From a virus, in IMG/VR virus record IMGVR_UViG_3300020442_001264, positions 20,030 to 84,029 of that record: DNA of 64,000 nucleotides. The stretch is one strand, 5' to 3'. Shown piece by piece: positions 1 through 64,000 of this stretch (position 1 is the first letter of the stretch; every line of letters starts with the position of its first letter). The position numbers and the translations under genes were made by a program. The notes under the pieces are model-generated. The model had not been told where the DNA came from, made no database searches, and worked only from the letters and a program-made list of their open reading frames with translations.

Positions 1-3000
1 CCAGGTACAGTACCACTTCCAAAAGGCACAACAGTAAAAAATTCAGATACAGGACAATCATCAACAGCAACGGCAGGACCTGCCCCAAGTGATGTTGTTC
101 CGGCTCCGAAAGCACCTAGTGATGGTCCTTTAACTAGTCCGCCTATTATTGAATGTGGACCTGACCCTGACCAAGTACCAGAGCCTGAAGGACCGACATT
201 AACTCCTCAACAAATTGCGGCTCAGGCATTATTGGATCAGCACAATTTTCAAACTCAATTCATATTGCCACACCAGCAAGAAGCAGTGAAACCTCAAGCA
301 CAGACGAATTTAGAGAATCAAGGCACAAGATATAATCAACAAGGTGGATACAGTTTGGGTGGCCCAAGAACTGGTAGTGACGGTGGTCTTGTTTACGGGC
401 AACAGCAAGGTGCAGAATGGGGAGCAAATGAAAGACAATTCAATTATGAAACAGGAGAATGGGAATATGTGCCATCAGGTGCTAAATGGACTCAGGATGG
501 AGTAGAATATACCATGATGGCAGACGGCACTATACAAGGTGACGATGGTACTATTTGGGCTACTAAAAAAACAAGAATAACAATAGACGGAGCAAAAGGT
601 TCTTTAGGAGACAGATACGGTGATTATGGCATAGTCGGATTAACAGATCAAGGTAAAAAAGATGCAGATCCTGTTTTAAAAGCCAGACTTGCTATGATAA
701 ATCCTAGGTACCAGGCTAAAGCAGGAGAAGATCCTTCGTTACGCATCGATCATGCAGATAAAGAATGTAACACACTTATACCACATACCCATGCTTATGA
801 ACCTGTTGGTGAACCTTATTGTGTAGACGATGCAAATGGTAGAAATAAAGAGGGTATACAGCATCAATTATATAGATGTGCAAATGCAAACAACAACGAC
901 GAAGGTTGTGGAATGCCAGAATATATTGAAGAAACAAAAGGAGTCGCAACTTGTATCAAGCCATATGGTGGTTATATATCAGCAGTTTGGTCTGTTCCAA
1001 AAGTTGCAGAAGGCAGTAGTGCTGTGTATACTGTTACAACTGACAGTAATGTAAGAGACGGCACACAGGTCCTAGTTACTGTGAGCGGTAGTGCTAATGC
1101 TATAGCCGACACTGATTTGACTGGAAGTAGTTTTACATTAACAATCAATAATAGTACAGCAAGTAAAACAGTAAATTTCACTGCTGATGCAACAACAGAA
1201 GGCACTGAAACATTAACATTCACACTTGCTGAATACGACAATGACAACAACGAAACAGGACAAATGGTTGCAACAATCGACATTGATGACACCAGTCAGA
1301 CTCCAGTTCCAACTTATTCATCTATGACAATCAGTAACAGCACACTTAGAGAAAATGGTGGGTTAGTTGATTTAGTAGTAAGAGGCTCTCACCTAACAGA
1401 TGGAGCAACTATAGTTGGTACATTGAGTGGTACAGGTTTAACAAGAAGTGATTTTACAGCAGGCAGTGACTTAAACGATAATTTAGAAATTACATTTACT
1501 ATGAGTGACCAAGGTGGTAATGCATTTGTATCAGATGTAAAACAAATAGCCGCTATTGCAGATGTAACAACAGAAGGCGACGAAGCATTCACTATCACAT
1601 TAGCAAATTCAGACAGTAACGGTGCTAGTGCAGGACTTCCAAAATCAGTAACAGCAACTATAAAAGATGATTCACTCAGCCCAGCACCACCATATGAATG
1701 TGTGGATTACTATTTGTGGCATAACAATGGACCTACTCCAGAAACAACCAGTTTCTATTGTACTTCAGATACACAGAATCATACAATGCATGTGGCATTT
1801 GATATGTATAGTGCCAACGACGCATTGAGAGTTTATCAAAGTGACACAAAATATGGTAAGGACAGATTAATAGCAGGTACTCACTCAAACAGTACTTGTA
1901 GAAATATGACATCTGCAGAAAAAAATGAATTTAAAAACGTTATTTCAAACAATTCAGATCCTGGGAACAATTCAAGTGCCTTACAAACTCTCACAGACAT
2001 GAGTACAAATCCTGACAGTAACGGTGGTAGAGCATACGCAGGTATTTGTGAGTTCACATACAACCAAGCCAATGGTAGATATATCACAGTTGAAACTGTA
2101 AGAGGTACAAATGGCGGAAGTTCAGTATTTAGATGGTGGGCTCAAGTGTGTATTGACGAAGGTGAAAATCCATGGTACTTTGAAAAAGAAGGCGGACACT
2201 CAAGCGGAACACAATCATCAAGTGGACCTGGTAACGGTGCTAGTGCAGGCTATGTTGCAACAGGATCAGTTGCTGGTGCTATGAAATCCACACGTAAATC
2301 AACTAAGACAGCATCATACAGTATTCCATTGGGCATACCAAACTTTGGTAATGTTCCAATGACGCCTAGCAATCCAATTGGCTATCATATTAATTTCAAT
2401 GGCATTGGTTATAACGGAGTATATGGTTTCCAATCAGTTGGTAATGGTCCAGGATTAGGAACAAAGCCAATGGATTTTGCAGTACCAAGTGCATTACCTA
2501 GAATGAGAAGATTAAATGGCGGTGATGCATTTATGAGATACGGAATGAATAGAGCATCTTATCAAGATGACTTTACAAGATTCCATGATGCTGAATTTAC
2601 AGATGCAAGAAGACCATTAGACGGCAGACCTAGTTTCCAAAATCAAGCAGGCACAGTAACTCCAAAAACATCGAGTCCTATACCTGATAATAGTGCATTT
2701 AATCCAGAAAGTGCTCCTGAAAAGGTAAAACCAAGAGCAATGGAAATTAAACTGTTGGAAAAAACAAAGACAGGAGTATATCAACCTAAAAAAGGAAGTA
2801 AAGGTGATATATCATTGAGAATTGAGTTAGAAGAATATTGTAGGCAGACAAAAGTCCATTTTTGTACGGATAATACGTTTATGACAGACGGCGCCGACAC
2901 AGCAGGTCCCGGAGAAACGGATCATAGTAGATATGCTATAAGAGGTGGCGATACTTTTTGGGTAGGTGATACGCAGATTGACACCACAGGTGTTTTATCT

Positions 3001-6000
3001 GCTTCAGACATGAAGGCTAGAATCCAACAAGCAATGGGTAACAAAGTGAATGTGAATGTGACTAATGATCCAGACACAGGTCAGAAATGTGTAAGAGTAG
3101 CATTTAAAGATAACTCTGTTGGAGTACCTATTTTGAGAAATGGTTGTAAAGGTGGAGTATTAAAAGAAGTATTAGACTTTACAGTAAACAACAAAGATAA
3201 CAGGTCATTCAGTGAGAACACATATACAGCAGGTACTAGAACCAGCACAACAACTGTTAATACACTGGTAAATGCTGATACCGATTCAAATGTTGACACA
3301 CCTGATGTAAATGTTGGTTCTGTTTCAACAACAGCAACTGGCACTGATTTTATCACAAACACAATAACAGCCGAAGGAAGAAGACGCAGTGATAATCCAT
3401 CAACAATTACTGTAGGACATAATGGTTCTAAATATAGAGTTGGTGATATATTGAGAGCAGTAGGTGGTACAGCAGTAGGCAATACAAGTAAGCCTGGAAT
3501 GCAGATTGCAGGATTAGTTTTAGAACGAGGTGGTTTTGGATACGGAGTATGGGATGAAAACAGTCAACGATATGTATTGCCGGAAGGCTCTGTGCAAATT
3601 AGAGTAGGCGGCCCAGGAGAATCTGGATATGGCTTTGAACCAGATATGTCAGATTTAAGAGTAAATCCAATCACAGGTGAACTAGATTGTGCTTGGCAAG
3701 TTGCTTTAGGAGATGCTAATAGCCCTGGTGGTAAAAGAGGGCTGTTAGCAATACAAGGTTTAACTGGTGAAAAATACATATTCAATGATCCTCCTTCAAT
3801 AACAATAACAGGACTAGGAACAGGTGCTAGATTCTCAGTAGCATGGTTAAATTCTAAACCATCAGATGTTGAAGAAGTTGCAATATTTAAAGTTACATCT
3901 GTTGGAGATGAAGGACAGATTGAAGATATGAAGATTCTCAACAGAGGATTGTATGAAACATTCCCAGGAGATTTAAATTCAGGTATTCCATTAGAATATC
4001 ATACCACTAGAAAAGATGGCGACGGTAATGATGTTATTATCGGCACAACAGCAACAGGTTTTCAAGGGCAAGGAACAGGTGCTCGTGTGTTTATGACAGC
4101 AAGATTAATTGGTGACTGTAGACAGAAAGGCACAGCATTACAAGACATGGGATTAAGCGAAGGTCCACTAACTAGAGATGACTTTGACAAATACATTGTT
4201 GATTACATCAATGATCATTCAGAAGTAGACCCAGATGGAAATCCATATTTTAGTGCCGCCCTTACAAATAACGGTGGGATACCAGGAATAAGAGTAACGT
4301 CAGACCAAGGTGACGGAGTAGAAATTGGCGAAGGTCGTCCAGGTGATTTATCAGGATTCAATATTGATCCTGGTGCTTACATACCTGAGATTCCGCCAAA
4401 CATAGATATCACAGAAGGTAGTGCCGCGGCAGGTGATGGTTCAGGTGGAACAGGAGGACCAGGCAGAGGAAAAAGTATTAGATATTCTAGTAGGCATCCA
4501 TTTGCAATTAGTACTGACATAGGTGAGTTATTATCACAATCAGGCTTGTACAAATATGAATTGAGAAGATTAGACGGTACTAGCCCTATCACAATAACAT
4601 CATCAGATGCAAAAGCAATTCATGTTGATCCATTAGCATTGGAAAGTGTTAGACATAGCACTGAAACAGGTTTAGATATGGCAAACATTGCCAACGTGTG
4701 GATTGACAATTATAATGATACAGGAAAATGGGCATACTTAGAAAGTAACACAATTATAAGACAGCAAGAAGATTTAGTAGATACTAGATTTATCAGAGAC
4801 GTATTTACATATGATGAAACTTCTGCAGAAAAAGAATTTGATATAGATTTATATGATCCGTTTAAAGGTATTATTCCAGGTTTCATAGACAAAGAAATAG
4901 ATTTGAAAACATTGAGAGATCCAATAGTTTACGATGGTAGAAAGACAAAATACGGCAGAGCACAAGTAGGTTTAAGATGGTGGGATACTACCAATGTGAG
5001 ATATGAATGGTATGAGCAAGGATCTGGAAATTACGGAGCACAAGGTTATAACAATTATGAACGTTCTGTAAATTGGGGTAATATGTTCCCAGGTAGTAGA
5101 GTTGAAATTTACGAATGGGTTGAGAGTTTAAGTCCTCCAAGTTCTTTCACACAAGGAAGACCACATCCGGATCAAAACTTTATAACAGAATCTCATCCTG
5201 ATAAAACTGGTAAGCCTTTAACATATTACTATTTCTGGGCAACAGAGTTAGATGTTGTTTCTGATTTAGCAAGAGTAAACTACAACAAAGAAAGAACTAC
5301 TAGGGATATAACTAGGTTATTAACTGACTTGGAAAGTGAGAGAGTACCTTACACAGGTATTGTGTCTCCTGATGGACTTGTTGTTAATACACTAGGTGAT
5401 TTGATTAGAACTGAAGACAGTATTTTAAGTGTAAACTTTAAACGTAAAGACACAGAAGCAGTACAAAAACACAGCAGTTGGAATCTAGTAGGCGAAAATG
5501 ATACTGATGGTGCTATACCTAGAAATTTAAGTATTAAAATGATAGACAGTTTAGCAGGGTATAATGCTATTAAACAAGTTGTACCTGGTTCTGGATTAAG
5601 CACATCAGAAAGATTTGGTTCTAAATTTAGACCTAGACAAACAATGTTTAAGGATCTTAAGAAAGCAAGAAAACAGATGTTTGTAGTTATGAATGATATC
5701 TTTAAAGATATTAAAATGAATACAACTTTTATAGATTGGAAAAAAGAATTACCTAAGGATTATTCATTACTACAAGATGTAAATTGGTATGAAAAGCAAA
5801 GAATTAATAAAGTAGATAATAGCACAGTTTATTATGATAGCACATATAAACCTTTAAGAAAAGTAACAGATACAAAACAATTTGGTTTATTAACAAATGT
5901 ATTAGATAAGAGTATTATTCAGGTACAGAAAGATGATACACAAGCATACAAGTTATATGAGTATGATAAGAAAACTAATACATTTAAACTTATTGCAATC

Positions 6001-8223
6001 GAAAAAGAAACTGTAGCATGGAATGATAGTGTTTGGAATGATGCACAAAATCTCACAAGAGGTACGGAAATCAGAGACATACTAGTTGCATTGTATGAAA
6101 AAATATTTATTAATACATACGAAATACATTGGAACAAATTCTTTTTTGAAATGTTGAAGTATGCATACGCAGAGCAAGGTGAATTGGATTGGGCATTCAA
6201 AACAACATACCTAAAAGTTGTTAAAGAAGAAACAGATTTAATACCATTTAAAGGATTTAAAGTTGACAACTTTGATAAAGCCGTTGAATATTTCAATGAA
6301 GTAAAACCTTATAGTAGTAAGATTAGAAATTACAGTGATATCAAAAAAGCACCTGTTGAAATTTTATCAGGAAAAACAACAGACTTTGATAGACCACCTT
6401 ATTATGACGAAGACAATTATACAGTAAGAATATTAGATGCAAGTGTAAACGCAGATAACACCATTCTAAATTCAGATACTGATTATGCAGGTTTTGTGAG
6501 TAACAGTGATAAAGTTAGAACATTTGACCAAAAAATTATATTTGATAGAGTCAAAGGATCATTGTATGAAAACAGTTCTGGTGGAACTACACAAACAATT
6601 ATTGCAGACGGTTCAACAACAATATTCAATTTGAACTTCACTGTTGAAGATGAAAGTAGACTGGAAGTTCATGTAAACGGTGAAAAGATTGAAAAAACAT
6701 CAGACGGTGGTAATGTTACTAACTTCACAGTTGATTTAGGTAACTCGTTTGTTAGTTTTTCAGACGAAGCAAACATAAACAACAGAGTTGGCACACCGGA
6801 AAACGGTGACAAAGTTGAATTTAAATACATAGATGGTTTTGATCCGACATTAGAAACAATGAATGTATCTATTGCTAAGAACTTAGTAGCAATAGAGTCA
6901 AACAGTAATATTAATATTTCTAACACATCACAAAAATGGACAGCACCTGAAAGGTTATGGAAGTTTGACCCTGATGTGAGAAATGCAATTACCACAGCAT
7001 TTGATACAGCATATGGTACTGGTGCAGGTTCTAATACAGAGATAACAAGCAATATAAGTATTATGACTTCCATGGTTGCAGATGGTAATTTAAAACTTGC
7101 ATTAGATTTAATCAAGTCAAAAGTACATGCTACTTTCCAAGGCGAAGAATTAGATGCAAATGTATTCACAGATGTTGTTCCTGGTACACACCCAACAACA
7201 TTCTATACAGATAGCAGAGGATTTGATACTTATGCTTGGGACGATGGCTTATTTGATAGAGAAATTGAAGTAGATAACTTTGTTGGTATATTCAGCGAAA
7301 GTGCTTCAGGTAATGTAAATTACAGAGTAAATGATGAAACTGTTTATGGATTTGATGCTACAACATTCCTAAAACACAGATATGGTCCTGATAGACCTGA
7401 AGAACTTGCAGTGGTACAACCACTTGAAACATTAACTATGGATGTTTACACTAAAGGTAATACACAAATAAGTACAGACAGTACTGATGCAAGATATCTG
7501 GTGTTTATGGATATTTTTGGAAATAGCGAATATTATAGAAGAACTGTAAATGCATTAACAACAGTATCATCGAATGTTAATATTTGGGATAATGAAATTA
7601 ATGTTGTAGATGCAAGTAGATTGCCTGATGCTACAAAGAAAGACACAGCAGTTGTTTGGATCAACGGCGAAAGAATAGAATACGAAAAACGTGATACAGT
7701 AAACAATAAATTAGTAGGTATCACAAGAGGAACAAAAGGAACATCACCTAATACAGTTTTAACAGCAGGGGAAGGCATATTCAACGGAGAAGAAACTGAG
7801 AATATAAGATTAAGAGATGCCAATGGTAACATATTAAGAGACCCTGAGGACTTTAACTGGATTAAACCAGTAGCAATATTTGATGATACAGTTCCTTTTG
7901 ATGATGATTGGGACGGCACAGGAAGTCTAACAGGATTCCAAAACAATGTTATGACCACAGCAGGCACAGTTGGTGATTTACCATATGATGTTGATGCAGG
8001 AAACGTTACATTTGGATTTGACTCCAGTTGGGACAATTCAGGGTCGTTTAAGCCAACATCAAACGGTGTAGAAAATTACACACTCCCATCATTTGATATA
8101 GATGAAGATACAGGTTGGGATTCGGGTGATCAAACCCTTAAAGAAGCAAGAAGTATTACAGATAAAGGTACTGTCTTTAAAGCAAATACAAGTATTATAG
8201 ACTTCTTGCACAATTTTGATTAA
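1..8223 (+). CDS. Giant virion structural protein, probable baseplate wedge/hub of a jumbo myovirus (5'-partial, >2740 aa)
   Basis: Frame 1 is open from base 1 (PGTVPLPKGT...), so the TTG at 232 is not the real start. C-terminal motifs (DLYDPFKGIIPG, WWDTTNVRY, YFNEVKPYSSKIR, PEELA, INGERIEY, ITRGTKGT) resemble large baseplate proteins of jumbo phages. Two Calx-beta/Ig-like repeats at ~970-1680. Located directly upstream of tail-type genes. Confidence 0.7.
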   Translation, partial: PGTVPLPKGTTVKNSDTGQSSTATAGPAPSDVVPAPKAPSDGPLTSPPIIECGPDPDQVPEPEGPTLTPQQIAAQALLDQHNFQTQFILPHQQEAVKPQAQTNLENQGTRYNQQGGYSLGGPRTGSDGGLVYGQQQGAEWGANERQFNYETGEWEYVPSGAKWTQDGVEYTMMADGTIQGDDGTIWATKKTRITIDGAKGSLGDRYGDYGIVGLTDQGKKDADPVLKARLAMINPRYQAKAGEDPSLRIDHADKECNTLIPHTHAYEPVGEPYCVDDANGRNKEGIQHQLYRCANANNNDEGCGMPEYIEETKGVATCIKPYGGYISAVWSVPKVAEGSSAVYTVTTDSNVRDGTQVLVTVSGSANAIADTDLTGSSFTLTINNSTASKTVNFTADATTEGTETLTFTLAEYDNDNNETGQMVATIDIDDTSQTPVPTYSSMTISNSTLRENGGLVDLVVRGSHLTDGATIVGTLSGTGLTRSDFTAGSDLNDNLEITFTMSDQGGNAFVSDVKQIAAIADVTTEGDEAFTITLANSDSNGASAGLPKSVTATIKDDSLSPAPPYECVDYYLWHNNGPTPETTSFYCTSDTQNHTMHVAFDMYSANDALRVYQSDTKYGKDRLIAGTHSNSTCRNMTSAEKNEFKNVISNNSDPGNNSSALQTLTDMSTNPDSNGGRAYAGICEFTYNQANGRYITVETVRGTNGGSSVFRWWAQVCIDEGENPWYFEKEGGHSSGTQSSSGPGNGASAGYVATGSVAGAMKSTRKSTKTASYSIPLGIPNFGNVPMTPSNPIGYHINFNGIGYNGVYGFQSVGNGPGLGTKPMDFAVPSALPRMRRLNGGDAFMRYGMNRASYQDDFTRFHDAEFTDARRPLDGRPSFQNQAGTVTPKTSSPIPDNSAFNPESAPEKVKPRAMEIKLLEKTKTGVYQPKKGSKGDISLRIELEEYCRQTKVHFCTDNTFMTDGADTAGPGETDHSRYAIRGGDTFWVGDTQIDTTGVLSASDMKARIQQAMGNKVNVNVTNDPDTGQKCVRVAFKDNSVGVPILRNGCKGGVLKEVLDFTVNNKDNRSFSENTYTAGTRTSTTTVNTLVNADTDSNVDTPDVNVGSVSTTATGTDFITNTITAEGRRRSDNPSTITVGHNGSKYRVGDILRAVGGTAVGNTSKPGMQIAGLVLERGGFGYGVWDENSQRYVLPEGSVQIRVGGPGESGYGFEPDMSDLRVNPITGELDCAWQVALGDANSPGGKRGLLAIQGLTGEKYIFNDPPSITITGLGTGARFSVAWLNSKPSDVEEVAIFKVTSVGDEGQIEDMKILNRGLYETFPGDLNSGIPLEYHTTRKDGDGNDVIIGTTATGFQGQGTGARVFMTARLIGDCRQKGTALQDMGLSEGPLTRDDFDKYIVDYINDHSEVDPDGNPYFSAALTNNGGIPGIRVTSDQGDGVEIGEGRPGDLSGFNIDPGAYIPEIPPNIDITEGSAAAGDGSGGTGGPGRGKSIRYSSRHPFAISTDIGELLSQSGLYKYELRRLDGTSPITITSSDAKAIHVDPLALESVRHSTETGLDMANIANVWIDNYNDTGKWAYLESNTIIRQQEDLVDTRFIRDVFTYDETSAEKEFDIDLYDPFKGIIPGFIDKEIDLKTLRDPIVYDGRKTKYGRAQVGLRWWDTTNVRYEWYEQGSGNYGAQGYNNYERSVNWGNMFPGSRVEIYEWVESLSPPSSFTQGRPHPDQNFITESHPDKTGKPLTYYYFWATELDVVSDLARVNYNKERTTRDITRLLTDLESERVPYTGIVSPDGLVVNTLGDLIRTEDSILSVNFKRKDTEAVQKHSSWNLVGENDTDGAIPRNLSIKMIDSLAGYNAIKQVVPGSGLSTSERFGSKFRPRQTMFKDLKKARKQMFVVMNDIFKDIKMNTTFIDWKKELPKDYSLLQDVNWYEKQRINKVDNSTVYYDSTYKPLRKVTDTKQFGLLTNVLDKSIIQVQKDDTQAYKLYEYDKKTNTFKLIAIEKETVAWNDSVWNDAQNLTRGTEIRDILVALYEKIFINTYEIHWNKFFFEMLKYAYAEQGELDWAFKTTYLKVVKEETDLIPFKGFKVDNFDKAVEYFNEVKPYSSKIRNYSDIKKAPVEILSGKTTDFDRPPYYDEDNYTVRILDASVNADNTILNSDTDYAGFVSNSDKVRTFDQKIIFDRVKGSLYENSSGGTTQTIIADGSTTIFNLNFTVEDESRLEVHVNGEKIEKTSDGGNVTNFTVDLGNSFVSFSDEANINNRVGTPENGDKVEFKYIDGFDPTLETMNVSIAKNLVAIESNSNINISNTSQKWTAPERLWKFDPDVRNAITTAFDTAYGTGAGSNTEITSNISIMTSMVADGNLKLALDLIKSKVHATFQGEELDANVFTDVVPGTHPTTFYTDSRGFDTYAWDDGLFDREIEVDNFVGIFSESASGNVNYRVNDETVYGFDATTFLKHRYGPDRPEELAVVQPLETLTMDVYTKGNTQISTDSTDARYLVFMDIFGNSEYYRRTVNALTTVSSNVNIWDNEINVVDASRLPDATKKDTAVVWINGERIEYEKRDTVNNKLVGITRGTKGTSPNTVLTAGEGIFNGEETENIRLRDANGNILRDPEDFNWIKPVAIFDDTVPFDDDWDGTGSLTGFQNNVMTTAGTVGDLPYDVDAGNVTFGFDSSWDNSGSFKPTSNGVENYTLPSFDIDEDTGWDSGDQTLKEARSITDKGTVFKANTSIIDFLHNFD

Positions 8224-8250
8224 GAATTAAAACAATATATAATGAAAAGT

Positions 8251-8258
8251 GATAAATA
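8251..8258 (+). promoter_or_regulatory. Late-promoter-like element GATAAATA, 5 nt before ATG 8264
   Basis: TAAATA at 8253-8258, then AGAAT, then ATG; no SD. Matches the geometry of the T4 late promoter TATAAATA (-13..-6). Confidence 0.65.
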
Positions 8259-8263
8259 AGAAT

Positions 8264-8890
8264 ATGAACGTTAGCAATGACAAAGCAGAAAAGGAAATGA
8301 AGCAGGCTAGTAAACCAGTCGATGAAAATGCAGGCATCAAAATGTCAGGACATATCTTGATTAGAGATGCAGATACAAAAGAAGAATTTGTAAACAAAAG
8401 AAATGCAATTCATTATGGTAACATGGCAAATATGATAGCAAATGCATTGACCAACCAGTCAGGTGCATATATCCATTATATGGCTTTTGGTAACGGAGCA
8501 ACAAGTGTAGACTCAGCAGGCAAGGTGATTTATAAAGCACCACGTGTCAGTGAGTCTTTCGAAAATAGTGCAACTCTGTATAGTAGAACTTATGAGAAAG
8601 TTATAAGTAACAACACTACTACAGACAAGATTGAAATAATCACAGGAACTAGTTTTACAGATTTAAAAATGACTTGTACATTAGGTTATAATCAACCTGC
8701 AGGACAAGACGATTTTGATAGCAGTACAACTAATGAAGGCACATACGTTTTTGATGAACTTGGCTTGCTAAGTTATGCAACCGATCCTGCAGATAGTAAA
8801 TTGCTAACACATGTGATATTTCACCCAGTTCAAAAAAGTGCAAACAGAACAATTGAAATTATATATACTGTCAGGGTACAGTTAAATTAA
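8264..8890 (+). CDS. Conserved jumbo-phage virion/baseplate protein
   Basis: Motifs GHILIRD, NKRNAIHYGNM, FDELGL, LLTHVIFHPVQKSANR. Lies between the baseplate and fibre genes. Start moved to ATG 8264 because the GTG at 8249 overlaps the promoter. Confidence 0.65.
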   Translation: MNVSNDKAEKEMKQASKPVDENAGIKMSGHILIRDADTKEEFVNKRNAIHYGNMANMIANALTNQSGAYIHYMAFGNGATSVDSAGKVIYKAPRVSESFENSATLYSRTYEKVISNNTTTDKIEIITGTSFTDLKMTCTLGYNQPAGQDDFDSSTTNEGTYVFDELGLLSYATDPADSKLLTHVIFHPVQKSANRTIEIIYTVRVQLN

Positions 8891-8903
8891 TAGAGGATAG
8901 AAA

Positions 8904-10868
8904 ATGACTTATTCAGTACAAAATACAGATGGTTCTAGAACCATTAACGTAGCCGCAAGTCAGGTAAACTCTTCTTTCAGTGTTGCACTGGTCGGTAGAA
9001 ATGTTAGTGGTTATGGACAATACTTTGTTCAAAACTCTATAAGACATTTAGAAAACTTTGCCAGTAGCTCAGCACCAGCAGATGACATTTTATTAACAGG
9101 TCAAGCATGGTACGACAAGAATGAAGATGTAATGAGAGTTTACGATGGCAGTGGCTGGCAAAGAATGAGTATTACAGTAAGTGCGGCGGCACCAAGCGGC
9201 GGTGTTAATTCAGGTACTGCTTACTATGATACAAAAGATGATAAATTAAAAGTGCATAACGGAACAGCATTTGTTGATGCCAGTTATGCAGGTAAAGTAA
9301 CAAACCAATTCAGTGGAATTTCCGACGTTGGTAGTCCAAGTTTATACGGAACAAGAATTAGAACTATGTATGTTCCGGGTAATGATGGTATCAAACGTGC
9401 CGTATTAGCATTGATGTATGTAAACAATGGTACAAATTCGTTCCAAGGTGCTACAAGCGGCGAAAGTGTAATGGCAATATTCAGTGACCATGCAGAGTTT
9501 ACAATTGATACAACAGCGACTTGGGAAATTGAAGGATTAGCAGATGTAAGTTTATACACAGAATTTACAGACTCCGATGGTATTGGTAACAAAATTAAAC
9601 CAGGTATGAACCTGAGACAAAAATACTCAGGTACTGCTATTGCATTAGCAAACGTGGCATTAGAAGCCAATATTGCAAATGCTATTCAAACAGGTAGTGG
9701 TAACATAGATGCTAACAACATTATTCATGTAGGACGTAGTTATGTACCAACAACCACAGACAACGAAACATTAGGTGCGGCAGGTTCAAGATTTTCTGAA
9801 CTACACATTGACACAATTTTTGTTGGTGATCCAGCATCTAGTTCAGCACAATATATTAAGAAAGCAAAAACAGGTGGTAACACCAGTGTTGTTTTAGATA
9901 TTGGTGAAAGTGATGCTCCAATTGATAATCTATATGTTACAAACGTAACATTGGCAAATGGCGGTGGCATCAGTGGTCTTAATGTTGAAAGTTTTGGTTC
10001 TAACGTAGCACCAATTGACGAAGTTTGGTCTTCTAACGTAATAGTTAATGAAGGTAATGTTTGGGTAAACAACTTAGGTTTCTATGGAGATTTAAGAAAT
10101 CCTGTAACAGGTAACATTGTTGTTGATGTAAGTGGTGACGCAGTTATAACCACTACAGGTACTGCAACAATGACTAACAAAACATTTGGCAGTGATATAC
10201 TTGCAACAGACAATAGTGTAAACATTGGTAATACTGGTACTAAATTTGGTACTGTTCACAGTTCAACATTTAATGGTGTTGATGCAGTATTATCAGGACA
10301 AGCAAATGCAACAACATTCAATGGTAATGTATCGGGTGCTTCAGCAACTTTAAGTGGTACTGTATCAGGTGGTACATTAACTGATGGAACATTGAGTTCT
10401 ACAGCAGGTACTATTACTGGTGGTGTTGCCGCAACATTTAGTGGTAACGTAACAGGTAACTATTTTGTTGGTACAGCAACAGCGGCTCAATATGCTGACT
10501 TGGCTGAGGTTTATTCAGCAGATTCAGATTATGAAGCAGGCACAGTTGTTAAAATTGGTGGTGATGCAGAAGTAACACAAACAGAATCACATGCAGATGT
10601 AGATGTGTTTGGTGTTGTTTCAAGTACGCCAGCATACTTGATGAACAGTGAAGCAGAAGGTTTACCAATTGCACTAGCAGGAAGGGTTCCTGTAAAAGTC
10701 ATTGGTAAAGTTGCCAAAGGCGAAAGGCTTGTAAGTTCAGATGTTCCGGGTGTTGCTTGGGCATTAGGCGAAGATGAATACGATGCTAGAGCAATAATTG
10801 GTAGAGCATTACAAAGTAAAGAAGATGGCGATGCAGGTATTATAGAAGCAGTCATTGGAGTAAAATAA
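8904..10868 (+). CDS. Tail fibre/baseplate-attached protein with C-terminal chaperone-like (peptidase G2/IMC-like) domain
   Basis: SD GAGGA. N-terminal LVGRNVSGYGQY..LENFA and GQAWYD motifs; Gly/Thr/Asn-rich shaft; C-terminal YADLAEVY...PAYLMN...AGRVPVKVIG...IIGRAL. Confidence 0.75.
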   Translation: MTYSVQNTDGSRTINVAASQVNSSFSVALVGRNVSGYGQYFVQNSIRHLENFASSSAPADDILLTGQAWYDKNEDVMRVYDGSGWQRMSITVSAAAPSGGVNSGTAYYDTKDDKLKVHNGTAFVDASYAGKVTNQFSGISDVGSPSLYGTRIRTMYVPGNDGIKRAVLALMYVNNGTNSFQGATSGESVMAIFSDHAEFTIDTTATWEIEGLADVSLYTEFTDSDGIGNKIKPGMNLRQKYSGTAIALANVALEANIANAIQTGSGNIDANNIIHVGRSYVPTTTDNETLGAAGSRFSELHIDTIFVGDPASSSAQYIKKAKTGGNTSVVLDIGESDAPIDNLYVTNVTLANGGGISGLNVESFGSNVAPIDEVWSSNVIVNEGNVWVNNLGFYGDLRNPVTGNIVVDVSGDAVITTTGTATMTNKTFGSDILATDNSVNIGNTGTKFGTVHSSTFNGVDAVLSGQANATTFNGNVSGASATLSGTVSGGTLTDGTLSSTAGTITGGVAATFSGNVTGNYFVGTATAAQYADLAEVYSADSDYEAGTVVKIGGDAEVTQTESHADVDVFGVVSSTPAYLMNSEAEGLPIALAGRVPVKVIGKVAKGERLVSSDVPGVAWALGEDEYDARAIIGRALQSKEDGDAGIIEAVIGVK

Positions 10869-10876
10869 GGTAAATA
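10869..10876 (+). promoter_or_regulatory. Late-promoter-like element GGTAAATA (leadered; SD AGGAG downstream)
   Basis: TAAATA at 10871-10876 in the intergenic gap. Confidence 0.55.
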
Positions 10877-10902
10877 GTAGTAACATTTAGTAGGAGAAAA
10901 TT

Positions 10903-11949
10903 ATGGCAAGTGGTTCAACTTTAACAGTAACAGGCGGAACTAATATGGTGCAAGTCGTAGCAGGTGATACAATTGGTCCTGCAGACTATGACAATATGGT
11001 TGCTAATGTTTACAGACAGTTAGGCACACCAAATGATGTAACATTAGGTACTTATTCATCAAGTAGTACATATGGTTATAATCAATCAACAGGTAGTTTA
11101 AATGCCGCGACTGGCGAAGCCATCAATGCAAGTAGCACAGATAACGGCTACAAAAACCTACAAGACGAAGTTCAAACTCTTGCAACTTTCTTAGGGCATT
11201 CGTTAAACAGTTCAAGTAGTTCAGATTCATCAGCAGGTGATTCAATTACAGCAACTGATTGGAGTAACTTAATGGATGATGTCAAAGATGTATTTGATGC
11301 TAGACATTCTATTCCAGGTAGTAGTTTAACTACAGATGCCGCAGTAACAAGCACAAGAACAACAGGTTGGGGTAGTTCAAGTGAACCAGCAATTTTACAT
11401 CAGTTCACACTTACATTTGCCAACGAAGCGGCTTGTAGAGGTTTCTTTAACAGTGGTGGTGAAGTATTGTTTACCGCTTCAAGAAGTGGTGGAACATCAG
11501 GTAGTAGTGCAGGAACAATTGGTTCTCAAAATTCTAACTGGACATCACTATTAAGTGCAATGGGTACATTAAGATTTAATCTTGACGATTTAGTAAGTTC
11601 AGGATCAACAGGAACAAGTGCTAACAAAGGTTTTTATGAGCTCACAACAAACAACCAACAATTATATATTAAATACGGTTCAGGTGCTTATGCAAGTAAC
11701 TATTATAAAATTGAAGGTAGTGTAAACAGCACAACTAATCCAACAGTTTTAACTTTTAATGTAACAATGAGAGATGACCACGCATTAGGTGATGGTATCG
11801 GTCCTGACGGTATTGACGGTAACAGTGATGATAGCGACGGATACGTTGATGCTGTAGACGGCACAATTCAGAGTGTTATACAAACTAACAGAGCAAACAA
11901 TGGTATTGTCCATGTCGCTCCAAGTAGTGCTACAACAAGTAATTTATAA
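10903..11949 (+). CDS. Ser/Thr/Gly-rich virion structural protein
   Basis: SD AGGAG; motifs FFNSGGEV, NWTSLLSAMG, YASNYYKIE; poly-Ser tract; last gene of the structural module. Confidence 0.65.
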   Translation: MASGSTLTVTGGTNMVQVVAGDTIGPADYDNMVANVYRQLGTPNDVTLGTYSSSSTYGYNQSTGSLNAATGEAINASSTDNGYKNLQDEVQTLATFLGHSLNSSSSSDSSAGDSITATDWSNLMDDVKDVFDARHSIPGSSLTTDAAVTSTRTTGWGSSSEPAILHQFTLTFANEAACRGFFNSGGEVLFTASRSGGTSGSSAGTIGSQNSNWTSLLSAMGTLRFNLDDLVSSGSTGTSANKGFYELTTNNQQLYIKYGSGAYASNYYKIEGSVNSTTNPTVLTFNVTMRDDHALGDGIGPDGIDGNSDDSDGYVDAVDGTIQSVIQTNRANNGIVHVAPSSATTSNL

Positions 11950-11965
11950 TTAAAATACAATTTTT

Positions 11966-11996
11966 AAAGCCAGTTCATCGTAACTGGCTTTTTTTT
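11966..11996 (+). terminator. Rho-independent terminator
   Basis: AAAGCCAGTT-catcgt-AACTGGCTTT stem followed by a T-run. Confidence 0.85.
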
Positions 11997-12000
11997 GACT

Positions 12001-12008
12001 GGTAAATA
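12001..12008 (+). promoter_or_regulatory. Late-promoter-like element GGTAAATA, 5 nt before ATG 12014
   Basis: TAAATA at 12003-12008, then CAGTT, then ATG; immediately after the terminator; no SD. Confidence 0.7.
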
Positions 12009-12013
12009 CAGTT

Positions 12014-12376
12014 ATGTCGTCTAAACTAGAAAAAGCACTCGAATTCGCTAATTATCGTACAACTTTAAATGTACAGCACAATGCCTTAAAAGCAAAAGTG
12101 CAAACATTATTAAGTTATAGCATAAACGGTGGAACATTTGAAATATCGCAAGAACTGATTTCTTTTATCAAATTACTATTAGATAAAGAGTATACTGATG
12201 CAGTACTTTTAGATACTTATAATAATCCTATACAAATAGAAAATCTAGACGACTTCTTAGAGGAGATTTTATCAAGATACTTTGAAGCAGTAAATGAATA
12301 TCATGCTGAATATCAAAAAATAAGAAAAGCAAGAAAAGTACACAAATTGATAGATTTAAATTTAGATGACTCATAA
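12014..12376 (+). CDS. Conserved hypothetical phage protein
   Basis: 120 aa; LEKALEFANYR, NGGTFEI; first gene of the modification block. Confidence 0.7.
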   Translation: MSSKLEKALEFANYRTTLNVQHNALKAKVQTLLSYSINGGTFEISQELISFIKLLLDKEYTDAVLLDTYNNPIQIENLDDFLEEILSRYFEAVNEYHAEYQKIRKARKVHKLIDLNLDDS

Positions 12377-13061
12377 TTATATATTTGATGTAGACGGCAC
12401 ACTTACACCTAGCAGAGGTTCAATAGACCCAACATTCTATAAACAATTTTTACAGTTTGCAAAAACACACAGAGTATTTCTAGTTACAGGCAGTGACAAA
12501 ATGAAAACTGTAGAACAAATAGGATTAGAGATTTATAATACTTGTATGCAAGTATTTAATTGCAGTGGTAATGATATCTATTATGGGGATAAACAATTAT
12601 ATAAAAATAATTGGAAACTGCCCCAGGCGGCTAAAGACTGGCTAACAGTAAAATTAAATGAAAGCGAATATCCTATTAGAACAGGTTTACATTTTGAAAA
12701 CAGAACAGGTATGTGTAACTTTAGTGTAGTAGGCAGACATGCAGACCAAGAACAACGCAAAGACTATTATGCATACGATTGTATCGAAAAAGAACGAGAG
12801 AAAATATCACAGGAATTTAATTTAATGTTTCCAAAACTACAAGCAGATGTAGGTGGTGAAACAGGCATAGATGTTTTTCAAAAAGGTAAAAACAAAGCAC
12901 AGGTATTGCAATATTTTAGTAATCCAGAAACAATAAAATTTTATGGTGATAGAACAGATCCTGCAGGAAACGATTATTCTATTGCTTGTCTATTAGAACC
13001 TCATCAAGTCTATGCTGTCTCAGATTGGAAACATACATCGGAGTTATTAAAAAATGAGTAA
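12366..13061 (+). CDS. HAD-IIB hydrolase, eukaryotic-type phosphomannomutase family
   Basis: FDVDGTLTPSR motif I, VTGSD, RTGMCNFSVVGR, IDVF.KG.NK, FYGDRT.P.GNDY. Confidence 0.85.
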   Translation: MTHNYIFDVDGTLTPSRGSIDPTFYKQFLQFAKTHRVFLVTGSDKMKTVEQIGLEIYNTCMQVFNCSGNDIYYGDKQLYKNNWKLPQAAKDWLTVKLNESEYPIRTGLHFENRTGMCNFSVVGRHADQEQRKDYYAYDCIEKEREKISQEFNLMFPKLQADVGGETGIDVFQKGKNKAQVLQYFSNPETIKFYGDRTDPAGNDYSIACLLEPHQVYAVSDWKHTSELLKNE

Positions 13062-13944
13062 AGGTTTTTTGATGTTTGCTCATAACAACAATGAGATTGA
13101 TTACCTAAAACTTGCTGTGGTAAATGCTTTACTTATAAAACAAAATTGTGATATACATGATATCACAGTGGTAACAAATCAGCACAGTTATGATTATACT
13201 GTAGAACAATTAGGAAAAGATTTTGTACATAATGCAATATCTAATATTGTAATTACAGAAAAAGATAAAGACTTTAAACGTGCAAATCAAAGACTATATA
13301 AAGATACCAGTCATACAAGCAAAGCATTGCCCTTCTACAACGTGGATAGATGCGATGCATACAATATATCACCTTATGACGAAACGTTGCTTATTGATGC
13401 TGATTATTTAATTTTGAGCAACAGTTTAAACAGTTGTTGGGGACATGAAAATGAATTAATGATGAATTGGTCATATCAAGATATCATGTCAGAACGAGAT
13501 GACCCGACATTAAAAAGATTAAGCCCAACAGGAATAACAATGTATTGGGCAACAGTAGTGTATTTTCGAAAAACAGATTTTGCAAAACAATTTTTTAAAA
13601 CAGTTGCACATGTAAGAGATCATAGAGAATTTTACCAAGATGTTTACAAATGGCCCGGCAATTTATACAGGAATGATTACAGTTTCAGTGTTGCCGCACA
13701 TATGATGAGTGGTTTTGTAGACAAAGGTATACCACAACTTCCAGTCCCCTATCTGTATAAAACTTTTGATACAGATGATATTCATAGTGCTCCGGCACCA
13801 AATGAACTCATTTTTTATCTTGAGAAACCCAAAAGTTTAGGCGACTTTATGTTATGCAGATGGAGTGGGCTGGATATCCATGTAATGAATAAATGGGCAA
13901 TAAATAGAACTAGTAATGTATTAATGGAGTATGCAAATGTATAA
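13054..13944 (+). CDS. GT-A-fold (GT8-like) glycosyltransferase-like protein
   Basis: SPYDETLLIDADY (DxD), YRNDYSFS, HVMNK; paralog of 15800. Confidence 0.6.
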   Translation: MSKGFLMFAHNNNEIDYLKLAVVNALLIKQNCDIHDITVVTNQHSYDYTVEQLGKDFVHNAISNIVITEKDKDFKRANQRLYKDTSHTSKALPFYNVDRCDAYNISPYDETLLIDADYLILSNSLNSCWGHENELMMNWSYQDIMSERDDPTLKRLSPTGITMYWATVVYFRKTDFAKQFFKTVAHVRDHREFYQDVYKWPGNLYRNDYSFSVAAHMMSGFVDKGIPQLPVPYLYKTFDTDDIHSAPAPNELIFYLEKPKSLGDFMLCRWSGLDIHVMNKWAINRTSNVLMEYANV

Positions 13945-15280
13945 ATTATTACAACCATGGACTCCCGACTTTAATGCTAAGTATAGAGATATTTTTTATC
14001 TAGGTGAAAATCGACATAAGATAAGCATGAACAGTATGGACCACAGTCCTATAACAGATTTGAAACAACTTGGCTTTGATATAAAATATAGAAATAAAAT
14101 TCAAGGTGAACATTTTTTAAAATTTCTAATTGAACAAAATGCACAAAAAAATAGTATAACTTATGTAATGAATTTTGCATTAAGTGTGTACCCGTGGTAT
14201 GACTCAGGATCTGAGTTAAAAGATATTATAGAAAGTTTTTCTAGTGTTAAAGGCTTTGATAATTTAAAATGGCGGTTTGCAAACACATGGGATTTATATT
14301 GCATGGAAGAAGAACAAGATAGATTAAATTGGTTTTTAGAATCAACTAGTAAACTTAAACAAGAAAATATTATTATGGATTTAGTAAATTTTGATATAGT
14401 TGATTTATATAAAGAACATTTACCCAAAGCAGATATTAATTACAAAAGTGTGTATTTTTCAAACTTAGTACTTTGTAATATGAGAGGCAGAGATGTTTAT
14501 GAACCAACTTTAGACAAACGGGAAAAGCATGTTTTAACTTTTAATAATATTGTAAAGACACACAGAAATGCAATAGTCGATTTATGTGCTGAGCATGATG
14601 ATAAGACACTTTATAGTTATATAGGTAGAGATATTTTGTTGGACTCTGAAGAATGGGAATTGTTTGATAAAAATTATACTGCTGGTCCTCATATGGGTTT
14701 ACTATGGAGACCTCCATACAAATTAATAAATTCTGCTTACACACTTATTAGTACTGAGACATTTTTTGAAGACGACAGAACTTACAATTTTGACGACACA
14801 CGTCGAAGGTCAGCATTCGATAGAAGTCAGAATTGGGAATTATCAGATGATTTCGAAGGCAAACACAGAGAAAGTGTTGTGTTAAACAAAAACGTTAAAT
14901 ATGCATACATAACAGAAAAAAGTTTTAAATCTGCATTTTTTAAATTGCCTATGATTATTTGTGGTTTGCAAGGAAGTTTAAAAACTTGGCACAGGTTAGG
15001 CTTTGAAAGTTTTCCTGAGTTTTTTGATGAACAATATGATACTATTACAAATGCAGACGAAAGATTAGAAAAAGTTAAAAGTGAAATTTTAAAAATAATC
15101 AATATGGACACAAACGACTTACATGAGTTATACCATAGTAAAATTGTTCAAGAAAAATTAGAACATAATCAACAACAATTTTTTAAACATTATTTAAACG
15201 ATTTTAAATATCACACATTTAACTATAAACAGAATGTTCATCCGTTAATGGATAAAATTATGGAACAATCTGATGCGTAA
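13937..15280 (+). CDS. Glycosyltransferase-like protein with GT10/fucosyltransferase-type TEK motif
   Basis: ISTET...YITEKSFKS..KLPMI...LGFESFPEFFDEQYD...HN; paralog of 26016, 27331 and 28455. Confidence 0.55.
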   Translation: MYKLLQPWTPDFNAKYRDIFYLGENRHKISMNSMDHSPITDLKQLGFDIKYRNKIQGEHFLKFLIEQNAQKNSITYVMNFALSVYPWYDSGSELKDIIESFSSVKGFDNLKWRFANTWDLYCMEEEQDRLNWFLESTSKLKQENIIMDLVNFDIVDLYKEHLPKADINYKSVYFSNLVLCNMRGRDVYEPTLDKREKHVLTFNNIVKTHRNAIVDLCAEHDDKTLYSYIGRDILLDSEEWELFDKNYTAGPHMGLLWRPPYKLINSAYTLISTETFFEDDRTYNFDDTRRRSAFDRSQNWELSDDFEGKHRESVVLNKNVKYAYITEKSFKSAFFKLPMIICGLQGSLKTWHRLGFESFPEFFDEQYDTITNADERLEKVKSEILKIINMDTNDLHELYHSKIVQEKLEHNQQQFFKHYLNDFKYHTFNYKQNVHPLMDKIMEQSDA

Positions 15281-15449
15281 GAAAAAACCACCTAAGTTAG
15301 GAGATTACATTGAGCATACTTGTAGACTTAACGGCACTTTTCAAGGCACAGTAGTACAACTATTAGGTATGCAATTTGTTTACGAAACAGGAGACGGCAA
15401 CACACGTTTTTGTTTATATAGAGAAGAGTGGAAACACATAGAGGAATAA
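15273..15449 (+). CDS. Small hypothetical protein (58 aa, not in ORF track)
   Basis: MRKKKPPKLGDYIEHTCRLNGTFQG...; fills the gap and overlaps the upstream stop. Confidence 0.55.
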   Translation: MRKKKPPKLGDYIEHTCRLNGTFQGTVVQLLGMQFVYETGDGNTRFCLYREEWKHIEE

Positions 15450-15451
15450 CA

Positions 15452-15799
15452 ATGGAAGATTTTATTATTACATTAATTGTTTTAGGTCTATTGGCTGGCG
15501 CAATATATCTTAATGTAGTATTACAAGATACTAAAGCAATGGATATAATGAAAAAAATATTTTGGCCTTTGATTAAATTAAAAGAATGGGTTGACCCAAA
15601 CCACTGGGCAAATAAATTAGGCGAAAAGAGTGGTGCTTATGACAAAGCAAGAAACAGCAAAATAAGAAAATGGGGCGACAGTCTAGAAGGCTGGAGATGG
15701 TGGACTTGGCAAATTGTAGGTGGTGGAATTACACTTTTGATAATTGAATTCTTACTTAACATCACAATTGGCTATTCAATTCTACCTTGGAGATGGTAA
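15452..15799 (+). CDS. Hypothetical membrane protein
   Basis: SD GAGGA before ATG 15452; N- and C-terminal hydrophobic helices; Trp-rich. Confidence 0.6.
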   Translation: MEDFIITLIVLGLLAGAIYLNVVLQDTKAMDIMKKIFWPLIKLKEWVDPNHWANKLGEKSGAYDKARNSKIRKWGDSLEGWRWWTWQIVGGGITLLIIEFLLNITIGYSILPWRW

Positions 15800-16663
15800 T
15801 TGAGTAAAGGTTATATAGTAATAGCACAAAACAATGATACTGTGGATTATCTAGAACAGGCGTATGCTCTTGCTTTAAATTTAAAACTCACACAGAGTAC
15901 TGTAAGTAATCTAACAGTATGTGTAGATCCTAAGACTAAGTCGATGATTACACAAAAACATAAAAACGTTTTTGATAAAATTGTTGATATACCATGGACT
16001 GACAATGCCGCAGATGCAGAATGGAAAATTAATAACAAATGGAAATACTATTATATGACACCATATGATGAGACTGTTATACTAGACACTGATATGATAT
16101 TTCCGTTTGATGTAAGCAATTGGTGGGAACATCTAAGTACTAAAGATGTTTGGGCATGTACTAATGTAAAAACATATCGTAATGAGTTAGTAGATGATAT
16201 GTATTATAGATTAGATATGAAAAGAAATAAAATGCCAAATGTTTATACAGCATTTTTCTATTTTAAGAAAAGTGATACAGCAACAGAATTATTTAAAATG
16301 ATACAAATTATTTTTGAGAATTGGGAGAGGTTTTATTTTAAATATATGCCTAAAGGTAAACCTGACTGGCTAAGTGCAGATGTGGCATACAGTCTAGCAA
16401 TACAATTATTGGGTATAGAAGATAAATGTACTATGGATCATATAGAAGATTTACCTACGTTTATACATATGAAAAGTTTTGTGCAAAATATAGCAACAAG
16501 CGAAATAGAAGAAGATTGGACTAAGAGTATACCAACATATTATAAAAGTTATAAAGATTTTAAAATAGGAAATTTTCAAATTACATATCCTTTTCACTAT
16601 GTGCAAAAGGATTGGATGACAAAAGATAAAATACAGCAGATGGAAATAGAGGTCAATAAATGA
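15800..16663 (+). CDS. GT-A-fold (GT8-like) glycosyltransferase-like protein
   Basis: TTG start; TPYDETVILDTD (DxD), PNVYTAFFYF, SADVAY, FIHMK, PFHY; paralog of 13054. Confidence 0.6.
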   Translation: MSKGYIVIAQNNDTVDYLEQAYALALNLKLTQSTVSNLTVCVDPKTKSMITQKHKNVFDKIVDIPWTDNAADAEWKINNKWKYYYMTPYDETVILDTDMIFPFDVSNWWEHLSTKDVWACTNVKTYRNELVDDMYYRLDMKRNKMPNVYTAFFYFKKSDTATELFKMIQIIFENWERFYFKYMPKGKPDWLSADVAYSLAIQLLGIEDKCTMDHIEDLPTFIHMKSFVQNIATSEIEEDWTKSIPTYYKSYKDFKIGNFQITYPFHYVQKDWMTKDKIQQMEIEVNK

Positions 16664-17226
16664 GAAATAAAATAGCATTAAGTATGGCAAAGTTTTTTAG
16701 ATTTTTTGCTGATACATTTTTTGCACAAAGATATGGACATAGAGCAGTAGTATTAGAAACTGTAGCAGGTGTGCCTGGTATGGTTGCAGGCATGTGGTTA
16801 CATTTTAAAAGTCTGCGTAAAATGAAAACAGGCTATGGACCTGACATAAGAGAAATGTTAGCAGAAGCAGAAAATGAAAGAATGCATTTGATGTTCTTTA
16901 TAGAAATAGCACAACCAAATTGGTTTGAAAGAGCATTAGTGTTAATTGCACAGATAACATTCATGATTTATTATTTTTTACTTTACATACTAAGTTATAG
17001 ATTAGCACACAAAATGATTGCATACTTTGAAGAAGAGGCAGTAAAAAGTTATACAGATTATCTTGCTCTTGTAGAAAGTGGACAAGTAGAAAATGTTCCT
17101 GCTCCACAGTTAGCAATAGATTATTATAAAATGAAAAAGAATGCAAAACTATCTGACTTAATAAAAAAAGTTAGAGCAGATGAAGAACATCATAGTAAAG
17201 TAAATCACAGGTACGCAGATGGATAA
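16660..17226 (+). CDS. aox: Alternative oxidase (di-iron ubiquinol oxidase)
   Basis: All AOX motifs are present: LETVAGVPGMV, EAENERMHL, EEEA..SY, RADEEHH. Confidence 0.93.
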   Translation: MRNKIALSMAKFFRFFADTFFAQRYGHRAVVLETVAGVPGMVAGMWLHFKSLRKMKTGYGPDIREMLAEAENERMHLMFFIEIAQPNWFERALVLIAQITFMIYYFLLYILSYRLAHKMIAYFEEEAVKSYTDYLALVESGQVENVPAPQLAIDYYKMKKNAKLSDLIKKVRADEEHHSKVNHRYADG

Positions 17227-17824
17227 TTTAACACCAGGTGAACGTCTTGCCCTATTAAAAGAAGAAAAAGGCAACCTAGCAGAAGCTCAAAAAGAGATGA
17301 TTGCTTTTACCTATATTGTATATGACGAAGACGGTAATATACATTATAAAGGTATTACAAAACCAGATATGTCTACATATGATGACAGTTTTAAATTTTA
17401 TAAGTTTAATACATCAGATGTAAGAATTATAGATTCTCAAGGACAAAGTATGGCACAATTTTTAATAGAAGAAGATGAGCATGATGTATGCCATATAAAA
17501 TTAAAAACAATAGAGTCAACAAAAATACGAGCAAACAGAGATTTCTTAACAGAAATAACCAGCACAGATGACGATTATGATGTGATGTTTGGGTATACTG
17601 CAGATGACTGGGTGATATCTATACGTGAAAATTTAAAACTCAAACAGCAATTAAGTTTTTATATAACACCTATAAAAGAACCTCATATACTTTTAGAACG
17701 TGTTGCAGTACCATTAGAACTATTTGCCGATGATAATATTGTATTAATAAAACGAAAAAATAAAATATCAGAAAACTTCAGTATTTACACTCACAAGAAT
17801 TTTGACAAGTACTCTAGAATTTAA
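17219..17824 (+). CDS. Hypothetical protein
   Basis: 201-aa ORF overlapping the aox stop. Confidence 0.6.
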   Translation: MDNLTPGERLALLKEEKGNLAEAQKEMIAFTYIVYDEDGNIHYKGITKPDMSTYDDSFKFYKFNTSDVRIIDSQGQSMAQFLIEEDEHDVCHIKLKTIESTKIRANRDFLTEITSTDDDYDVMFGYTADDWVISIRENLKLKQQLSFYITPIKEPHILLERVAVPLELFADDNIVLIKRKNKISENFSIYTHKNFDKYSRI

Positions 17825-17865
17825 GATAAATATGTGCGTAGTTAACACAACAGGACGCACATATG
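17825..17865 (+). promoter_or_regulatory. Late-promoter-like element within the 5' arm of a hairpin that pairs the start codon
   Basis: TAAATA at 17827-17832. ATATGTGCGT (17830-39) is the exact reverse complement of ACGCACATAT (17855-64), which overlaps the end of the SD AGGA and the ATG at 17863. Confidence 0.7.
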
Positions 17866-18861
17866 GCAAAACTAGACGTTACAGAACTAGACATATTTTA
17901 TATTTCATACGATGAACCAAACTGTGAAGAACATTGGTCAGATTTACTAAACAAAGTACCTTGGGCTAAACGTGTTCATGGAGTAAAAGGTTTCGACGCC
18001 GCACATAAAGAATGTGCAAATCAATCAGAAACAGATAGATTTATCACCGTAGACGGTGACAACATTGTCATGCCTGATTTTTTTGAACAAGTACTAGACA
18101 TTCCTGATACTGACCACGATGGTAATAACATTGCAGAAAGTATTTTTAGTTGGAACGGCAAAAACATTTTAAACGGTTTAGTGTATGGAAATGGCGGACT
18201 AAAGTGTTGGCCTACAGAATACACAAAAACAATACACACTCACGAAGCCGCCACTGACGGTGAAGGTATGGAGTTTTGTTGGAAACTTAACTACATACAA
18301 CTAAATGATACATTTAGCGAAGTACATCAAACAGCCAGTCCATTCCAAGCCTTTAGAGCCGGCTTTCGTGAAGGTGTTAAAATGAGTTTGGATGAAGGCA
18401 CAAGAATAAAACCAGATGAGTTTAAAGAAAGAGTCTGGTGGCAGAACTATAATAGATTGCAAACATGGTGCAACATAGGAAGTGATGTTGAAAATGGATT
18501 ATGGGCAATTTATGGTGCTAGACTAGGTTGTAAAATGACAGTACTAAGTGATTGGGATACTAACTTGATATCAGATTATGATTGGTTTAAAGACTTTTTT
18601 AATAATGATGTTCTTCCACGTTTCCCAGGAGATGAGGTTTGTCGATACACAAAAGTTAATTGGAACAAGGAAATGTTGTACATAGGAATACAAGATTTAG
18701 GTGTAGAACTTAATGATAACATAAACGAAATGATGTTGTTTGATCCTAATGAGCAAATGTGTAAATTCTTTAAAAAGACTTATGTGAATCCAAGACGTTG
18801 GGGTGTAATGATTAGAGAAAAACAAATCCAAGATTTATTGGAGAAAGGATTAATTCAATGA
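17863..18861 (+). CDS. GT-A-like (nucleotide-diphospho-sugar transferase-like) phage protein
   Basis: DIFYISYDEP, GVKGFDAAHK, ITVDGDN (DxD), YGNGGLK, AFRAGFREGVKM; homologous to the C-terminal unit of 43325. Confidence 0.6.
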   Translation: MAKLDVTELDIFYISYDEPNCEEHWSDLLNKVPWAKRVHGVKGFDAAHKECANQSETDRFITVDGDNIVMPDFFEQVLDIPDTDHDGNNIAESIFSWNGKNILNGLVYGNGGLKCWPTEYTKTIHTHEAATDGEGMEFCWKLNYIQLNDTFSEVHQTASPFQAFRAGFREGVKMSLDEGTRIKPDEFKERVWWQNYNRLQTWCNIGSDVENGLWAIYGARLGCKMTVLSDWDTNLISDYDWFKDFFNNDVLPRFPGDEVCRYTKVNWNKEMLYIGIQDLGVELNDNINEMMLFDPNEQMCKFFKKTYVNPRRWGVMIREKQIQDLLEKGLIQ

Positions 18862-19019
18862 AAACAGGTTGGACAATATGGAAATATGCCATAGGTTCAT
18901 TCAGTGATGAGAAAACAAAAGACTATGACAATTACGTTGCAGTAATAAGAACATTTGTAGTTTTAGTAAACGTTGTTTGTGCATTTTTTATTATGGCAAA
19001 CATCATACATAATTGGTAA
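18858..19019 (+). CDS. Small membrane protein (53 aa, not in ORF track)
   Basis: MKTGWTIWKYAIGSFSDEKTKDYDNYVAVIRT...; ATGA overlap upstream and TAATG overlap downstream. Confidence 0.65.
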   Translation: MKTGWTIWKYAIGSFSDEKTKDYDNYVAVIRTFVVLVNVVCAFFIMANIIHNW

Positions 19020-20656
19020 TGAGTATATACGATCAAGCCGCTGATAAGGCTAAAGAACAATTAGATAATATAAGCCCAACAATGTGCTATGCAAAATGGA
19101 GCCAAGTGTCTATGCATTTGACTAATGGCATGACGCATAGTTGCTACCATCCGCCTACACACAAAATACCGTTAGAAGAATTAGATAAAAATATTACAGC
19201 ATTACACAATACAGAAGAAAAGAAAGAACAACGTAGGCAGATGCTTAAAGGGGAAAGGCCCGAAGGTTGTAGTTATTGTTGGAATATAGAAGATACAGGT
19301 TCGAGGAGCGATAGAGTTTATCGTAGTGGAGAATATTGGGCACAGGAAAGCAGAGAAGATATAATGGATGCTGGTGCTAGTGGTAATATTAATCCTCGGT
19401 ATGTGGAAGTTAATTTTAATCAAGCATGTAATTTTAAATGTAGTTATTGTAGTCCACATTTAAGCACAAGTTGGCAAGAAGAAATAGAAGAATTTGGAGA
19501 ATATCCAACGACTGCTCCACATAACAACATTACTAGTCTAACTAACAAAGGTCTTATGCCACTTAAAATAAGCCAAGAAGATAATCCATACGTTACAGCA
19601 TTTTGGAAATGGTGGCCCGAGATGTATAAAACATTACGAGTGTTTCGTATGACAGGCGGTGAACCTTTAATGGACAAGAACACATTTAAAGTATTAGATT
19701 ATGTATATGAGCAACCAAACAAAGACTTAGAATTAAGTATAACATCAAATATGTGTCCAGTCAATGATGCATTGTTTGAAAAGTTTTTATCAAGTGTTAA
19801 AAAACTAGATAATGTACAACATGGTGCGGAAGTATATGTTAAGGATCCTTTAGATGGAACAGACTGGCAAACATGGCAACATTTTATAATAGGCGAAGAA
19901 GCAAAACGATATCACGACAGCGACTTACCAGTAATAGAGCGACATGATATACCGCAAACATTCTTACAAGTCGGACAATGTGAGGAACAAGACAATAACA
20001 GTTATACATACATTTATGAATACAACGATAAAGCATATCATAACTTTAGTGTGTTTGTAAGTTTAGATGGTTGGGGAGAACAAGCAGAATATATGCGTAA
20101 TGGTATGGACTTTGACCAACTATGGAATAATGTACATAGGTTTTTAGATGAAACTAGATATACTAGTGTTAATTTTATTAATACATTTAATTGTTTAAGT
20201 GTAACAAGTTTTAAAGAATTTTTAGAAGGAATATTAGAATTAAGAGAAAAGTGGAGTAAAGAAAATCAATTTGCAATGGGCTGGGAAGTACCGGAACAAC
20301 GTATATGGTTTGATATACCTTTACTGAGAAATCCTGCTTGGCAAAACTTACAAGTATTGCCTAGTCAATATCAGTCTTACATGGAAGAAGCAATACAGTT
20401 TATGGAACAAAATATTGCAAATGAAGATTATGTTGATTACAAAGGATTTAAAGATTTTGAAATTGCAAAAGCAAAACGTAACTTAGAAATTATGAAAAAA
20501 GAGTTGCCTCAAGAAAAATTAATTAGAGACAGAGCAGACTTTAATAAATTTTTTACAGAGCATGACTTAAGGCGTAACACAAACTTTTTAGCAACATTTC
20601 CAGAAATGCATGATTTTTGGGCAATGTGCGAAGAGGCGGAGGCACTTAATGGATAG
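19019..20656 (+). CDS. Radical SAM protein with N-terminal twitch-like domain (#1)
   Basis: CNFKCSYC, TGGEPL; N-terminal CYAKW..SCYHP..CSYCW. Confidence 0.9.
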   Translation: MSIYDQAADKAKEQLDNISPTMCYAKWSQVSMHLTNGMTHSCYHPPTHKIPLEELDKNITALHNTEEKKEQRRQMLKGERPEGCSYCWNIEDTGSRSDRVYRSGEYWAQESREDIMDAGASGNINPRYVEVNFNQACNFKCSYCSPHLSTSWQEEIEEFGEYPTTAPHNNITSLTNKGLMPLKISQEDNPYVTAFWKWWPEMYKTLRVFRMTGGEPLMDKNTFKVLDYVYEQPNKDLELSITSNMCPVNDALFEKFLSSVKKLDNVQHGAEVYVKDPLDGTDWQTWQHFIIGEEAKRYHDSDLPVIERHDIPQTFLQVGQCEEQDNNSYTYIYEYNDKAYHNFSVFVSLDGWGEQAEYMRNGMDFDQLWNNVHRFLDETRYTSVNFINTFNCLSVTSFKEFLEGILELREKWSKENQFAMGWEVPEQRIWFDIPLLRNPAWQNLQVLPSQYQSYMEEAIQFMEQNIANEDYVDYKGFKDFEIAKAKRNLEIMKKELPQEKLIRDRADFNKFFTEHDLRRNTNFLATFPEMHDFWAMCEEAEALNG

Positions 20657-20900
20657 TAGAAAAATAATAGACGCTCTTAAAAAGGGAGTAGTCACAATAG
20701 TATTTGAAAAAATAGACACAAAAGAGATTCGAACAATGCCATGCACATTAAACAATGAGATATCAGAACAAACAATGAAAGTTGGTAATTACACCAGTAC
20801 TGACACAATAGTTTGTTATGGGTTAGATGTTAAAGCATGGCGTGATGTTAGAATAAACACAATCATAGAATGGTACGAAGGATACCCAAAGGAGGCGTAA
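20649..20900 (+). CDS. Small SH3/Sm-like beta-barrel phage protein (WYL_2/DUF2693-like)
   Basis: LKKGVVTIVFEK..EIRTMPCTL...DVKAWRDVR; real start ATG 20649. Confidence 0.65.
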   Translation: MDSRKIIDALKKGVVTIVFEKIDTKEIRTMPCTLNNEISEQTMKVGNYTSTDTIVCYGLDVKAWRDVRINTIIEWYEGYPKEA

Positions 20901-21226
20901 TGCTAGACATAGACAGTATAAGAAACACACTTACAACAAACTTAAACGAAACAAAGTCTGAGGGAGTTGATATAGATATAAATGTAAATGTAATAAGTGA
21001 AGCAAATGGCAAATTTAATGTACAAGTTCACGATAGTGCAGTTACAGTTGATGATGGAAACTTGGATAAAGCAGACATCACAGTAGGCTTTGTAAACAAA
21101 GATGTAATGATAGATATGTTTACAAAGGGAGCAAATCCTATGTCATTAGTTATGAGCGGTAAGATGACTTTTAACGGTGATATGGCAAAAGGAAAAAGTA
21201 TTAAGGGGTTATTCGTAAAAGAATAA
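20900..21226 (+). CDS. SCP2 sterol/lipid-binding domain protein
   Basis: SD AGGAGG; ADITV...NPMSLVMSGKMTFNGDM. Confidence 0.8.
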   Translation: MLDIDSIRNTLTTNLNETKSEGVDIDINVNVISEANGKFNVQVHDSAVTVDDGNLDKADITVGFVNKDVMIDMFTKGANPMSLVMSGKMTFNGDMAKGKSIKGLFVKE

Positions 21227-21233
21227 TAATAAA

Positions 21234-21998
21234 ATGAAAGTTTTAATTTATGGATTACCTGGGTCTGGCAAAAGTTACTTAGCAGAAAAACTTTGCGAGT
21301 ATTTAGGTGATAAAGTAAAATGGATAAATGCTGATAAGGTTAGAGAAGAAGCAAATGATTGGGACTTCTCCGAAGAAGGTAGATATCGACAAAAACACAG
21401 AATGAAAATGCTGTGTGAACAAGCAGAAGCAGAAGGCAAAATAGCATTAGCAGATTTTGTTTGTCCTTATGTAACTGCAAGAGAAGAATTCAATGCAGAC
21501 TATAATATATTTGTGGATGCTATTGACGAAGGAAGGTTTGAAGATACAAACAAAATCTTTGAACGTGACAAAAATTATGATTACAGAATAAAAAATCATA
21601 ATAATATGGATGCAATTAATCTTGCTTGGATATTAGGTAACTTGTATATATGGGATTGGAAAGCACCTACAACACAAATGTTGGGAAGGTTCCAACCATG
21701 GCATGACGGTCATCAAGCATTGTTTGATAGAGCATTAGCAAAACACGGACAAGTGTTTTTAATGATTAGAAACATGGATACAGATGATAACAATCCTTAT
21801 CCGGCACCAGATGTTGCATCACACTTGAAAAGAGAATTGGTACATTATGCAGGTAGATTACAAATACAAGTAGTACCAAATATCGTAAACATAACTTATG
21901 GAAGAGACGTTGGATACAAAATTGAACAAGAACATTTTGATAAAAGCATTGAAGACATAAGTGCAACAAAAATAAGAAATGAAGGAAAGCAAACTTAG
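21234..21998 (+). CDS. Adenylylsulfate-kinase-like P-loop domain fused to an HxGH nucleotidyltransferase domain
   Basis: GLPGSGKS, NADKVR, DWDFS, ADFVCP; then LGRFQPWHDGH and ISATKIR. Confidence 0.75.
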   Translation: MKVLIYGLPGSGKSYLAEKLCEYLGDKVKWINADKVREEANDWDFSEEGRYRQKHRMKMLCEQAEAEGKIALADFVCPYVTAREEFNADYNIFVDAIDEGRFEDTNKIFERDKNYDYRIKNHNNMDAINLAWILGNLYIWDWKAPTTQMLGRFQPWHDGHQALFDRALAKHGQVFLMIRNMDTDDNNPYPAPDVASHLKRELVHYAGRLQIQVVPNIVNITYGRDVGYKIEQEHFDKSIEDISATKIRNEGKQT

Positions 21999-22167
21999 AA
22001 GTTTAGGAAAAGCAATTACATGGAGAATCACTGCAACACTCACGACAATTATAATAGCATGGCTACTTATAGGAGATGTAAATGTTGCCATGGCGATTGG
22101 CAGTATAGAGTTTTTTGCTAAATTTTTAATTTACTACATTCATGAAAGAGTATGGAACAAAATATGA
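21979..22167 (+). CDS. DUF2061-like small membrane protein
   Basis: RSLGKAITWR...YYIHERVWNKI. Confidence 0.75.
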   Translation: MKESKLRSLGKAITWRITATLTTIIIAWLLIGDVNVAMAIGSIEFFAKFLIYYIHERVWNKI

Positions 22168-22331
22168 TAGCAAAAGATCCAGGAAAAATGCATTACTATA
22201 TTAGTTTAGTAAAAAGCGGAGTTAGAATAGCAGGTTGTATAGGAGCAGTGGTATTACAGAGTATAACACTTTTGGCTGTTTCTTTTTTACTTGCAGAGAT
22301 ACTAGGAATACTAGAAGAAGTAATTGATTAA
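22164..22331 (+). CDS. Small membrane protein (55 aa, not in ORF track)
   Basis: MIAKDPGKMHYYISLVKSGVRIAG...AEILGILEEVID; ATGA overlap. Confidence 0.6.
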   Translation: MIAKDPGKMHYYISLVKSGVRIAGCIGAVVLQSITLLAVSFLLAEILGILEEVID

Positions 22332-22332
22332 G

Positions 22333-22340
22333 AGTAAATA
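22333..22340 (+). promoter_or_regulatory. Late-promoter-like element AGTAAATA, 5 nt before ATG 22346
   Basis: TAAATA at 22335-22340, then CAACA, then ATG. Confidence 0.65.
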
Positions 22341-22345
22341 CAACA

Positions 22346-22948
22346 ATGCCACATTTAAAAAGAATAGCAATTACAGGACACACTAAAGGTATAGGAAAAC
22401 AACTTTGGAATCGTCTAGAAGACAGAGGGTTTGAGCTTAAAGGCTTTAGTAAAAGTACTGGATTTAATTTACAACGTGTGAGTACATGTAAAAAGGTTGT
22501 ACAAGAGGTTGTAGATTGGAATGCTGATGTGTTTATAAATAATGCATACGTTCCTGATAATCAAGTTAGGTTGTTATATCTATTATATGAGCATTGGGAA
22601 AACAAGCCTAGGTTAATTGTAAACCTAAGTGCAACAAGTAGTGATAGTATCACTAACTTTAGTCAAATGGGTTACAATGAAAACTGGACTCCATATGTAA
22701 GTGACAAAGCAAGGTTAGACTTTGCTAGTCTACAATTGGCTAATATGTATAAAAAAGGCAAATGTAGAGTTAGTCTAGTAAAGCCTGGTTTTGTAGATAC
22801 TGACAGTACTGCTATGTTTAAAAGTTTTGCTGAAGACTATATGATGACAGCAGATAGTGTAGCAGAACAACTAGAATGGTTAATAGATTTAGGCAAGGAA
22901 GTACAAGTTAGAAATTTAAGTTTTGACGTAGGAAATTTCAATGGTTAG
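22346..22948 (+). CDS. Short-chain dehydrogenase/reductase (SDR)
   Basis: ITGHTKGIG, FINNA, YVSDK (YxxxK), VKPGFVDT. Confidence 0.85.
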   Translation: MPHLKRIAITGHTKGIGKQLWNRLEDRGFELKGFSKSTGFNLQRVSTCKKVVQEVVDWNADVFINNAYVPDNQVRLLYLLYEHWENKPRLIVNLSATSSDSITNFSQMGYNENWTPYVSDKARLDFASLQLANMYKKGKCRVSLVKPGFVDTDSTAMFKSFAEDYMMTADSVAEQLEWLIDLGKEVQVRNLSFDVGNFNG

Positions 22949-24611
22949 AAAAGTAGGAGAAACACATAGAGAATTTAAAGCACGGATGATAGATCCTGTG
23001 TCAGAATCTTTTTGTGGTGCTAAGTGGCTAAATGCTACTATATGGTTAGGACATGGCGGAACTACAAGTTGCCATCACCCTCCAGCACATCAAATAGATT
23101 TAGAAGAAATAAAAACTAATCCAAGTGCTATACATAACAGTAGGCACAAAAAGAAAATGCGTGACATGATGCAACAGGGCACAAGACCTAAAGAATGTGA
23201 ATACTGTTGGAAAATAGAAGACATGGGTAAAGACGCAGACGGTAATGAACCTGTAAGTGATAGAGTATATAAAACTGTTATCTATGAGGATAGCGATTTA
23301 GAAAGAATTGCCACCCTAGATCCCCAGGCTGATGTTAATTTAAAAACATTAGAGATAGCATTTGATAGAACATGTCAACTAGCATGTAGTTATTGTAATC
23401 CTGCTTTTAGTAGCACATGGGTTAAAGACATTCGAACTAACGGCGGCTATCAAGGAATAAAAAGTGATGCAAGAGGTCACTTTATAGATGATGCTCCGTA
23501 CGCCGAACCATTTCAACGAGGAGACTTTAATCCTTATGTAGATGCATTTTGGAGATGGTGGCCCGAACTATCTAAAGAACTAGAAGAGATTAGAGTTACA
23601 GGTGGCGAACCTTTAATGACACCAGACATATATAAATTGTTTGACTGGTTTAAAGAAACAGATGACCCAAACAAACACAAAATGCGATTAGCAATTAATA
23701 GTAACTTAATGGCTAAAGAAGAACTTCTTAATAAATTTATAGATGCTACACAGCACATAGACCACTTTCATGTTTATACAAGTTGTGAAGCCTTTGGCCC
23801 ACAAGCAGAATATATCAGAGATGGCTTAGAGTGGGAAGTGTGGACCGAACACTTTGAACGTTTTGCCACAGAAGCAAACTATGAAGGTGTTCATATGATG
23901 ATGACCATTAATGCTTTATGTTTAGATACTATTACAAAGTTTTGGGATTGGTGTTTAGATATGAAACGAAAATACGGGCACCATGTACCTGGTATAAGTG
24001 TAAACATATTGCGTTTTCCAAGTTTTCAAAGTCCGTTAACATTACCAGACAATTTGCGTAAAATGTATCATGACGAAATTAGTGAATGGCTAAACAACGT
24101 AAGAGAAAAAGCAGAAACAGATAGCAACGGTGTAGAACTTTTACAACCGTGGGAACAAGACCAAATAAGTCGACTAATAGAATATTTAGACGTTGTTAAG
24201 ACCCCGCATAGAAATACAGCAGACAGAGAGTTACTAGAACACGACTTTAAAATATTTTACGAACAATACGATGCTAGAAGAAATTTTAATTTTAAAGAAA
24301 CATTTCCTAGACTAGCAGAATTCTATGACAGTATAAAAGTTTTAGATATAACTGACGGTGACAATGACGTACAATCGCCTGATAGTATAGGAATAAAAAA
24401 TACATTGTATGCAAAACGTATTGTAACAGAAGACGGTGAAGTCAAGGTAGTAGAAATGAAAGTTCGTGGTAGACAAACAGGGGAAAGCCAAGATGACTAT
24501 GACGATGACAAATATGCTGAAGACGAAGCCAAAAACAAACGTGTAGGAAGTAGCATTGGCTGGGATACCGAAGTTGACGGTTTAGGTGGAACAGTAGATG
24601 AAGAGGATTAA
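22941..24611 (+). CDS. Radical SAM protein with N-terminal twitch-like domain (#2) and acidic C-terminal tail
   Basis: CQLACSYC, TGGEPL; N-terminal CGAKW..SCHHP..CEYCW. Confidence 0.9.
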   Translation: MVRKVGETHREFKARMIDPVSESFCGAKWLNATIWLGHGGTTSCHHPPAHQIDLEEIKTNPSAIHNSRHKKKMRDMMQQGTRPKECEYCWKIEDMGKDADGNEPVSDRVYKTVIYEDSDLERIATLDPQADVNLKTLEIAFDRTCQLACSYCNPAFSSTWVKDIRTNGGYQGIKSDARGHFIDDAPYAEPFQRGDFNPYVDAFWRWWPELSKELEEIRVTGGEPLMTPDIYKLFDWFKETDDPNKHKMRLAINSNLMAKEELLNKFIDATQHIDHFHVYTSCEAFGPQAEYIRDGLEWEVWTEHFERFATEANYEGVHMMMTINALCLDTITKFWDWCLDMKRKYGHHVPGISVNILRFPSFQSPLTLPDNLRKMYHDEISEWLNNVREKAETDSNGVELLQPWEQDQISRLIEYLDVVKTPHRNTADRELLEHDFKIFYEQYDARRNFNFKETFPRLAEFYDSIKVLDITDGDNDVQSPDSIGIKNTLYAKRIVTEDGEVKVVEMKVRGRQTGESQDDYDDDKYAEDEAKNKRVGSSIGWDTEVDGLGGTVDEED

Positions 24612-26013
24612 ACCATTATGGGCACATGGAAACATGCTACCCGAATCACCCAATAAAGTATTCTGTACAGCACCGTGGACACATACTTACATTTCACCGC
24701 AAAGTGAAAGACGTATGTGTTGTGCTAGTAGAGAAGAACACAAATTCCAAAAGCAGTACATCGACGCCAGCAACGATGAGAAGTATGGTGAAGTAAAAGA
24801 GTCTGGAACTATAGAAGACTACAAACAAAATGTTGTAAGCCTTAAAGAGCATTGGAACTCGCCTTACATGATGGACATAAGAAAGAAACTTATGGCAGGC
24901 GAACGTATTCCACAATGTGATGTGTGTAATGACAGCATACTAAGTCAAAGCACATATCGTCAATGGTTCACAGGATTTTTGTTTGAAAAATATATCGACA
25001 AATGTTTTGAGGAGACAGACGAAAATGGATACACTACTATGGAACCTATCAGTTTTGACTATAGGGTTAGCAATCTGTGTAACTTTAAGTGCCGTATGTG
25101 TGGCGAACAACTTAGCTCAACGTGGGAAACAGAAAAGAGACAACATGGTCATTGGACGCCTGAGAACCAACCGTTTATGGTTCCGGAGAACAAAGAGATT
25201 ATCGAGAAGTTCCAAAAAGAAGTTGTAGAAGAAGAATTTTGGGACGCCATATGTAGAGGCATTGTAGAAGAAATATATTGGGTAGGCGGTGAGCCACTAA
25301 TGTATGATATACATTGGCGCTCTATGGATAGACTATCACAAGACGGCAATTTAGACAAAGTACATCTAAGGTATAACAGTAATCTAAGTAGAGTTAGATA
25401 TGGCAAATACTATTTGTACGATTGGTTACCACAAGCAAAAGACTGGACCATGTGTGCAAGTATAGACGGCATAGGACAAATAGGCGAGTTTATACGAACA
25501 GGTTTAGACTGGGAGCAATGGGATAAAAACTTTAGAGAAGGTGTACAGTTACCAGGCGGACATCAAAAGATGTTGATGGACTTAACATTAACAGGCCCGG
25601 GCCTATTTGGTCTTAGAGACTTTGTAAATTACGCATTAGAGAATGATGTAAAGATAGAAACAAAGACAATGTTTGCCTTCCATCCAGATATTGTGTTCAG
25701 TTTTATGAGTTGGCCTAGACATATATTAGATAGAATAGTAAACAGTTTATTAGATGACTTACGACCTATAGTGACAGAAAAACAACAAACAGTAATTACG
25801 CAACTAGAGTCTATCCTAAATACTCCTACATTTCAAGAACAATTTCCTGATACAGCAGAAGACCAGTTCTTTAATGGCAGACAATGGCAAAGAACAATAG
25901 CAGAAATTAGAAATGACGGACACGAAAGTTTAACAATTGAAGATATTTATTCAGCAGACCAAGAATTATTAGATTGGTATTCACGTGTTGATCCAAAACA
26001 CAATAGTAGGTAA
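24598..26013 (+). CDS. Radical SAM protein with N-terminal twitch-like domain (#3)
   Basis: CTAPW..CC..CDVC; CNFKCRMC; VGGEPL; ASIDG. Confidence 0.9.
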   Translation: MKRIKPLWAHGNMLPESPNKVFCTAPWTHTYISPQSERRMCCASREEHKFQKQYIDASNDEKYGEVKESGTIEDYKQNVVSLKEHWNSPYMMDIRKKLMAGERIPQCDVCNDSILSQSTYRQWFTGFLFEKYIDKCFEETDENGYTTMEPISFDYRVSNLCNFKCRMCGEQLSSTWETEKRQHGHWTPENQPFMVPENKEIIEKFQKEVVEEEFWDAICRGIVEEIYWVGGEPLMYDIHWRSMDRLSQDGNLDKVHLRYNSNLSRVRYGKYYLYDWLPQAKDWTMCASIDGIGQIGEFIRTGLDWEQWDKNFREGVQLPGGHQKMLMDLTLTGPGLFGLRDFVNYALENDVKIETKTMFAFHPDIVFSFMSWPRHILDRIVNSLLDDLRPIVTEKQQTVITQLESILNTPTFQEQFPDTAEDQFFNGRQWQRTIAEIRNDGHESLTIEDIYSADQELLDWYSRVDPKHNSR

Positions 26014-26015
26014 CC

Positions 26016-27341
26016 ATGCTAAATTATGAATCATTCAACGACTCGGTAGTATGGTATATAAAAAAATTACTAAGCAGTGATGCTGTTCCATATAAAGACG
26101 TCATAAAAAATATAAAAGAATTTTATATTGTATCAACATTATGTGTTGCAGATGATATGGGAGGTGTTTCAGCAGATAAATCTAAAATATTAGAAGACAA
26201 TCAGGACTTAGTAAGCATAAGTCCTTATTTGGTAGAAGGAAACTTTTCTAATAAATTTGTATGCAAAACATTAATATCCGATGACCATAAATTATTAGAT
26301 GTAAAAAAGTTATGTGAAACATATCCAGATAAAACATTTTATTTTAGTATGGGTATATCTACATTTCCTAATAATGATAAAAATATATCATATGATAAAA
26401 TTGTAAAAAAATTAATTGACTTAGATGTAGATAACTTACATGTTTGTTTTATGAACGGATGGGATATGTACACAGACCAATGGGAAGGATTTGACAGATG
26501 TGAAAAAATAAAAAGATGCTTTGCAGATTGGCCTGAAGAAAAAATTAAATTTTTATTGTGTAACATTAGTATTGTGAGAAAATATAGAAAATATTTCCCA
26601 CAAGCAGATGTGCAATATTTTTCAATATACCCTGCAAGAATATTTGATAGTCCGGGCAAGAAAACTTATCCAAAACGTATTGTAGATAAAACACATAACC
26701 AACGCAGAAAAAAGAAAACTATTTGTTTAAATAATTATGAGAAACGTCATAGAACAGAAATCGTAAATTTATTAGACTATTACAAAGGCGATGTTTTTAT
26801 TTCTTATAGAGAACACGGTATATATTTAGATAAAGAAGTTACACCAAAATTTAATAAAAACTTTGAGCATGATTTTTTTAGAAATCAAGACAGTCCTCCT
26901 TATAGAATAATTTCAAATACATATAGTTGGATAGCAACAGAAACTTTGTTTTATGGTTCTAATCCTGGTACTTATAATGATAATTTTCAAACACTGGAAG
27001 GCTTTGTAACAGAAAAAACATTGAAAGCATTTTACTTTGAATTGCCTGTTCTTATTGTTGGTTTGCCTAGAACATATTTACATTTAAGAAGTATAGGATA
27101 TCAAACCTTTCCTGAATTTTGGGATGAAAGTTTTGACACAGAAGAAAACGATAGTGTAAGATTAGAACTTATAAAAAGGGAAATACAAAAGTTTTTAGAC
27201 AAACCTATACAAGAAATACATGAGATGTTTTGGAGTCCAGAGATACAAAATAAACTCGAAAACAATAAAAATTTATTTTTGAAATATGCTAAAAACGATC
27301 CATTTAGTAATTTAGGATTTAAAGAAAAATATGGATATTAA
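26016..27341 (+). CDS. TEK-motif glycosyltransferase-like protein
   Basis: CLNNYEKRHR, IATET, FVTEKTLK, GYQTFPEFWDESFD. Confidence 0.55.
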   Translation: MLNYESFNDSVVWYIKKLLSSDAVPYKDVIKNIKEFYIVSTLCVADDMGGVSADKSKILEDNQDLVSISPYLVEGNFSNKFVCKTLISDDHKLLDVKKLCETYPDKTFYFSMGISTFPNNDKNISYDKIVKKLIDLDVDNLHVCFMNGWDMYTDQWEGFDRCEKIKRCFADWPEEKIKFLLCNISIVRKYRKYFPQADVQYFSIYPARIFDSPGKKTYPKRIVDKTHNQRRKKKTICLNNYEKRHRTEIVNLLDYYKGDVFISYREHGIYLDKEVTPKFNKNFEHDFFRNQDSPPYRIISNTYSWIATETLFYGSNPGTYNDNFQTLEGFVTEKTLKAFYFELPVLIVGLPRTYLHLRSIGYQTFPEFWDESFDTEENDSVRLELIKREIQKFLDKPIQEIHEMFWSPEIQNKLENNKNLFLKYAKNDPFSNLGFKEKYGY

Positions 27342-28458
27342 AACTATTAGATTTGAAAGAAGCAACTTTGATAATACAAAGTATAATGAAGCATCTAAGT
27401 TTCAAAGAAAATTCTTAAATGATTCAAAAGCATTAGAACTTGAACACAATATCTTTAGTTTATATGCTCAATTAACAGACGATGTGCCTGATGTTATAGA
27501 CTTTGCAAATCTACAAAGCAATGATTATTTTTACGAGATGTCCACGTTTCAATTTTATGCATTAGCGGACAGGTCTTGGATAAAAGATAAAAATATTATA
27601 GTAACAAATTTATACGAGCCTTGGATTATAGGTATTCCGTTTGATGACCAATTAGATATGATGCCTAAAGTATTTGACGATCCTACATTATTTGATTGTG
27701 TACATACTGCAAAAAGTTTTACAATTTGCTTAGACAATTCAGATCCTAGACTTGCTAAAAAGTATCCAGATATAAATTGGGTGTGTCCTAACATGTGGCA
27801 CTCAGAAGCATTTCTAAGTTTTACAGATGAGGTATCTATTTTGAGAACACAATTTGTTGAAAATGTAAACATGCTTGATTATATAGATGAACATACACAC
27901 AAAAATAAACCACATGACTTCACTTGCTTAATAGGCAAAATAAAACCACACAGGCTTGACTTTTGGTTCTCTTTAATTAATAATAGTTTAGTAGAGCACA
28001 ACATTGTAGGTAGTTGGGATAAACATATTATAAATCCCAAATATGAAATTAAACCAAATCAAGAAAAAGACAGAGTTATCAAACAAGAATGGATTGAAAA
28101 ATCTAAAGTTTGGATATCGTTAGAATCATTTCCTGAACAAAATGGTGATTGGCCTATAACACAGATTACAGAGAAAACGTTTAAGCCTATAAGATATGGT
28201 ATGCCTTTTATTGTGCATGGAAGTAAACACACATTACAAACACTAGAAGACATGGGTTACGATTCTTATAGAAGTGTATTTGGTGATTATATAAGAACTA
28301 ACTATCAAGAAACAAATGAGTATATTATAGACATTTTAAAAAATGTAGATACATATGACTGGGATAAAATAAAAGACATCGCTAAACATAATGTACAAGT
28401 TTTGCAAAAATGGGATAAGGAAAAATATTTTAAAAGTATTCTAAAGCAAATCAAATGA
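27331..28458 (+). CDS. TEK-motif glycosyltransferase-like protein
   Basis: GKIKPHR, ISLES, ITEKTFKPI..GMPFI, HN. Confidence 0.55.
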   Translation: MDIKTIRFERSNFDNTKYNEASKFQRKFLNDSKALELEHNIFSLYAQLTDDVPDVIDFANLQSNDYFYEMSTFQFYALADRSWIKDKNIIVTNLYEPWIIGIPFDDQLDMMPKVFDDPTLFDCVHTAKSFTICLDNSDPRLAKKYPDINWVCPNMWHSEAFLSFTDEVSILRTQFVENVNMLDYIDEHTHKNKPHDFTCLIGKIKPHRLDFWFSLINNSLVEHNIVGSWDKHIINPKYEIKPNQEKDRVIKQEWIEKSKVWISLESFPEQNGDWPITQITEKTFKPIRYGMPFIVHGSKHTLQTLEDMGYDSYRSVFGDYIRTNYQETNEYIIDILKNVDTYDWDKIKDIAKHNVQVLQKWDKEKYFKSILKQIK

Positions 28459-29642
28459 TAACATCACAAATATTTTTAACAGATGACAAGTATGATGGTA
28501 CCCAATGGGGTAGAGGAGAAATTGTTTTACCTTCTAAATATCTATTTGACAGGAGGCGTTCACTTCTACCCAATGCAGAAAGAAAACAAGAAAGATGGTT
28601 AGCAGAAGATTTTTTCAATAAAAGATATAATGACCAAGAAAGATTTTTAATAACATTTGGTATTACAGAAATTCCAGAGAATCAAAATTATGATTTAGTA
28701 AAAGAAATTGTGCAAAAGGTTAAGAGCATCCAAAACATATCTTTACTTTTTACAAATGATACAGACTTATATGACCATGCTTCTTGGAATAGAGAAAAGC
28801 AATGGTTAGAAGCATTATCAGATATGCCTCATGAACGAGTATATTTTATATTAAACAACACATTGTCTGTACAAAAATTTAATACAATACTACCAAACAC
28901 AAATGTAGAGTTTGGCTCTGCCTTTTTACATAGATTTATAGATAAACAAACAACTCCACTAAAATTAAATTTTAAACCCAGAAGTAAACACTTTTTATGT
29001 TTGAACAGCAGACCAACTAAACATAGAGATATAATTTACAATAAGTTAAAGGATTATGGTACTGCTTGGATGAGTTATAGAATGAGAAATGTGTTTTTAC
29101 CAAATGAAGATAATCCTTGGAATAATAATCAAAAAGATGTATTTAAAAAAGATCCTGAACTGGCAAATAAATCAGTCGGAACATTTGCTGATGACCCCGA
29201 TGGGAATTGGGAAAAGTTTCAAGATATTATACCTGCAGAGTTTTATAATGACAGTTGTATATATGTTTGTACAGAATCTGTATTTGGTGCTGTACCAAGA
29301 TTAAATCCTTCTGATCCTGTAGTGAACAGTCATTGGTGGACGGAAAAACTTATTAAATCATTCTTTTATAGACTGCCAGTAATTGTAGTAGGCAATCCAC
29401 ACGTATTAGAATCTATAAGAAGTTTGGGATTTAAAACGTTTAGTGACTTCTGGAGTGAGTCATATGACCACAAAACAGACTCAGATAGGCGTATGCAAAA
29501 CATACTTGATATACTAGAATCTTTAAACAATATGCCTATATCAAAAATTAATGACATGTACTACAGCAAAGAAATGCAGGACATTCTTAATCACAACTAC
29601 AAAAACATGTTTTCCTTAAATGATAAATATGTATGTAGTTAA
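28455..29642 (+). CDS. TEK-motif glycosyltransferase-like protein
   Basis: FLCLNSRPTKHR, VCTES, WTEKLIK, GFKTFSDFWSESYD, HN. Confidence 0.55.
   Translation: MITSQIFLTDDKYDGTQWGRGEIVLPSKYLFDRRRSLLPNAERKQERWLAEDFFNKRYNDQERFLITFGITEIPENQNYDLVKEIVQKVKSIQNISLLFTNDTDLYDHASWNREKQWLEALSDMPHERVYFILNNTLSVQKFNTILPNTNVEFGSAFLHRFIDKQTTPLKLNFKPRSKHFLCLNSRPTKHRDIIYNKLKDYGTAWMSYRMRNVFLPNEDNPWNNNQKDVFKKDPELANKSVGTFADDPDGNWEKFQDIIPAEFYNDSCIYVCTESVFGAVPRLNPSDPVVNSHWWTEKLIKSFFYRLPVIVVGNPHVLESIRSLGFKTFSDFWSESYDHKTDSDRRMQNILDILESLNNMPISKINDMYYSKEMQDILNHNYKNMFSLNDKYVCS
29622..29642 (+). promoter_or_regulatory. Late-promoter-like element with extended motif shared with 17825
   Basis: GATAAATATGTATGTAGTTAA here versus GATAAATATGTGCGTAGTTAA at 17825 (19/21 identical). 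Confidence 0.6.
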
Positions 29643-29680
29643 TTCTACACACACAACAAACTAAAAATTAGGAGATAAAA

Positions 29681-30997
29681 ATGGCCTCAATCGGATTTAT
29701 CGGAGTGGGTAAGTTAGGACAAGCCTGCGCCGAGATGGTCGCCGAGGTACATGATGTTGTGGGATATGATATTAATCCTGTAGAGCCTGAAAACTTTACA
29801 ATGGTTAATAAAATGGAGGATGCTGTAAAAGGAAAAGACATTGTCTTTATTGCAGTTCAAACTCCACATGATCCACAATATGATGGAAAAGCACCTACCA
29901 GCCATTTACCCAACAAGGACTTCGATTACAGTACTGTAAAAAATGTTCTTAGCCAGGTAAATGCTGTGGCGACAAAAGAACAATTAGTAGTCCTTATTTC
30001 AACTGTTTTACCAGGAACGGTAAGACGTGAATTTGTTCAACTTATTAACAATGCAAGATTTGTTTATAACCCATATTTAATTGCAATGGGTACAGTTAAG
30101 TGGGACATGGTTAATCCAGAAATGGTAATGATTGGAACTGAAGACGGTTCCGAAACTGGAGATGCCAAACAGTTAAGAGACTTTTATGATACCATCATGC
30201 AGAACGATCCCAACTATGTAATAGGTACATGGGACGAAGTAGAATGCATTAAAGTCTTTTACAACACCTTTATTAGTGCAAAAGTAAGTTTAGTAAACAT
30301 GATACAAGACGTTGCAGAAAAACAAGGTAACATCAACGCAGAAGTTGTATGTGATGCTTTAGCAAATTCAGATAGACGTATTATGGGACCAGGTTATATG
30401 AAGCCAGGCATGGGCGATGGTGGTGCTTGTCACCCAAGAGATAATATTGCTCTACGTTTTATGGCTGAAGAATTAAACTTGGGTTACGACTTATTCGATG
30501 CAGTAATGCGTAGTAGAGAAGTACAAGCAGAAAACATGGCTAAAACTCTTATGGAACACACCAACGGATTTATGCATGCCGGTAGAACATATGATGAGAA
30601 ACCTATTATAATTATTGGTAAAGCATACAAGCCTATGGTTCCATATGAAGCAGGTTCAAGCAGTATGCTTGTTGGACATTATGTCGAAAAGTTAGGTGGT
30701 ACACTATATTACTACGATGAACAAACAGGTGATATACCTCCAGCGGAAGTACTTAGTCAGCCAGCAGTATATTTACTAGCACACAATCCTCAAATCACTT
30801 ATGGTGAACAGTTAGATACTGTGCCTAGATGGTACGGTGACCATACTGTTACAGGAGAAGAAGCAAGTTTTATTACAACTGCTAATGGCACTAATGTAGG
30901 ATTTGCTGAAGGAAGTGTTGTTATAGACCCATGGAGGAAAACTCCAGACGCACCAGGAATAACTGTAATACATTACGGTAACACAAGGAATAGATAG
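29681..30997 (+). CDS. ugd: UDP-glucose/GDP-mannose dehydrogenase family protein
   Basis: GFIGVGKLG, AVQTP, STVLPGT, YNP, KVFYNTF, catalytic GGACHPRD; SD AGGAG. Confidence 0.88.
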   Translation: MASIGFIGVGKLGQACAEMVAEVHDVVGYDINPVEPENFTMVNKMEDAVKGKDIVFIAVQTPHDPQYDGKAPTSHLPNKDFDYSTVKNVLSQVNAVATKEQLVVLISTVLPGTVRREFVQLINNARFVYNPYLIAMGTVKWDMVNPEMVMIGTEDGSETGDAKQLRDFYDTIMQNDPNYVIGTWDEVECIKVFYNTFISAKVSLVNMIQDVAEKQGNINAEVVCDALANSDRRIMGPGYMKPGMGDGGACHPRDNIALRFMAEELNLGYDLFDAVMRSREVQAENMAKTLMEHTNGFMHAGRTYDEKPIIIIGKAYKPMVPYEAGSSSMLVGHYVEKLGGTLYYYDEQTGDIPPAEVLSQPAVYLLAHNPQITYGEQLDTVPRWYGDHTVTGEEASFITTANGTNVGFAEGSVVIDPWRKTPDAPGITVIHYGNTRNR

Positions 30998-31000
30998 GAT

Positions 31001-31792
31001 ATGGTTACGGATCAGGAAATACTAGACTATATCTTTTCTAAGTGGGGTAAGAAACAAGAGATGTTGCAACTCAACGAGCAATATCGCTATACCCCTCCTT
31101 ACCCTACATTACATTTAGAAGATTTTATTCCTGAGCATGTGTCTAAGGCATTATACGAAGAAAGTAAAACTATACCTGAAAAGTTTTGGACAACTTTTAC
31201 TAGAGCAGGTAGTTATATGGAAGAGTGTAATGATTTAGAAGAGGCACCGGTTGCCCGAGCAGTTGTTAGTGCAATGCATAGCAAACCATTTTTAAAATGG
31301 TTAAGTAAGATATGTGATGTACAACATCTACTTCCTGATCCGTATCTTGTGGGGGCAGGATACATGAAAAGTTACAAAGGTGATAGTTTGAAAATACATA
31401 CAGACTTTAACTGGAATGAAGAATGTCAAACACACAGAGCATTAAGTTTAATACTATACTTTACACCGGAGTGGGACGAAGAATGGCATGGTGACTTACA
31501 GTTTTGGGATTTTGATAAAAAGAAAAGAGTTACCAGTTTCCCACCCAAGATGGGTAATGTTGTAGTTTGGAAATATCACAAACGTGGCTTTCATGGTCAT
31601 CCAAATCCTATCGATTGTCCTGATGATAAATTTAGAGTAGGTTTTAGATTATTTTATTACATCAGTGACAGTATACATGACTGGAGAGATCCACCACATA
31701 AAAGTTTATATTGGTATGACAAAGATAAAAGCCAACCATATCATATAGAAACAGAATACGGACATGGAAAATTAGATGATAAAGAACGTTAA
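31001..31792 (+). CDS. 2OG-Fe(II) oxygenase
   Basis: HTDFN (HxD), GDLQFWD, FHGHP, distal R. Confidence 0.85.
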   Translation: MVTDQEILDYIFSKWGKKQEMLQLNEQYRYTPPYPTLHLEDFIPEHVSKALYEESKTIPEKFWTTFTRAGSYMEECNDLEEAPVARAVVSAMHSKPFLKWLSKICDVQHLLPDPYLVGAGYMKSYKGDSLKIHTDFNWNEECQTHRALSLILYFTPEWDEEWHGDLQFWDFDKKKRVTSFPPKMGNVVVWKYHKRGFHGHPNPIDCPDDKFRVGFRLFYYISDSIHDWRDPPHKSLYWYDKDKSQPYHIETEYGHGKLDDKER

Positions 31793-32783
31793 TCCAAACA
31801 ACAATTGGTGGATGTATGGATATGAAAATCCACTACATGAACTTGAAGCAGGTTATGAAGGTATTGATATATCACAAGTGCCAGCACAAGAATTTAAGGG
31901 TGGGTATGCTATACAAGATGATTATGTAACAAGAGAACTTGTTGACTATATGAAGTCAACAAATTGGAATAATTTTTTTGTAGCAGACGGTCATCACAAT
32001 CTACAAGTAGAATATAGAGAACTTTTTAAACGTTGGGTGCAATCAAGCAATTTAAATAAAATAAGATTTCAGAATTTAAATTTTGCATGTATTACTAACG
32101 GCACTTCAGAAGCATTCCAAATGTTTTTCTTGAGACACAATCAACGCCGCTTTAAATTTTTTAAAGGCGATTTTATGATGCATAAAGTTGCTAGTCATGT
32201 ATCACAGGTTGACTGGGAATGGATAGATGATAACGGTACTTTAGAATATGGTGATGCTTTAATAGTAAGTTGCCCATTTAGTGATACAGCAAGATTACCA
32301 GAAAACTTTGACGAGTGGATGGACTTAGCACATCGTTGTGACGTACCCGTATTGTTAGACATGGCATATTTTGGTACATGTGTAAATTTAGATATAGATA
32401 CAGAAAACTATCCTGCTATAGAAGAAATAACTTTTAGTTTAGGAAAAACATTTCCTATTATTGGTGCAAGAGCAGGTATAAGATTCCAAAGAGAATTAGT
32501 TGATGATCCTGTGACATTTGCAAATCAACATGGTATAGCAAATAATTTTGCATGTAAAATAGGTGTACATGCTATGACTAACTATAGTCCTGATTATATA
32601 CCTATAAAATATTACGATGCATATCATCAACTTTGTTTAAACCATGACTTATTACTTAGTAATTGTGTAATCTTTGCATTAAGTGATGACCAAAAATATA
32701 TGGAAATAAATAGAGGGAATACAAATACAAGACTTTGCCTAAGCAAATTTGTAAAGGAAAATTATGAGCTCAGCCAAAACTAA
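31776..32783 (+). CDS. PLP-dependent enzyme (fold type I)
   Basis: NGTSEAF, SCPFS, LLDMAY, FSLGKTF (Schiff-base Lys), RAGIR. Confidence 0.7.
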   Translation: MIKNVNPNNNWWMYGYENPLHELEAGYEGIDISQVPAQEFKGGYAIQDDYVTRELVDYMKSTNWNNFFVADGHHNLQVEYRELFKRWVQSSNLNKIRFQNLNFACITNGTSEAFQMFFLRHNQRRFKFFKGDFMMHKVASHVSQVDWEWIDDNGTLEYGDALIVSCPFSDTARLPENFDEWMDLAHRCDVPVLLDMAYFGTCVNLDIDTENYPAIEEITFSLGKTFPIIGARAGIRFQRELVDDPVTFANQHGIANNFACKIGVHAMTNYSPDYIPIKYYDAYHQLCLNHDLLLSNCVIFALSDDQKYMEINRGNTNTRLCLSKFVKENYELSQN

Positions 32784-34182
32784 CAGATATGGATTCCAGT
32801 ACGGAGCATTCGAAGAAAAAGAATTGTTCGATCCTGATTACAAATACTGTGCATTATTGTGGAGCCACATTAGCAACGAGCCAGGAGGTACAGTAAGAAC
32901 ATGCTGTATTGCTACAGAAAGAATTAAAGACGAAACTGGACAAGATTATAATCTGGGTGAACATGGTATGTTAGATATCTTGACTAGCAATACTATGAAA
33001 GAATATAGGAATCAAATAAGAAACGGAGAAGAAATACATAACTGTGAAACATGTTGGATAGATGAACGCAATGGCAAAGAATCAAAGAGACAACAATATA
33101 ACGAATATTATAAACAATGGTACGGACATGATGCTATTGTATGGAACGAAGAACCGACAAGATTAATAGATGCCCAATTAATTTTCGACAATACTTGTAA
33201 TTTAAAATGTAGAAGTTGCAATGCCAACTATAGTAGCAAGTGGAAAGAAGAAGCAGATGATAGAAAGATTCCTTATTGGGAGACTACTGCTAAAATAGAT
33301 ATGAATGATATAGAACGTAGTGCGTTTTGGAAAACATTAGATGAGTGGACTGAGAATGTATTACGTTTAGAAATAATGGGCGGTGAACCTTTCTATATGA
33401 AAGAGTTTAAAAAGTTTGTAGACTTTTTAATTGATACAGGCAGAGCAAAAAACATAGCATTAACATTAAGCACAAACGGAACTATAGCAGATAAAAACTT
33501 TTTAGATAAGATGGCTAAGAACTTTAAAGACTTAGCATTCAGTGTAAGCATAGATGGAATAGAAGACCAGTTTACATATTTAAGACATCCAGGAAAATGG
33601 AATGAAGTAAAAGAGAATTTAGATTATTATTATGAATTGCACAACAGTGAGTATCCTGTTTTTGTACAGATTACTCATACCGTAAGTGCATTAAACATTA
33701 TGTACTTGCCAGAGTTTCATAATTATTTTGAACAGCATTTTCCTAATTTTAAAATATGGAACAATGCAGTACATTATCCTAAATGGATATGTGCAAGTGT
33801 ATTGCCTAAGAAAGCAAAGAAACAAATTACAGATAAATTACTTAGACACAATTGGTTGCCTCAGTATAAAAGTGAGATACAAGCATTAATAGATTTTATG
33901 AATTCACCTTTATATGAAAACGGCTCTAGTGTAGTAGACAGTTTAAAAAGTAAATTTGATGAAGAAAAATTAAAATTCTTTGACCAAAGAAGCATAGAAA
34001 AGAAATGGGAAATTTTTAAATCACAGATAGTAGGAGGTGACATATACAGAGAAGAAAACTTTGTTCAGGTATTCCCTGAATTATATGAACTAATAAAAGA
34101 TGATTTTGATTATACAAAAGAATATGAAACTGTGTCGACAGCAGGATTCTTGCCAGTTAGTCAGGGAGAGTATAGCAATTGA
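32764..34182 (+). CDS. Radical SAM protein with N-terminal twitch-like domain (#4)
   Basis: CALLW..CC..CETCW; CNLKCRSC; MGGEPF; STNG; SIDG. Confidence 0.9.
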   Translation: MSSAKTNRYGFQYGAFEEKELFDPDYKYCALLWSHISNEPGGTVRTCCIATERIKDETGQDYNLGEHGMLDILTSNTMKEYRNQIRNGEEIHNCETCWIDERNGKESKRQQYNEYYKQWYGHDAIVWNEEPTRLIDAQLIFDNTCNLKCRSCNANYSSKWKEEADDRKIPYWETTAKIDMNDIERSAFWKTLDEWTENVLRLEIMGGEPFYMKEFKKFVDFLIDTGRAKNIALTLSTNGTIADKNFLDKMAKNFKDLAFSVSIDGIEDQFTYLRHPGKWNEVKENLDYYYELHNSEYPVFVQITHTVSALNIMYLPEFHNYFEQHFPNFKIWNNAVHYPKWICASVLPKKAKKQITDKLLRHNWLPQYKSEIQALIDFMNSPLYENGSSVVDSLKSKFDEEKLKFFDQRSIEKKWEIFKSQIVGGDIYREENFVQVFPELYELIKDDFDYTKEYETVSTAGFLPVSQGEYSN

Positions 34183-35438
34183 GTAAGACATATTGCCCAC
34201 TACCTTGGAATCACTTAGCAACACACCCGCACGGTGGTGTAACATTGTGCTGTATAAGTGACCATACTGATGGTTTGAATCGAGCAAGGAATTATAAGGA
34301 GGAACATAACGAATTCTTTGATTTAAATAAACAAACAATAAACGAACATATGAATAGCGACTACTACAAAGAAGTTCGCTTAGAAATGTTAAATAATAAG
34401 AAACCTAAAGCATGTATGCGATGTTATGAGGAAGAAGATAAAGGAATAAAAAGTAAGAGACAACATGAGACCGAAGTATTTAGACAGAACTCCCCCGATT
34501 GGGCATCCAAACTTACTAGTGAGGACGGGAGTATTCCTATGGATCTGCGTTTTGTTGAGTTGCGTCTTGGCAATGTATGTAACGTCCGTTGTCGTACATG
34601 CAATCCTGCAAGTTCCAGTAAATGGTTGGAAGACTATAAAAGCATTGTTCAAAAAGCAGACTTCGTCAACAAAGGATATCTAGGATTAAATTTTCCAGAT
34701 GACTTTAAGTGGGCAGAAGATGATAACTTTTATAATGACTTATATGAGTCTGCTCCAAACTTAGAACTACTTTATATTAATGGAGGAGAGCCTACATTAA
34801 TTAAACAACACTGGACTTACTTAAGAAAATTAGTAGAAAGCGGAAGGAGTAAAAATATAATTTTATGGTACAACATTAATTGTACTATGTTGCCACCAAT
34901 TGCTTTAGACTTGTGGCCCGAGTTTAAAGAAGCAAGAATATGTTTAAGCATTGATGACTTGGAAGATAGAAATGCTTTTATACGTTCAGGCACAGAGTGG
35001 CAGGCTGTTTGCAATACTGTAAACAAACTTAAAGATAATGAAGATAAATTAACTTTAAGAATAACGCAGACTGTTAGTGCATATAACTATGCTACATTAC
35101 CTGAGTTTTTTGAATGGGCTAAAAGCATTGGGATAGAAGTTGATATGAACTTTGTGTATGATCCTGATTACCTAAGTCCCATGGTTATACCACCTAGGGC
35201 AAGAGAGTTGATACATACACGATTCAGAAAACTATTAGGTAATGACCACAAACTAGGAACATTGTTGAGTATGTTTAATACTCCAGAGTGGGACGAGTTG
35301 AAGTGGGAACAGTTTTGTCGTTTCAACGACTTGTTAGATAAAAACGATACTGACTTAGGAAAAGTTTCTAATTGGAGAAATACATTTACTGAGTTATGTG
35401 AGGTTGTAGAGAAAAGTGGAAGTACTACGATATACTAA
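34179..35438 (+). CDS. Radical SAM protein with N-terminal twitch-like domain (#5)
   Basis: TTG start; CPLPW..CC..CMRCY; CNVRCRTC; NGGEPT. Confidence 0.9.
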   Translation: MSKTYCPLPWNHLATHPHGGVTLCCISDHTDGLNRARNYKEEHNEFFDLNKQTINEHMNSDYYKEVRLEMLNNKKPKACMRCYEEEDKGIKSKRQHETEVFRQNSPDWASKLTSEDGSIPMDLRFVELRLGNVCNVRCRTCNPASSSKWLEDYKSIVQKADFVNKGYLGLNFPDDFKWAEDDNFYNDLYESAPNLELLYINGGEPTLIKQHWTYLRKLVESGRSKNIILWYNINCTMLPPIALDLWPEFKEARICLSIDDLEDRNAFIRSGTEWQAVCNTVNKLKDNEDKLTLRITQTVSAYNYATLPEFFEWAKSIGIEVDMNFVYDPDYLSPMVIPPRARELIHTRFRKLLGNDHKLGTLLSMFNTPEWDELKWEQFCRFNDLLDKNDTDLGKVSNWRNTFTELCEVVEKSGSTTIY

Positions 35439-36177
35439 ACCAAAAGGCGATGCCTTAAGATGGGTTGCACATGCAGGATTACTTGCAGGCTTGCTCATGG
35501 GTCCTAACAATTATTGGTGGGCAACACTAGGCGTATACTGTTGGTTTGCTAGTATAGGATTATTTGTAGGACAACACAGATACTTTGCACATAGAAGTTT
35601 TAGAACAAACAAGTTTTGGGAAACTATTTTAAACATATCTGGAACATTAGCAAGTTTAACAAGCACGTTTGGATATGTTATAAAACACAGAGAACATCAT
35701 AAAGATTCAGATGGAAAGAATGATCCTCATAGTCCACATCATATGTCAGCATGGAAAAGTTGGACATTAGGATTAAAAGATGACAAGTATGATATAAAAC
35801 TAGGCAGGGACTGGATTCGTAATAAAGGTGTTATGCATACACATGTAAACTTCTTTGCTTATATTATTGCGTACAACATATTGTTAGCATTTATAGACCC
35901 TTGGCTTGTGTTATATGCATACTTGATGCCTGTTAGTTTGTGTGTATGGGCAACTGGTGCCTTTAACACATGGGGACATGGAAAAGGATTATCAAGTTTA
36001 GGTTACAGGACTTGGGACACAAAAGACCAAAGTGTAAATCATCATTTAGTAAATGTAATTACATTTGGAGAAGGCTGGCATAACAATCACCACAACAATC
36101 CAAGTGATTGGAGACATGGACAAGAGTGGTGGGAATGGGATTTTAACGCATGGGTAATAAAATTAATAAAACAATAG
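35416..36177 (+). CDS. Membrane fatty-acid (delta-9-like) desaturase
   Basis: His boxes HRYFAH, HREHH, HNNHH; DPHSP; GEGWHNNHH. Confidence 0.9.
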   Translation: MEVLRYTKPKGDALRWVAHAGLLAGLLMGPNNYWWATLGVYCWFASIGLFVGQHRYFAHRSFRTNKFWETILNISGTLASLTSTFGYVIKHREHHKDSDGKNDPHSPHHMSAWKSWTLGLKDDKYDIKLGRDWIRNKGVMHTHVNFFAYIIAYNILLAFIDPWLVLYAYLMPVSLCVWATGAFNTWGHGKGLSSLGYRTWDTKDQSVNHHLVNVITFGEGWHNNHHNNPSDWRHGQEWWEWDFNAWVIKLIKQ

Positions 36178-37454
36178 ACGAGATAAAAGAATTAGCAAAG
36201 GGCGATGCTTTTTGTATCCTTCCTTGGATACACATGCACCCATGGCCCGATGGTAGAGTGTTTACTTGTTGTCTGAGCGAACATCATAGTCCAATTGGCA
36301 ATTTAAATGAAATGGACTTAGACGAATGTTACAACAGTGACAATATGAAAAAGTTTAGATTGGACATGCTTAACAACAAAAAGATTTCTAATTGTACAAG
36401 ATGTTATGAACTAGAAGATATAGGGCACGACACTTTGCGTAAAAGAAGTAACAGCGAATTTATAGAAGAAAAATTTGCATACCACAACAACAAAGCAGAA
36501 ATTGTACAGCAAACAAATGATGATGGTAGTGTTGATAAAGTTCACTTAACTTATATGGATATACGTTTTAGTAATATATGCAATATGAGATGTAGAACAT
36601 GCGGACCTGATTTAAGTAGTCAATGGTTTGAAGATGCAGTAGACAGTAAGTTCAATAGAACACCTACACAAAAGATATTACAAATAAGAAAAGGTAATAC
36701 TGCATTTATGGAACAATTTGATCCATACTTAGATACAGTAGAGAAAATATATTGGGCAGGCGGTGAGCCGTTGATAATGGACGAGCATTGGTATATAATG
36801 AATAAGTTAGTTGAGATGGGCAGAACTAAAAAAGAAACTCCTATGAGAATCTTTTACAATACAAACTTTAGTAAATTAACATACAAGGATCAAGATGCTA
36901 TAGAGTTGTGGAAAAACTTTGATGAGGTTAGTGTAGGTGCAAGTTTAGATGCTGGTTGGAAGAAAGGAGAGTACTTACGCAAAGGTACAATATGGAGTGA
37001 AACACTTGCAAACAGAGAACGTATGAAACAAGAACTACCAGACAAAGACTTTAATATAAGTTGTACAGTCAGTATGTTTAATGCGTTAGATGTCTGCGAC
37101 TTTTATAAAAAGTTATGTGAGATAGAATTTATAGAACCTAAGGACTTTGGTATTAATATATTATTAGGTAAGCATGTACATAGGGCAACAGTATTGCCTG
37201 AACACATGAGAAAGCAAGTCCAAAAGAACATTGAAGAAACATTAGACTGGATAGGCGACCGTGATACAGTTGGTCGTGTTACAGATACATTTAAAAGTTT
37301 ACATCAGTTTATGGATGGTGATGATAGTCATTTGTTATCTGATAGTTTACAAGAATGTAAAGAGATGGATAGATTTAGAAGTGAAACATTGTTTGATGTG
37401 TTTCCAGAATTAGAAGATTTACGACCTTACTATGATGAGGAAATTGATGACTAG
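36150..37454 (+). CDS. Radical SAM protein with N-terminal twitch-like domain (#6)
   Basis: CILPW..CC..CTRCY; CNMRCRTC; AGGEPL. Confidence 0.9.
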   Translation: MGNKINKTIDEIKELAKGDAFCILPWIHMHPWPDGRVFTCCLSEHHSPIGNLNEMDLDECYNSDNMKKFRLDMLNNKKISNCTRCYELEDIGHDTLRKRSNSEFIEEKFAYHNNKAEIVQQTNDDGSVDKVHLTYMDIRFSNICNMRCRTCGPDLSSQWFEDAVDSKFNRTPTQKILQIRKGNTAFMEQFDPYLDTVEKIYWAGGEPLIMDEHWYIMNKLVEMGRTKKETPMRIFYNTNFSKLTYKDQDAIELWKNFDEVSVGASLDAGWKKGEYLRKGTIWSETLANRERMKQELPDKDFNISCTVSMFNALDVCDFYKKLCEIEFIEPKDFGINILLGKHVHRATVLPEHMRKQVQKNIEETLDWIGDRDTVGRVTDTFKSLHQFMDGDDSHLLSDSLQECKEMDRFRSETLFDVFPELEDLRPYYDEEIDD

Positions 37455-38670
37455 ACCAGAACATTTTTGCATACTACCTTGGATTAATCAAGAGGCTCGC
37501 ACCAATGGAGAGATTGGTGTGTGCTGTGTTATGCAAGAAACAGCACCAGGGATAAATTTAGCAGACGGTCATACATTAAAAGATGCATGGGACAGCGAAT
37601 GGTTAGCAAATCTAAAACAAGATTTTTTAGATGGTAAAAAGCCTAAGGCATGTTACAACTGCTGGAATGAAGAAGAAGCAGGCATTGAAAGTAAACGTTT
37701 ACGTGAACTTAAAAAATTTCCTCATCACTTAGATAACCTGGACCATATAAAACCAAAGAGCATGGATTTAAAATTAGGAAATATTTGTAATACAAAGTGT
37801 AGAATATGTACAGGATTTGCTAGTAGTCAATGGGTGCCAGAAGAAATAGAACGAGACGGTGACACAAATCAGTTTGCACATCTTATGGGCAGACTAGGAC
37901 GTTGGCCCGAGCTCAATGAAAAGTTTTGGGAAGATATAGAAAATCAAATTGAAGAAGTAGAAAGTTTAGAGTTTTTTGGTGGAGAACCTTTTTTAATAAA
38001 AAGACATTTTGATATATTGCAAACATTAGTAGACAAAGGTAGAGCAAAAGATATTACATTGAGTTACAACACAAATGGTTCTATATACCCAGAGCAGTAT
38101 ATGGATTTACTTAAACAGTTTAAAGACGTTCAAGTATTTTTTAGTATAGACGGAGTAGATGAAAGATTTAATTATATTAGACATCCACAACAGTTTAATG
38201 AAGTAATAGAAAATTATTGGAAGTTTAAAAACACAGAATTTATTAGAACAAATATTTTTTATACTGTGAGTATATTTAATATTATGTATATGGATGAATT
38301 GTTACAGTTTCAATTAGATAATAACATTGATACTGAAATTCATTTCAATATGGTATATGTTCCACAACACATAAGTCCTAAAGCATTGCCTAAAAAAGTA
38401 AAACAAGTAATCACAGATAAATTTAAAGGTAATAATGATCCTAGAATACAAAGTACTTTGAATTTTATGAATCAAGAAGATTACGAAGGATACATGGATG
38501 AGTTTGTAAGACAAACATCATTCAGTGACAAATACAGAGGAGAAAGTTTTGCAGAAACATTTCCTGAACTATGGCAATACATGGAACCTTATTTTAAAAA
38601 TGAAAGTGTAATGGAATTAATGGACACTATGGATCATATAAATTTATTAGACAAGCACGATAAGATATGA
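37447..38670 (+). CDS. Radical SAM protein with N-terminal twitch-like domain (#7)
   Basis: CILPW..CC..CYNCW; CNTKCRIC; FGGEPF; NTNG; SIDG. Likely start ATG 37447. Confidence 0.9.
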   Translation: MTRPEHFCILPWINQEARTNGEIGVCCVMQETAPGINLADGHTLKDAWDSEWLANLKQDFLDGKKPKACYNCWNEEEAGIESKRLRELKKFPHHLDNLDHIKPKSMDLKLGNICNTKCRICTGFASSQWVPEEIERDGDTNQFAHLMGRLGRWPELNEKFWEDIENQIEEVESLEFFGGEPFLIKRHFDILQTLVDKGRAKDITLSYNTNGSIYPEQYMDLLKQFKDVQVFFSIDGVDERFNYIRHPQQFNEVIENYWKFKNTEFIRTNIFYTVSIFNIMYMDELLQFQLDNNIDTEIHFNMVYVPQHISPKALPKKVKQVITDKFKGNNDPRIQSTLNFMNQEDYEGYMDEFVRQTSFSDKYRGESFAETFPELWQYMEPYFKNESVMELMDTMDHINLLDKHDKI

Positions 38671-39293
38671 GCAAAGTATTATTAAAAACATCAGGTAGAA
38701 CAGGCTCGCACTTGTTGTTAGACAAGTATGAGAAAGAAGGTCATAGGGTATACTTCACTGCTACACATGACACAAAATCATTGTACGAATATGATTTAAC
38801 AGAAAGTCTAATTCCGTTTAACTTTGATTTTATTGTGCAATGTCATTTAATGCAACTACCAAAAGACACATCACAATGGGATTTAATTTTTAACGTAAGA
38901 GGCGATATGATATCTCAGATATGTAGCAGTATAATTGCACACCACACAGATGTTTGGCATGGTGTTGCAGAAATTAAAGAAAAGATTGTAGTAGATAAAC
39001 ACACAATTAAACAACAAGTAATTAAGCATGTAAGTTTTAATACTTACATGAAATATGTTTGCGAATACTTGCCGTGGAAGTCTACACAAAGAATATCAAC
39101 AGAAGAAATACTACAAGAGGATTGGACTCATTTAGAATACAAAAAATCTATTAAACATGAAGATGCTATAGATGATTATGAGAATGTCAGGAAGTATGTT
39201 GCAAATGTACAAGCAAGATTTTATGACTTAGGTGTAGCATATGGTAAAACAGAATTTGATAAAAGGTACGGAGACAAATATGACATACAGTAA
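38667..39293 (+). CDS. Sulfotransferase-like P-loop protein
   Basis: N-terminal GRTGSHLL (PAPS-loop-like) and R..ISQICS; similar to 58688. Confidence 0.5.
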   Translation: MSKVLLKTSGRTGSHLLLDKYEKEGHRVYFTATHDTKSLYEYDLTESLIPFNFDFIVQCHLMQLPKDTSQWDLIFNVRGDMISQICSSIIAHHTDVWHGVAEIKEKIVVDKHTIKQQVIKHVSFNTYMKYVCEYLPWKSTQRISTEEILQEDWTHLEYKKSIKHEDAIDDYENVRKYVANVQARFYDLGVAYGKTEFDKRYGDKYDIQ

Positions 39294-40581
39294 AACATTT
39301 TGTCCTTACCCTTGGATACATGTTATGACACAACCAAGCAGTACAGTGAACTTTTGTTGTGTTGCTAACGGTCAAATTAAAAATGATGACGGTAGTGTTT
39401 TAATGTTAAACAAAGGTGATGATATATCATCTGTTTGGAATAACAATCATTATAAAAAAATTAGACGTCAAATGATAGAAGGCGATAAAGTAGAAGGTTG
39501 TGAACCTTGCTATGATTTAGAAGATTTAGGAATTCCTAGTTATAGAGAAAACTATATAAAGGATTGGTTAGGCTTTCATAGGAATGCTGACCAAATTAAA
39601 AACATCATTGACAAAAGTATTGACAATGATTATGTTGTCGAAGAAACACCACAGTACTTAGATTTTAGATTAGGCACACTATGTAACTTGCGTTGCAGAA
39701 TGTGTCAGAGTCAAAACAGTAGTGCTATATATAAAGAATTAAAAGATGAGGAATTATACAATGAAGAAGAACGAAAGTTTATCGTGGAAACAAGTCATTG
39801 GGGTGACTTTAGCGATTATACTCAGCCTTGGTTTGATGATCCTGGGTTCCTTAGCACAGTGGAAACATGGTTGCCTAATGTCAACAGGCTTTACTTCACA
39901 GGGGGTGAGCCCACAATTATACAACGTGTGTATTGGATCCTCGAAAAATGTGTCGAGCTCGGAATAAATCAAAACATAGATTTAGTATTTAATAGTAATA
40001 TGACAAACATACAACCAAGGTTTTTAGACTTAATAGCCAAGTTTAAAGATGTGTTGATGTGTTTAAGTGTTGATGGCTATGGAACAACAAACGAATATAT
40101 AAGAAGTGGTAGCACTTGGAGTATAGTAGACAAACACATTAGAGACTATGCAAAGTCAGACGTAGTAGGTAATATACTGTTTAGTCCTGTAGTACAAATT
40201 TACAACATACTAGACATAACAAAACTATTGGACTATGCAGAAGAAATAACAAACGAGAGTGGTCGTAGAATAGATATCAGTTTCTTGTTAAACAATTATC
40301 CAAAGTGCTTGGATATAAGAAACTTGCCTAAAGGTATAAGAGTTGAAGCACAATTAACTTTACATGAGTGGTTGCAGAACAGCACATACTTTGATGACGA
40401 TGAACGTAACAGACAAAGTGTGTTAGGATTAATAAATGCATTAGACGACAAAAATGTAAACGAAGATGCAGAACATCAAATGCAAGTGTTTAGGAAGTAT
40501 ACAGAATTGTTAGACAATAAACGAAATCAAAGTATCGAAAAACAACTACCTAAATTATGGAGTAGACTCAAGTGGACATAA
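39280..40581 (+). CDS. Radical SAM protein with N-terminal twitch-like domain (#8)
   Basis: SD GGAG before ATG 39280; CPYPW..CC..CEPCY; CNLRCRMC; TGGEPT; SVDG. Confidence 0.9.
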   Translation: MTYSKTFCPYPWIHVMTQPSSTVNFCCVANGQIKNDDGSVLMLNKGDDISSVWNNNHYKKIRRQMIEGDKVEGCEPCYDLEDLGIPSYRENYIKDWLGFHRNADQIKNIIDKSIDNDYVVEETPQYLDFRLGTLCNLRCRMCQSQNSSAIYKELKDEELYNEEERKFIVETSHWGDFSDYTQPWFDDPGFLSTVETWLPNVNRLYFTGGEPTIIQRVYWILEKCVELGINQNIDLVFNSNMTNIQPRFLDLIAKFKDVLMCLSVDGYGTTNEYIRSGSTWSIVDKHIRDYAKSDVVGNILFSPVVQIYNILDITKLLDYAEEITNESGRRIDISFLLNNYPKCLDIRNLPKGIRVEAQLTLHEWLQNSTYFDDDERNRQSVLGLINALDDKNVNEDAEHQMQVFRKYTELLDNKRNQSIEKQLPKLWSRLKWT

Positions 40582-41306
40582 CAAATAAAAAATATTTGTA
40601 TGCAGTTGGTTGTAGCCATATGGCAGGTAGTGAAGTGATAGAGTTTGGCAATACTGCAAGGACACATGAATCTATTAAGTATGCTTGGCCCGGACTACTA
40701 GCAGAACATTATGGATTGCATTATATAAATGATTCAGAACCAGGCGGTAGTAATGACTATATGGTTAGGAGTGTTATGCATTTTGTGAACAAATGGCTAT
40801 CACAAGATAGAGATCCTAGTGAACTATTAGTAGTTATAGGTTGGACAACAGACGAACGCATAGAGTTTACACATGAGAACAATGGTATAATGGAACATTT
40901 CCATTGGGCTAATGGTTGTGATTGGAGACCATTTTATAAAGATGGTAAAGGTCCTAAATTTGAAAATTGGTTTAAAGCATTGCAATTATATCATACCGAC
41001 TTTGACTTTGGTAGAATTAAACGTGTAATAAATATTACTTTAATAGATGCTTTTTTAAAAAGTAACAATATAGACTACATTCAAGTTAATAATTGTGCTA
41101 AGATGGATAAAGGACAATGGGAGTTTTTAAATATAGAGCACATGGTTAAAACATTTCCGTTTGATACATTTATAGAACCATATGATAGTTTCGTTGACCA
41201 ATATAAAGAAACACACAAAGAACATTTTTCAGATTGGTTACATGCAGATAAACATGTGCATAATTTATATTTTAAAAAACTTAAACAGAGGTTAGATAAT
41301 GACTAA
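40572..41306 (+). CDS. SGNH/GDSL-like (DUF6071-like) acyl-hydrolase/transferase
   Basis: GCSHMAG, PGGSND, VIGWT, late His (LHAD). Confidence 0.65.
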   Translation: MDITNKKYLYAVGCSHMAGSEVIEFGNTARTHESIKYAWPGLLAEHYGLHYINDSEPGGSNDYMVRSVMHFVNKWLSQDRDPSELLVVIGWTTDERIEFTHENNGIMEHFHWANGCDWRPFYKDGKGPKFENWFKALQLYHTDFDFGRIKRVINITLIDAFLKSNNIDYIQVNNCAKMDKGQWEFLNIEHMVKTFPFDTFIEPYDSFVDQYKETHKEHFSDWLHADKHVHNLYFKKLKQRLDND

Positions 41307-41514
41307 TAAAGATAAAGAAGACTTTAACGGCTTAGGTCCTGTCGATAAAGTTATTGATATGGGAGACTTACAAGGTAATCCTATACCAGAAGAAAAAGAC
41401 ACAGAACAGAAGGACGTGGATTTAGATGATGTTGAACTTTCCGAAGAAGAGGAAGAATTGTTAAAAAAGAAATTAGAACAGATTCGTAAAAACGATCCAT
41501 TTATATATAGATGA
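41299..41514 (+). CDS. Small acidic protein ending in DPFIYR
   Basis: 71 aa, very Asp/Glu-rich; ATGA-coupled to the carbamoyltransferase. Confidence 0.65.
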   Translation: MTNKDKEDFNGLGPVDKVIDMGDLQGNPIPEEKDTEQKDVDLDDVELSEEEEELLKKKLEQIRKNDPFIYR

Positions 41515-43064
41515 GAATATTAGGAATTAGTTGTATGTTTCATGACGCGAGTACATGCGTTATAGAAGATGGTGAAATTTTATTTGCCGGACATGCAGAA
41601 AGATACAGTAGAGTAAAAAACGATGCATACTTAAATCAACGTTTGATGAAAGATACATTAAAACATGGTTTACCAGATATAATCGTTTTACACGAAAGTA
41701 CAAGATTAAAAAACAGAAGAAGATTAAAACAATTTACTTGGAGCAGTATTAAGGCGGCTATTACGGAAATAACTGCTGAAGAATGGATTGCAAAGTTTTA
41801 TCCACAGTTAAAAGGCATACCAGTAGTTAATTGTTTACATCACGAAAGCCATGCGGCGGCAGGCATACTTACTTCACCAGAACATTTTGATGATGCGGCT
41901 ATAATGACAATAGATGCTATAGGTGAATTCCAAACATCAACAATTTATAGATGGGAGACACATCGTAGTGGTGATACTAGAATGCAACTGCTACATGACA
42001 CAAATTTTCCAAACAGTTTAGGTTTATTTTATAGTGCTATTACAAGTGCTGTTGGTTTGAAACCTATGGAAGATGAATATATCTTAATGGGTATGGCGGC
42101 ATATGGTAAGCCATTATATGTAAATAAAATTAACAAAGAATTATTTAAACACCCAAATGCAACAGACAACTTGCGTGAATGTTTACATACTGTGAATATG
42201 AGTAAAGGTTTACCTAAAAACTTTATGAGTGCAGAAGCATTAGCAGACGAGCAAACACAATTTGATTTAGCCGCAAGTGCTCAACAAGTATGTGAAGAAA
42301 GAATATTGGCTTATGCCAAGTTAGCAAAAGAATACACACAAAGCAATAACTTAGTATTCATGGGAGGGTGTGCATTAAATTGTGTAGCAAACAGTAGACT
42401 ATATGAACTGTTTAATAATATACACATTATGCCTAATCCAGGAGATGCCGGTAGTGCCTTAGGTGCCGCGGCATTGTATTGGCATAAACATACTAGCAAA
42501 AGAGTAAATTGGAATGGTCCATATACTGGATATAATATTTCAGGTGAATGGCCAAAAGAAAAATTTTTACAAAGTATGCGTAAAGGACAAATATTTGGTG
42601 TAGCAAATGGTAAAGCAGAATATGGTCCTAGGGCTCTTGGTAACAGAAGTTTATTTGCTGATCCTAGAGGCGAAGAAATAAAAGATAAAGTAAATGAAAT
42701 AAAACGTAGGCAAAAGTTTAGACCTTTTGCTCCTATAGTATTAGAAGAACACGCCAGTGATTGGTTTGAAATGCCTGGTGGTGTTATAGATAGTCCTTAC
42801 ATGCAATTTGTTGCAAAATGTAAGAGACCAGAAATTATACCTGCGGTAGTACATGGGGATGGTACAAGCAGAGTGCAAACGGTTAACAGAAAAAATCATC
42901 CGGATTTATATCATGCTATGAGACAGTGGCATGCTGAGTCAGGGTGTCCAGTTGTTCTAAATACAAGTTTAAATATCAAAGGACAACCAATTGTTAATAC
43001 TGAAAAAGAAGCAGAAGAGTTTGCAACTCATTATAAGGTGCCAGTTCATGTCAGAGACGACTAA
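41511..43064 (+). CDS. Carbamoyltransferase (NodU/CmcH/TobZ family)
   Basis: HDAS, AERYSRVKND, HHESHA, DAIGE, MGMAAYG, GGCALN, GPRALGNRS, RPFAP, LNTSLN. Confidence 0.93.
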   Translation: MRILGISCMFHDASTCVIEDGEILFAGHAERYSRVKNDAYLNQRLMKDTLKHGLPDIIVLHESTRLKNRRRLKQFTWSSIKAAITEITAEEWIAKFYPQLKGIPVVNCLHHESHAAAGILTSPEHFDDAAIMTIDAIGEFQTSTIYRWETHRSGDTRMQLLHDTNFPNSLGLFYSAITSAVGLKPMEDEYILMGMAAYGKPLYVNKINKELFKHPNATDNLRECLHTVNMSKGLPKNFMSAEALADEQTQFDLAASAQQVCEERILAYAKLAKEYTQSNNLVFMGGCALNCVANSRLYELFNNIHIMPNPGDAGSALGAAALYWHKHTSKRVNWNGPYTGYNISGEWPKEKFLQSMRKGQIFGVANGKAEYGPRALGNRSLFADPRGEEIKDKVNEIKRRQKFRPFAPIVLEEHASDWFEMPGGVIDSPYMQFVAKCKRPEIIPAVVHGDGTSRVQTVNRKNHPDLYHAMRQWHAESGCPVVLNTSLNIKGQPIVNTEKEAEEFATHYKVPVHVRDD

Positions 43065-43323
43065 TCCAGATTTAGAATTAATAAACAAAAAATGTAAAGA
43101 GCCTTGGCTTTTCGATGACAGTCTTACTGATGCAGAAAGAATGTATTGGAAGTTAAAAGGTGTTTGCCATGTGTGTAAATATCCTGTGGCTTATCACAAA
43201 GACGACTGTCCGTTTAGTGATGTGCAATTACACTTTGCACAAATAGACAAAGAATTATATGCTGTTACAGATATAGGATTTGTAAACAGTGAAAAGTTGA
43301 AACAACTGCTTAACAAGAAATAA
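43048..43323 (+). CDS. Hypothetical protein with CxxC..H..C zinc-finger-like motif
   Basis: CHVC..HKDDC; likely start ATG 43048. Confidence 0.55.
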   Translation: MSETTNPDLELINKKCKEPWLFDDSLTDAERMYWKLKGVCHVCKYPVAYHKDDCPFSDVQLHFAQIDKELYAVTDIGFVNSEKLKQLLNKK

Positions 43324-43324
43324 C

Positions 43325-46300
43325 ATGTACGATATTTTTTACATCGGCGATAACAACACACTAAAAGAAAGATTACCTTTTGCTAATCAAGTAAACAATA
43401 TTGATGAAATAAAATCTAATACAAAATTGTACTGGTTAGTAGACAGTAATACTAAAATTACCGATTGGGAATTATTTGATTTCAAACCAGATGTGCATAC
43501 AGAAAAATATGTACATGTGTGGAAATGGAATCAAGAAAATTATGGCGGAGTTAGTCTTCTGCCAAAAGGGGGAAGTGAGGAAACTGTATGGCATAACAAA
43601 GTTGTTTGTAAGAAACACTTTGACATATTGTTTGAGAATACACCAGGGAACTATTTTAAACAGAACCCATACAGTACTCACGTATGGTGTGTAGATAAAG
43701 ACTACATACTCAATGATGATATAGATTGGGCACCAGGGAACTTTGAACCAGACTATATCCACAGTTTCCATTTGCGTGGACAACTTGAACACAAGTATCC
43801 AGAACTTGAAGGGGGAGTTAAGTTATACCCACGCGAATGGTCATCTGCAGAAACAAAGTATCACAAATTCTTAGATGCAAATATCACATACCCAATACTG
43901 TATGTAAACGATGTTGATGATTATGCTCAACGTGATATATTAGAAGATGATTATGTTTGGCTAATAGATAAAGAACATTCTATAAATGTTAAAACAGTTG
44001 ATTGGGTTCCTAATGCATTTGAATACAACTATGTACATGTATTTAAAATGCCTTACCAATTAAAAGAAAAGTATCCTATGGCAATGGGAGGTATAAGACT
44101 TGTTCCTAAAGATTGGAAACAAGCAGAAATAAAAATACATCCTGCATGTCCTGTAGAAGATGAAGCATATGATGTGTTTTATGTAGACAGCGATGACTTC
44201 AATTCAGAAACATTCAGCGAGTATGCTCAACGTAGTAAAACTGATTGGTTCTGGATTGTAGATAGAGAACACACATTTAATGGTAAGTTATTGTATGTAC
44301 CAGCAAAGCACGAACTAGAATATATACATGTGTTTAAAGTGCCGGGACACTTAGAAGAACGTTACCCATTAGATTGTTTAGATCCGTGGGACAACAGATG
44401 CGGTGGCATTAAATTAATGAACAAGGAATTTGATGTTACACGTTACAAGTATCAAGAAGATGTTTGTCCTGTACGTTATGATATATTTTATGCAGATGAC
44501 ATAAACGATTATGAAACGCCTGCAAGAAAAAGTAGAACTAAAATGTTTTGGCTAGTGGATAGCGAACATCAAATCAATGAGGAGTTTAGATATGTACCAC
44601 AACAATATGACCAACAATACATACAGGTATTCAAGTTTCCAAATGACTTGGAACACAAATACCCAAGAGCAATTACAAATATCAGCGACAACAGAGCAGG
44701 AGGTATCAAACTTGTTCCAGTTAATGGGAGTGGCGATGCCAAGTTCGTTGACCAAAACCCAGTCGGAGGAAAAGTTTATCCCATCGTCTTTACTGATGCA
44801 TCAGATGTATCGCCTACGGAAGATTCTTGGATAGTACCTACAGCATTTAAAGGTATAGTAGATGTAGTACCATGGCAACCTAGTGTGTTTGAAAAGAATA
44901 CATGTCATGTGTTTGCAAATGGTTCTTTAAAATGGATGCCAGCACAATGGGACGGAGAAATAAAAAATCATGACTTTAGTCCTGTTATATTAAACATAGA
45001 GTTTGAAACATTTTCAAGTTATGAGGAAGGCAAAGACAAAAGTTTATTTAATTGGTTCTGGGTAGTTGATCCAAATGTAGAAGTATTAGATACATTTGAT
45101 TTTAGTTTCCAACCTAATGTGTTTGATGAAGGTAAAGCACATGTATGGCAAAAACTTAATCCTATAACAAACAAGCAATATGATTACGGTGGTGTTGAAT
45201 TACGTCATAAGAATGAAAAGAAAGGCAGACCTAAATACATGCGAGAACCTGCTTGTACGCAACGACCTTATCCAGTCTATACATTGACACCTCAGGATAT
45301 AAAACGTGGCTTAGACGACGTCTACGAACGTCTAGCAAACCAAACTGACGTGGGAATGATGTGGATAGTTGACAGTTTAGTACAGTTAGACGAAGACTTC
45401 AACTTTAGTTATTACCCTACTCAATATGATAAGGACGTAGTTCACATATGGAAACACGATGGAACAAGCAGAGTTACAGGTGTAAAACTAGTGCCTACAA
45501 GCATAAAATTTGAAAGTCATGACACTATATTACAAAATGCATTCGATAAATTAAAAGAAATACCCACTATTGCAAGTAAAGATATGGTATGGCCCGTTGA
45601 ACAATTAGCAGAAACCACAGTAAAAGGTGTAAAAGATGTGTTAGATTCGCACAAAGATGTGCGATATGTATATACAGTAGACCCAGATATTGATGTAGAT
45701 ACTGTGGAACAAGTAACACCACATGAAGAATTCTTGGATAATGTACACGTTTGGCAACGTACAAACAGCGAAGGACTGGTGATTGGGCATGGTGGATTGA
45801 GACTTTGGCCTACTGATTATGACATAGACTCACTTACAGATGAGCAAGTTGCTACATGTAGCATACCAGAACAGTTGATATTAAGTGCTGTTGGCGGTAC
45901 ACAAAAGGAATATCCTATACATTATTTGTCAGAAGATGGCGATATATTACAACAATTAGCAGACATAGACAGTAGTTGTGAGTCCAATATGTACTGGATA
46001 GTTGATCCTTTGGTTACATTTACACCAGATTGGCAGTGGGATTTTATTCCAACTAAGTGGGAAGAACAAGTTGTACATGTATTTCAAGACACGAATGAAG
46101 ACTTTAGAAGTGTTAGATTAGTACCTAAAGGAACATTTGACAAGCAACAATACACAATTAAACAAATAGTAAACAACAGTTTTAAAGATTTAAAACAAGT
46201 GTATAGACAAATAACAACTCCTACAGCATGGCCCATATACTACTTTGGGCAAGGAGAACATGGCAGTATGGGATTGAAGTTTCAATTAGAGCAGTTTGGT

Positions 46301-47263
46301 TGTCATGCAGAAGGCAAACATCTCAAACGTTTCTTCACAGTTGACGAACATACTGTAGTAGACAAAGACTTTAAATTTACACATACACCAAATTTAGACA
46401 GCATTAACAAAACACATGTGTGGCAAAGAACAAATCAAAGAACAGGGTTGGTACATAGTTATGGGGGAATTAGACTGTGGCCCAACCCGCCTGAAACTGC
46501 AATGGGCGACTTAACATCAGATAAAATACGTTTTAATAAAATGAAAGCAAACAGTTTACAGTATGTTAGAAGTAATGCTAGTAGTATACAACCATATGAA
46601 ATATTCATGTTGAGTTACAAAGAAGATGAATCAATTGTACAGCAACACATAGATGCTATCAGTATAAAAGGATTTGAAGTAAAACATGTGCGAGGTGTTG
46701 AAGGTATCTTTGAAGCACACAAGGCATGTGCAGAACAATGTGCAAGTGGAATGTTTTGGGTAGTTGATGCAGATGCAGATGTCAAAGAAGACTTTAACTT
46801 TGACTATATACCAGATGTGTATGACCAAGATGTTGTGCATGTGTGGGCAAGTGAGAATCCTGTTACAGGTGACCAATATGGTTACGGAGGTGTTAAACTG
46901 TTTAACACGCAACAGGTTAGGGAAGCGACTAGTTGGGGATTGGACTTTACCACAGGGTTGAGTACACGTTTTAAAGCAATGCCACAGATAAGTTGTGTGA
47001 CTAGATTTAACACAGACGCATACAGCACATGGCGTAGTGCATTCAGAGAAAGTGTTAAACTCACAATTAACAACAATGCAGAAAGTTCAAGTAGACTGGA
47101 CAGTTGGCTTAATCCATTAGCAGATTGTGATTACTGTGATGATGCCAAACATGGAGCAGAACAAGGTAAAGCATTCGCTTTGAAAAATAAACACGCACCA
47201 GAAGAGTTAAATAAAATTAATGATTATGAATGGTTGGAGGACACATGGAAACAATCAAGTTAG
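43325..47263 (+). CDS. Large tandem-repeat protein built from ~12 GT-A-like modules
   Basis: Recurring Y(D/P)I.Y...W.VD...P...(V/I)HV(W/F)...GG(I/V).L.P. The last unit is complete (GVEGIFEAHK, VVDAD, YGYGGVK, WRSAFRESVKL) and homologous to 17863. Confidence 0.7.
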   Translation: MYDIFYIGDNNTLKERLPFANQVNNIDEIKSNTKLYWLVDSNTKITDWELFDFKPDVHTEKYVHVWKWNQENYGGVSLLPKGGSEETVWHNKVVCKKHFDILFENTPGNYFKQNPYSTHVWCVDKDYILNDDIDWAPGNFEPDYIHSFHLRGQLEHKYPELEGGVKLYPREWSSAETKYHKFLDANITYPILYVNDVDDYAQRDILEDDYVWLIDKEHSINVKTVDWVPNAFEYNYVHVFKMPYQLKEKYPMAMGGIRLVPKDWKQAEIKIHPACPVEDEAYDVFYVDSDDFNSETFSEYAQRSKTDWFWIVDREHTFNGKLLYVPAKHELEYIHVFKVPGHLEERYPLDCLDPWDNRCGGIKLMNKEFDVTRYKYQEDVCPVRYDIFYADDINDYETPARKSRTKMFWLVDSEHQINEEFRYVPQQYDQQYIQVFKFPNDLEHKYPRAITNISDNRAGGIKLVPVNGSGDAKFVDQNPVGGKVYPIVFTDASDVSPTEDSWIVPTAFKGIVDVVPWQPSVFEKNTCHVFANGSLKWMPAQWDGEIKNHDFSPVILNIEFETFSSYEEGKDKSLFNWFWVVDPNVEVLDTFDFSFQPNVFDEGKAHVWQKLNPITNKQYDYGGVELRHKNEKKGRPKYMREPACTQRPYPVYTLTPQDIKRGLDDVYERLANQTDVGMMWIVDSLVQLDEDFNFSYYPTQYDKDVVHIWKHDGTSRVTGVKLVPTSIKFESHDTILQNAFDKLKEIPTIASKDMVWPVEQLAETTVKGVKDVLDSHKDVRYVYTVDPDIDVDTVEQVTPHEEFLDNVHVWQRTNSEGLVIGHGGLRLWPTDYDIDSLTDEQVATCSIPEQLILSAVGGTQKEYPIHYLSEDGDILQQLADIDSSCESNMYWIVDPLVTFTPDWQWDFIPTKWEEQVVHVFQDTNEDFRSVRLVPKGTFDKQQYTIKQIVNNSFKDLKQVYRQITTPTAWPIYYFGQGEHGSMGLKFQLEQFGCHAEGKHLKRFFTVDEHTVVDKDFKFTHTPNLDSINKTHVWQRTNQRTGLVHSYGGIRLWPNPPETAMGDLTSDKIRFNKMKANSLQYVRSNASSIQPYEIFMLSYKEDESIVQQHIDAISIKGFEVKHVRGVEGIFEAHKACAEQCASGMFWVVDADADVKEDFNFDYIPDVYDQDVVHVWASENPVTGDQYGYGGVKLFNTQQVREATSWGLDFTTGLSTRFKAMPQISCVTRFNTDAYSTWRSAFRESVKLTINNNAESSSRLDSWLNPLADCDYCDDAKHGAEQGKAFALKNKHAPEELNKINDYEWLEDTWKQSS

Positions 47264-47940
47264 ACAAGTGGGCAGATGTTAGTAGATACATAGACAGAGG
47301 TTTTTGGCAACCTGCTCCCACATACTTTGAACACATTGTTCAACGCAACACATACTATCCACCACATGCTTTCAGTAAAGGTCAGTTAGCATCAAAGAGT
47401 TGGTTACTCAAAGAGTTGGATCAAGTTGTAATTGATCCACCAGGCATAGTTGACCAACCCACACCCACAGTTGCTATATTGGGTTGTTGGATAGGCACCA
47501 TGGTGTGGAGTTTGCATGAACATTTTGATATAGAACGTATATACGGCATAGACAAAGATCCAGTAAGCATAGAAAAGAGTGAAACATTAAATCAACAGTT
47601 TGTGCAGGACAACTGGAAATACAAAGGCGTTGTTGCAGATGTAGACATGTTGGATTGTGGTGAAATGCAATTTGAAACAGGTGGCGAGTTGATTGATGTC
47701 AAACCCAATTGGGTTATTAACACCAGCAGTGAACACATGAGTACATTGTGGTTTGACAGCATAGAGTCTGACCAATTGGTCATAATGCAAACCAACAACA
47801 GCGAAGAGTTTGAAGGACACATCAATCCTTGTAGCAGTATACTGCAAATGCAAGAGATGTATCCCTTGAGTGAAACATTGTATGTGGGCGAACTTATTAC
47901 TCCAGCATACAGCAGATACATGCAGATAGGACACAAATGA
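47245..47940 (+). CDS. Class I SAM-dependent methyltransferase-like protein
   Basis: SD GGAGG; SKGQLASKSWL, ILGCWIG, IDKDP, INTSSEH. Confidence 0.6.
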   Translation: METIKLDKWADVSRYIDRGFWQPAPTYFEHIVQRNTYYPPHAFSKGQLASKSWLLKELDQVVIDPPGIVDQPTPTVAILGCWIGTMVWSLHEHFDIERIYGIDKDPVSIEKSETLNQQFVQDNWKYKGVVADVDMLDCGEMQFETGGELIDVKPNWVINTSSEHMSTLWFDSIESDQLVIMQTNNSEEFEGHINPCSSILQMQEMYPLSETLYVGELITPAYSRYMQIGHK

Positions 47941-48644
47941 AGAACATAATTGTGGTGTGTAAACGTGGTTTCAAACGTACTAGAATGTATACTGTGGAAC
48001 ATGTAAACATCATGAAGAACATGTTGGATAGACACGGCACTGAATATGACAATTTTGTGTGTATCACAGACCAAAAAGACACAATGCCCAGTGACATAGA
48101 AGTATTTGAAATACCAGATATACCACAACACAAAGGTTGGTGGGCTAAAATAGAAACATTTAATCCTAAATTACCAGTAACAGGAGACAATTTATACATT
48201 GATTTAGACTGTGTGGTAGTGGATAACCTGGATTGCTTGTGGGAATATCAGCCAGGAGGACCTTGTAAAATAATTAATTGCAGTAAATATTATGCAGATA
48301 CTGTGGGTTGGCAGTACAACAGTAGTGTGTACAGATATAAAATTTCGGATTTTGAATTTATTTGGTGGGATTACAGAACCAAATGGGAACATATTCAACG
48401 AAATTATTTCTTTGGAGATGAGAAATACACATCAGATATGGACAAAAAAAGCAAAATGTATCCTGAAGAATGGATATATAATTATGAACATGTAATATTA
48501 CAAGGCGGTAGACATCATATGACCAGCATTAAAGCCGAAATTACTGATAGTGTGTTACCTGAAAACAGCAAAATTGTGTGGTTTGGTGGCGGACACAAGC
48601 CTTGGAGATGCAAGGATAACACCATAAAGGAGCATTATCAATGA
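47937..48644 (+). CDS. GT-A-fold glycosyltransferase-like protein
   Basis: FVCITD, GWWAKIETF, YIDLD (DxD), YNSSV, GDE, KPW. Confidence 0.7.
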   Translation: MKNIIVVCKRGFKRTRMYTVEHVNIMKNMLDRHGTEYDNFVCITDQKDTMPSDIEVFEIPDIPQHKGWWAKIETFNPKLPVTGDNLYIDLDCVVVDNLDCLWEYQPGGPCKIINCSKYYADTVGWQYNSSVYRYKISDFEFIWWDYRTKWEHIQRNYFFGDEKYTSDMDKKSKMYPEEWIYNYEHVILQGGRHHMTSIKAEITDSVLPENSKIVWFGGGHKPWRCKDNTIKEHYQ

Positions 48645-49138
48645 CACCAATTATGTTAGGCAAACGATTGGTCAAGCATCTACATGATGTTGTCACAGAA
48701 CAAGACTGGGTAGATGAGCCTTTACCACCCAATCACATGAACATACACCGTTCAGAACACCCAGTACCCAGTAAATTAGTGTTTGCTTTTGGACCGAAGG
48801 TCATAAAAGACTTACGACTACGCACTGGATTCACTGTGAGCATAGAGCAAATCAGCGGTGGAGGGGAGAGTCACAAACACAGTTGGAATGCATTTCCAAA
48901 AAAACGTGCTTGTTTGTTGATATATCTAGGAGACAATCCCACAGAACTGGGCTACACAGATCCCAGAAACAATGAATATCATACTGTGATGCTACACAAA
49001 GGCGATACTTTTATACTGAGCACACATCACAATTTCCATTACAACAACGTACACAGCGATACTGGGGCAATCTTTTTGACTGTTAATGCTGATATGAGTT
49101 GGAGTGATACTGTGAGACACTGGCAACACACCTGGTAG
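48641..49138 (+). CDS. Hypothetical protein, possible cupin/2OG-like fold
   Basis: His-rich beta-type sequence (SHKH, LSTHHNFH); last + strand gene of the block. Confidence 0.45.
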   Translation: MTPIMLGKRLVKHLHDVVTEQDWVDEPLPPNHMNIHRSEHPVPSKLVFAFGPKVIKDLRLRTGFTVSIEQISGGGESHKHSWNAFPKKRACLLIYLGDNPTELGYTDPRNNEYHTVMLHKGDTFILSTHHNFHYNNVHSDTGAIFLTVNADMSWSDTVRHWQHTW

Positions 49139-49139
49139 A

Positions 49140-49490
49140 CTACCATTTATCCAAGTTTACACCTCTGGTATTGAATGTGCCTAAGGCTCTGCTGTTTCTA
49201 TAATCAAATGGAACACTCACACTGAACGGATCTGATATGCCTGTGCCTACCCATTCTGCAGTATTGTATACAGTTGATGGATTCACATGGTCTAAATACT
49301 TGTCCACAAACATGTCGTTTGCTTCACACCATGCTTCTATTTCTTCATATGTGCCATACACCAAATGAGCATAAGGTGTGTGGTCTGAATGTAATACTCT
49401 GGCTATTTCTTGATGACTGATACAGTTACTGGTGTTTTCTATTATGGTTTCGTATCTGTTTGACTTGGGGTTGTACTGACTTTTGCTCAT
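49140..49490 (-). CDS. Hypothetical protein
   Basis: 116-aa ORF converging on 48641. Confidence 0.6.
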   Translation of the reverse strand: MSKSQYNPKSNRYETIIENTSNCISHQEIARVLHSDHTPYAHLVYGTYEEIEAWCEANDMFVDKYLDHVNPSTVYNTAEWVGTGISDPFSVSVPFDYRNSRALGTFNTRGVNLDKW

Positions 49491-49571
49491 GCGTAAAATT
49501 TAAAAAATGTGCGATGCGACTGTGTAAACTGGCGTAACGACCTATAAGCACGGCGCAACGTTTGACTAAAG

Positions 49572-49616
49572 GTAATGCGTAGCCAATCACTTTTCAGACA
49601 ACCTGCTACACATTAC
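49572..49616 (-). ncRNA. Candidate structured RNA hairpin with GAAA-tetraloop tip
   Basis: On the - strand GUAAUGUGUAGC pairs with GCUACGCAUUAC (12 bp, one G-U pair), enclosing CU-GAAA-AG; intergenic. Confidence 0.35.
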
Positions 49617-49632
49617 ACTAACCAAGGTGTTG

Positions 49633-49869
49633 TTACTTCTTACTGTCACCGATACCCAATATGTGGATAACAATGATGGCAACTATTAACCCTACCAATC
49701 CTTGACTGCCTAAACTGGCAACGATTGAAGAGATGTTACCAATAACATCACCAATGAATATAGTTGAACCAAACAGGATGTTTGACACTATACCCAATCC
49801 TAATAAACCTACTAATATTCCAGTTAGACTAGATATTACTAGATTTACATTTTCTACTACTGCTTTCAT
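49633..49869 (-). CDS. Small membrane protein
   Basis: SD GGAGG; hydrophobic Gly-rich helices; has its own sigma70 promoter. Confidence 0.7.
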   Translation of the reverse strand: MKAVVENVNLVISSLTGILVGLLGLGIVSNILFGSTIFIGDVIGNISSIVASLGSQGLVGLIVAIIVIHILGIGDSKK

Positions 49870-49905
49870 ACAATTACCTCCTATGAATTTAGTAATGAAC
49901 TGTAT

Positions 49906-49934
49906 ATTATATATGAAACATACACAGTTGTCAA
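49906..49934 (-). promoter_or_regulatory. sigma70-type early promoter TTGACA-17-TATAAT
   Basis: Perfect consensus on the - strand, preceded by AAAGG. Confidence 0.85.
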
Positions 49935-50102
49935 CCTTTATATACTGTATTGATGTGTATAAGCATACAGTATTGAACGCAATCCTTAAAGGTTCACAGT
50001 AGTATTTAAAAGAATCGACTGTGAAGTTATAACAGTTGTTGACTTTAATACCGTTATACGGCCCGTATGATGCTGTTACAAGGTAATTAACTAGTAGAGG
50101 AG

Positions 50103-50309
50103 ATGTTTATGTATGTGTGTATATGTAATGCAATAACTGATAAAATGCTTAAGGAAGATGCACGTTATATTACCAAGTGTGGTACTAACTGTGGTAAGTG
50201 TATTCCTTATATACAGAAGAACTTAATACCCGGTACTGATGATGCTATATACAGTGAAACTGAACTGTTGACAGCATATGAACAGAGTAAACTGGGCGGT
50301 ATGGCATAA
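50103..50309 (+). CDS. bfd: BFD-like [2Fe-2S] ferredoxin
   Basis: YVCICNAITD...CGTNCGKC; SD GAGGAG. Confidence 0.8.
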   Translation: MFMYVCICNAITDKMLKEDARYITKCGTNCGKCIPYIQKNLIPGTDDAIYSETELLTAYEQSKLGGMA

Positions 50310-50547
50310 TACTGTACAATAGGGCCTATATAGCACCCTAAAAATCCTGTGTGTAAAAATTTTTTCAAATAGGGGATATATGAACCCAGGGTATATATAC
50401 TGTAAAAAAATTGTGTTTCAACCGACGCCCTTTTTCAAAATTCGTCAACCCATCAGCACTATGCCGGTGCCCCCACCGAATTCTGAAAATTTAAATTATT
50501 TTTGATTATTCTTTTTTTGCCAGAACTGTGTGTATATAGTATACCCT

Positions 50548-50775
50548 CTAGTAGCCTGCCTTAGTTAGTAGTGTACCCACCAATACCATAGCACCCAGCA
50601 TTAAGAACAATGCACTACTAATGCTCAGCTCAGTGAATACCACTAACAGTATGAACAATCCCACAAGGAAACTGGCACCTCCACCAAACAACATCTCCCC
50701 AGCATAGTCTCTAGCCAGTCCTAATATAAGTATACTGAACCAAATCGTTACTGCTGTGATGATGAATGTGAACAT
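50548..50775 (-). CDS. Small membrane protein
   Basis: SD GGGAG; three hydrophobic segments; sits behind an early promoter. Confidence 0.65.
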   Translation of the reverse strand: MFTFIITAVTIWFSILILGLARDYAGEMLFGGGASFLVGLFILLVVFTELSISSALFLMLGAMVLVGTLLTKAGY

Positions 50776-50806
50776 ATTACTCCCGTTTCCTTACTGTATA
50801 CATAGT

Positions 50807-50835
50807 ATTATACCGGAAATACTGGCAGAAGTCAA
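50807..50835 (-). promoter_or_regulatory. sigma70-type early promoter TTGACT-17-TATAAT
   Basis: Read on the - strand; preceded by AAAAAGG. Confidence 0.85.
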
Positions 50836-50875
50836 CCTTTTTCGGTAGTTATTTGCCGGAATTTGTGGCAGAAAC

Positions 50876-51370
50876 CTATGCGGCAGAGTCCAGTTCTGCC
50901 TTTAATTGTGGGTCGTTTTGGTCAAACCAACCGTTAGCCACCTTGTATTGACACTGGTAGTCACTTCTTTCTGACTGGCTCAACGGTATCCACTGCTCAC
51001 TTTTAGCCAGAATCTCCTGCCTCATGTAGCCAAATTCGCCGTTAGTGGTGAACTTCAAGCAGGTCCAACGGTCACCTCTCCACTGAAACTCAATTGGAGT
51101 CTCCCATTCCTCACCTTCTGGGGCATTATCATCAACAATTTCCCATTCCAGAATGTATTCCATTGAACCTTCATGTGCATACTCAATAAGATCCGTCAAC
51201 GTGGGAATACCATGTTCAGCAATTTTATTGATATGCTGTGTACTCAAGTCACGAACCACATAGGTATTACCGCCCTTGAACTTCCAATACTGCGGACATT
51301 CGCCTACACCATCCCAATCATGAGCACCGTAGTTCTCTTTATACTGTGTGTGAATAACTAATTTGCTCAT
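50876..51370 (-). CDS. Conserved hypothetical phage protein
   Basis: SD TAGGAG before ATG 51370; TQYKENYGAHDWDG.GECPQYWKFKGG. Confidence 0.7.
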   Translation of the reverse strand: MSKLVIHTQYKENYGAHDWDGVGECPQYWKFKGGNTYVVRDLSTQHINKIAEHGIPTLTDLIEYAHEGSMEYILEWEIVDDNAPEGEEWETPIEFQWRGDRWTCLKFTTNGEFGYMRQEILAKSEQWIPLSQSERSDYQCQYKVANGWFDQNDPQLKAELDSAA

Positions 51371-51402
51371 AACTCCTACCTTATTTGCTAAACTATGTAC
51401 AT

Positions 51403-51431
51403 AGTATACCGGATTTCGTGGCACATGTCAA
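51403..51431 (-). promoter_or_regulatory. sigma70-type early promoter TTGACA-17-TATACT
   Basis: Read on the - strand; preceded by AAAAAAGG. Confidence 0.85.
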
Positions 51432-51985
51432 CCTTTTTTGCCAGAATTTTCGGTACTTTTTTCACGCAGATGTACGGTAGTTTATGATGCTAACACGGTT
51501 TTGACACATCAAGAGTGGTAAAAACCGTTATATGACGTCTATGTGCGTCATATAGGCCCTTACAGGGCATGTAGAAGTGGCAATTGTGGTATACAGTAGA
51601 AAACCTTTTTTCTTGACTTCCGAACCGCTGACAGGCATTATTATATCATGCTCATAACACACCACTAGCACACATTTTCTACCGAAAATTACACACTATT
51701 ACACACTTCTGCACACACCGTAGCACTATATAGAACACATATACAGTTCATTTGCACTATATAGACATATCAGTATTACGTTACACACTCACGTACACAC
51801 TATAGAATTCGTATGCATGTATGTACGTTATTGTGTTTACAGTATTAATTAACAAGAAATTAACACGAGCTAACGAGTCGTTAGCGAAGTGTTTATGCGT
51901 AAGCATATTAATTATTGATTAATTATTGCTATTAAATATATAATTATTAATTAATTCGGCTAACACTATACACTAGAGTAGGAAT
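51432..51985. other. Structured non-coding region, candidate replication origin
   Basis: About 550 bp with no ORF: several hairpins, ACAC(A)CT repeats and an AT-rich TTAATT tract, near the coding-strand switch. Confidence 0.4.
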
Positions 51986-52111
51986 TCAATCATCACAGTC
52001 GTCCCTTAAACCTTTAATATCACCTTTAAACCATCCGTCTATCAGTAGATATATCATTAAATTAGTTATTACCAATGTGATGAACAATCCCCATCCTGCT
52101 ACCATATCCAT
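51986..52111 (-). CDS. Small membrane protein (41 aa, not in ORF track)
   Basis: SD AGGAG; MDMVAGWGLFITLVITNLMIYLLIDGWFKG... Confidence 0.55.
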   Translation of the reverse strand: MDMVAGWGLFITLVITNLMIYLLIDGWFKGDIKGLRDDCDD

Positions 52112-52192
52112 TACTGTCTCCTGTTGATATGCAATGATAATTGCAGTTTAACACGTTGGTGTGAGCACCTATTGTGTTATTTTTCGCAATTT

Positions 52193-52669
52193 CTAAGTTT
52201 TACGCCGTTTCTTAGGCGTTCGCGCCGTCTTAATGCTCTCCACCCTGTTGCCAGTTATCCACACATAGTTGTGATTACCTAACAGTTTAACTGGATCATC
52301 AGTGGTGTCCAGACTCTTACTCCAGTTCAACACTACACTATTTGGTATATTGTGCAAGTTGGTTAACTGTTTGCTATAGCCTTCTATACACTTGTTGAGA
52401 TGACATCCTGCTAGATACACATGTTCATAATCAGTTAATTGATGTATGTTTATTGTGGGATAATGATTCAGATGTTCACTTATAGGGTGGGCTGTTTCAT
52501 TTGTGTATATGTCGAACTGTTCTGTGTCCAACAACAACAATTCGCTTTTGATTAATTCATAAAACAATTGATGTTGAACATCCAGCCACGGTAAATGTTG
52601 TGCTCTTGGGTGTCCAATAACACTTTGTGGGTTTTGCCAACAATCTATTAATACTACTGCTTTCATCAT
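52193..52669 (-). CDS. Isochorismatase/cysteine-hydrolase-like protein
   Basis: VVLIDCW...YLAGCHLNKCI. Confidence 0.5.
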   Translation of the reverse strand: MMKAVVLIDCWQNPQSVIGHPRAQHLPWLDVQHQLFYELIKSELLLLDTEQFDIYTNETAHPISEHLNHYPTINIHQLTDYEHVYLAGCHLNKCIEGYSKQLTNLHNIPNSVVLNWSKSLDTTDDPVKLLGNHNYVWITGNRVESIKTARTPKKRRKT

Positions 52670-52887
52670 TGCCTTTTGAAGTAGAAATCACCATTAGGTT
52701 CTGCTACAACTTCAAATACATCTCCTTCACTGACACCAAATTGTTCCATTGTCATGCCCTGTGCATCTCTGCTGTCAAACTTGAAATCACCTGTTTCATT
52801 GCGATATATTTTGTATTCCGCAAACATCATTGCTCTGTGTTTCTGCGGATTCTTTAACTGTTTGAACATCTTTTCTATGTCTTCCAT
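52666..52887 (-). CDS. Hypothetical protein
   Basis: Likely start MEDIEKMF at 52887; ATGA coupling to the next gene. Confidence 0.55.
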   Translation of the reverse strand: MEDIEKMFKQLKNPQKHRAMMFAEYKIYRNETGDFKFDSRDAQGMTMEQFGVSEGDVFEVVAEPNGDFYFKRQ

Positions 52888-53002
52888 ACTGTTTGGGGCA
52901 CAGTTGTTGCAATAATACTGTATGCAACACAATCACATGAATTCTACACGTTTATGAGTCATACAAGCCGGTATGCTGATTGTGTTGCACCTAATTAGGG
53001 GC

Positions 53003-53039
53003 AAAATTTGACGGTTAGGGGCAGATACCGTCAATTTTT
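53003..53039 (-). terminator. Hairpin/possible terminator
   Basis: TTGACGGT...ACCGTCAA inverted repeat, with a short U-run on the - strand, at the end of the 53031-53171 ORF. Confidence 0.4.
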
Positions 53040-53171
53040 CGTCTTCTTGGGTTTTTTACCGAATATCTTTTCCCAATTGTCAGCATACTTTTGTTGGTTT
53101 GATTGCTTTCTTGCTGAGCCTTTTCCTCCATGCCATTTGCCGTGACTTTTTTCTATTTGTTTGTCAGTCAT
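53031..53171 (-). CDS. Small basic phage protein (46 aa, not in ORF track)
   Basis: MTDKQIEKSHGKWHGGKGSARKQSNQQKYADNWEKIFGKK... Confidence 0.6.
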   Translation of the reverse strand: MTDKQIEKSHGKWHGGKGSARKQSNQQKYADNWEKIFGKKPKKTKN

Positions 53172-54129
53172 TGAGTTCTACTCCCACAACATAAGGTGTG
53201 TTCATCAATGTTTCTGTTAATTGTTTATAACTAATTGTGCATCTACCCACAGGTGCTCTGCCCAAGTTGTATTTGGGTAAATGATAATCATAGCCATACA
53301 GTTCTGCATTGTTCAGTTTACACCAATCCCAATACTGCTGTCGTTGTGCATCAGGATCTATAACACCAAAATTCAGTTTGTCCACAGCAAAACACACACT
53401 ACCACTGATAACACTTTGTTGTTTTACTTCATTATTTTTAATTAATTCAACATCATCAGTGGCAAAAGCATGTCCTAAGTCTTTGCCCACTGTGAAAAAG
53501 TCTGAATATAAATCACCATTTTGTATGTTATTTTCAAAACATCTGTACATGTCATCAGTAATTTCGGGGTATTTTGCTCTCACATGGTCTGATGTGTGTC
53601 TAATCACATAAAAACTTTCGCCGAAATTACTGTTTGGTGCTTTTTCCAAACTGTGAACCAGTTTGTTCAATCGTTCCAAACTTGCCAAAAACTCTGGCGT
53701 AGCAGTTTTTTGCACTTCAGCATCTTCTAATGCAGTTTCAAAAGCATAATGAATACTGTTCAGTCTATTGATCCTAACTCGCTCATCAAGGTCAACATTG
53801 ATGTAACTATCACTGTCAAAGTCAATAAATCCCATTGATTTGCAATAATCAATCTCTCTGTTGATACTGTGAGCATCGCGAGTCCAACTGTCCCAACTAA
53901 TATGTTTGCCATATCTATTCCAATCTATAAAGTTTCGGGGTGAATGTTCACTTTCAGCAGTATTATTCAATATCAAGTTGGTGCTGTATAAAAATGCATC
54001 AACAACAGGACTGTCTAACAGTTCCCAACTAATACTTTGTTCACCACAAGGATATTCTGTGAGCCTGTGAGTACCGCTGTCGTCTATTTCTCCGTGTGGC
54101 TTGCTGTGAAAGTGTATGGTGTAATGCAT
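53164..54129 (-). CDS. Hypothetical protein
   Basis: 321 aa; LNSIHYAFE, LNKLVHSLE, VGKDL; TAAATA lies 6 nt upstream of the ATG. Confidence 0.65.
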   Translation of the reverse strand: MHYTIHFHSKPHGEIDDSGTHRLTEYPCGEQSISWELLDSPVVDAFLYSTNLILNNTAESEHSPRNFIDWNRYGKHISWDSWTRDAHSINREIDYCKSMGFIDFDSDSYINVDLDERVRINRLNSIHYAFETALEDAEVQKTATPEFLASLERLNKLVHSLEKAPNSNFGESFYVIRHTSDHVRAKYPEITDDMYRCFENNIQNGDLYSDFFTVGKDLGHAFATDDVELIKNNEVKQQSVISGSVCFAVDKLNFGVIDPDAQRQQYWDWCKLNNAELYGYDYHLPKYNLGRAPVGRCTISYKQLTETLMNTPYVVGVELND

Positions 54130-54138
54130 GAATAATAT

Positions 54139-54342
54139 TTATTGCCTATTATCCATTGCATCCATTTTTTCCAGTTCTAATTCAACTGTTCCTGGTTTTT
54201 CTGGGTTTTCTTTTCCCATTCTGTACAATGTGTCAAACATCAGTGCCGCACCCAGCCTTACGCCTTCTTTGTGTCCAATAAAGTAACTGGTGGCACCACA
54301 GCCAATAACACATAATCCAAAAATAATCAACTCAGTCGTCAT
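54139..54342 (-). CDS. Small membrane-anchored protein
   Basis: SD AGGAG; N-terminal hydrophobic helix. Confidence 0.6.
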   Translation of the reverse strand: MTTELIIFGLCVIGCGATSYFIGHKEGVRLGAALMFDTLYRMGKENPEKPGTVELELEKMDAMDNRQ

Positions 54343-54562
54343 AAGTTATCTCCTTGTTGTAACTCTCCAGCCTTGCTGGTATAACCACATTATAATTACA
54401 ATCCTCACAACATCTCTGCTCTTTGACAGGATAAGCATTGTGAGTCCATTCAGGTCTAACTGGATTACCACATATACTGCAATCTACCAGTTCACCTTTC
54501 AGTTTCATTATGGCAACTTCTGCCTGTTTTTCTGTAAACGTACTAGACATTTGCGTCCTCAT
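54332..54562 (-). CDS. Small Cys-rich (Zn-finger-like) protein
   Basis: CSIC..HNAYPV...CCEDC. Confidence 0.6.
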   Translation of the reverse strand: MRTQMSSTFTEKQAEVAIMKLKGELVDCSICGNPVRPEWTHNAYPVKEQRCCEDCNYNVVIPARLESYNKEITYDD

Positions 54563-54905
54563 GTAAATGATGAATACTCATAAATTCTAATCTTTGTATC
54601 TGTTCTACAGCATTTTGCAGTTCAGGATCATTTAACATTCTCAGCACATCATTTGTTATAGGTGTTTCGTAACACAATTCTCCATCGTGAAATACTGCAA
54701 GTTCATAGTGACCTTTGACCATACTTTGATTTTTCCAATCCTTTTCGAAATCACCAGTGTTAGGAACATGATATTCAGGAATAATACTTGCACCATATCC
54801 ATTCTTAAATGTTAGGATAATTTGCTGACTGCCAGCCACTTCTTTTCGATGTGGCTTTATTTCAATTACTGGCTTTTCACCATTAATGTTCTCAAATCTC
54901 TTCAT
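54543..54905 (-). CDS. Conserved hypothetical phage protein
   Basis: FKNGYGASII...YELAV...YETPITNDV. Confidence 0.65.
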   Translation of the reverse strand: MKRFENINGEKPVIEIKPHRKEVAGSQQIILTFKNGYGASIIPEYHVPNTGDFEKDWKNQSMVKGHYELAVFHDGELCYETPITNDVLRMLNDPELQNAVEQIQRLEFMSIHHLHEDANV

Positions 54906-55362
54906 TCTCTTCTTCCCATTGCATCATTTCTTCTCTGATACCAAAAACTTCATCACATGCCTGTAACAAACTGTTATTTTCCCATTCGTCTGATTTCGTA
55001 TCAGGTACTTCAAACATTTCTCCATCAACTCCAGTAAATGCATTACCTGGTTCGTAATAAAAATGTTCGATTGTTACATCTTCATTTTGTGATAGGTATG
55101 TGTCAAATGCTTCTATAGGCGGTGACCATGCACTCATAAATGACACTTCAATTACACCATCTTCAACAGTATGTTCCATATATGGTTCGCAGATATCCCA
55201 TTTGGTACCCCAATGTTCCGTTGCACTTGTACCATAACCACCGTCTTTTTTTAAAGGCACCATGTATTCTAATAGCCTTTCTTCTTCTATTGCTTTAGCC
55301 ATGTTGTATATTTTATCAACAGGCCCATCAATTCTAACTCTATTCTCACACCAATTGGGCAT
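54892..55362 (-). CDS. DUF1281/YubB ferredoxin-like-fold protein
   Basis: MPNWCEN, WGTKWD, AWSPP, YYEPG; SD GGAGG; start 55362. Confidence 0.75.
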   Translation of the reverse strand: MPNWCENRVRIDGPVDKIYNMAKAIEEERLLEYMVPLKKDGGYGTSATEHWGTKWDICEPYMEHTVEDGVIEVSFMSAWSPPIEAFDTYLSQNEDVTIEHFYYEPGNAFTGVDGEMFEVPDTKSDEWENNSLLQACDEVFGIREEMMQWEEENEEI

Positions 55363-55496
55363 TAAAACAACCTCCCAACTAGAAAGCCTGCCCAAAAGAT
55401 AAAAATATCAAATACAAAATGCATGATAAATGAAAGAGCAAAAATCTCTTTCCAATGCACTTTACAAATTTGTAACCACTCTGCTAATCTTTTCAT
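55362..55496 (-). CDS. Small membrane protein (44 aa, not in ORF track)
   Basis: MKRLAEWLQICKVHWKEIFALSFIMHFVFD...; TAATG coupling. Confidence 0.55.
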   Translation of the reverse strand: MKRLAEWLQICKVHWKEIFALSFIMHFVFDIFIFWAGFLVGRLF

Positions 55497-55744
55497 CATG
55501 CTAATTTAGTGTTGCAATCATTGAATACTTCATGTGCTTCTATACCAGGTACATCAAATTCATACCTTTCAACAGATTCACATTTAATATCCTGTTGCGG
55601 TTCTTTCATTGGATCTTCCATTGGGACAGGAATAATTTCAACATCAGTATTTTGTGCTTGGCAACCTGTTATATTTGCCATAGTGATAGTCATCACAAAC
55701 ATCATTGTCATTATTATTACTGCACCATTCTGTAATTCTTTCAT
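55496..55744 (-). CDS. Small exported/lipoprotein-like protein
   Basis: SD GAGGA; hydrophobic leader followed by ITGC. Confidence 0.5.
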   Translation of the reverse strand: MKELQNGAVIIMTMMFVMTITMANITGCQAQNTDVEIIPVPMEDPMKEPQQDIKCESVERYEFDVPGIEAHEVFNDCNTKLA

Positions 55745-55826
55745 TTTATCCTCGTTATATACCAACCGTAGGCAATGCCTAACATAAAACCAAATACGAG
55801 AAAAACTTGTAGCATTGCCGTTGACA

Positions 55827-57098
55827 TTACAATTTCTCTCCTAACTCAAAACCTCTAAAAGTCTTGAACCTTGGGAACCTAAGACTCCATACATCATCAG
55901 CATCTTGACTTTGAGTAGCCGCATCGGCCCTTATCTCTACCAATTGTCCAATTACTTTGTCTTGGTTAGCCCAAATCTGCTCTCTGTTTTCATCAGTGAG
56001 ACCAGAACCTACGTTTAGGGAGAAGAACTTACCATCATCTTCTCCTTCTACAACTAGGGCGCCTAGCAAGCCTTCATTCTTTCCTGTACCTTCTTCTAGG
56101 TCTACTACCTTTAAGGTAACTTCAATGAAAGGCTTAATTTTAAGCCAGGCGTGACTACGTTTACATTTGTAGCCTTCATTAATAGGTTTAATCATTAGAC
56201 CCTCATATCCTTCGTCTAATGCAGTTTTATTCAGTTTATTAAACTCTGCCTGCCCTTCAGCAGTATCAAAGTTTACAAGGGTAACATCAACCAGTTTGAT
56301 GTTGTCATCAAACAGTGGTCTGATTGTAGTTAGCCTTGTTCTTCGTTCTCTGGCATCTAAGTCTGTGCCACCAGCATTGAATTCTTTCAGTGTAACCATG
56401 TCAAACAATGCCAAGTAGGCATCTTGTGTTTGAGCACCTTCTTTTCTATGAACCTGCTTCATCAAACTTTGGAAGTCATCGCTCATTACCTCACCATCAA
56501 ATACAAGTCCTTCAAACTCAGGCTTGCTTAAAGATTCTTCAATGTGAGGAAAGTTTTCTAACAGTTTGCCGTTACGTGAATGTAATGTTGCACTACCATT
56601 TTGTACGATAGCAATGACACGAACACCATCATACTTGTATTCAACATAACATTCACCAGCAATCTTTTTAGGGTGTTTAGCACCATCATGTGCTAACATA
56701 CAACCAAATAGTGGAATAGTATCCTTTTGAACTTTGTTGATTAGTTTAGCACCAGTACCACAACGCAAGTCTTTGATTAGTATTCGTCTGTACCAATCGT
56801 TCCATTGCTCTTGTGTGGACTTAGCCATTGCAACTAGGATAGCATCACGAGCCGCATGTCCTGTTAGTTCACGTTGCTGTAATTGATTAGCAAGTGTAAG
56901 GAACTGTTCAAAACTAAGTCCTTCTCCTGTAGGATCTTTCTTTACAGGAACTTCTTTAACACCAAAAGTAACAAGCGGATCAAGGCACAATTTTGCACCT
57001 TCAATAAACTCTTTGTTATCCAAGTTGTCTTTAATAACAGACTGCTTGAATAACGAACTGTTATCTGATTCCAACTTTTGTATTACTTTAAATGTCAT
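55827..57098 (-). CDS. ATP-dependent DNA ligase
   Basis: EYKYDGVR (adenylated Lys), SRNGK, FDGEV, EGLMIK, WLKIK, SLRFPRF. Confidence 0.95.
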   Translation of the reverse strand: MTFKVIQKLESDNSSLFKQSVIKDNLDNKEFIEGAKLCLDPLVTFGVKEVPVKKDPTGEGLSFEQFLTLANQLQQRELTGHAARDAILVAMAKSTQEQWNDWYRRILIKDLRCGTGAKLINKVQKDTIPLFGCMLAHDGAKHPKKIAGECYVEYKYDGVRVIAIVQNGSATLHSRNGKLLENFPHIEESLSKPEFEGLVFDGEVMSDDFQSLMKQVHRKEGAQTQDAYLALFDMVTLKEFNAGGTDLDARERRTRLTTIRPLFDDNIKLVDVTLVNFDTAEGQAEFNKLNKTALDEGYEGLMIKPINEGYKCKRSHAWLKIKPFIEVTLKVVDLEEGTGKNEGLLGALVVEGEDDGKFFSLNVGSGLTDENREQIWANQDKVIGQLVEIRADAATQSQDADDVWSLRFPRFKTFRGFELGEKL

Positions 57099-57099
57099 A

Positions 57100-57282
57100 T
57101 TAATATCCTTGCGTCATATGTTCGTATCCTTCTTTGCAGTCTTCTAGACGCTCACCGCAAATACAATGCTCCTCTTCTTCTTGTGTTGGAGCACCAACCA
57201 AATCCCTTACTTCTGCTTCAGTAAGTTTATACTGAGATAGTCTCCTTTGCTTTCGCTTGTTGTTACTAATCTCAGTATGCAT
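57100..57282 (-). CDS. Small hypothetical protein
   Basis: 60 aa; CICG..C..YEHMTQGY. Confidence 0.55.
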   Translation of the reverse strand: MHTEISNNKRKQRRLSQYKLTEAEVRDLVGAPTQEEEEHCICGERLEDCKEGYEHMTQGY

Positions 57283-57668
57283 TACTGTCTCCCAAAGTGG
57301 TCAGCAATAGCCTTTTGAACTACATCTTCTGCCATGTAACTCTTGCCACCTACATGCCATTGATAAGAACTAGACTGCCTAGAAACACTAGGGCCTTCTT
57401 CTTTCCAATCATAGATAGTTGCTGTGACATACTCCCAATCATCTGGAGATTCAGCATCCTCATCTAAGATTTTAAAAGTAAGTGTCCATTCAGTCCAAAC
57501 TTTATCATGTCCACCTTGTTCTTCAGCCTTATAAGTAGGCTCACCAAAAACATCAACCAAGTTGTAATAACTTTCGTTGATGTAACCTTGCAACGAAGTA
57601 CCGTTGATAGCGGCACTTTCGTCATTTTCTATATCAAGAATTTGAAAATCTAACATTATTTGCTCCAA
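57282..57668 (-). CDS. Conserved hypothetical phage protein
   Basis: NGTSLQGYI, FGEPT, DKV..EW, ATIYDWK, WHVGG. Confidence 0.7.
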   Translation of the reverse strand: MEQIMLDFQILDIENDESAAINGTSLQGYINESYYNLVDVFGEPTYKAEEQGGHDKVWTEWTLTFKILDEDAESPDDWEYVTATIYDWKEEGPSVSRQSSSYQWHVGGKSYMAEDVVQKAIADHFGRQ

Positions 57669-58072
57669 TATGACTCACTCAATGGGTCCATGTAGTGAGG
57701 TGTATTTATCGACTGAGTTACAGTAATTTCCTCACCATTGTAAGGACTCTTACCAGTTTTTGTAATCATAGGCTCAATCAAAGCATACTCTTCAACATGC
57801 ATAACTCTGTAGTTATTTCTATCTGCTTTATGAGTTTGACCTAAGTCTTTATCAGTAGCAGTTCTGTAGGCATTGTATGCTCTTGAATGATATTCAGGCT
57901 TACCTTCAGCAACTACTTTTTCAACATCAGCAATAGCCTTTTCATAGAACTTAATAGTCCTAGTGATACCAGCCTTAGCCGCCCCTTCTGATTTGTAATT
58001 ACCAGTTTTCCAAGAAGGCCTGGTTGGCTCTTTGTGGATACTGTCATTACTTTTATCTACTATTACAAACAT
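57656..58072 (-). CDS. Hypothetical early protein
   Basis: SD TAGGAG before ATG 58072; AAKAGITR, NTPHYMDPLSESYWS. Confidence 0.7.
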   Translation of the reverse strand: MFVIVDKSNDSIHKEPTRPSWKTGNYKSEGAAKAGITRTIKFYEKAIADVEKVVAEGKPEYHSRAYNAYRTATDKDLGQTHKADRNNYRVMHVEEYALIEPMITKTGKSPYNGEEITVTQSINTPHYMDPLSESYWSK

Positions 58073-58103
58073 AAGAACTCCTACTTTCTTAATTAATACT
58101 ATT

Positions 58104-58132
58104 ATTATACGGAAAAAGGCTGAGCAAGTCAA
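58104..58132 (-). promoter_or_regulatory. sigma70-type early promoter TTGACT-17-TATAAT
   Basis: Read on the - strand; upstream A-tracts (UP-like). Confidence 0.85.
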
Positions 58133-58161
58133 CCTTTTTTTCCACTTTTTTTGGAAATATT

Positions 58162-58581
58162 TTACTTGATTTTAGCAAGTCTTTCCTCTCTGTAATCAAG
58201 AGCACCTTCACCTAAATAAATGTTACCATCGTCTGCTCTGTACAGAGTAGCCAATGATGCTTCATCATCCTTAGCCTTTTGCTCTAATGAAAATTCTGCC
58301 TGTTCAAAAGTGATAGCACCGATTTGAACAAAGTCTAACAGCATGTCAGCAAACGGAATTTCACCATTTGATTTCCATACAGTCAAACCATCTACCTGAG
58401 CAGTATCTTCGAATTTCATCTCAATACTCTTGCCCCAGATATTACCATTTGGATCAGGTCGAAGTTGTTCTGTGAAAAGAACGTCACCTGTAAAGGTTTT
58501 GTTATCATCATGCACAGATGCCATTCCAAAACGTTGCTTACGAATGGTCTCACCTGCTATTTTTACTTCATTTGCTAACAT
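58162..58581 (-). CDS. Hypothetical early protein
   Basis: SD TAGGAG; WKSNGEIPFADML. Confidence 0.7.
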   Translation of the reverse strand: MLANEVKIAGETIRKQRFGMASVHDDNKTFTGDVLFTEQLRPDPNGNIWGKSIEMKFEDTAQVDGLTVWKSNGEIPFADMLLDFVQIGAITFEQAEFSLEQKAKDDEASLATLYRADDGNIYLGEGALDYREERLAKIK

Positions 58582-58614
58582 AAAAACTCCTACCTTTTTA
58601 CAAACTATACATAT

Positions 58615-58643
58615 ATTATAGGGTCAAACACCACCAAAGTCAA
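58615..58643 (-). promoter_or_regulatory. sigma70-type early promoter TTGACT-17-TATAAT
   Basis: Read on the - strand; upstream A-tracts similar to those of the 58104 promoter. Confidence 0.85.
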
Positions 58644-58687
58644 CCGTTTTTTCCACTTTTTTTGGCATTTTTTGGTTAAATATGTGC

Positions 58688-59314
58688 ATGATAGGGGTTA
58701 TTTCAGGGTATAGAACGGGTTCTACGACGCTCATAGAGGGCCTTAGCACACTTTTTGGGCTAGATTACAATCCAACGCACACTGGCGAGTTAGATTTTGC
58801 ACACGGGCATTATTATTCGCCCCACAGAGATGACATGATATATAAATTCATGCCCCAATCAGCAAGGCACAGAGAATCTGAACTTTGGGAAAGTATACAC
58901 GAAGATTGGTTATCAAAAAGTCAATTAATCTTCTCACTTAGACATGATGTAACTGCTCAAATTAAAAGTTATTATTTGGCAACCATAACAGGTGTTTGGC
59001 ATGGTGAAATGAATCCTATACAATCATACAATAATGTGCATTCAACAGACTTTAAAAATGTAGCAGACGTTCAAACTGATATTTGTATGAAAATGAATAG
59101 AGACACTTTAGAAGAATTTAAAGAGTCTTTTGTACAAAATTTACAAATGCAAAATGAAATATATGAGCAGTATGGTGGTGTAATTTCTGTTTTAGAACGA
59201 AGAAGTAGATTAGATTATAAGCCTTACAATTCGCCTTTTGTTTTGCCTGAACAGTTGAGAACTTGGGAAAGCGGCATTATCTTAAAAAATCACTTCCCTC
59301 ACTATAAATATTAA
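58688..59314 (+). CDS. Sulfotransferase-like protein
   Basis: YRTGSTTL, R..TAQIKSY..A; TAAATA (58677-82) lies 5 nt before ATG 58688. Confidence 0.55.
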   Translation: MIGVISGYRTGSTTLIEGLSTLFGLDYNPTHTGELDFAHGHYYSPHRDDMIYKFMPQSARHRESELWESIHEDWLSKSQLIFSLRHDVTAQIKSYYLATITGVWHGEMNPIQSYNNVHSTDFKNVADVQTDICMKMNRDTLEEFKESFVQNLQMQNEIYEQYGGVISVLERRSRLDYKPYNSPFVLPEQLRTWESGIILKNHFPHYKY

Positions 59315-59315
59315 T

Positions 59316-59405
59316 ATGGAGATATTTCTTTTAATTTGTTTAATGAGTTTGCCAATTGTAGCAGGAGCATATACTTTTTGGTTGTCTTACAAAATTAGCG
59401 GATAA
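59316..59405 (+). CDS. 29-aa single-helix membrane peptide (not in ORF track)
   Basis: TATAAATA at 59303-10, then 5 nt, then ATG; MEIFLLICLMSLPIVAGAYTFWLSYKISG. Confidence 0.45.
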   Translation: MEIFLLICLMSLPIVAGAYTFWLSYKISG

Positions 59406-60282
59406 TTTTAGCAAACATATTTGCTAATTGTTCATGTCCATACTTTCCAAAATGAACATTATCTCTAGCAAAATCCCATTCTGTGTGTCTCAGATAATCT
59501 ATGGAGTTTGGTAGCCTTGGTACGTTTTTGTTGCATTTATTTTTAACATACTCTAACATCTCAGACTGAACAAAACCTTCTATTAATTTTACTTCATGAT
59601 GAACACACAGTTGTATTACAAGTTCTCTCCAAGTCCAAAATTCTAATAGTGATTGCTGTTTGCTTTGCAACAGATGTGCTTTAAAAAGTACGTCTGCTTG
59701 TTTATCTATACTAGTATTTCCAGGAGCAAACTGATATACAAAAGGTTCTACTTGTTCTTCAGTAATAAAGTCCAGTACTTGGTCATCTATTTGTTTTTCC
59801 TTATTTCCAACTAACATTTTTCTTTCTTTGCTGGGCCACAACACCAAAAGTGTATCTGGAATAAGTTCTTCTTCAAAACATTGTTTTATCAGCATGGCAG
59901 TTGTGTCAATACCTATACTACCTACTCCTAGATTAATATGATATGTGTTAAACATATCAGCAAGTCTCGAACCCCAAACTTCTGAATCTCTTACACCAAT
60001 TCCATATGTATGACTACACCCTGCTGTCATTATTGTGTTAGGTTTAATTACAAATTCATTGCCTCTAAAGTTATGTTTGTTGACGGTATACATATACTCG
60101 TCTTCTGTATAATCTTGCAAATTACCGCCATCTTTCCAAAAGTTTGGAGTATCTGATGGCTGATATTGGAATGTATTTTGCTTTATTTTACCATTTGTTT
60201 CTGGATTTGGTTGCAAACAAAATGGAAAACCTTTTTTTGCTTCAGTAAAAGGTCTGAGAGTATTATAATTAAGTTGTCCCAT
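59395..60282 (-). CDS. SGNH/GDSL-like protein
   Basis: NKHNFRG, AGCSHTYGIG, NLGVG, LWP, ARDNVHFG; TAAATA lies 5 nt upstream. Confidence 0.65.
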   Translation of the reverse strand: MGQLNYNTLRPFTEAKKGFPFCLQPNPETNGKIKQNTFQYQPSDTPNFWKDGGNLQDYTEDEYMYTVNKHNFRGNEFVIKPNTIMTAGCSHTYGIGVRDSEVWGSRLADMFNTYHINLGVGSIGIDTTAMLIKQCFEEELIPDTLLVLWPSKERKMLVGNKEKQIDDQVLDFITEEQVEPFVYQFAPGNTSIDKQADVLFKAHLLQSKQQSLLEFWTWRELVIQLCVHHEVKLIEGFVQSEMLEYVKNKCNKNVPRLPNSIDYLRHTEWDFARDNVHFGKYGHEQLANMFAKIIR

Positions 60283-60297
60283 GTTAATATTTAACTA

Positions 60298-60663
60298 TCA
60301 ATCTAAACTATTTGCAAATTTTTCGATGTCGTTTGATACCAATTTAAGCCACATAGCATCATCTTCGCTGTATAATATCAAAGTTTTTTTCTCTAAGAAA
60401 TAGGGCCAACGCATTTTCTCATGCAGTCTAAGTAGTAGTTTCTTATGTATTCCTTCTGCTACAGGAAATTTATAATTATCATACTCTGACTTCAGTAAAG
60501 TATTTCCTAACTTTGTTAATCTTAATCCTGAGAAAGTGTTGTCTGATATTTGAAGATTCTTAAAAAGCATATAGCAGACGTCCATTGTAGAGTATTGTTG
60601 CAGAGTTTCATGCTTCTGCATCATCTTTACTGCTATCTTATATTGAAGTTGGTCATTCATCAT
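60298..60663 (-). CDS. Conserved hypothetical phage protein
   Basis: GLRLTKLG, WPYFL, DAMWLKL. Confidence 0.65.
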   Translation of the reverse strand: MMNDQLQYKIAVKMMQKHETLQQYSTMDVCYMLFKNLQISDNTFSGLRLTKLGNTLLKSEYDNYKFPVAEGIHKKLLLRLHEKMRWPYFLEKKTLILYSEDDAMWLKLVSNDIEKFANSLD

Positions 60664-60958
60664 TAACATCAGATTCAGTAACATACTCCCCTGATGTTAA
60701 TTTGACTACAGCAAATTCTTCTGTGCTGAAAGTTTTGTTTAACTTCTCTGCAAGATTGAAAGCATGTCCACTGTTACTGAAACTGACCTTTTTGTATTTT
60801 GGTCCTGGGTAACTTACAAGTTTATTCAATGTCCTTAAATTAATAGGTTTTCCTTTGTAAAACACACTGAATATTGCCTCAGCCGCCAATACCTGATCCG
60901 CTTTGTATGTGTCTTTGTGTACTGCTTCTAATAAAATTGTTGGTTTTGGTCTGCTCAT
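60653..60958 (-). CDS. Conserved hypothetical phage protein
   Basis: SD AGGAG; MSRPKP, PKYKKVSFSNSGHA; TAAATA upstream at 60978-83. Confidence 0.7.
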   Translation of the reverse strand: MSRPKPTILLEAVHKDTYKADQVLAAEAIFSVFYKGKPINLRTLNKLVSYPGPKYKKVSFSNSGHAFNLAEKLNKTFSTEEFAVVKLTSGEYVTESDVNDE

Positions 60959-61021
60959 GTATAGTCTCCTATACACTTATTTATCATAAAAACGTGTTTT
61001 AATGGTTATTTAAAACTATGT

Positions 61022-61327
61022 TTAACTTTGCAGAACTGCTTTTAACTCACCTGTTTGGTGCATTTCAGTAACAATGTCGCAACCACCAACCAACTCACCT
61101 TTAACGAACAGTTGTGGGAATGTGGGCCAGTCACTGATGGTAGGTAATACTTGTCTTACTTCTGGATCTTCGAGTATATCCATATAACTAAACTCTACAT
61201 TGTTTTCTTTGAGTACATCAACTACTCTAGCAGAAAATCCACACCTTGGTTGATGTGGATCTCCTTTCATGAACAATATGATATTATTGTCATTGATTAT
61301 GTCTTCTAATTGTTTTTTAACGTCCAT
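61022..61327 (-). CDS. grxD: Monothiol glutaredoxin (Grx4/GrxD)
   Basis: LFMKG..P.CGFS, WPTFPQLF, GGCDI. Confidence 0.92.
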   Translation of the reverse strand: MDVKKQLEDIINDNNIILFMKGDPHQPRCGFSARVVDVLKENNVEFSYMDILEDPEVRQVLPTISDWPTFPQLFVKGELVGGCDIVTEMHQTGELKAVLQS

Positions 61328-61770
61328 TATTGAGGAAATCCTTCTTCTACAAATTTTCCAATTGTTTCTATTTGTGCATCAGATAAATTTGCGGCTTGTC
61401 CCCACATCATCTGACTCATAGGACCTACAGTCCCATTGTTTTTATATGTTGTGAGTTTATCTATGATTGTTGTTGCAGATTGTCCTGCTAATTTAGGACC
61501 TACTCCGCCTTTACCTGTTGGGCCATGACATGCGGCACAACCTGCCCATAAACCTCTGATGCTACTAAAATCATCTGCTTGAGCAAGTTCTCTTTTTGCT
61601 CTTTCTATGTCTACTGTAGTACCATGTACTTTGACATATTCTACATAACAATCACCTGTACAATTTTGTACTCTAGGATAACCTTTAACTTCTAAATCAG
61701 GATATATAACTCCTGCAAAAAATACTGTGAATACGGCACAGCCAACCAATACTAAACCTAGTTCTTTCAT
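61327..61770 (-). CDS. Membrane-anchored class I cytochrome c (c553-like)
   Basis: N-terminal TM helix; CAACHG; GPKLAGQ; distal Met (MM). Confidence 0.85.
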   Translation of the reverse strand: MKELGLVLVGCAVFTVFFAGVIYPDLEVKGYPRVQNCTGDCYVEYVKVHGTTVDIERAKRELAQADDFSSIRGLWAGCAACHGPTGKGGVGPKLAGQSATTIIDKLTTYKNNGTVGPMSQMMWGQAANLSDAQIETIGKFVEEGFPQ

Positions 61771-61997
61771 TTTTCTCCGTCTATGAGTTTTTTAAATTCT
61801 TGATAGCCACCAATTTTATCACCGTTTACAATGATTTGGGGAAAAGTTCTAGCACCTGGAAATGTTTCCATAAGTGTTTCTCTATCAAAATCTACATCTA
61901 ACATCTTAACTGTTAAATCATGTTCTTCTCTTTCTGCTAATGCTTTTGCCATGTCACAGAAAGGACATTGTGGTTTGCTATATATTTCTACTTTCAT
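61767..61997 (-). CDS. Dithiol glutaredoxin
   Basis: CPFC, TFPQI, IGGY. Confidence 0.9.
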   Translation of the reverse strand: MKVEIYSKPQCPFCDMAKALAEREEHDLTVKMLDVDFDRETLMETFPGARTFPQIIVNGDKIGGYQEFKKLIDGEK

Positions 61998-61998
61998 T

Positions 61999-62319
61999 TT
62001 ATCTCTTTATTTTTAATCTAAACCAAAGTGCATCATCTTCGTTTTCGAAAGAAATCTTTGCATACTTTGTATCACGGATAACATCAAAATGCCATCCATA
62101 CTTTCCTTTTGCGTTACTATTTATATCTAGTAATATGTTATATGGTATTCCAACTGAACCCCATTCTTCGTCGAGACCTGTGTAATGACCTTGGTCCCAA
62201 ACTATTTCATGTTCAAAGAAATGATTATAACCACAACCCTCTCTCCAGTCATCACTTGCTGAAGTTCCATTGGTTTGTGGAGTAGTGCCTGTTGCTCTTT
62301 GTATCAGTGTTTTAATCAT
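61999..62319 (-). CDS. Hypothetical protein
   Basis: C-terminal FENEDDALWFRLK. Confidence 0.6.
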   Translation of the reverse strand: MIKTLIQRATGTTPQTNGTSASDDWREGCGYNHFFEHEIVWDQGHYTGLDEEWGSVGIPYNILLDINSNAKGKYGWHFDVIRDTKYAKISFENEDDALWFRLKIKR

Positions 62320-62486
62320 TTGTCTTTGAATTTGCCGCCTGTGTAAATTACTTCTTCTTTTGCAGGCTTGTTACTTTGGATTTCATTTATTACTCTGACT
62401 AAAAACTTTACGTCAAATGAAGTCTCCTTTGCATCTTGACTATCTAAATGCTTTACTCTGCTAATAAATTTGTCCAAATCACTCAT
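62316..62486 (-). CDS. Small hypothetical protein (56 aa, not in ORF track)
   Basis: MSDLDKFISRVK...TGGKFKDK; TAATG and ATGA couplings. Confidence 0.6.
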   Translation of the reverse strand: MSDLDKFISRVKHLDSQDAKETSFDVKFLVRVINEIQSNKPAKEEVIYTGGKFKDK

Positions 62487-63010
62487 TACTTGCTCATTGC
62501 CTTACGTTTAATTTTGTTAAGGACTTTAAGTCTTTGCTTGAGTTCTAGTTTAGTTTTAAATGGTCCTTCATAACCATAAGTTATTAATGTATTTAACTTA
62601 GGACAATTACCATGTTTCCAACCTTTCTCAAAGTTAATTGCATACCAACCTGCCGCATAATAAACTGTGCTATTCTCAGTTTTTGCGAACAATGGTATCT
62701 CTTCCATATAGTCAGGATGACTATGGTCAATAGGCACAGGATTTGGATAGTCAACTGCAAAGCCTTTGATATAAAAAGTTGCAGGTTGAGTCACATCTAA
62801 ATCAACACCTTCCTCAAATAAAAACTGATTCTTAAATGCTTCTTGAACATCTTCTTTTGTATCAAACAAAATAGTTTCAGTCTTGTCAAGATATGTAAAT
62901 TTATCTTGAACAGTTTTATGTAAAATGCCTACACGTTTGTCTGCATCGTTTACTATCCAAGCATCATCACTAATCTTTTGTAATTGTACTTGGTCTTTGA
63001 ACTTAATCAT
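62486..63010 (-). CDS. Conserved hypothetical phage protein
   Basis: PLFAKT..S...AAGWY, CPKL.TL..Y.YEGPFKT. Confidence 0.7.
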   Translation of the reverse strand: MIKFKDQVQLQKISDDAWIVNDADKRVGILHKTVQDKFTYLDKTETILFDTKEDVQEAFKNQFLFEEGVDLDVTQPATFYIKGFAVDYPNPVPIDHSHPDYMEEIPLFAKTENSTVYYAAGWYAINFEKGWKHGNCPKLNTLITYGYEGPFKTKLELKQRLKVLNKIKRKAMSK

Positions 63011-63153
63011 TCTTTTTCTCCATTAATTGTTCCGTATTCGGAAATCAGTTCACGTTCTTGTTTCCCAAACTCTCTGCGATATAGTTTAGTATCAACTCTT
63101 TCATAGATATACTTTTTATCTGTACTGCCTGGATCTTTAATCTCAGCAAACAT
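63007..63153 (-). CDS. Small hypothetical protein (48 aa, not in ORF track)
   Basis: MFAEIKDPGSTDKKYIYERVDTKLYRREFG...; ATGA coupling. Confidence 0.5.
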   Translation of the reverse strand: MFAEIKDPGSTDKKYIYERVDTKLYRREFGKQERELISEYGTINGEKE

Positions 63154-63166
63154 TTTATCTATATCT

Positions 63167-64000
63167 TTATTCAGCGATACCATTCAACATACTCGCATAG
63201 TTATTAGGATTCTCACTCATACGTTGCAAGTTCCACTTAGCACAGAACTTCATAAAATGTATTCCTACATTCCTAATTTGTTCTGTTTTCTTTTGTTGTG
63301 AAATCCTTTCACGTATTAGTTCTTTAATTTCGTCAGGTTGAGCAGTTAGGTCAATAAGTATTCTGTTTCTTTCGAAACAATCTCTTACCCTTTGCTCATC
63401 ACCGTTATGGTCTACCCAACGTTGTAGCATAAAATTATTATAGTTAAAGCCTGTGCTGTTTCTATCGTCATAGGCTTCTTTTATGCCAGTCTTGTTCTTT
63501 GTGCCTTTTACTCTTGCACCAGGGTATGCACTAAACACATTGTCTGTAGGATCTCCCCTTACACATTTTTCAAACAATATGTATTCAGGATCTGGTAATT
63601 CTTTTTCATTACCTGTCTTTTTATCTATAACTCTATTGCCTGTCTTAGCATCTACAAAGCCTTCAAGGCTTACAAGTTGGTCAGTTGTGCCATTGTATTG
63701 TGTAACATTATCAGCCATTAGTTGATAAAAGTCACTGTCTGTACTAACAATCATGTGTTCATCATCTGGATGATCCTGTATCCACAATGCAATCATATCA
63801 TCTGCTTCTGCTTGTTCGCATCTAATAACACTACAATTTGTCTTATCAGCAAAGAACTTAACCATGTCATCATATGCTTCAAAGTATAATTCATCATCTT
63901 CTACTTCACGTGGACTACGTTGATCCATTGTAACTTTTCTATTCTTCTTGTAAGGCTCATAGAAGTCTTTACGCCAACTTCTACCTTCTAAACATAATAC
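63167..64000 (-). CDS. rnh: T4 RNase H-like 5'-3' exonuclease (5'-partial)
   Basis: Frame is open to the window end (LEGRSWRKDFY..YK); EADD, STDSDF.QL, GDPTDNV, NRILIDL. Confidence 0.9.
   Translation of the reverse strand, partial: VLCLEGRSWRKDFYEPYKKNRKVTMDQRSPREVEDDELYFEAYDDMVKFFADKTNCSVIRCEQAEADDMIALWIQDHPDDEHMIVSTDSDFYQLMADNVTQYNGTTDQLVSLEGFVDAKTGNRVIDKKTGNEKELPDPEYILFEKCVRGDPTDNVFSAYPGARVKGTKNKTGIKEAYDDRNSTGFNYNNFMLQRWVDHNGDEQRVRDCFERNRILIDLTAQPDEIKELIRERISQQKKTEQIRNVGIHFMKFCAKWNLQRMSENPNNYASMLNGIAE

Follow-up and report, generated by a model that had tools for sequence, protein, structure and literature searches.

The window, a stretch of 64,000 nucleotides of viral DNA, contains behind its tail-fibre genes a single co-oriented block of 37 kb (positions 12014-49138), which probably builds or tailors a glycan. 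The best explanation of the block, put forward tentatively, is a late cytoplasmic line of glycan assembly and tailoring with fibre proteins as the probable acceptor. An uncultured marine jumbo phage would then probably make an unusually elaborate sugar coat. An earlier sequence-only reading had described the block and proposed that it decorates the virion or the host surface. The observation was confirmed overall; of the interpretation, the view of the gene content as a sugar-building and tailoring set is supported, and the choice between virion and host is still one that we infer.

The baseplate genes are nearest to those of the jumbo myoviruses SCTP-2, PA5oct and Atu_ph07, and a collinear relative of 340 kb (G001) was found; both support the phage origin first assumed. 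Every ORF of 96 aa or more in 12014-49138 is located on the plus strand (n = 36), as are all features below unless stated otherwise. The apparent gaps are filled by five small plus-strand ORFs, one of them for a DUF2061 membrane protein (72 bits; 21979-22167), giving a total of 41 ORFs instead of the roughly 45 genes first estimated; co-orientation and overlap (32 of 40 junctions) were as described. The G+C content of the block is below that of its flanks. A terminator-like hairpin (11966-11991) and a T run, followed by GGTAAATA (whole feature 11966-12008, conserved in G001), form the left boundary and the putative late promoter; GGTAAATA lies 5 nt upstream of the ATG of the first gene (12014). 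The right boundary is a convergent ORF on the minus strand (49140-49490), and the last gene of the block (48641-49138) encodes a 165-aa protein.

Eight N-terminal-twitch radical SAM enzymes, the number first counted, score 298-357 bits against NF033640 (N_Twi_rSAM; NCBIfam cut-off 170). These are R1 (19013-20656, 323 bits, with an insertion of about 75 aa), R2 (22941-24611, 319 bits), R3 (24598-26013, 298 bits), R4 (32764-34182, 303 bits), R5 (34179-35438, 351 bits), R6 (36150-37454, 357 bits), R7 (37432-38670, 348 bits) and R8 (39241-40581, 341 bits). In the alignment, CX3CX2C, GGEP and four N-terminal Cys residues are kept in all eight. The paralogues share 21-34% identity with one another, and each has an orthologue that is 36-73% identical in distant type I and type II contigs, where the order is fixed as either R3-R4-R5-R6-R7-R8 or R1-R2-R6-R7-R3. 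Judged by these comparisons, the eight are ancient orthogroups of fixed order. Fused double radical SAM proteins also occur. The family is unstudied and mostly viral. Among solved structures, SkfB is nearest to its profile (E 9e-7), with BlsE close behind (4e-6) and BtrN likewise among the nearest relatives.

The sugar-supply genes named at the outset were each matched by Pfam: a phosphomannomutase of the HAD-IIB type (12366-13061, PF03332, E 2.9e-25), a short-chain dehydrogenase/reductase (22346-22948, also NCBIfam) and an NDP-sugar dehydrogenase of the UDP-glucose/GDP-mannose family (29681-30997, also NCBIfam). From the proposed tailoring set, Pfam bears out a NodU/CmcH-type carbamoyltransferase (41511-43064; PF16861, E 3e-53; PF02543, E 6e-41), a 2OG-Fe(II) oxygenase (31001-31792) and a di-iron protein of the fatty-acid-desaturase family (35416-36177, PF00487, E 3e-11). 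The other labels are weaker. The "APS kinase" (21234-21998) is APS-kinase-like in its P-loop domain only (36.8 bits), which is fused to a cytidylyltransferase-like domain; the gene is variable. A probable fold-type-I PLP enzyme (31776-32783) has an invariant SLGK and weak aminotransferase matches (17.9 bits, where the cut-off is 19.7). The methyltransferase-like core gene (47230-47940, best E 0.1) is a weak assignment, found in 30 of 61 distant loci. The SGNH-like protein (40572-41306) matches DUF6071 and has the conserved Ser, Gly, Asn and His, and a variable 208-aa protein (38667-39293, N-terminal TSGRTGS) is sulfotransferase-like by motif only. Further genes encode a variable alternative oxidase/PTOX-type di-iron oxidase (AOX; 16660-17226, PF01786, 231 bits), a WYL_2 (Sm-like SH3) protein (20610-20900, Pfam), a protein with an SCP2-like lipid-carrier fold (20870-21226, Pfam), a small protein predicted to have two TM helices (15428-15799, phrog_31764), a 201-aa protein conserved in G001 (17219-17824) and a 110-aa Cys-rich protein conserved beside the carbamoyltransferase (42991-43323). 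There are also a small hydrophobic ORF (22152-22331) and an acidic ORF of 71 aa (41299-41514).

Nine glycosyltransferase (GT)-like proteins were found, as first counted, falling into four sequence groups where three families had been proposed. None of the nine matches a Pfam GT family, even at E up to 5; assignment was by fold or profile, and fold scores are middling (TM 0.3-0.45, Z about 10), with one partial profile match in addition. In family A (13054-13944 and 15800-16663, the second by paralogy and profile), profile A4 matches glycogenin (GT8) with E 1e-6 and DxD is conserved. Family B comprises a single copy (13931-15280), paralogous to 26016, and three tandem copies (26016-27341, 27331-28458, 28455-29642) assigned by paralogy and family fold. 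Its AF2 model (pLDDT 88) has a GT-B fold; all of the best 50 VIA matches are GT-B enzymes (Z 8.3-10.6), and T4 beta-glucosyltransferase is among the fold matches (VIA Z 9.7). The family C protein at 17863-18861 (AF2 pLDDT 74) matches WrtF and PBCV-1 A64R in Foldseek, with VIA Z 8.5-9.9 and VDGD in the place of DxD; this GT-A fold is also that of the nucleotidyltransferases MobA and IspD, which score about equally. A repeat protein of 1312 aa (43325-47263) contains eight partial copies of the central segment of family C and, at residues 1087-1311, a complete C-terminal GT-A-like domain that was counted in family C. The remaining protein (47937-48644) matches phrog_1962 'glycosyltransferase' (E 6e-21).

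TAAATA is present at all four positions first listed (12003, 17827, 22335 and 29624). One GATAAATA element (17827-17832, conserved in G001) lies 30 nt upstream of 17863, a second GATAAATA (29622-29629) upstream of the NDP-sugar dehydrogenase gene, and AGTAAATA (22335-22340) 5 nt upstream of 22346. The hexamer by itself is common in the window (35 copies on the plus and 32 on the minus strand). Between 8000 and 49200 on the plus strand, 10 of 28 copies are located 6-60 nt before an ORF start, a zone that makes up 5.9% of positions (binomial p 2e-6). Despite diverged flanks, five orthologous sites in G001 have kept TAAATA; the element also precedes a gp25-like baseplate gene, and G001 encodes a late sigma factor of the T4 gp55 type (E 2e-94). 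Counting against a late-promoter reading, some leftward genes likewise have TAAATA upstream; two elements lie just 5 nt from an ATG, an unusual spacing for a promoter followed by a ribosome-binding site. Sigma-70-like sites in the block do not exceed shuffled sequences (87 versus 96 ± 10; 82 versus 89 ± 10), and of the co-oriented sites that match at 11 or more of 12 positions five are in the 15-kb leftward arm and one, with 11, in the 37-kb block, in agreement with the initial failure to spot a consensus sigma-70 promoter inside. A perfect sigma-70 consensus promoter of the leftward arm (TTGACA, 17 nt, TATAAT; 49906-49934, minus strand) marks a switch in transcription regime. The non-early, T4-late-type reading has gained support from the motif conservation, the gp55-type sigma factor and the sigma-70 sites in the neighbouring arm, and the block would be transcribed together with the virion genes. 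RNA-library contigs from one marine sample cover parts of the fibre genes as well as of 13931, 17863, 19013, 21234 and 22346/22941; they lend weak support, because DNA carry-over is possible.

Directly upstream of the block are three fibre-like genes (8249-8890, 8904-10868 and 10903-11949) with S+T contents of 17%, 19% and 27%; the second has tail-fibre matches in PHROG. These Ser/Thr-rich proteins are candidate glycan acceptors. The first cassette has the order o12014, GT8, GT8, x, GT-A, radical SAM. In all seven cassette-bearing phages examined (the window, G001, RsoM2USA, L046, L047, L056 and L059), it comes directly after a fibre-like ORF rich in Ser/Thr (S+T 21-27%, or homology to o10903). 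The cassette is headed in the window by a 120-aa protein without Pfam or PHROG match (12014-12376) and in the other six by its homologues. RsoM2USA is a cultured Ralstonia phage. A baseplate wedge protein carries a C-terminal tail with 62% S/T across 40 residues. Ser/Thr-rich fibres are also common in phages without glycosylation, and related jumbo phages may have inherited the position of the cassette as shared synteny. No TM helix was predicted in the nine GT-like or the eight radical SAM proteins, and nothing resembling a flippase, polymerase, transporter or priming transferase was found in the block, in keeping with a product made in the cytoplasm. The block also has four small membrane ORFs. 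From the conserved link to Ser/Thr-rich fibre genes and the missing membrane and export components, we infer a tilt to the virion over the host surface, though virion proteins as the final site of the glycan are somewhat less likely than not.

G001 matches 31 of the 36 block ORFs with the order kept, and lacks the phosphomannomutase, AOX, kinase, ORF 15428 and ORF 38667. One pathway therefore need not include all 41 ORFs; phosphomannomutase, AOX and kinase are variable extras and not pathway core. Dozens of uncultured viral contigs share the core, namely 5-6 radical SAM genes, the carbamoyltransferase, the repeat-bearing GT-A protein and the methyltransferase-like gene. When the carbamoyltransferase was used to retrieve viral loci, 50 of the 70 had at least one N-twitch radical SAM gene within 10 kb and 39 at least four. 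The families of the block do co-occur in relatives. Of eight distant loci, three (L049, L055, L063) have an NDP-sugar 4,6-dehydratase/epimerase and a DegT aminotransferase beside the module, one (L053) DegT without the dehydratase/epimerase, one PIG-L, and one a mannose-6-P isomerase/cytidylyltransferase. In several distant contigs the module adjoins ThyX, ThyA or SHMT genes. Vibrio phage K566 carries four N-twitch-type radical SAM genes amid NAD-salvage and small hypothetical genes, and none of its genes was recognised as a member of family A, B or C.

The main rival, itself unlikely, is that the enzymes, acting on the cytoplasmic side, alter the LPS, O-chain or capsule of the host, which would block superinfection or prevent progeny from adhering to debris. 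The same purpose is proposed for the pelagimyophage 'host recognition cluster' by Zaragoza-Solas et al. 2020 (PMC7029224), who describe a hypervariable region behind the giant VrlC gene with tail fibres, many GTs (GT8 commonest), UDP-glucose 6-dehydrogenase and radical SAM cassettes. O-chain modification is the function that they favour. The block has the same position and content, and it also contains lipid-related extras (SCP2, desaturase, SDR) and the small membrane ORFs. The phage would, however, rely entirely on host export, since priming transferase, flippase, polymerase, ligase, transporter and GT TM helices are all missing from the block. Under late-type promoters a changed surface would have little time in which to take effect, and across distant phages the cassette remains tied to one fibre-gene family. 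Less likely again is a hypervariable island gathering unrelated auxiliary cassettes for no single product. The five genes absent from G001, the AOX, desaturase and SCP2 proteins with no obvious role in a glycan pathway, the low G+C content and the joining here of two radical SAM arrays that are separate elsewhere agree with such a mosaic, but core genes hold order and orientation over large distances, the overlaps resemble those of translationally coupled operons, and every version interleaves GT and radical SAM genes.

Three further readings are all improbable. Aminoglycoside and nucleoside antibiotic clusters contain BtrN, BlsE and a TobZ-type carbamoyltransferase, and the combination of twitch radical SAM enzymes (whose closest solved relatives include BlsE and BtrN), carbamoyltransferase, GT, methyltransferase, aminotransferase and dehydrogenase resembles them; a small molecule of this kind, or a cofactor, made during infection is nevertheless a very unlikely product, as nine GT-like proteins and the 1312-aa protein are more than pathways of this type employ, the block was found to have neither a resistance nor an export gene, and it sits in the virion-gene arm. 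A slightly smaller chance is given to radical SAM enzymes that cross-link or epimerise virion proteins while the GTs act separately. SPASM/twitch enzymes acting on peptides are the model, SkfB is the best solved match, and many weak NCBIfam matches are peptide maturases; these matches, however, are far below family cut-offs, neither a precursor-peptide-like gene nor an RRE domain was seen in the block, and sugar enzymes stand beside the arrays in all examined relatives. Least probable is DNA hypermodification, with complex glycans placed on modified phage bases. Phage GTs that place diverse glycans on DNA reportedly exist (work attributed to Pyle et al. in 2024), and T4 beta-glucosyltransferase is a fold match. 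Thymidine hypermodification clusters contain P-loop kinase, PLP enzyme, 2OG oxygenase and radical SAM enzymes, which the block recalls, and ThyX, ThyA or SHMT adjoin the module in some contigs. A passage of PMC12619734 deals with the glucosylation of phage DNA. DNA modification is nonetheless disfavoured, as the sequence-only reading held, because the 91%-complete relative, which has ThyX, and the contig of the window have no ThyA/hydroxymethylase-family gene; late-type promoters, the position in the virion arm and a number of GTs far exceeding known DNA systems also stand against it.

In the preferred glycan line, sugar nucleotides would come from the host and from the phage NDP-sugar dehydrogenase, phosphomannomutase, kinase/nucleotidyltransferase, SDR and PLP enzyme. 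An oligosaccharide would be assembled by the nine soluble GT-like proteins (two GT8-like, four GT-B, two GT-A and one other), and each of the eight anciently diverged radical SAM enzymes may perform a different radical step on sugar residues, possibly oxidation, epimerisation, deoxygenation, decarboxylation or C-C/C-methyl chemistry. Finishing could involve the carbamoyltransferase, methyltransferase-like protein, 2OG oxygenase, SGNH-like protein and, perhaps, a sulfotransferase. The acceptor would most likely be the Ser/Thr-rich products of the fibre genes just upstream, resulting in virion glycosylation. Similar islands have already been published; this particular module is not in print. The sugar chemistry proposed for the radical SAM enzymes is drawn by analogy from the sugar-acting twitch enzymes BtrN and BlsE; both the sugar-acting BlsE and the peptide-modifying SkfB are twitch-type relatives of the phage profile.

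The window spans bases 20030-84029 of an 84-kb viral contig with a CheckV completeness of 23%. T4-type baseplate genes were identified upstream of the block of sugar and radical SAM genes (12014-49138, + strand); they encode a hub resembling gp5 and two wedge proteins, one gp25-like and one gp6-like (1474 aa). The gp6-like protein is closest to those of the jumbo myoviruses Salicola phage SCTP-2, Pseudomonas phage PA5oct and Agrobacterium phage Atu_ph07 (35-39% identity); cyanophage records are also found among the 179 matches of the baseplate wedge protein. A relative, G001, has a length of 339,794 bp (91% complete) and its collinearity with the window extends over the entire block; in the G001 contig the block wraps round the contig ends. 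Since the wedge is nearest to jumbo myoviruses and the collinear relative is of this size, the phage is considered to be a marine jumbo myovirus, as the sequence-only reading had assumed. A single very long ORF (+ strand, about 6,290 aa) extends from contig base 9383 (L001 coordinates) to window base 8223, with 3,539 aa in L001 and 2,740 aa in the window. The encoded protein has its PHROG matches among virion structural and baseplate wedge families (phrog_10938, 2885 and 4406) and looks like the giant 'VrlC-like' protein of marine myoviruses. The gp6-like wedge (L001 4953-9377, + strand) has a C-terminal tail of about 110 aa past the family profile, the end of which is rich in Ser, Thr and Gly (62% S/T over 40 residues). 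Neither tRNA genes nor Rfam families were detected in the window, and none of 50,697 phage records was hit by megablast when 22 kb of the block served as query. The G+C content within 12001-30000 is 0.28-0.33 in several 2-kb windows, compared with 0.34-0.40 in the structural and leftward arms.

All 36 ORFs of at least 96 aa between 12014 and 49138 are located on the + strand. Five further small + strand ORFs sit in gaps of the block and bring the total to 41, with overlaps at 32 of the 40 junctions. Four small hydrophobic ORFs (15428-15799, 18858-19019, 21979-22167 and 22152-22331, all + strand) lie in apparent gaps. One of the small ORFs encodes a DUF2061 membrane protein (72 bits) and overlaps the APS-kinase-like gene at that gene's end; fusions of DUF2061 with APS kinases are common. 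Searches with Pfam confirmed the phosphomannomutase, NDP-sugar dehydrogenase (UGD family), SDR, 2OG oxygenase, fatty-acid-desaturase-family protein and NodU-type carbamoyltransferase that had been named from the sequence alone, and added an alternative oxidase, SCP2, WYL_2 and DUF6071. The supposed APS kinase does contain a P-loop domain, which is joined to a cytidylyltransferase-like domain; the labels PLP enzyme, methyltransferase, SGNH and sulfotransferase-like are backed by weak or motif-level matches. When 18 proteins were rescanned with Pfam at E values up to 5, 12 remained without a match, and a PDB sequence-profile search gave nothing useful for DUF6071 and weak matches for the PLP-like and methyltransferase-like proteins. 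The alternative oxidase (PTOX-type) gene at 16660-17226 (+ strand) is full-length (231 bits) and absent from the collinear G001; possibly it represents an auxiliary metabolic gene of its own, placed inside the block.

The eight radical SAM (rSAM) proteins, R1 to R8 in their order along the block, all belong to NCBIfam family NF033640 (N_Twi_rSAM), with scores of 298-357 bits over the whole model against a curated cut-off of 170. Invariant in all eight are C144, C148 and C151 of the CX3CX2C motif, the GGEP motif (G204-G205-E206-P207) and four N-terminal cysteines, C22, C41, C82 and C85; Pfam SPASM matches residues 6-111, approximately, in six of the eight. The predicted auxiliary-cluster (twitch) domain sits N-terminal to the core in every one of them, and the eight N-terminal-twitch enzymes of the sequence-only reading are thus confirmed. 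The paralogues share just 21-34% identity among themselves, yet each has an orthologue, 36-73% identical, in distant contigs of types I and II, and the orthologues follow fixed orders of two kinds, R3-R4-R5-R6-R7-R8 and R1-R2-R6-R7-R3. Low mutual identity combined with clear, ordered orthologues indicates old, distinct enzymes rather than recent copies, which argues for separate steps of one pathway.

The family is large: a profile of the eight paralogues recovered at least 7,302 representatives (50% identity level, E values up to 1e-30) among the 1.84 billion searched. Many of the best representatives (P0020-P0050) are natural double or triple fusions, with lengths of 770-1,466 aa and two or three stretches matching the profile. 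Among the 30 nearest Atlas clusters, the viral share is 97-100% in the four listed. A tblastn search with one paralogue against 50,697 phage records gave three matches, Vibrio phages K566 and K567 and Ralstonia phage RsoM2USA, and no Pelagibacter phage or cyanophage record among them. A search for cellular carriers yielded one 14-kb contig (L087) from a metagenome-assembled genome (MAG) labelled Gammaproteobacteria; its three N-twitch rSAM genes share about 85% identity with those of the window. In a sample of 401 genomes of the phylum, the rSAM cut-off was exceeded in one, which is that MAG itself; the genomes of the sample are 0.5-2.1 Mb in size. The contig is probably phage DNA binned into the MAG, with a hint that it may instead point to the host of the phage.

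The solved structures nearest to the rSAM profile are all distant and include SkfB (9e-7), BlsE (4e-6), viperin and MoaA, and the N-terminal cysteine region of the phage profile aligns with the twitch region of BtrN (E 0.0096). Like the phage family, the sugar-acting twitch enzymes BtrN and BlsE combine a radical SAM core with one auxiliary-cluster twitch domain. The phage family differs in that the twitch domain is N-terminal to the core, and the matches are far too weak for membership. No functional study of the N_Twi_rSAM family, and no paper assigning it a function, was found in the main texts of the literature searched.

Since no glycosyltransferase was found by Pfam, unassigned paralogue families from an all-against-all BLAST were examined by fold and profile. 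Nine glycosyltransferase-like proteins were counted, as had been estimated from the sequence, but they fall into four sequence groups, not three. Family B (ORFs 13931, 26016, 27331 and 28455, named by start coordinate) was modelled with AF2 at a pLDDT of 88; the model has two Rossmann-like domains in GT-B topology, a Foldseek probability of 0.9-0.99 to GT-B enzymes, and exclusively GT-B enzymes in its 50 best VIA rows (Z 8.3-10.6 over 243-294 residues). No Pfam family was matched by family B at E values up to 5, no Pfam domain was found in any of 19 homologues and no PDB sequence match was obtained. Its invariant residues H245-R246 and E333-K334 are taken by us to resemble the GDP-fucose-binding residues of GT10 enzymes. 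By their modelled GT-B fold, the family B proteins are putative glycosyltransferases.

Family C comprises ORF 17863 and the C-terminus of a 1312-aa protein (43325-47263, + strand). Its model (pLDDT 74) gave VIA Z scores of 8.5-9.9 with rmsd values of 3.1-4.3 Å over 129-146 residues (3.2-3.6 Å over about 135-140 residues in the best glycosyltransferase rows) and Foldseek probabilities of 0.99-1.0 to WrtF and PBCV-1 A64R; nucleotidyltransferases with the same fold score like GT-A enzymes against it. A DxD motif follows the fourth strand, with consensus VDAD (VDGD in ORF 17863, VDAD in the last domain of the 1312-aa protein). Family C gave no hit to Pfam Glycos_transf_2 and nothing useful in the PDB sequence-profile search; the nearest viral Atlas clusters are named 'GT2-like', none with a common Pfam family. 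In the 1312-aa protein, eight degenerate, partial copies of the central strand-DxD-strand segment, about 90-265 aa apart, precede one complete domain, and its homologues range from 402 to 1,731 aa. A 12-sequence profile of family A (ORFs 13054 and 15800) matches 19 glycogenin (GT8) sequences at E 1e-6 to 1e-5, partially, over profile positions 16-109; D117 of its DxD region is invariant and D115 nearly so, and there was no hit to Pfam Glyco_transf_8. ORF 47937 matches a PHROG glycosyltransferase family. In hhalign comparisons, family A was unrelated to ORF 47937 and to family C beyond the DxD stretch. In PBCV-1 and Mimivirus, cytoplasmic virus-encoded glycosyltransferases build capsid or fibril glycans, and the family C model matches both chlorovirus PBCV-1 A64R (2p6w) and Mimivirus R699 (9dzs) among GT-A folds. 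These viruses differ in being eukaryotic viruses without a radical SAM array, and the likeness is one of fold only, at 10-12% identity.

The relative G001 matches 31 of the 36 block ORFs, in order; without a match are the phosphomannomutase, ORF 15428, the alternative oxidase, the kinase and ORF 38667. With single-protein queries, 70 viral loci were gathered by their carbamoyltransferase. At least one N-twitch rSAM gene lies within 10 kb of the carbamoyltransferase in 50 of the 70 loci, and at least four in 39. Across the 61 more distant loci, rSAM genes recur in 40-41, family C in 43-46, family B in 24-31 and the methyltransferase-like gene in 30. In the usual order, five to six rSAM genes come first, followed by the carbamoyltransferase with one small gene on either side of it, then the big family C protein and finally the methyltransferase-like gene. 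Eight distant loci were examined for their surroundings: an NDP-sugar 4,6-dehydratase/epimerase with a DegT sugar aminotransferase adjoins the module in three, the DegT aminotransferase alone occurs in one further locus, and PIG-L and a mannose-6-phosphate isomerase/cytidylyltransferase occur in one each. Co-occurrence in relatives, proposed as a check when the block was first noted, is borne out by the ordered match in G001 and by this recurring core.

TAAATA occurs 35 times on the + strand and 32 times on the - strand of the AT-rich window. Between 8000 and 49200, 10 of the 28 + strand copies are placed 6-60 nt before an ORF start, a region that makes up 5.9% of positions (p 2e-6), and four copies lie in intergenic DNA, which totals just 301 nt. 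At the orthologous sites of G001, the elements in front of 10903, 12014, 17863, 22346 and 29681 have been retained despite diverged flanks, as has a terminator-like hairpin before 12014, and the same element also precedes the gp25-like baseplate gene. Two elements are situated just five nt from the ATG, for which we have no explanation. T4 gp55 recognises a single TATAAATA-type element; the elements of the window read (G/A)(G/A)TAAATA, not TATAAATA as in the T4-type late promoter. A T4 gp55-type late sigma factor is encoded by G001 (phrog_12791, E 2e-94; phrog_234, E 7e-24), and none was detected in the contig of the window, which represents 23% of the genome. Nothing usable was found in the literature on late promoters of PA5oct.

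Near-consensus, co-oriented sigma-70 sites (at least 11 of 12 matches) number five in the 15-kb leftward arm and one in the 37-kb block, a distribution opposite to that of the TAAATA elements. One of the five, at 49934-49906 (- strand), is perfect. The leftward arm (49000-64000, - strand) is probably the early region. It encodes a DNA ligase, an exonuclease and many proteins of unknown function, and contains 16 terminator-like sites versus 7.0 ± 2.2 in shuffles. The putative late-promoter elements noted from the sequence alone are enriched before ORF starts, conserved and matched by a gp55-type sigma factor in G001, the support being computational; on these grounds late transcription of the block is a well-grounded prediction. 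RNA-library contigs from one marine sample match parts of the fibre genes and of five block genes, where DNA carry-over is possible, and leave most of 12003-17338 and 18673-25999 uncovered, a gap that carries no interpretation. In runs X1 and X3, out of four, contigs start to match at 17838, and a third contig does so at 17853. Position 17838 is six nt past the TAAATA at 17827-17832, the expected T4-type late start, although contigs cannot prove a start.

None of the nine glycosyltransferase-like and none of the eight rSAM proteins has a predicted transmembrane helix, and no priming transferase, flippase, polymerase, ABC or other transporter was found in the block with Pfam and NCBIfam; the product would therefore be made in the cytoplasm. 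No polytopic membrane protein was seen, the hydrophobic elements being small ORFs with one or two transmembrane helices and one segment each in the alternative oxidase and the desaturase. The block does not have the make-up of a Wzx/Wzy- or ABC-dependent O-antigen or capsule cluster. Just upstream of it lie Ser/Thr-rich fibre-like genes (17-27% S+T). The first cassette of the block consists of o12014, two GT8-like genes, a gene x, a GT-A-like gene and an rSAM gene, and is located directly behind a Ser/Thr-rich fibre-like ORF in all seven carriers examined (the window, G001, RsoM2USA and the viral loci L046, L047, L056 and L059). In G001, RsoM2USA, L056 and L059, homology of the upstream ORF to o10903 (10903-11949), the ORF preceding the block in the window, can be detected. 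Because the cassette follows such an ORF in all seven, we lean towards glycosylation of the fibre proteins of the virion, a target that appears quite possible and falls somewhat short of probable. Remodelling of the host envelope is the main rival and has been the published reading for similar pelagimyophage islands, according to the accessible text of PMC7029224; for the present block it is held to be unlikely.

Glycosylation of the phage DNA is considered very improbable, because the search for the ThyA/hydroxymethylase family (PF00303) was negative for both the contig and the 91%-complete G001 (the control was positive in 10 of 14 genomes), and because the promoters of the block are of the late type; G001 has ThyX instead of ThyA. 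DNA modification had been disfavoured from the outset, and these data agree. Two results count against the reading preferred here: some distant modules adjoin thymidylate-synthesis genes, and in Vibrio phage K566 the rSAM genes have NAD-salvage genes as neighbours, while genes of families A, B and C were not detected there. The fibre reading can be framed more fully as phage-borne radical tailoring of a tail-fibre glycan, without cellular counterpart, by arrays of N-twitch rSAM enzymes together with dedicated GT-A, GT-B and GT8 enzymes and the carbamoyltransferase; this fuller proposal is tentative and rather doubtful. Under it, five to eight orthologous rSAM enzymes would each perform one distinct radical step, and the product would be a chemically new, heavily modified glycan carried on tail-fibre proteins by widespread jumbo phages of marine and soil origin, where it could be part of host recognition or environmental survival.

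Zaragoza-Solas et al. 2020 (PMC7029224) describe in pelagimyophages and cyanomyophages a 'host recognition cluster', in which a giant structural gene is followed by an extensive hypervariable region with tail fibres, glycosyltransferases (GT8 being common), UDP-glucose dehydrogenase and radical SAM cassettes. The block shares its position, the giant VrlC-like gene ending at 8223 and being followed by fibres and then the block, and its glycosyltransferase and rSAM content. The accessible text of that paper favours modification of the host O-chain and does not resolve the rSAM family, orthogroups, a conserved core module or a link between fibre and cassette. The phage of the window may differ from the pelagimyophages in lineage: by wedge identity, its baseplate is nearest to those of SCTP-2, PA5oct and Atu_ph07. 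A T4-like marine environmental viral genome with 12 radical SAM genes was reported by Nishimura et al. 2017 (PMC5332604), in whose accessible text they are noted beside Fe-S cluster genes, as Fe-S-related content, without a pathway, glycan link or family assignment. With these islands and this genome in print, the kind of gene cluster is already known. No publication was found that places the rSAM arrays in a single unstudied and predominantly viral family, recognises their ancient orthogroups of fixed order or the conserved core of carbamoyltransferase and repeat GT-A protein, identifies three glycosyltransferase families by fold, reports the conserved link between fibre and cassette, or describes a compact homologous cassette in a cultured phage. 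Tying a large rSAM family without an assigned function to a defined conserved module provides enzymologists with a concrete substrate hypothesis. If the product is a virion glycan, phage virion glycosylation, so far a matter of a few simple transferases, would come to include a pathway of 37 kb, with a bearing on how hosts are recognised, how stable the particles are and what becomes of abundant marine phages.

Few glycosyltransferases are known from the virion-glycosylation systems of mycobacteriophages. Phage-encoded glycosyltransferases O-glycosylate the C-termini of capsid and tail tube subunits in these phages (Freeman et al. 2023, as cited in PMC12619734); radical SAM, carbamoyl and other tailoring enzymes are not mentioned for them in the accessible text of PMC12619734. 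For the 'Moraphages' the same text mentions glycosyltransferases and not radical SAM enzymes. A homologous counterpart is carried by Ralstonia phage RsoM2USA (MG752970.1), in which genes 347-355, nine consecutive genes annotated as hypothetical proteins, comprise a fibre-like gene and a compact cassette behind it. Eight of the nine, the fibre gene included, are homologous to genes of the window, and the gene order is that of the window (fibre-like, o12014-like, two GT8-like, x, GT-A-like, an N-twitch rSAM 45% identical to R1, GT-A-like and methyltransferase-like); gene 351 gave no match to window genes. RsoM2USA differs in being a soil phage with one rSAM gene versus eight, and its carbamoyltransferase is 44% identical to that of the window but is located about 90 kb from the cassette. 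With a compact cassette in a cultured phage and genes that can be expressed heterologously, the idea is testable.

Follow-up and report, generated by a model that had tools for sequence, protein, structure and literature searches.

Eight radical SAM enzymes with an N-terminal twitch-like domain in one island of a giant marine phage, with a probable role in sugar tailoring

An uncultured giant marine phage carries eight intact radical SAM ORFs on the + strand between positions 19013 and 40581 of the window, the 64,000-nucleotide stretch of DNA analyzed here. These ORFs, referred to as r1 to r8 in map order, all belong to NF033640 (N_Twi_rSAM), a catalogued but uncharacterized family for which no assayed function or substrate was found in the literature searched. 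We give about even weight to the reading that they are eight different two-cluster radical SAM enzymes that edit a sugar nucleotide or glycan, each at a distinct step of one pathway.

Results and discussion

Family membership of r1 to r8

An earlier note on this DNA had described a set of eight radical SAM paralogs whose N-terminus carries a twitch-like Cys domain, a description now backed by matches to NF033640, Pfam SPASM and BtrN. The comparison with the NCBIfam N-terminal-twitch model that the note proposed gave a clear yes for all eight ORFs, which covered the model end to end with E-values of 1e-89 to 1e-107 and whole-protein scores (Table 1) to be read against a curated cut-off of 170 bits. 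Since eight of eight lie far above this cut-off and none contains an internal stop, chance is excluded. A six-frame search of the 84-kb record returned the same eight copies and no further one, and no match above cut-off was found in any of 14 control genomes. The CxxxCxxC and GGEP motifs form invariant columns in the alignment of r1 to r8, as do four Cys within the N-terminal ~110 residues. Pfam Radical_SAM matched all eight at E≤0.01 (29.5-bit cut-off passed in four), and Pfam SPASM matched five of them on N-terminal residues (~6-111) that precede the Radical_SAM match (21.5-bit cut-off passed in four).

The order of domains in r1 to r8, a Cys-rich twitch-like domain followed by the radical SAM barrel, is that of NF033640, and the clear match to the model means that this inverted architecture is already catalogued. 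The model supplies a name only, however, and the presence of eight to nine divergent members per cassette is a trait of a group of ~340-kb phages. The starts given previously for r1, r7 and r8 (19019, 37447 and 39280) are ATGs inside the longest ORFs; those at 19019, the likely true start of r1, and 39280 agree with the starts of orthologs.

Table 1. Radical SAM ORFs and neighboring genes, with coordinates in the window
Feature	Coordinates	Strand	Type or product	NF033640 (bits)	Ortholog identity (dN/dS)	Remarks
PMM-like	12366..13061	+	Phosphomannomutase-like			Pfam PMM E 2.9e-25
332-aa protein	17863..18861	+	'Glycosyltransferase-like', putative label of the earlier note			Directly upstream of r1
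r1	19013..20656	+	Single-Cys 'SCYHPP'	323.4	58-87% (0.03-0.14)	NF033640 match in two pieces
APS-kinase/cytidylyltransferase	21234..21998	+	APS-kinase-like and cytidylyltransferase-like parts			Pfam APS_kinase E 5.1e-9, CTP_transf_like E 4.3e-5
SDR	22346..22948	+	Short-chain dehydrogenase-like			Pfam adh_short E 3.6e-7; overlaps r2 start
r2	22941..24611	+	Single-Cys 'SCHHPP'	318.8	73-86% (0.07-0.10)	Start overlaps SDR gene end by 8 nt
r3	24598..26013	+	CC	297.9	76-88%	Pfam SPASM residues 23-111; 14-nt overlap with r2
Sugar dehydrogenase	29681..30997	+	UDP-glucose/GDP-mannose dehydrogenase family			Pfam UDPG_MGDP_dh E 1.4e-17
Oxygenase	31001..31792	+	2OG-Fe(II) oxygenase			Pfam 2OG-FeII_Oxy_3 E 1e-12
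r4	32764..34182	+	CC	303	62-88%	Pfam SPASM residues 29-98; overlaps aminotransferase-like gene upstream
r5	34179..35438	+	CC	350.5		Protein chosen for modeling
Desaturase	35416..36177	+	Fatty-acid-desaturase family			Between r5 and r6; Pfam FA_desaturase E 3.3e-11
r6	36150..37454	+	CC	357	80-90%	Pfam SPASM 39.3 bits, residues 22-86
r7	37432..38670	+	CC	347.8	81-90% (0.07)	Start in earlier note 37447
r8	39241..40581	+	CC	341.2	69-89% (0.06-0.11)	Likely start 39280
Carbamoyltransferase	41511..43064	+	Carbamoyltransferase			Pfam Carbam_trans_C E 3e-53, Carbam_trans_N E 5.6e-41

Age and conservation of the paralogs

Pairwise identity among r1 to r8 is 21-34%, whereas the range against one-to-one orthologs, in related T4-type phages of ~340 kb, is 57-91%. 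Each paralog forms its own clade (support 96-100), and 11 of 19 pairs had unsaturated dS and gave dN/dS values of 0.03-0.14, so that recent near-identical duplicates or pseudogenes, the case that would have undone the first description, can be set aside: the copies are divergent and intact, with orthologs under purifying selection. Judged by their sequence divergence, r1 to r8 are ancient paralogs that are individually conserved. Paralogs that are old and separately conserved probably divide one pathway among them, each with its own step or site of action. Related phage records hold 9, 8, 8, 9 and 5 NF033640 copies above cut-off, and the relative G001 has an extra r4 paralog. Members of the family also occur in cultured phages, such as Ralstonia phage RsoM2USA and Vibrio phage K566. 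Homolog searches returned 1067 homologs for r5 and at least 8000 candidates at E≤1e-3 for r2, the best 120 of these being at least 78% identical.

Individual paralogs also differ in build. An insert of ~75 residues in the barrel of r1, seen in the alignment of r1 to r8, splits its NF033640 match in two, r2 has an acidic C-terminal tail of ~95 residues, and r3 has a long loop within the twitch-like domain.

Gene neighborhood and proposed function

Between 22346 and 41306, neighboring same-strand genes mostly overlap, by 4-53 nt, and the synteny of the island is kept in three relatives. The best conserved neighbor is the 332-aa protein upstream of r1 (83-97% identical in G001, G002 and G005), for which Pfam and PHROG searches gave no match; several other neighbors labeled 'glycosyltransferase-like' likewise matched nothing in Pfam or PHROG. 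The conserved core includes the UDP-glucose/GDP-mannose dehydrogenase family gene and the carbamoyltransferase gene (80-94% and 53-86% identical, respectively, in three relatives), and a PHROG glycosyltransferase is found at 47937. The neighboring genes serve the synthesis and transfer of activated sugars, which makes a sugar nucleotide or an elongating glycan the most likely substrate. Of the putative roles named in the earlier note, as sugar dehydrogenases, epimerases or maturases, those in sugar chemistry fit this gene context. Elsewhere in the family, one of ten fusions examined joins an NF033640 member to a GT2 glycosyltransferase, and only this one of ten points to sugars. The sugar-gene context and the radical SAM-GT2 fusion suggest that r1 to r8 probably edit a sugar decoration.

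A different substrate is proposed if the eight enzymes are maturases that introduce thioethers, epimerized residues, cross-links or oxidized side chains into virion proteins, for instance those encoded by the 2,740-aa ORF and the tail-fibre-like gene immediately upstream of the island. SPASM/twitch RiPP maturases and the anaerobic sulfatase-maturating enzyme (anSME) carry out protein or peptide modifications of this kind. Structure was examined with an AF2 model of full-length r5 (mean pLDDT 96.4, pTM 0.93), whose barrel (residues 122-364) has as its nearest matches cores of the SPASM/twitch group: anSME (Z 13.3), BlsE (13.0), CteB (12.6), SkfB (12.4) and MoaA (12.0). The match to anSME (PDB 4K36-4K39) extends over 210 residues with an rmsd of 3.5 Å and a Foldseek E of 6.7e-7; its TM-scores are only 0.36-0.42 because the barrel alone aligns. 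In anSME, which acts on protein Cys or Ser, a C-terminal SPASM domain holds two auxiliary clusters, whereas the four to five conserved N-terminal Cys of the r1 to r8 family suffice for one cluster. The peptide enzymes anSME, CteB, SkfB and SuiB (Z 11.9) favor maturation, but the neighbors also include the sugar or nucleotide enzymes BlsE, viperin and MoaA, and because the nearest solved barrels span both groups the fold selects no substrate class. Many characterized SPASM enzymes work on peptides, according to the accessible text of a review (PMC9012708). However, Pfam detected no peptide-recognition domain in the eight proteins, and the neighboring genes are mainly sugar-nucleotide enzymes. 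In addition, no short precursor-like ORF was found in 20600-22400, the sole part of the island read at a 25-aa cut-off, where the small ORFs encode a DUF2061 membrane protein, a WYL_2 protein and a second membrane-like product. We regard protein maturation as unlikely, though it retains appreciable weight.

Within the island lie a fatty-acid desaturase gene and, after r1, a gene for an SCP2/alkyl-sulfatase-C-like (lipid-carrier-like) protein recognized by Pfam; both speak against the sugar reading. Together with them, r1 to r8 might modify a lipid or glycolipid tail by forming C-C bonds or functionalizing acyl or isoprenoid chains. The retention of the desaturase in G001 and G002 and weak matches to tetraether lipid synthase (model NF045702; 7tol, E 1.5e-4; 7tom, Z 11.4) are in keeping with this. 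The tetraether matches are, however, no better than those to many other radical SAM enzymes, and the desaturase and SCP2 genes are absent from the more distant G005, which keeps r1, r2, r3 and r5. The conserved core is instead sugar-related, and a lipid substrate is thus improbable.

The N-terminal twitch-like domain

In r5, the twitch-like domain comprises residues 1 to ~112 and contains C6, C24, C25, C79 and C82; this numbering is used throughout. The radical SAM motif comprises C134, C138 and C141, with GGEP at 202-205. In a comparison of the N-terminal domain profile with the PDB (177,635 distinct sequences), the only two sequences below E 0.9 were both BtrN, the twitch radical SAM dehydrogenase from the butirosin pathway (PDB 4M7S/4M7T), with an E of 0.0015 over chain residues 164-241. 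A fold search of 48,161 chains with a model of the isolated domain also placed BtrN first (residues 165-247; Z 3.4, rmsd 3.4 Å over 80 residues), although this fold match is weak and the model only moderate (pLDDT 74.4, with residues 28-42 below 50). Both domains share the pattern C, ~17 residues, G-x4-C, a long gap and CxxC, the BtrN spacing being taken from the profile alignment. The two are about 18% identical across 80 residues, and the HMMER register sets the CC pair under the first Cys of BtrN, so that the residue-by-residue correspondence is uncertain. The two also differ in placement: the domain precedes the barrel in all of r1 to r8, unlike the twitch of BtrN/MoaA-type enzymes, which follows it. 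The earlier note was right that SPASM/twitch domains are normally C-terminal, as the available part of PMC9012708 describes them as extensions C-terminal to the barrel.

Outside the radical SAM motif, the only conserved Cys are C6, C24, C25, C79 and C82. A count of four Cys (five in the CC type), with no second CxxCx5Cx3C set, fits a truncated SPASM domain with one auxiliary cluster, and the two-cluster SPASM-type set of seven to eight conserved Cys is absent from r1 to r8 and from the family alignment. Across 121 family sequences, C25, C79 and C82 are present in 121 and C6 in 118, the other three having gaps; C134, C138, C141 and G202-G203 are present in all 121.

Cluster binding by this domain is predicted from homology, and it is conceivable that the four Cys bind zinc or nothing and serve structure only, which would make r1 to r8 single-cluster enzymes. 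Zinc-finger chains of the PDB do appear among the profile hits, at E-values of 0.93 and 5.9 that fall short of significance, and the moderate quality of the isolated-domain model leaves some room for such a role. That the iron-sulfur twitch of BtrN is the sole notable match in both profile and fold, that SPASM passes its cut-off in half of the eight and that the four Cys are conserved family-wide all argue against it, and we consider a purely structural domain quite improbable.

Cys types and proposed mechanism

Six ORFs have the pattern C..(P/L)W...CC...CxxC, and r1 and r2 have C.AKW...SC(Y/H)HPP...CxYCW, as the earlier note had described. The single-Cys His-rich type of r1 and r2 is one clade (19 of 132 tree rows, support 100), and the split is deep, with many clade-specific residues, three His among them. 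Two types therefore stand, but as ligand subtypes they are putative: C6, C25, C79 and C82 are kept in both, and the difference is a fifth Cys in the CC type. Given the same four Cys in both types, the motif split does not by itself mean different cluster ligands, and the choice of ligand within the CC pair varies with the alignment used.

In the sugar-editing mechanism that we propose, a [4Fe-4S] cluster on CxxxCxxC would bind SAM and generate a 5'-deoxyadenosyl radical, which would take a hydrogen atom from the substrate. The N-terminal domain of ~110 residues, homologous to the BtrN twitch, would hold a second cluster with all-Cys ligation. In BtrN, whose amino-cyclitol substrate is sugar-like, four Cys ligate the auxiliary cluster and a role as electron acceptor has been proposed (PMC9012708, in the part available); the second cluster of r1 to r8 would most likely accept or return an electron in the same way. 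The likely destination of the edited glycan would be the fibres of the virion or the infected-cell surface.

A bolder version of glycan editing, which we rate as rather unlikely, is a largely virus-borne radical pathway in which eight successive oxygen-independent C-H functionalizations (oxidation, epimerization, deoxygenation or C-C coupling) act on a single sugar polymer covering virions or infected cells, with the CC and single-Cys types as mechanistic classes. Enzymes of the CC class would retain an extra thiol next to the auxiliary cluster from which a hydrogen atom could be given back, so that their chemistry would be of the epimerase type (redox-neutral) or reductive. Those of the single-Cys, His-rich class, with the classical aromatic of CxxxCx(Y)C in place but no such thiol, would perform net two-electron oxidations like BtrN. 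Radical SAM epimerases include examples with Cys as hydrogen donor, and the proposed split draws on these donors and on the clade signatures.

Genomic setting

Some T4-type phages glycosylate their bases. Hypermodification of phage DNA with tailored sugars is nevertheless very improbable for this cassette: the major capsid gene of G001 is of T4 type and the reference list of PMC12619734 cites DNA-modifying virus glycosyltransferases, but Pfam revealed no nucleotide hydroxymethylase or kinase among the island genes scanned, and the island sits behind fibre-type genes, outside the replication module, with DNA ligase and exonuclease genes 15-23 kb off on the other strand.

A setting similar in position and content is known from pelagimyophages, marine T4-like phages in which a large hypervariable region beside the giant VrlC and tail-fibre genes contains radical SAM cassettes (PMC7029224). 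The comparison concerns position and content, not NF033640 membership; the accessible text of that paper names neither the family, the inverted architecture nor the number of paralogs. For those cassettes, it favors modification of the host O-chain (PMC7029224).

Eight N_Twi_rSAM genes in one gene run

The earlier note, made from the sequence alone, had listed eight paralogous radical SAM ORFs in this window, and all eight were confirmed at the positions it reported. They are intact, lie on the + strand between 19013 and 40581, and are 412 to 556 codons long; they are designated r1 to r8 in window order. All eight exceed the curated cut-off (170 bits) of the NCBIfam model NF033640 (N_Twi_rSAM), in which a Cys-rich twitch-like domain precedes the radical SAM barrel, with scores of 298 to 357 bits. 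These scores rule out chance motif matches, and membership of r1-r8 in the family is close to certain. The window covers bases 20030-84029 of an IMG/VR virus record of 84,029 bases, rated 23% complete by CheckV. With the same model, a search of all six frames of that record returned the same eight ORFs and no others, and no internal stops. The motifs CxxxCxxC and GGEP are invariant across r1-r8, and PHROGs matches were limited to weak 'radical SAM domain' families. Three of the starts first proposed (19019, 37447 and 39280) are internal ATGs within the longest ORFs, and ortholog starts match 19019 and 39280.

The r1 barrel carries an insert of about 75 residues (approximately residues 265-345), which interrupts its NF033640 match, leaving two separate pieces, and is retained in orthologs that are 58-87% identical. 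The r2 protein ends in an acidic C-terminal tail of about 95 residues, which the other seven paralogs lack.

Features of the radical SAM/sugar gene island and its surroundings (window coordinates; single numbers are gene starts, and paired starts are longest ORF/internal ATG)
Feature	Position	Remarks
Proteins without Pfam or PHROG match	13931-15280, 26016-29642	four proteins, 375-449 aa
Alternative oxidase (AOX), PTOX-type	16660-17226	Pfam AOX, E 1.5e-68
332-aa protein	17863	
r1	19013/19019	gene 19013-20656; single-Cys, His-rich type
WYL_2 (Sm-like SH3 barrel) ORF	20610-20900	96 aa; overlaps r1 end and start of SCP2-like gene
DUF2061 membrane protein	within 21979-22331	62 aa; E 4.3e-20; 77% identical in the related record G002
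59-aa ORF	within 21979-22331	membrane-like by sequence
r2	22941	single-Cys, His-rich type
Acidic tail of r2	24320-24611	
r3	24598	CC type
r4	32764	CC type
r5	34179	CC type
CxxxCxxC motif of r5	34578-34601	
r6	36150	CC type
r7	37432/37447	CC type
r8	39241/39280	CC type
Glycosyltransferase	47937	PHROG
Phosphomannomutase-like gene		inside or around island
SCP2-like protein		inside or around island
Protein with APS-kinase-like and cytidylyltransferase-like parts		inside or around island
SDR		inside or around island
UDP-glucose/GDP-mannose dehydrogenase		inside or around island
2OG-Fe(II) oxygenase		inside or around island
Aminotransferase-like gene		inside or around island; weak match
Fatty-acid desaturase		inside or around island
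DUF6071 protein		inside or around island
Carbamoyltransferase		inside or around island

The paralogs are old and separately conserved

Pairwise identity among r1-r8 is 21-34%. Five related phage records were compared, of which G001 (339,794 bases, 91% complete) has the cassette spanning the record's ends and G002 to G005 are fragments; they hold 9, 8, 8, 9 and 5 copies over the NF033640 cut-off, respectively. Wherever a window paralog was found in a relative, its best match there was one-to-one, at 57-91% identity. Of 19 ortholog pairs, 11 had unsaturated dS and gave dN/dS ratios of 0.03-0.14; in the other eight dS was saturated, so no ratio was obtained. The low identity, the lack of internal stops and the dN/dS values rule out recent duplicates or pseudogenes. 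In a FastTree phylogeny of 132 rows (the eight window ORFs, 21 ORFs of relatives and 103 cluster representatives), each window paralog formed a separate clade with its orthologs, with support of 96-100. The ortholog-specific conservation on which the earlier note had made its reading depend is thus present.

The partial ORF L015:3-872 and one ORF outside the family were left out of the tree. The latter is a 397-aa radical SAM ORF of G001 (L013 9271-10461), located between the desaturase gene and the r6 ortholog; because its NF033640 score is only 33 bits, it is assigned to a different radical SAM family. G001 also contains an extra paralog (L013 5954-7273) beside its r4 ortholog, 51% identical to r4.

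The N-terminal domain matches the twitch domain of BtrN

Four Cys N-terminal to the barrel are invariant in r1-r8. In an alignment of 121 family sequences (the eight window ORFs, 103 single-domain cluster representatives and 10 r5 homologs), C25, C79 and C82 (r5 numbering) are each present in 121 of 121 sequences, and C6 is present in 118, the remaining three having gaps. Pfam SPASM matched residues ~6-111 in five of the eight paralogs and was over cut-off in four. When 177,635 distinct PDB sequences were queried with an N-terminal domain profile drawn from 23 sequences (this phage plus three relatives), the only match below E 0.9 was to BtrN, at E 0.0015 and 0.002 over chain residues 164-241, which are its twitch domain.

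The full-length AF2 model of r5 has a mean pLDDT of 96.4 and a pTM of 0.93, and only its barrel (residues ~122-364) aligns with solved radical SAM enzymes, the best matches being anSME (Z 13.3), BlsE (13.0), viperin and CteB (both 12.6), SkfB (12.4) and MoaA (12.0). Foldseek TM-scores for the model reached just 0.30-0.42, so no solved chain has the whole architecture. Modelled in isolation, the N-terminal domain gave moderate confidence (pLDDT 74.4); three of 48,161 chains reached Z 2, and the top fold match was BtrN residues 165-247, at Z 3.4 and an rmsd of 3.4 A over 80 residues. This model-based match is weak, yet the region it hits is precisely the domain expected.

A review (PMC9012708) describes SPASM and twitch domains as C-terminal extensions, with one auxiliary cluster bound by twitch; in BtrN this cluster is ligated by four Cys and is proposed to accept an electron. 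The "inverted" domain order of r1-r8 is real, but it is already recorded in the name of the NCBIfam model. Since the architecture is already catalogued, r1-r8 are a further, well-documented member of a known and uncharacterised family. Literature searches for the family by name and accession found no paper about it, those for N-terminal or permuted SPASM/twitch domains found none, and no tested function was found for any family member; the available parts of PMC12801897 and PMC12619734 hold nothing bearing on it.

Two subfamilies differ around the auxiliary site

Six paralogs (r3-r8) have a C-C pair within the N-terminal set (C6, C24, C25, C79 and C82 in r5 numbering), and r1 and r2 have S-C-(Y/H)-H-P-P in its place. 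In the phylogeny, 19 single-Cys rows lie on one side of a branch with support of 100, and the remaining 113 of 132 rows are all CC. The 19 rows include the long branch L017:9311, whose placement is less sure. Further positions separate the two clades. The residue after the first Cys is K instead of P in 100% of the single-Cys clade versus 0% of the CC clade, and a His after PW, found in 80% of the CC clade, is lost in the single-Cys clade. Three His, at r2 positions 46, 50 and 65, are specific to the single-Cys clade (89%, 95% and 100%, respectively, versus at most 2% in the CC clade). The two residues that separate the second from the third Cys of CxxxCxxC are S-Y in the single-Cys clade, and the first of them is R in 89% of the CC clade.

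Four Cys are common to both types, with a fifth only in the CC type. One MAFFT run, ungapped here, placed the lone r1/r2 Cys under the second Cys of the pair, and another placed it under the first. The C-x17-C spacing and G-x4-C of BtrN fit the first Cys of the pair and the lone Cys of r1/r2, because their Gly is shifted by one, and the HMMER local register of the pair against BtrN differs from both other registers. Judged from sequence, the two subfamilies are real and differ in what surrounds the auxiliary site, and their identity as distinct ligand sets is putative. Of the two ligand subtypes proposed earlier, the division itself therefore stands as a clade split, and the ligand difference does not follow, since both types keep four Cys. 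What is new here is the finding that the single-Cys, His-rich proteins make up a deep clade, which evolves separately and nevertheless has four Cys.

In the CC clade, the R (89%) and a variable residue replace the usual aromatic in CxxxCxxC.

Gene context, synteny and expression

All ORFs of at least 200 codons between 8249 and 49138 are on the + strand, as is the listed gene run, and most neighbouring genes in 22346-41306 overlap by 4-53 nt. Upstream of the island, a 2,740-aa ORF gave no hit in Pfam, and a 654-aa protein matched a tail-fibre PHROG. Several island neighbours had no Pfam or PHROGs match. Four such proteins (375-449 aa) match the same places in the relatives' loci by tblastn, at 26-37% identity, and for this reason they are probably one divergent family. 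The DUF2061 ORF and the 59-aa ORF occupy what looks like a 348-nt gap separating the APS-kinase-like gene from the SDR gene.

The island is syntenic in G001 and G002 and in part in G005. All three keep the 332-aa protein (83-97%), r1, r2, r3, r5, the dehydrogenase (80-94%), the carbamoyltransferase and a 1,312-aa repeat protein.

Despite the AOX gene, a cyanophage origin is not supported: the 91%-complete relative G001 had no Photo_RC match and has T4-type Gp23. The AOX gene is absent from the examined stretches of G001. We make no claim that T4 late promoters drive the island, because TATAAATA occurs three times versus 9.8 expected.

One metatranscriptome run (X3) contained seven short contigs, at least 99% identical, on 20600-40590, two of them on r5 and one on r7. 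They are informative only for the parts covered and give neither level nor strand; because DNA carry-over is possible, they are a weak hint of island transcription. Runs X1 and X2 resemble one data set filed twice.

A proposed role in modifying sugars or glycans

The r1-r8 proteins have all the sequence features of SAM-cleaving enzymes together with a conserved four-Cys homolog of twitch. The N-terminal domain would hold a second, fully ligated [4Fe-4S] cluster, with an electron-shuttling role like that proposed for BtrN. The individual paralogs would each perform their own hydrogen-abstraction step on a sugar nucleotide or glycan supplied by the neighbouring enzymes, and the product would decorate virion fibres or the infected cell. 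We give this combined reading about an even chance. PMC7029224 reports radical SAM cassettes in marine T4-like pelagimyophages, located in a hypervariable tail-fibre region that also contains many glycosyltransferases, and suggests that the host O-chain is modified.

Other roles were weighed against the same data. Protein maturation by r1-r8 appears rather unlikely. The island also holds a desaturase and an SCP2-like protein among its sugar genes, and we consider lipid modification to have a small chance of being correct. A zinc-binding or purely structural N-terminal domain, set beside the invariant Cys and the match to BtrN, has a slightly smaller one. DNA hypermodification by the cassette is very improbable. 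The interpretation offered earlier, a diversified set of enzymes each with its own substrate, is supported in part, with the roles it named (sugar dehydrogenases/epimerases or maturases) being putative, and the observation beneath it is secure.

For a phage of the sunlit ocean, keeping eight to nine separately conserved copies of oxygen-sensitive iron-sulfur enzymes is a heavy expense, which implies that the product is elaborate and matters for infection. Identification of the substrate would give access to new radical SAM chemistry and reveal what decorates the fibres or hosts of marine giant phages.

Distribution of the family

A profile of r1-r8 searched against 1.84 billion entries retrieved 26,474 cluster representatives at E<=0.001, 12,906 at 1e-10 and 7,288 at 1e-30. 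Among the best 150, 36 are 760-1466 aa long, and in nearly all of these the profile matched two or three stretches; these long representatives (P0241-P0326) may be genuine tandem fusions, or overlapping genes that were called as one. A Pfam scan of 10 longer representatives found one fusion to a family-GT2 glycosyltransferase, one with part of a subtilase and one with TPR repeats, and radical SAM/SPASM only in the rest. Cluster member names held nothing informative on the family, and the distant representatives P0320 and P0380 had no match when searched against viral contigs.

Taxa are recorded in few places, and there the family is mostly viral, with viruses making up 97-100% of the nearest ESM Atlas clusters where a taxon is given. 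Marine metagenomes are rich in homologs, with 1,067 for r5 and at least 8,000 for r2, the best 120 of the latter having at least 78% identity on contigs of up to 346 kb. Among 401 genomes sampled from one bacterial phylum, the single match was the query genome itself. The match is a 14-kb contig (L020) with three adjacent family genes, including an r6-like gene 79% identical to r6, and on these grounds its DNA probably belongs to a phage and was binned with the MAG. This contig is C28 of G006, a MAG titled uncultured gammaproteobacterium.

Cultured phages had no near-identical DNA of the window, and protein-level matches were distant only, in 24 of 50,697 records. Two cultured phages were newly found here to carry family members: Ralstonia phage RsoM2USA has two copies over cut-off, and Vibrio phage K566 has two over and three under it. 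The genes are annotated in these records as hypothetical or 'radical SAM domain-containing', within annotated regions of mostly hypothetical proteins. These cultured carriers make the function of the family testable.
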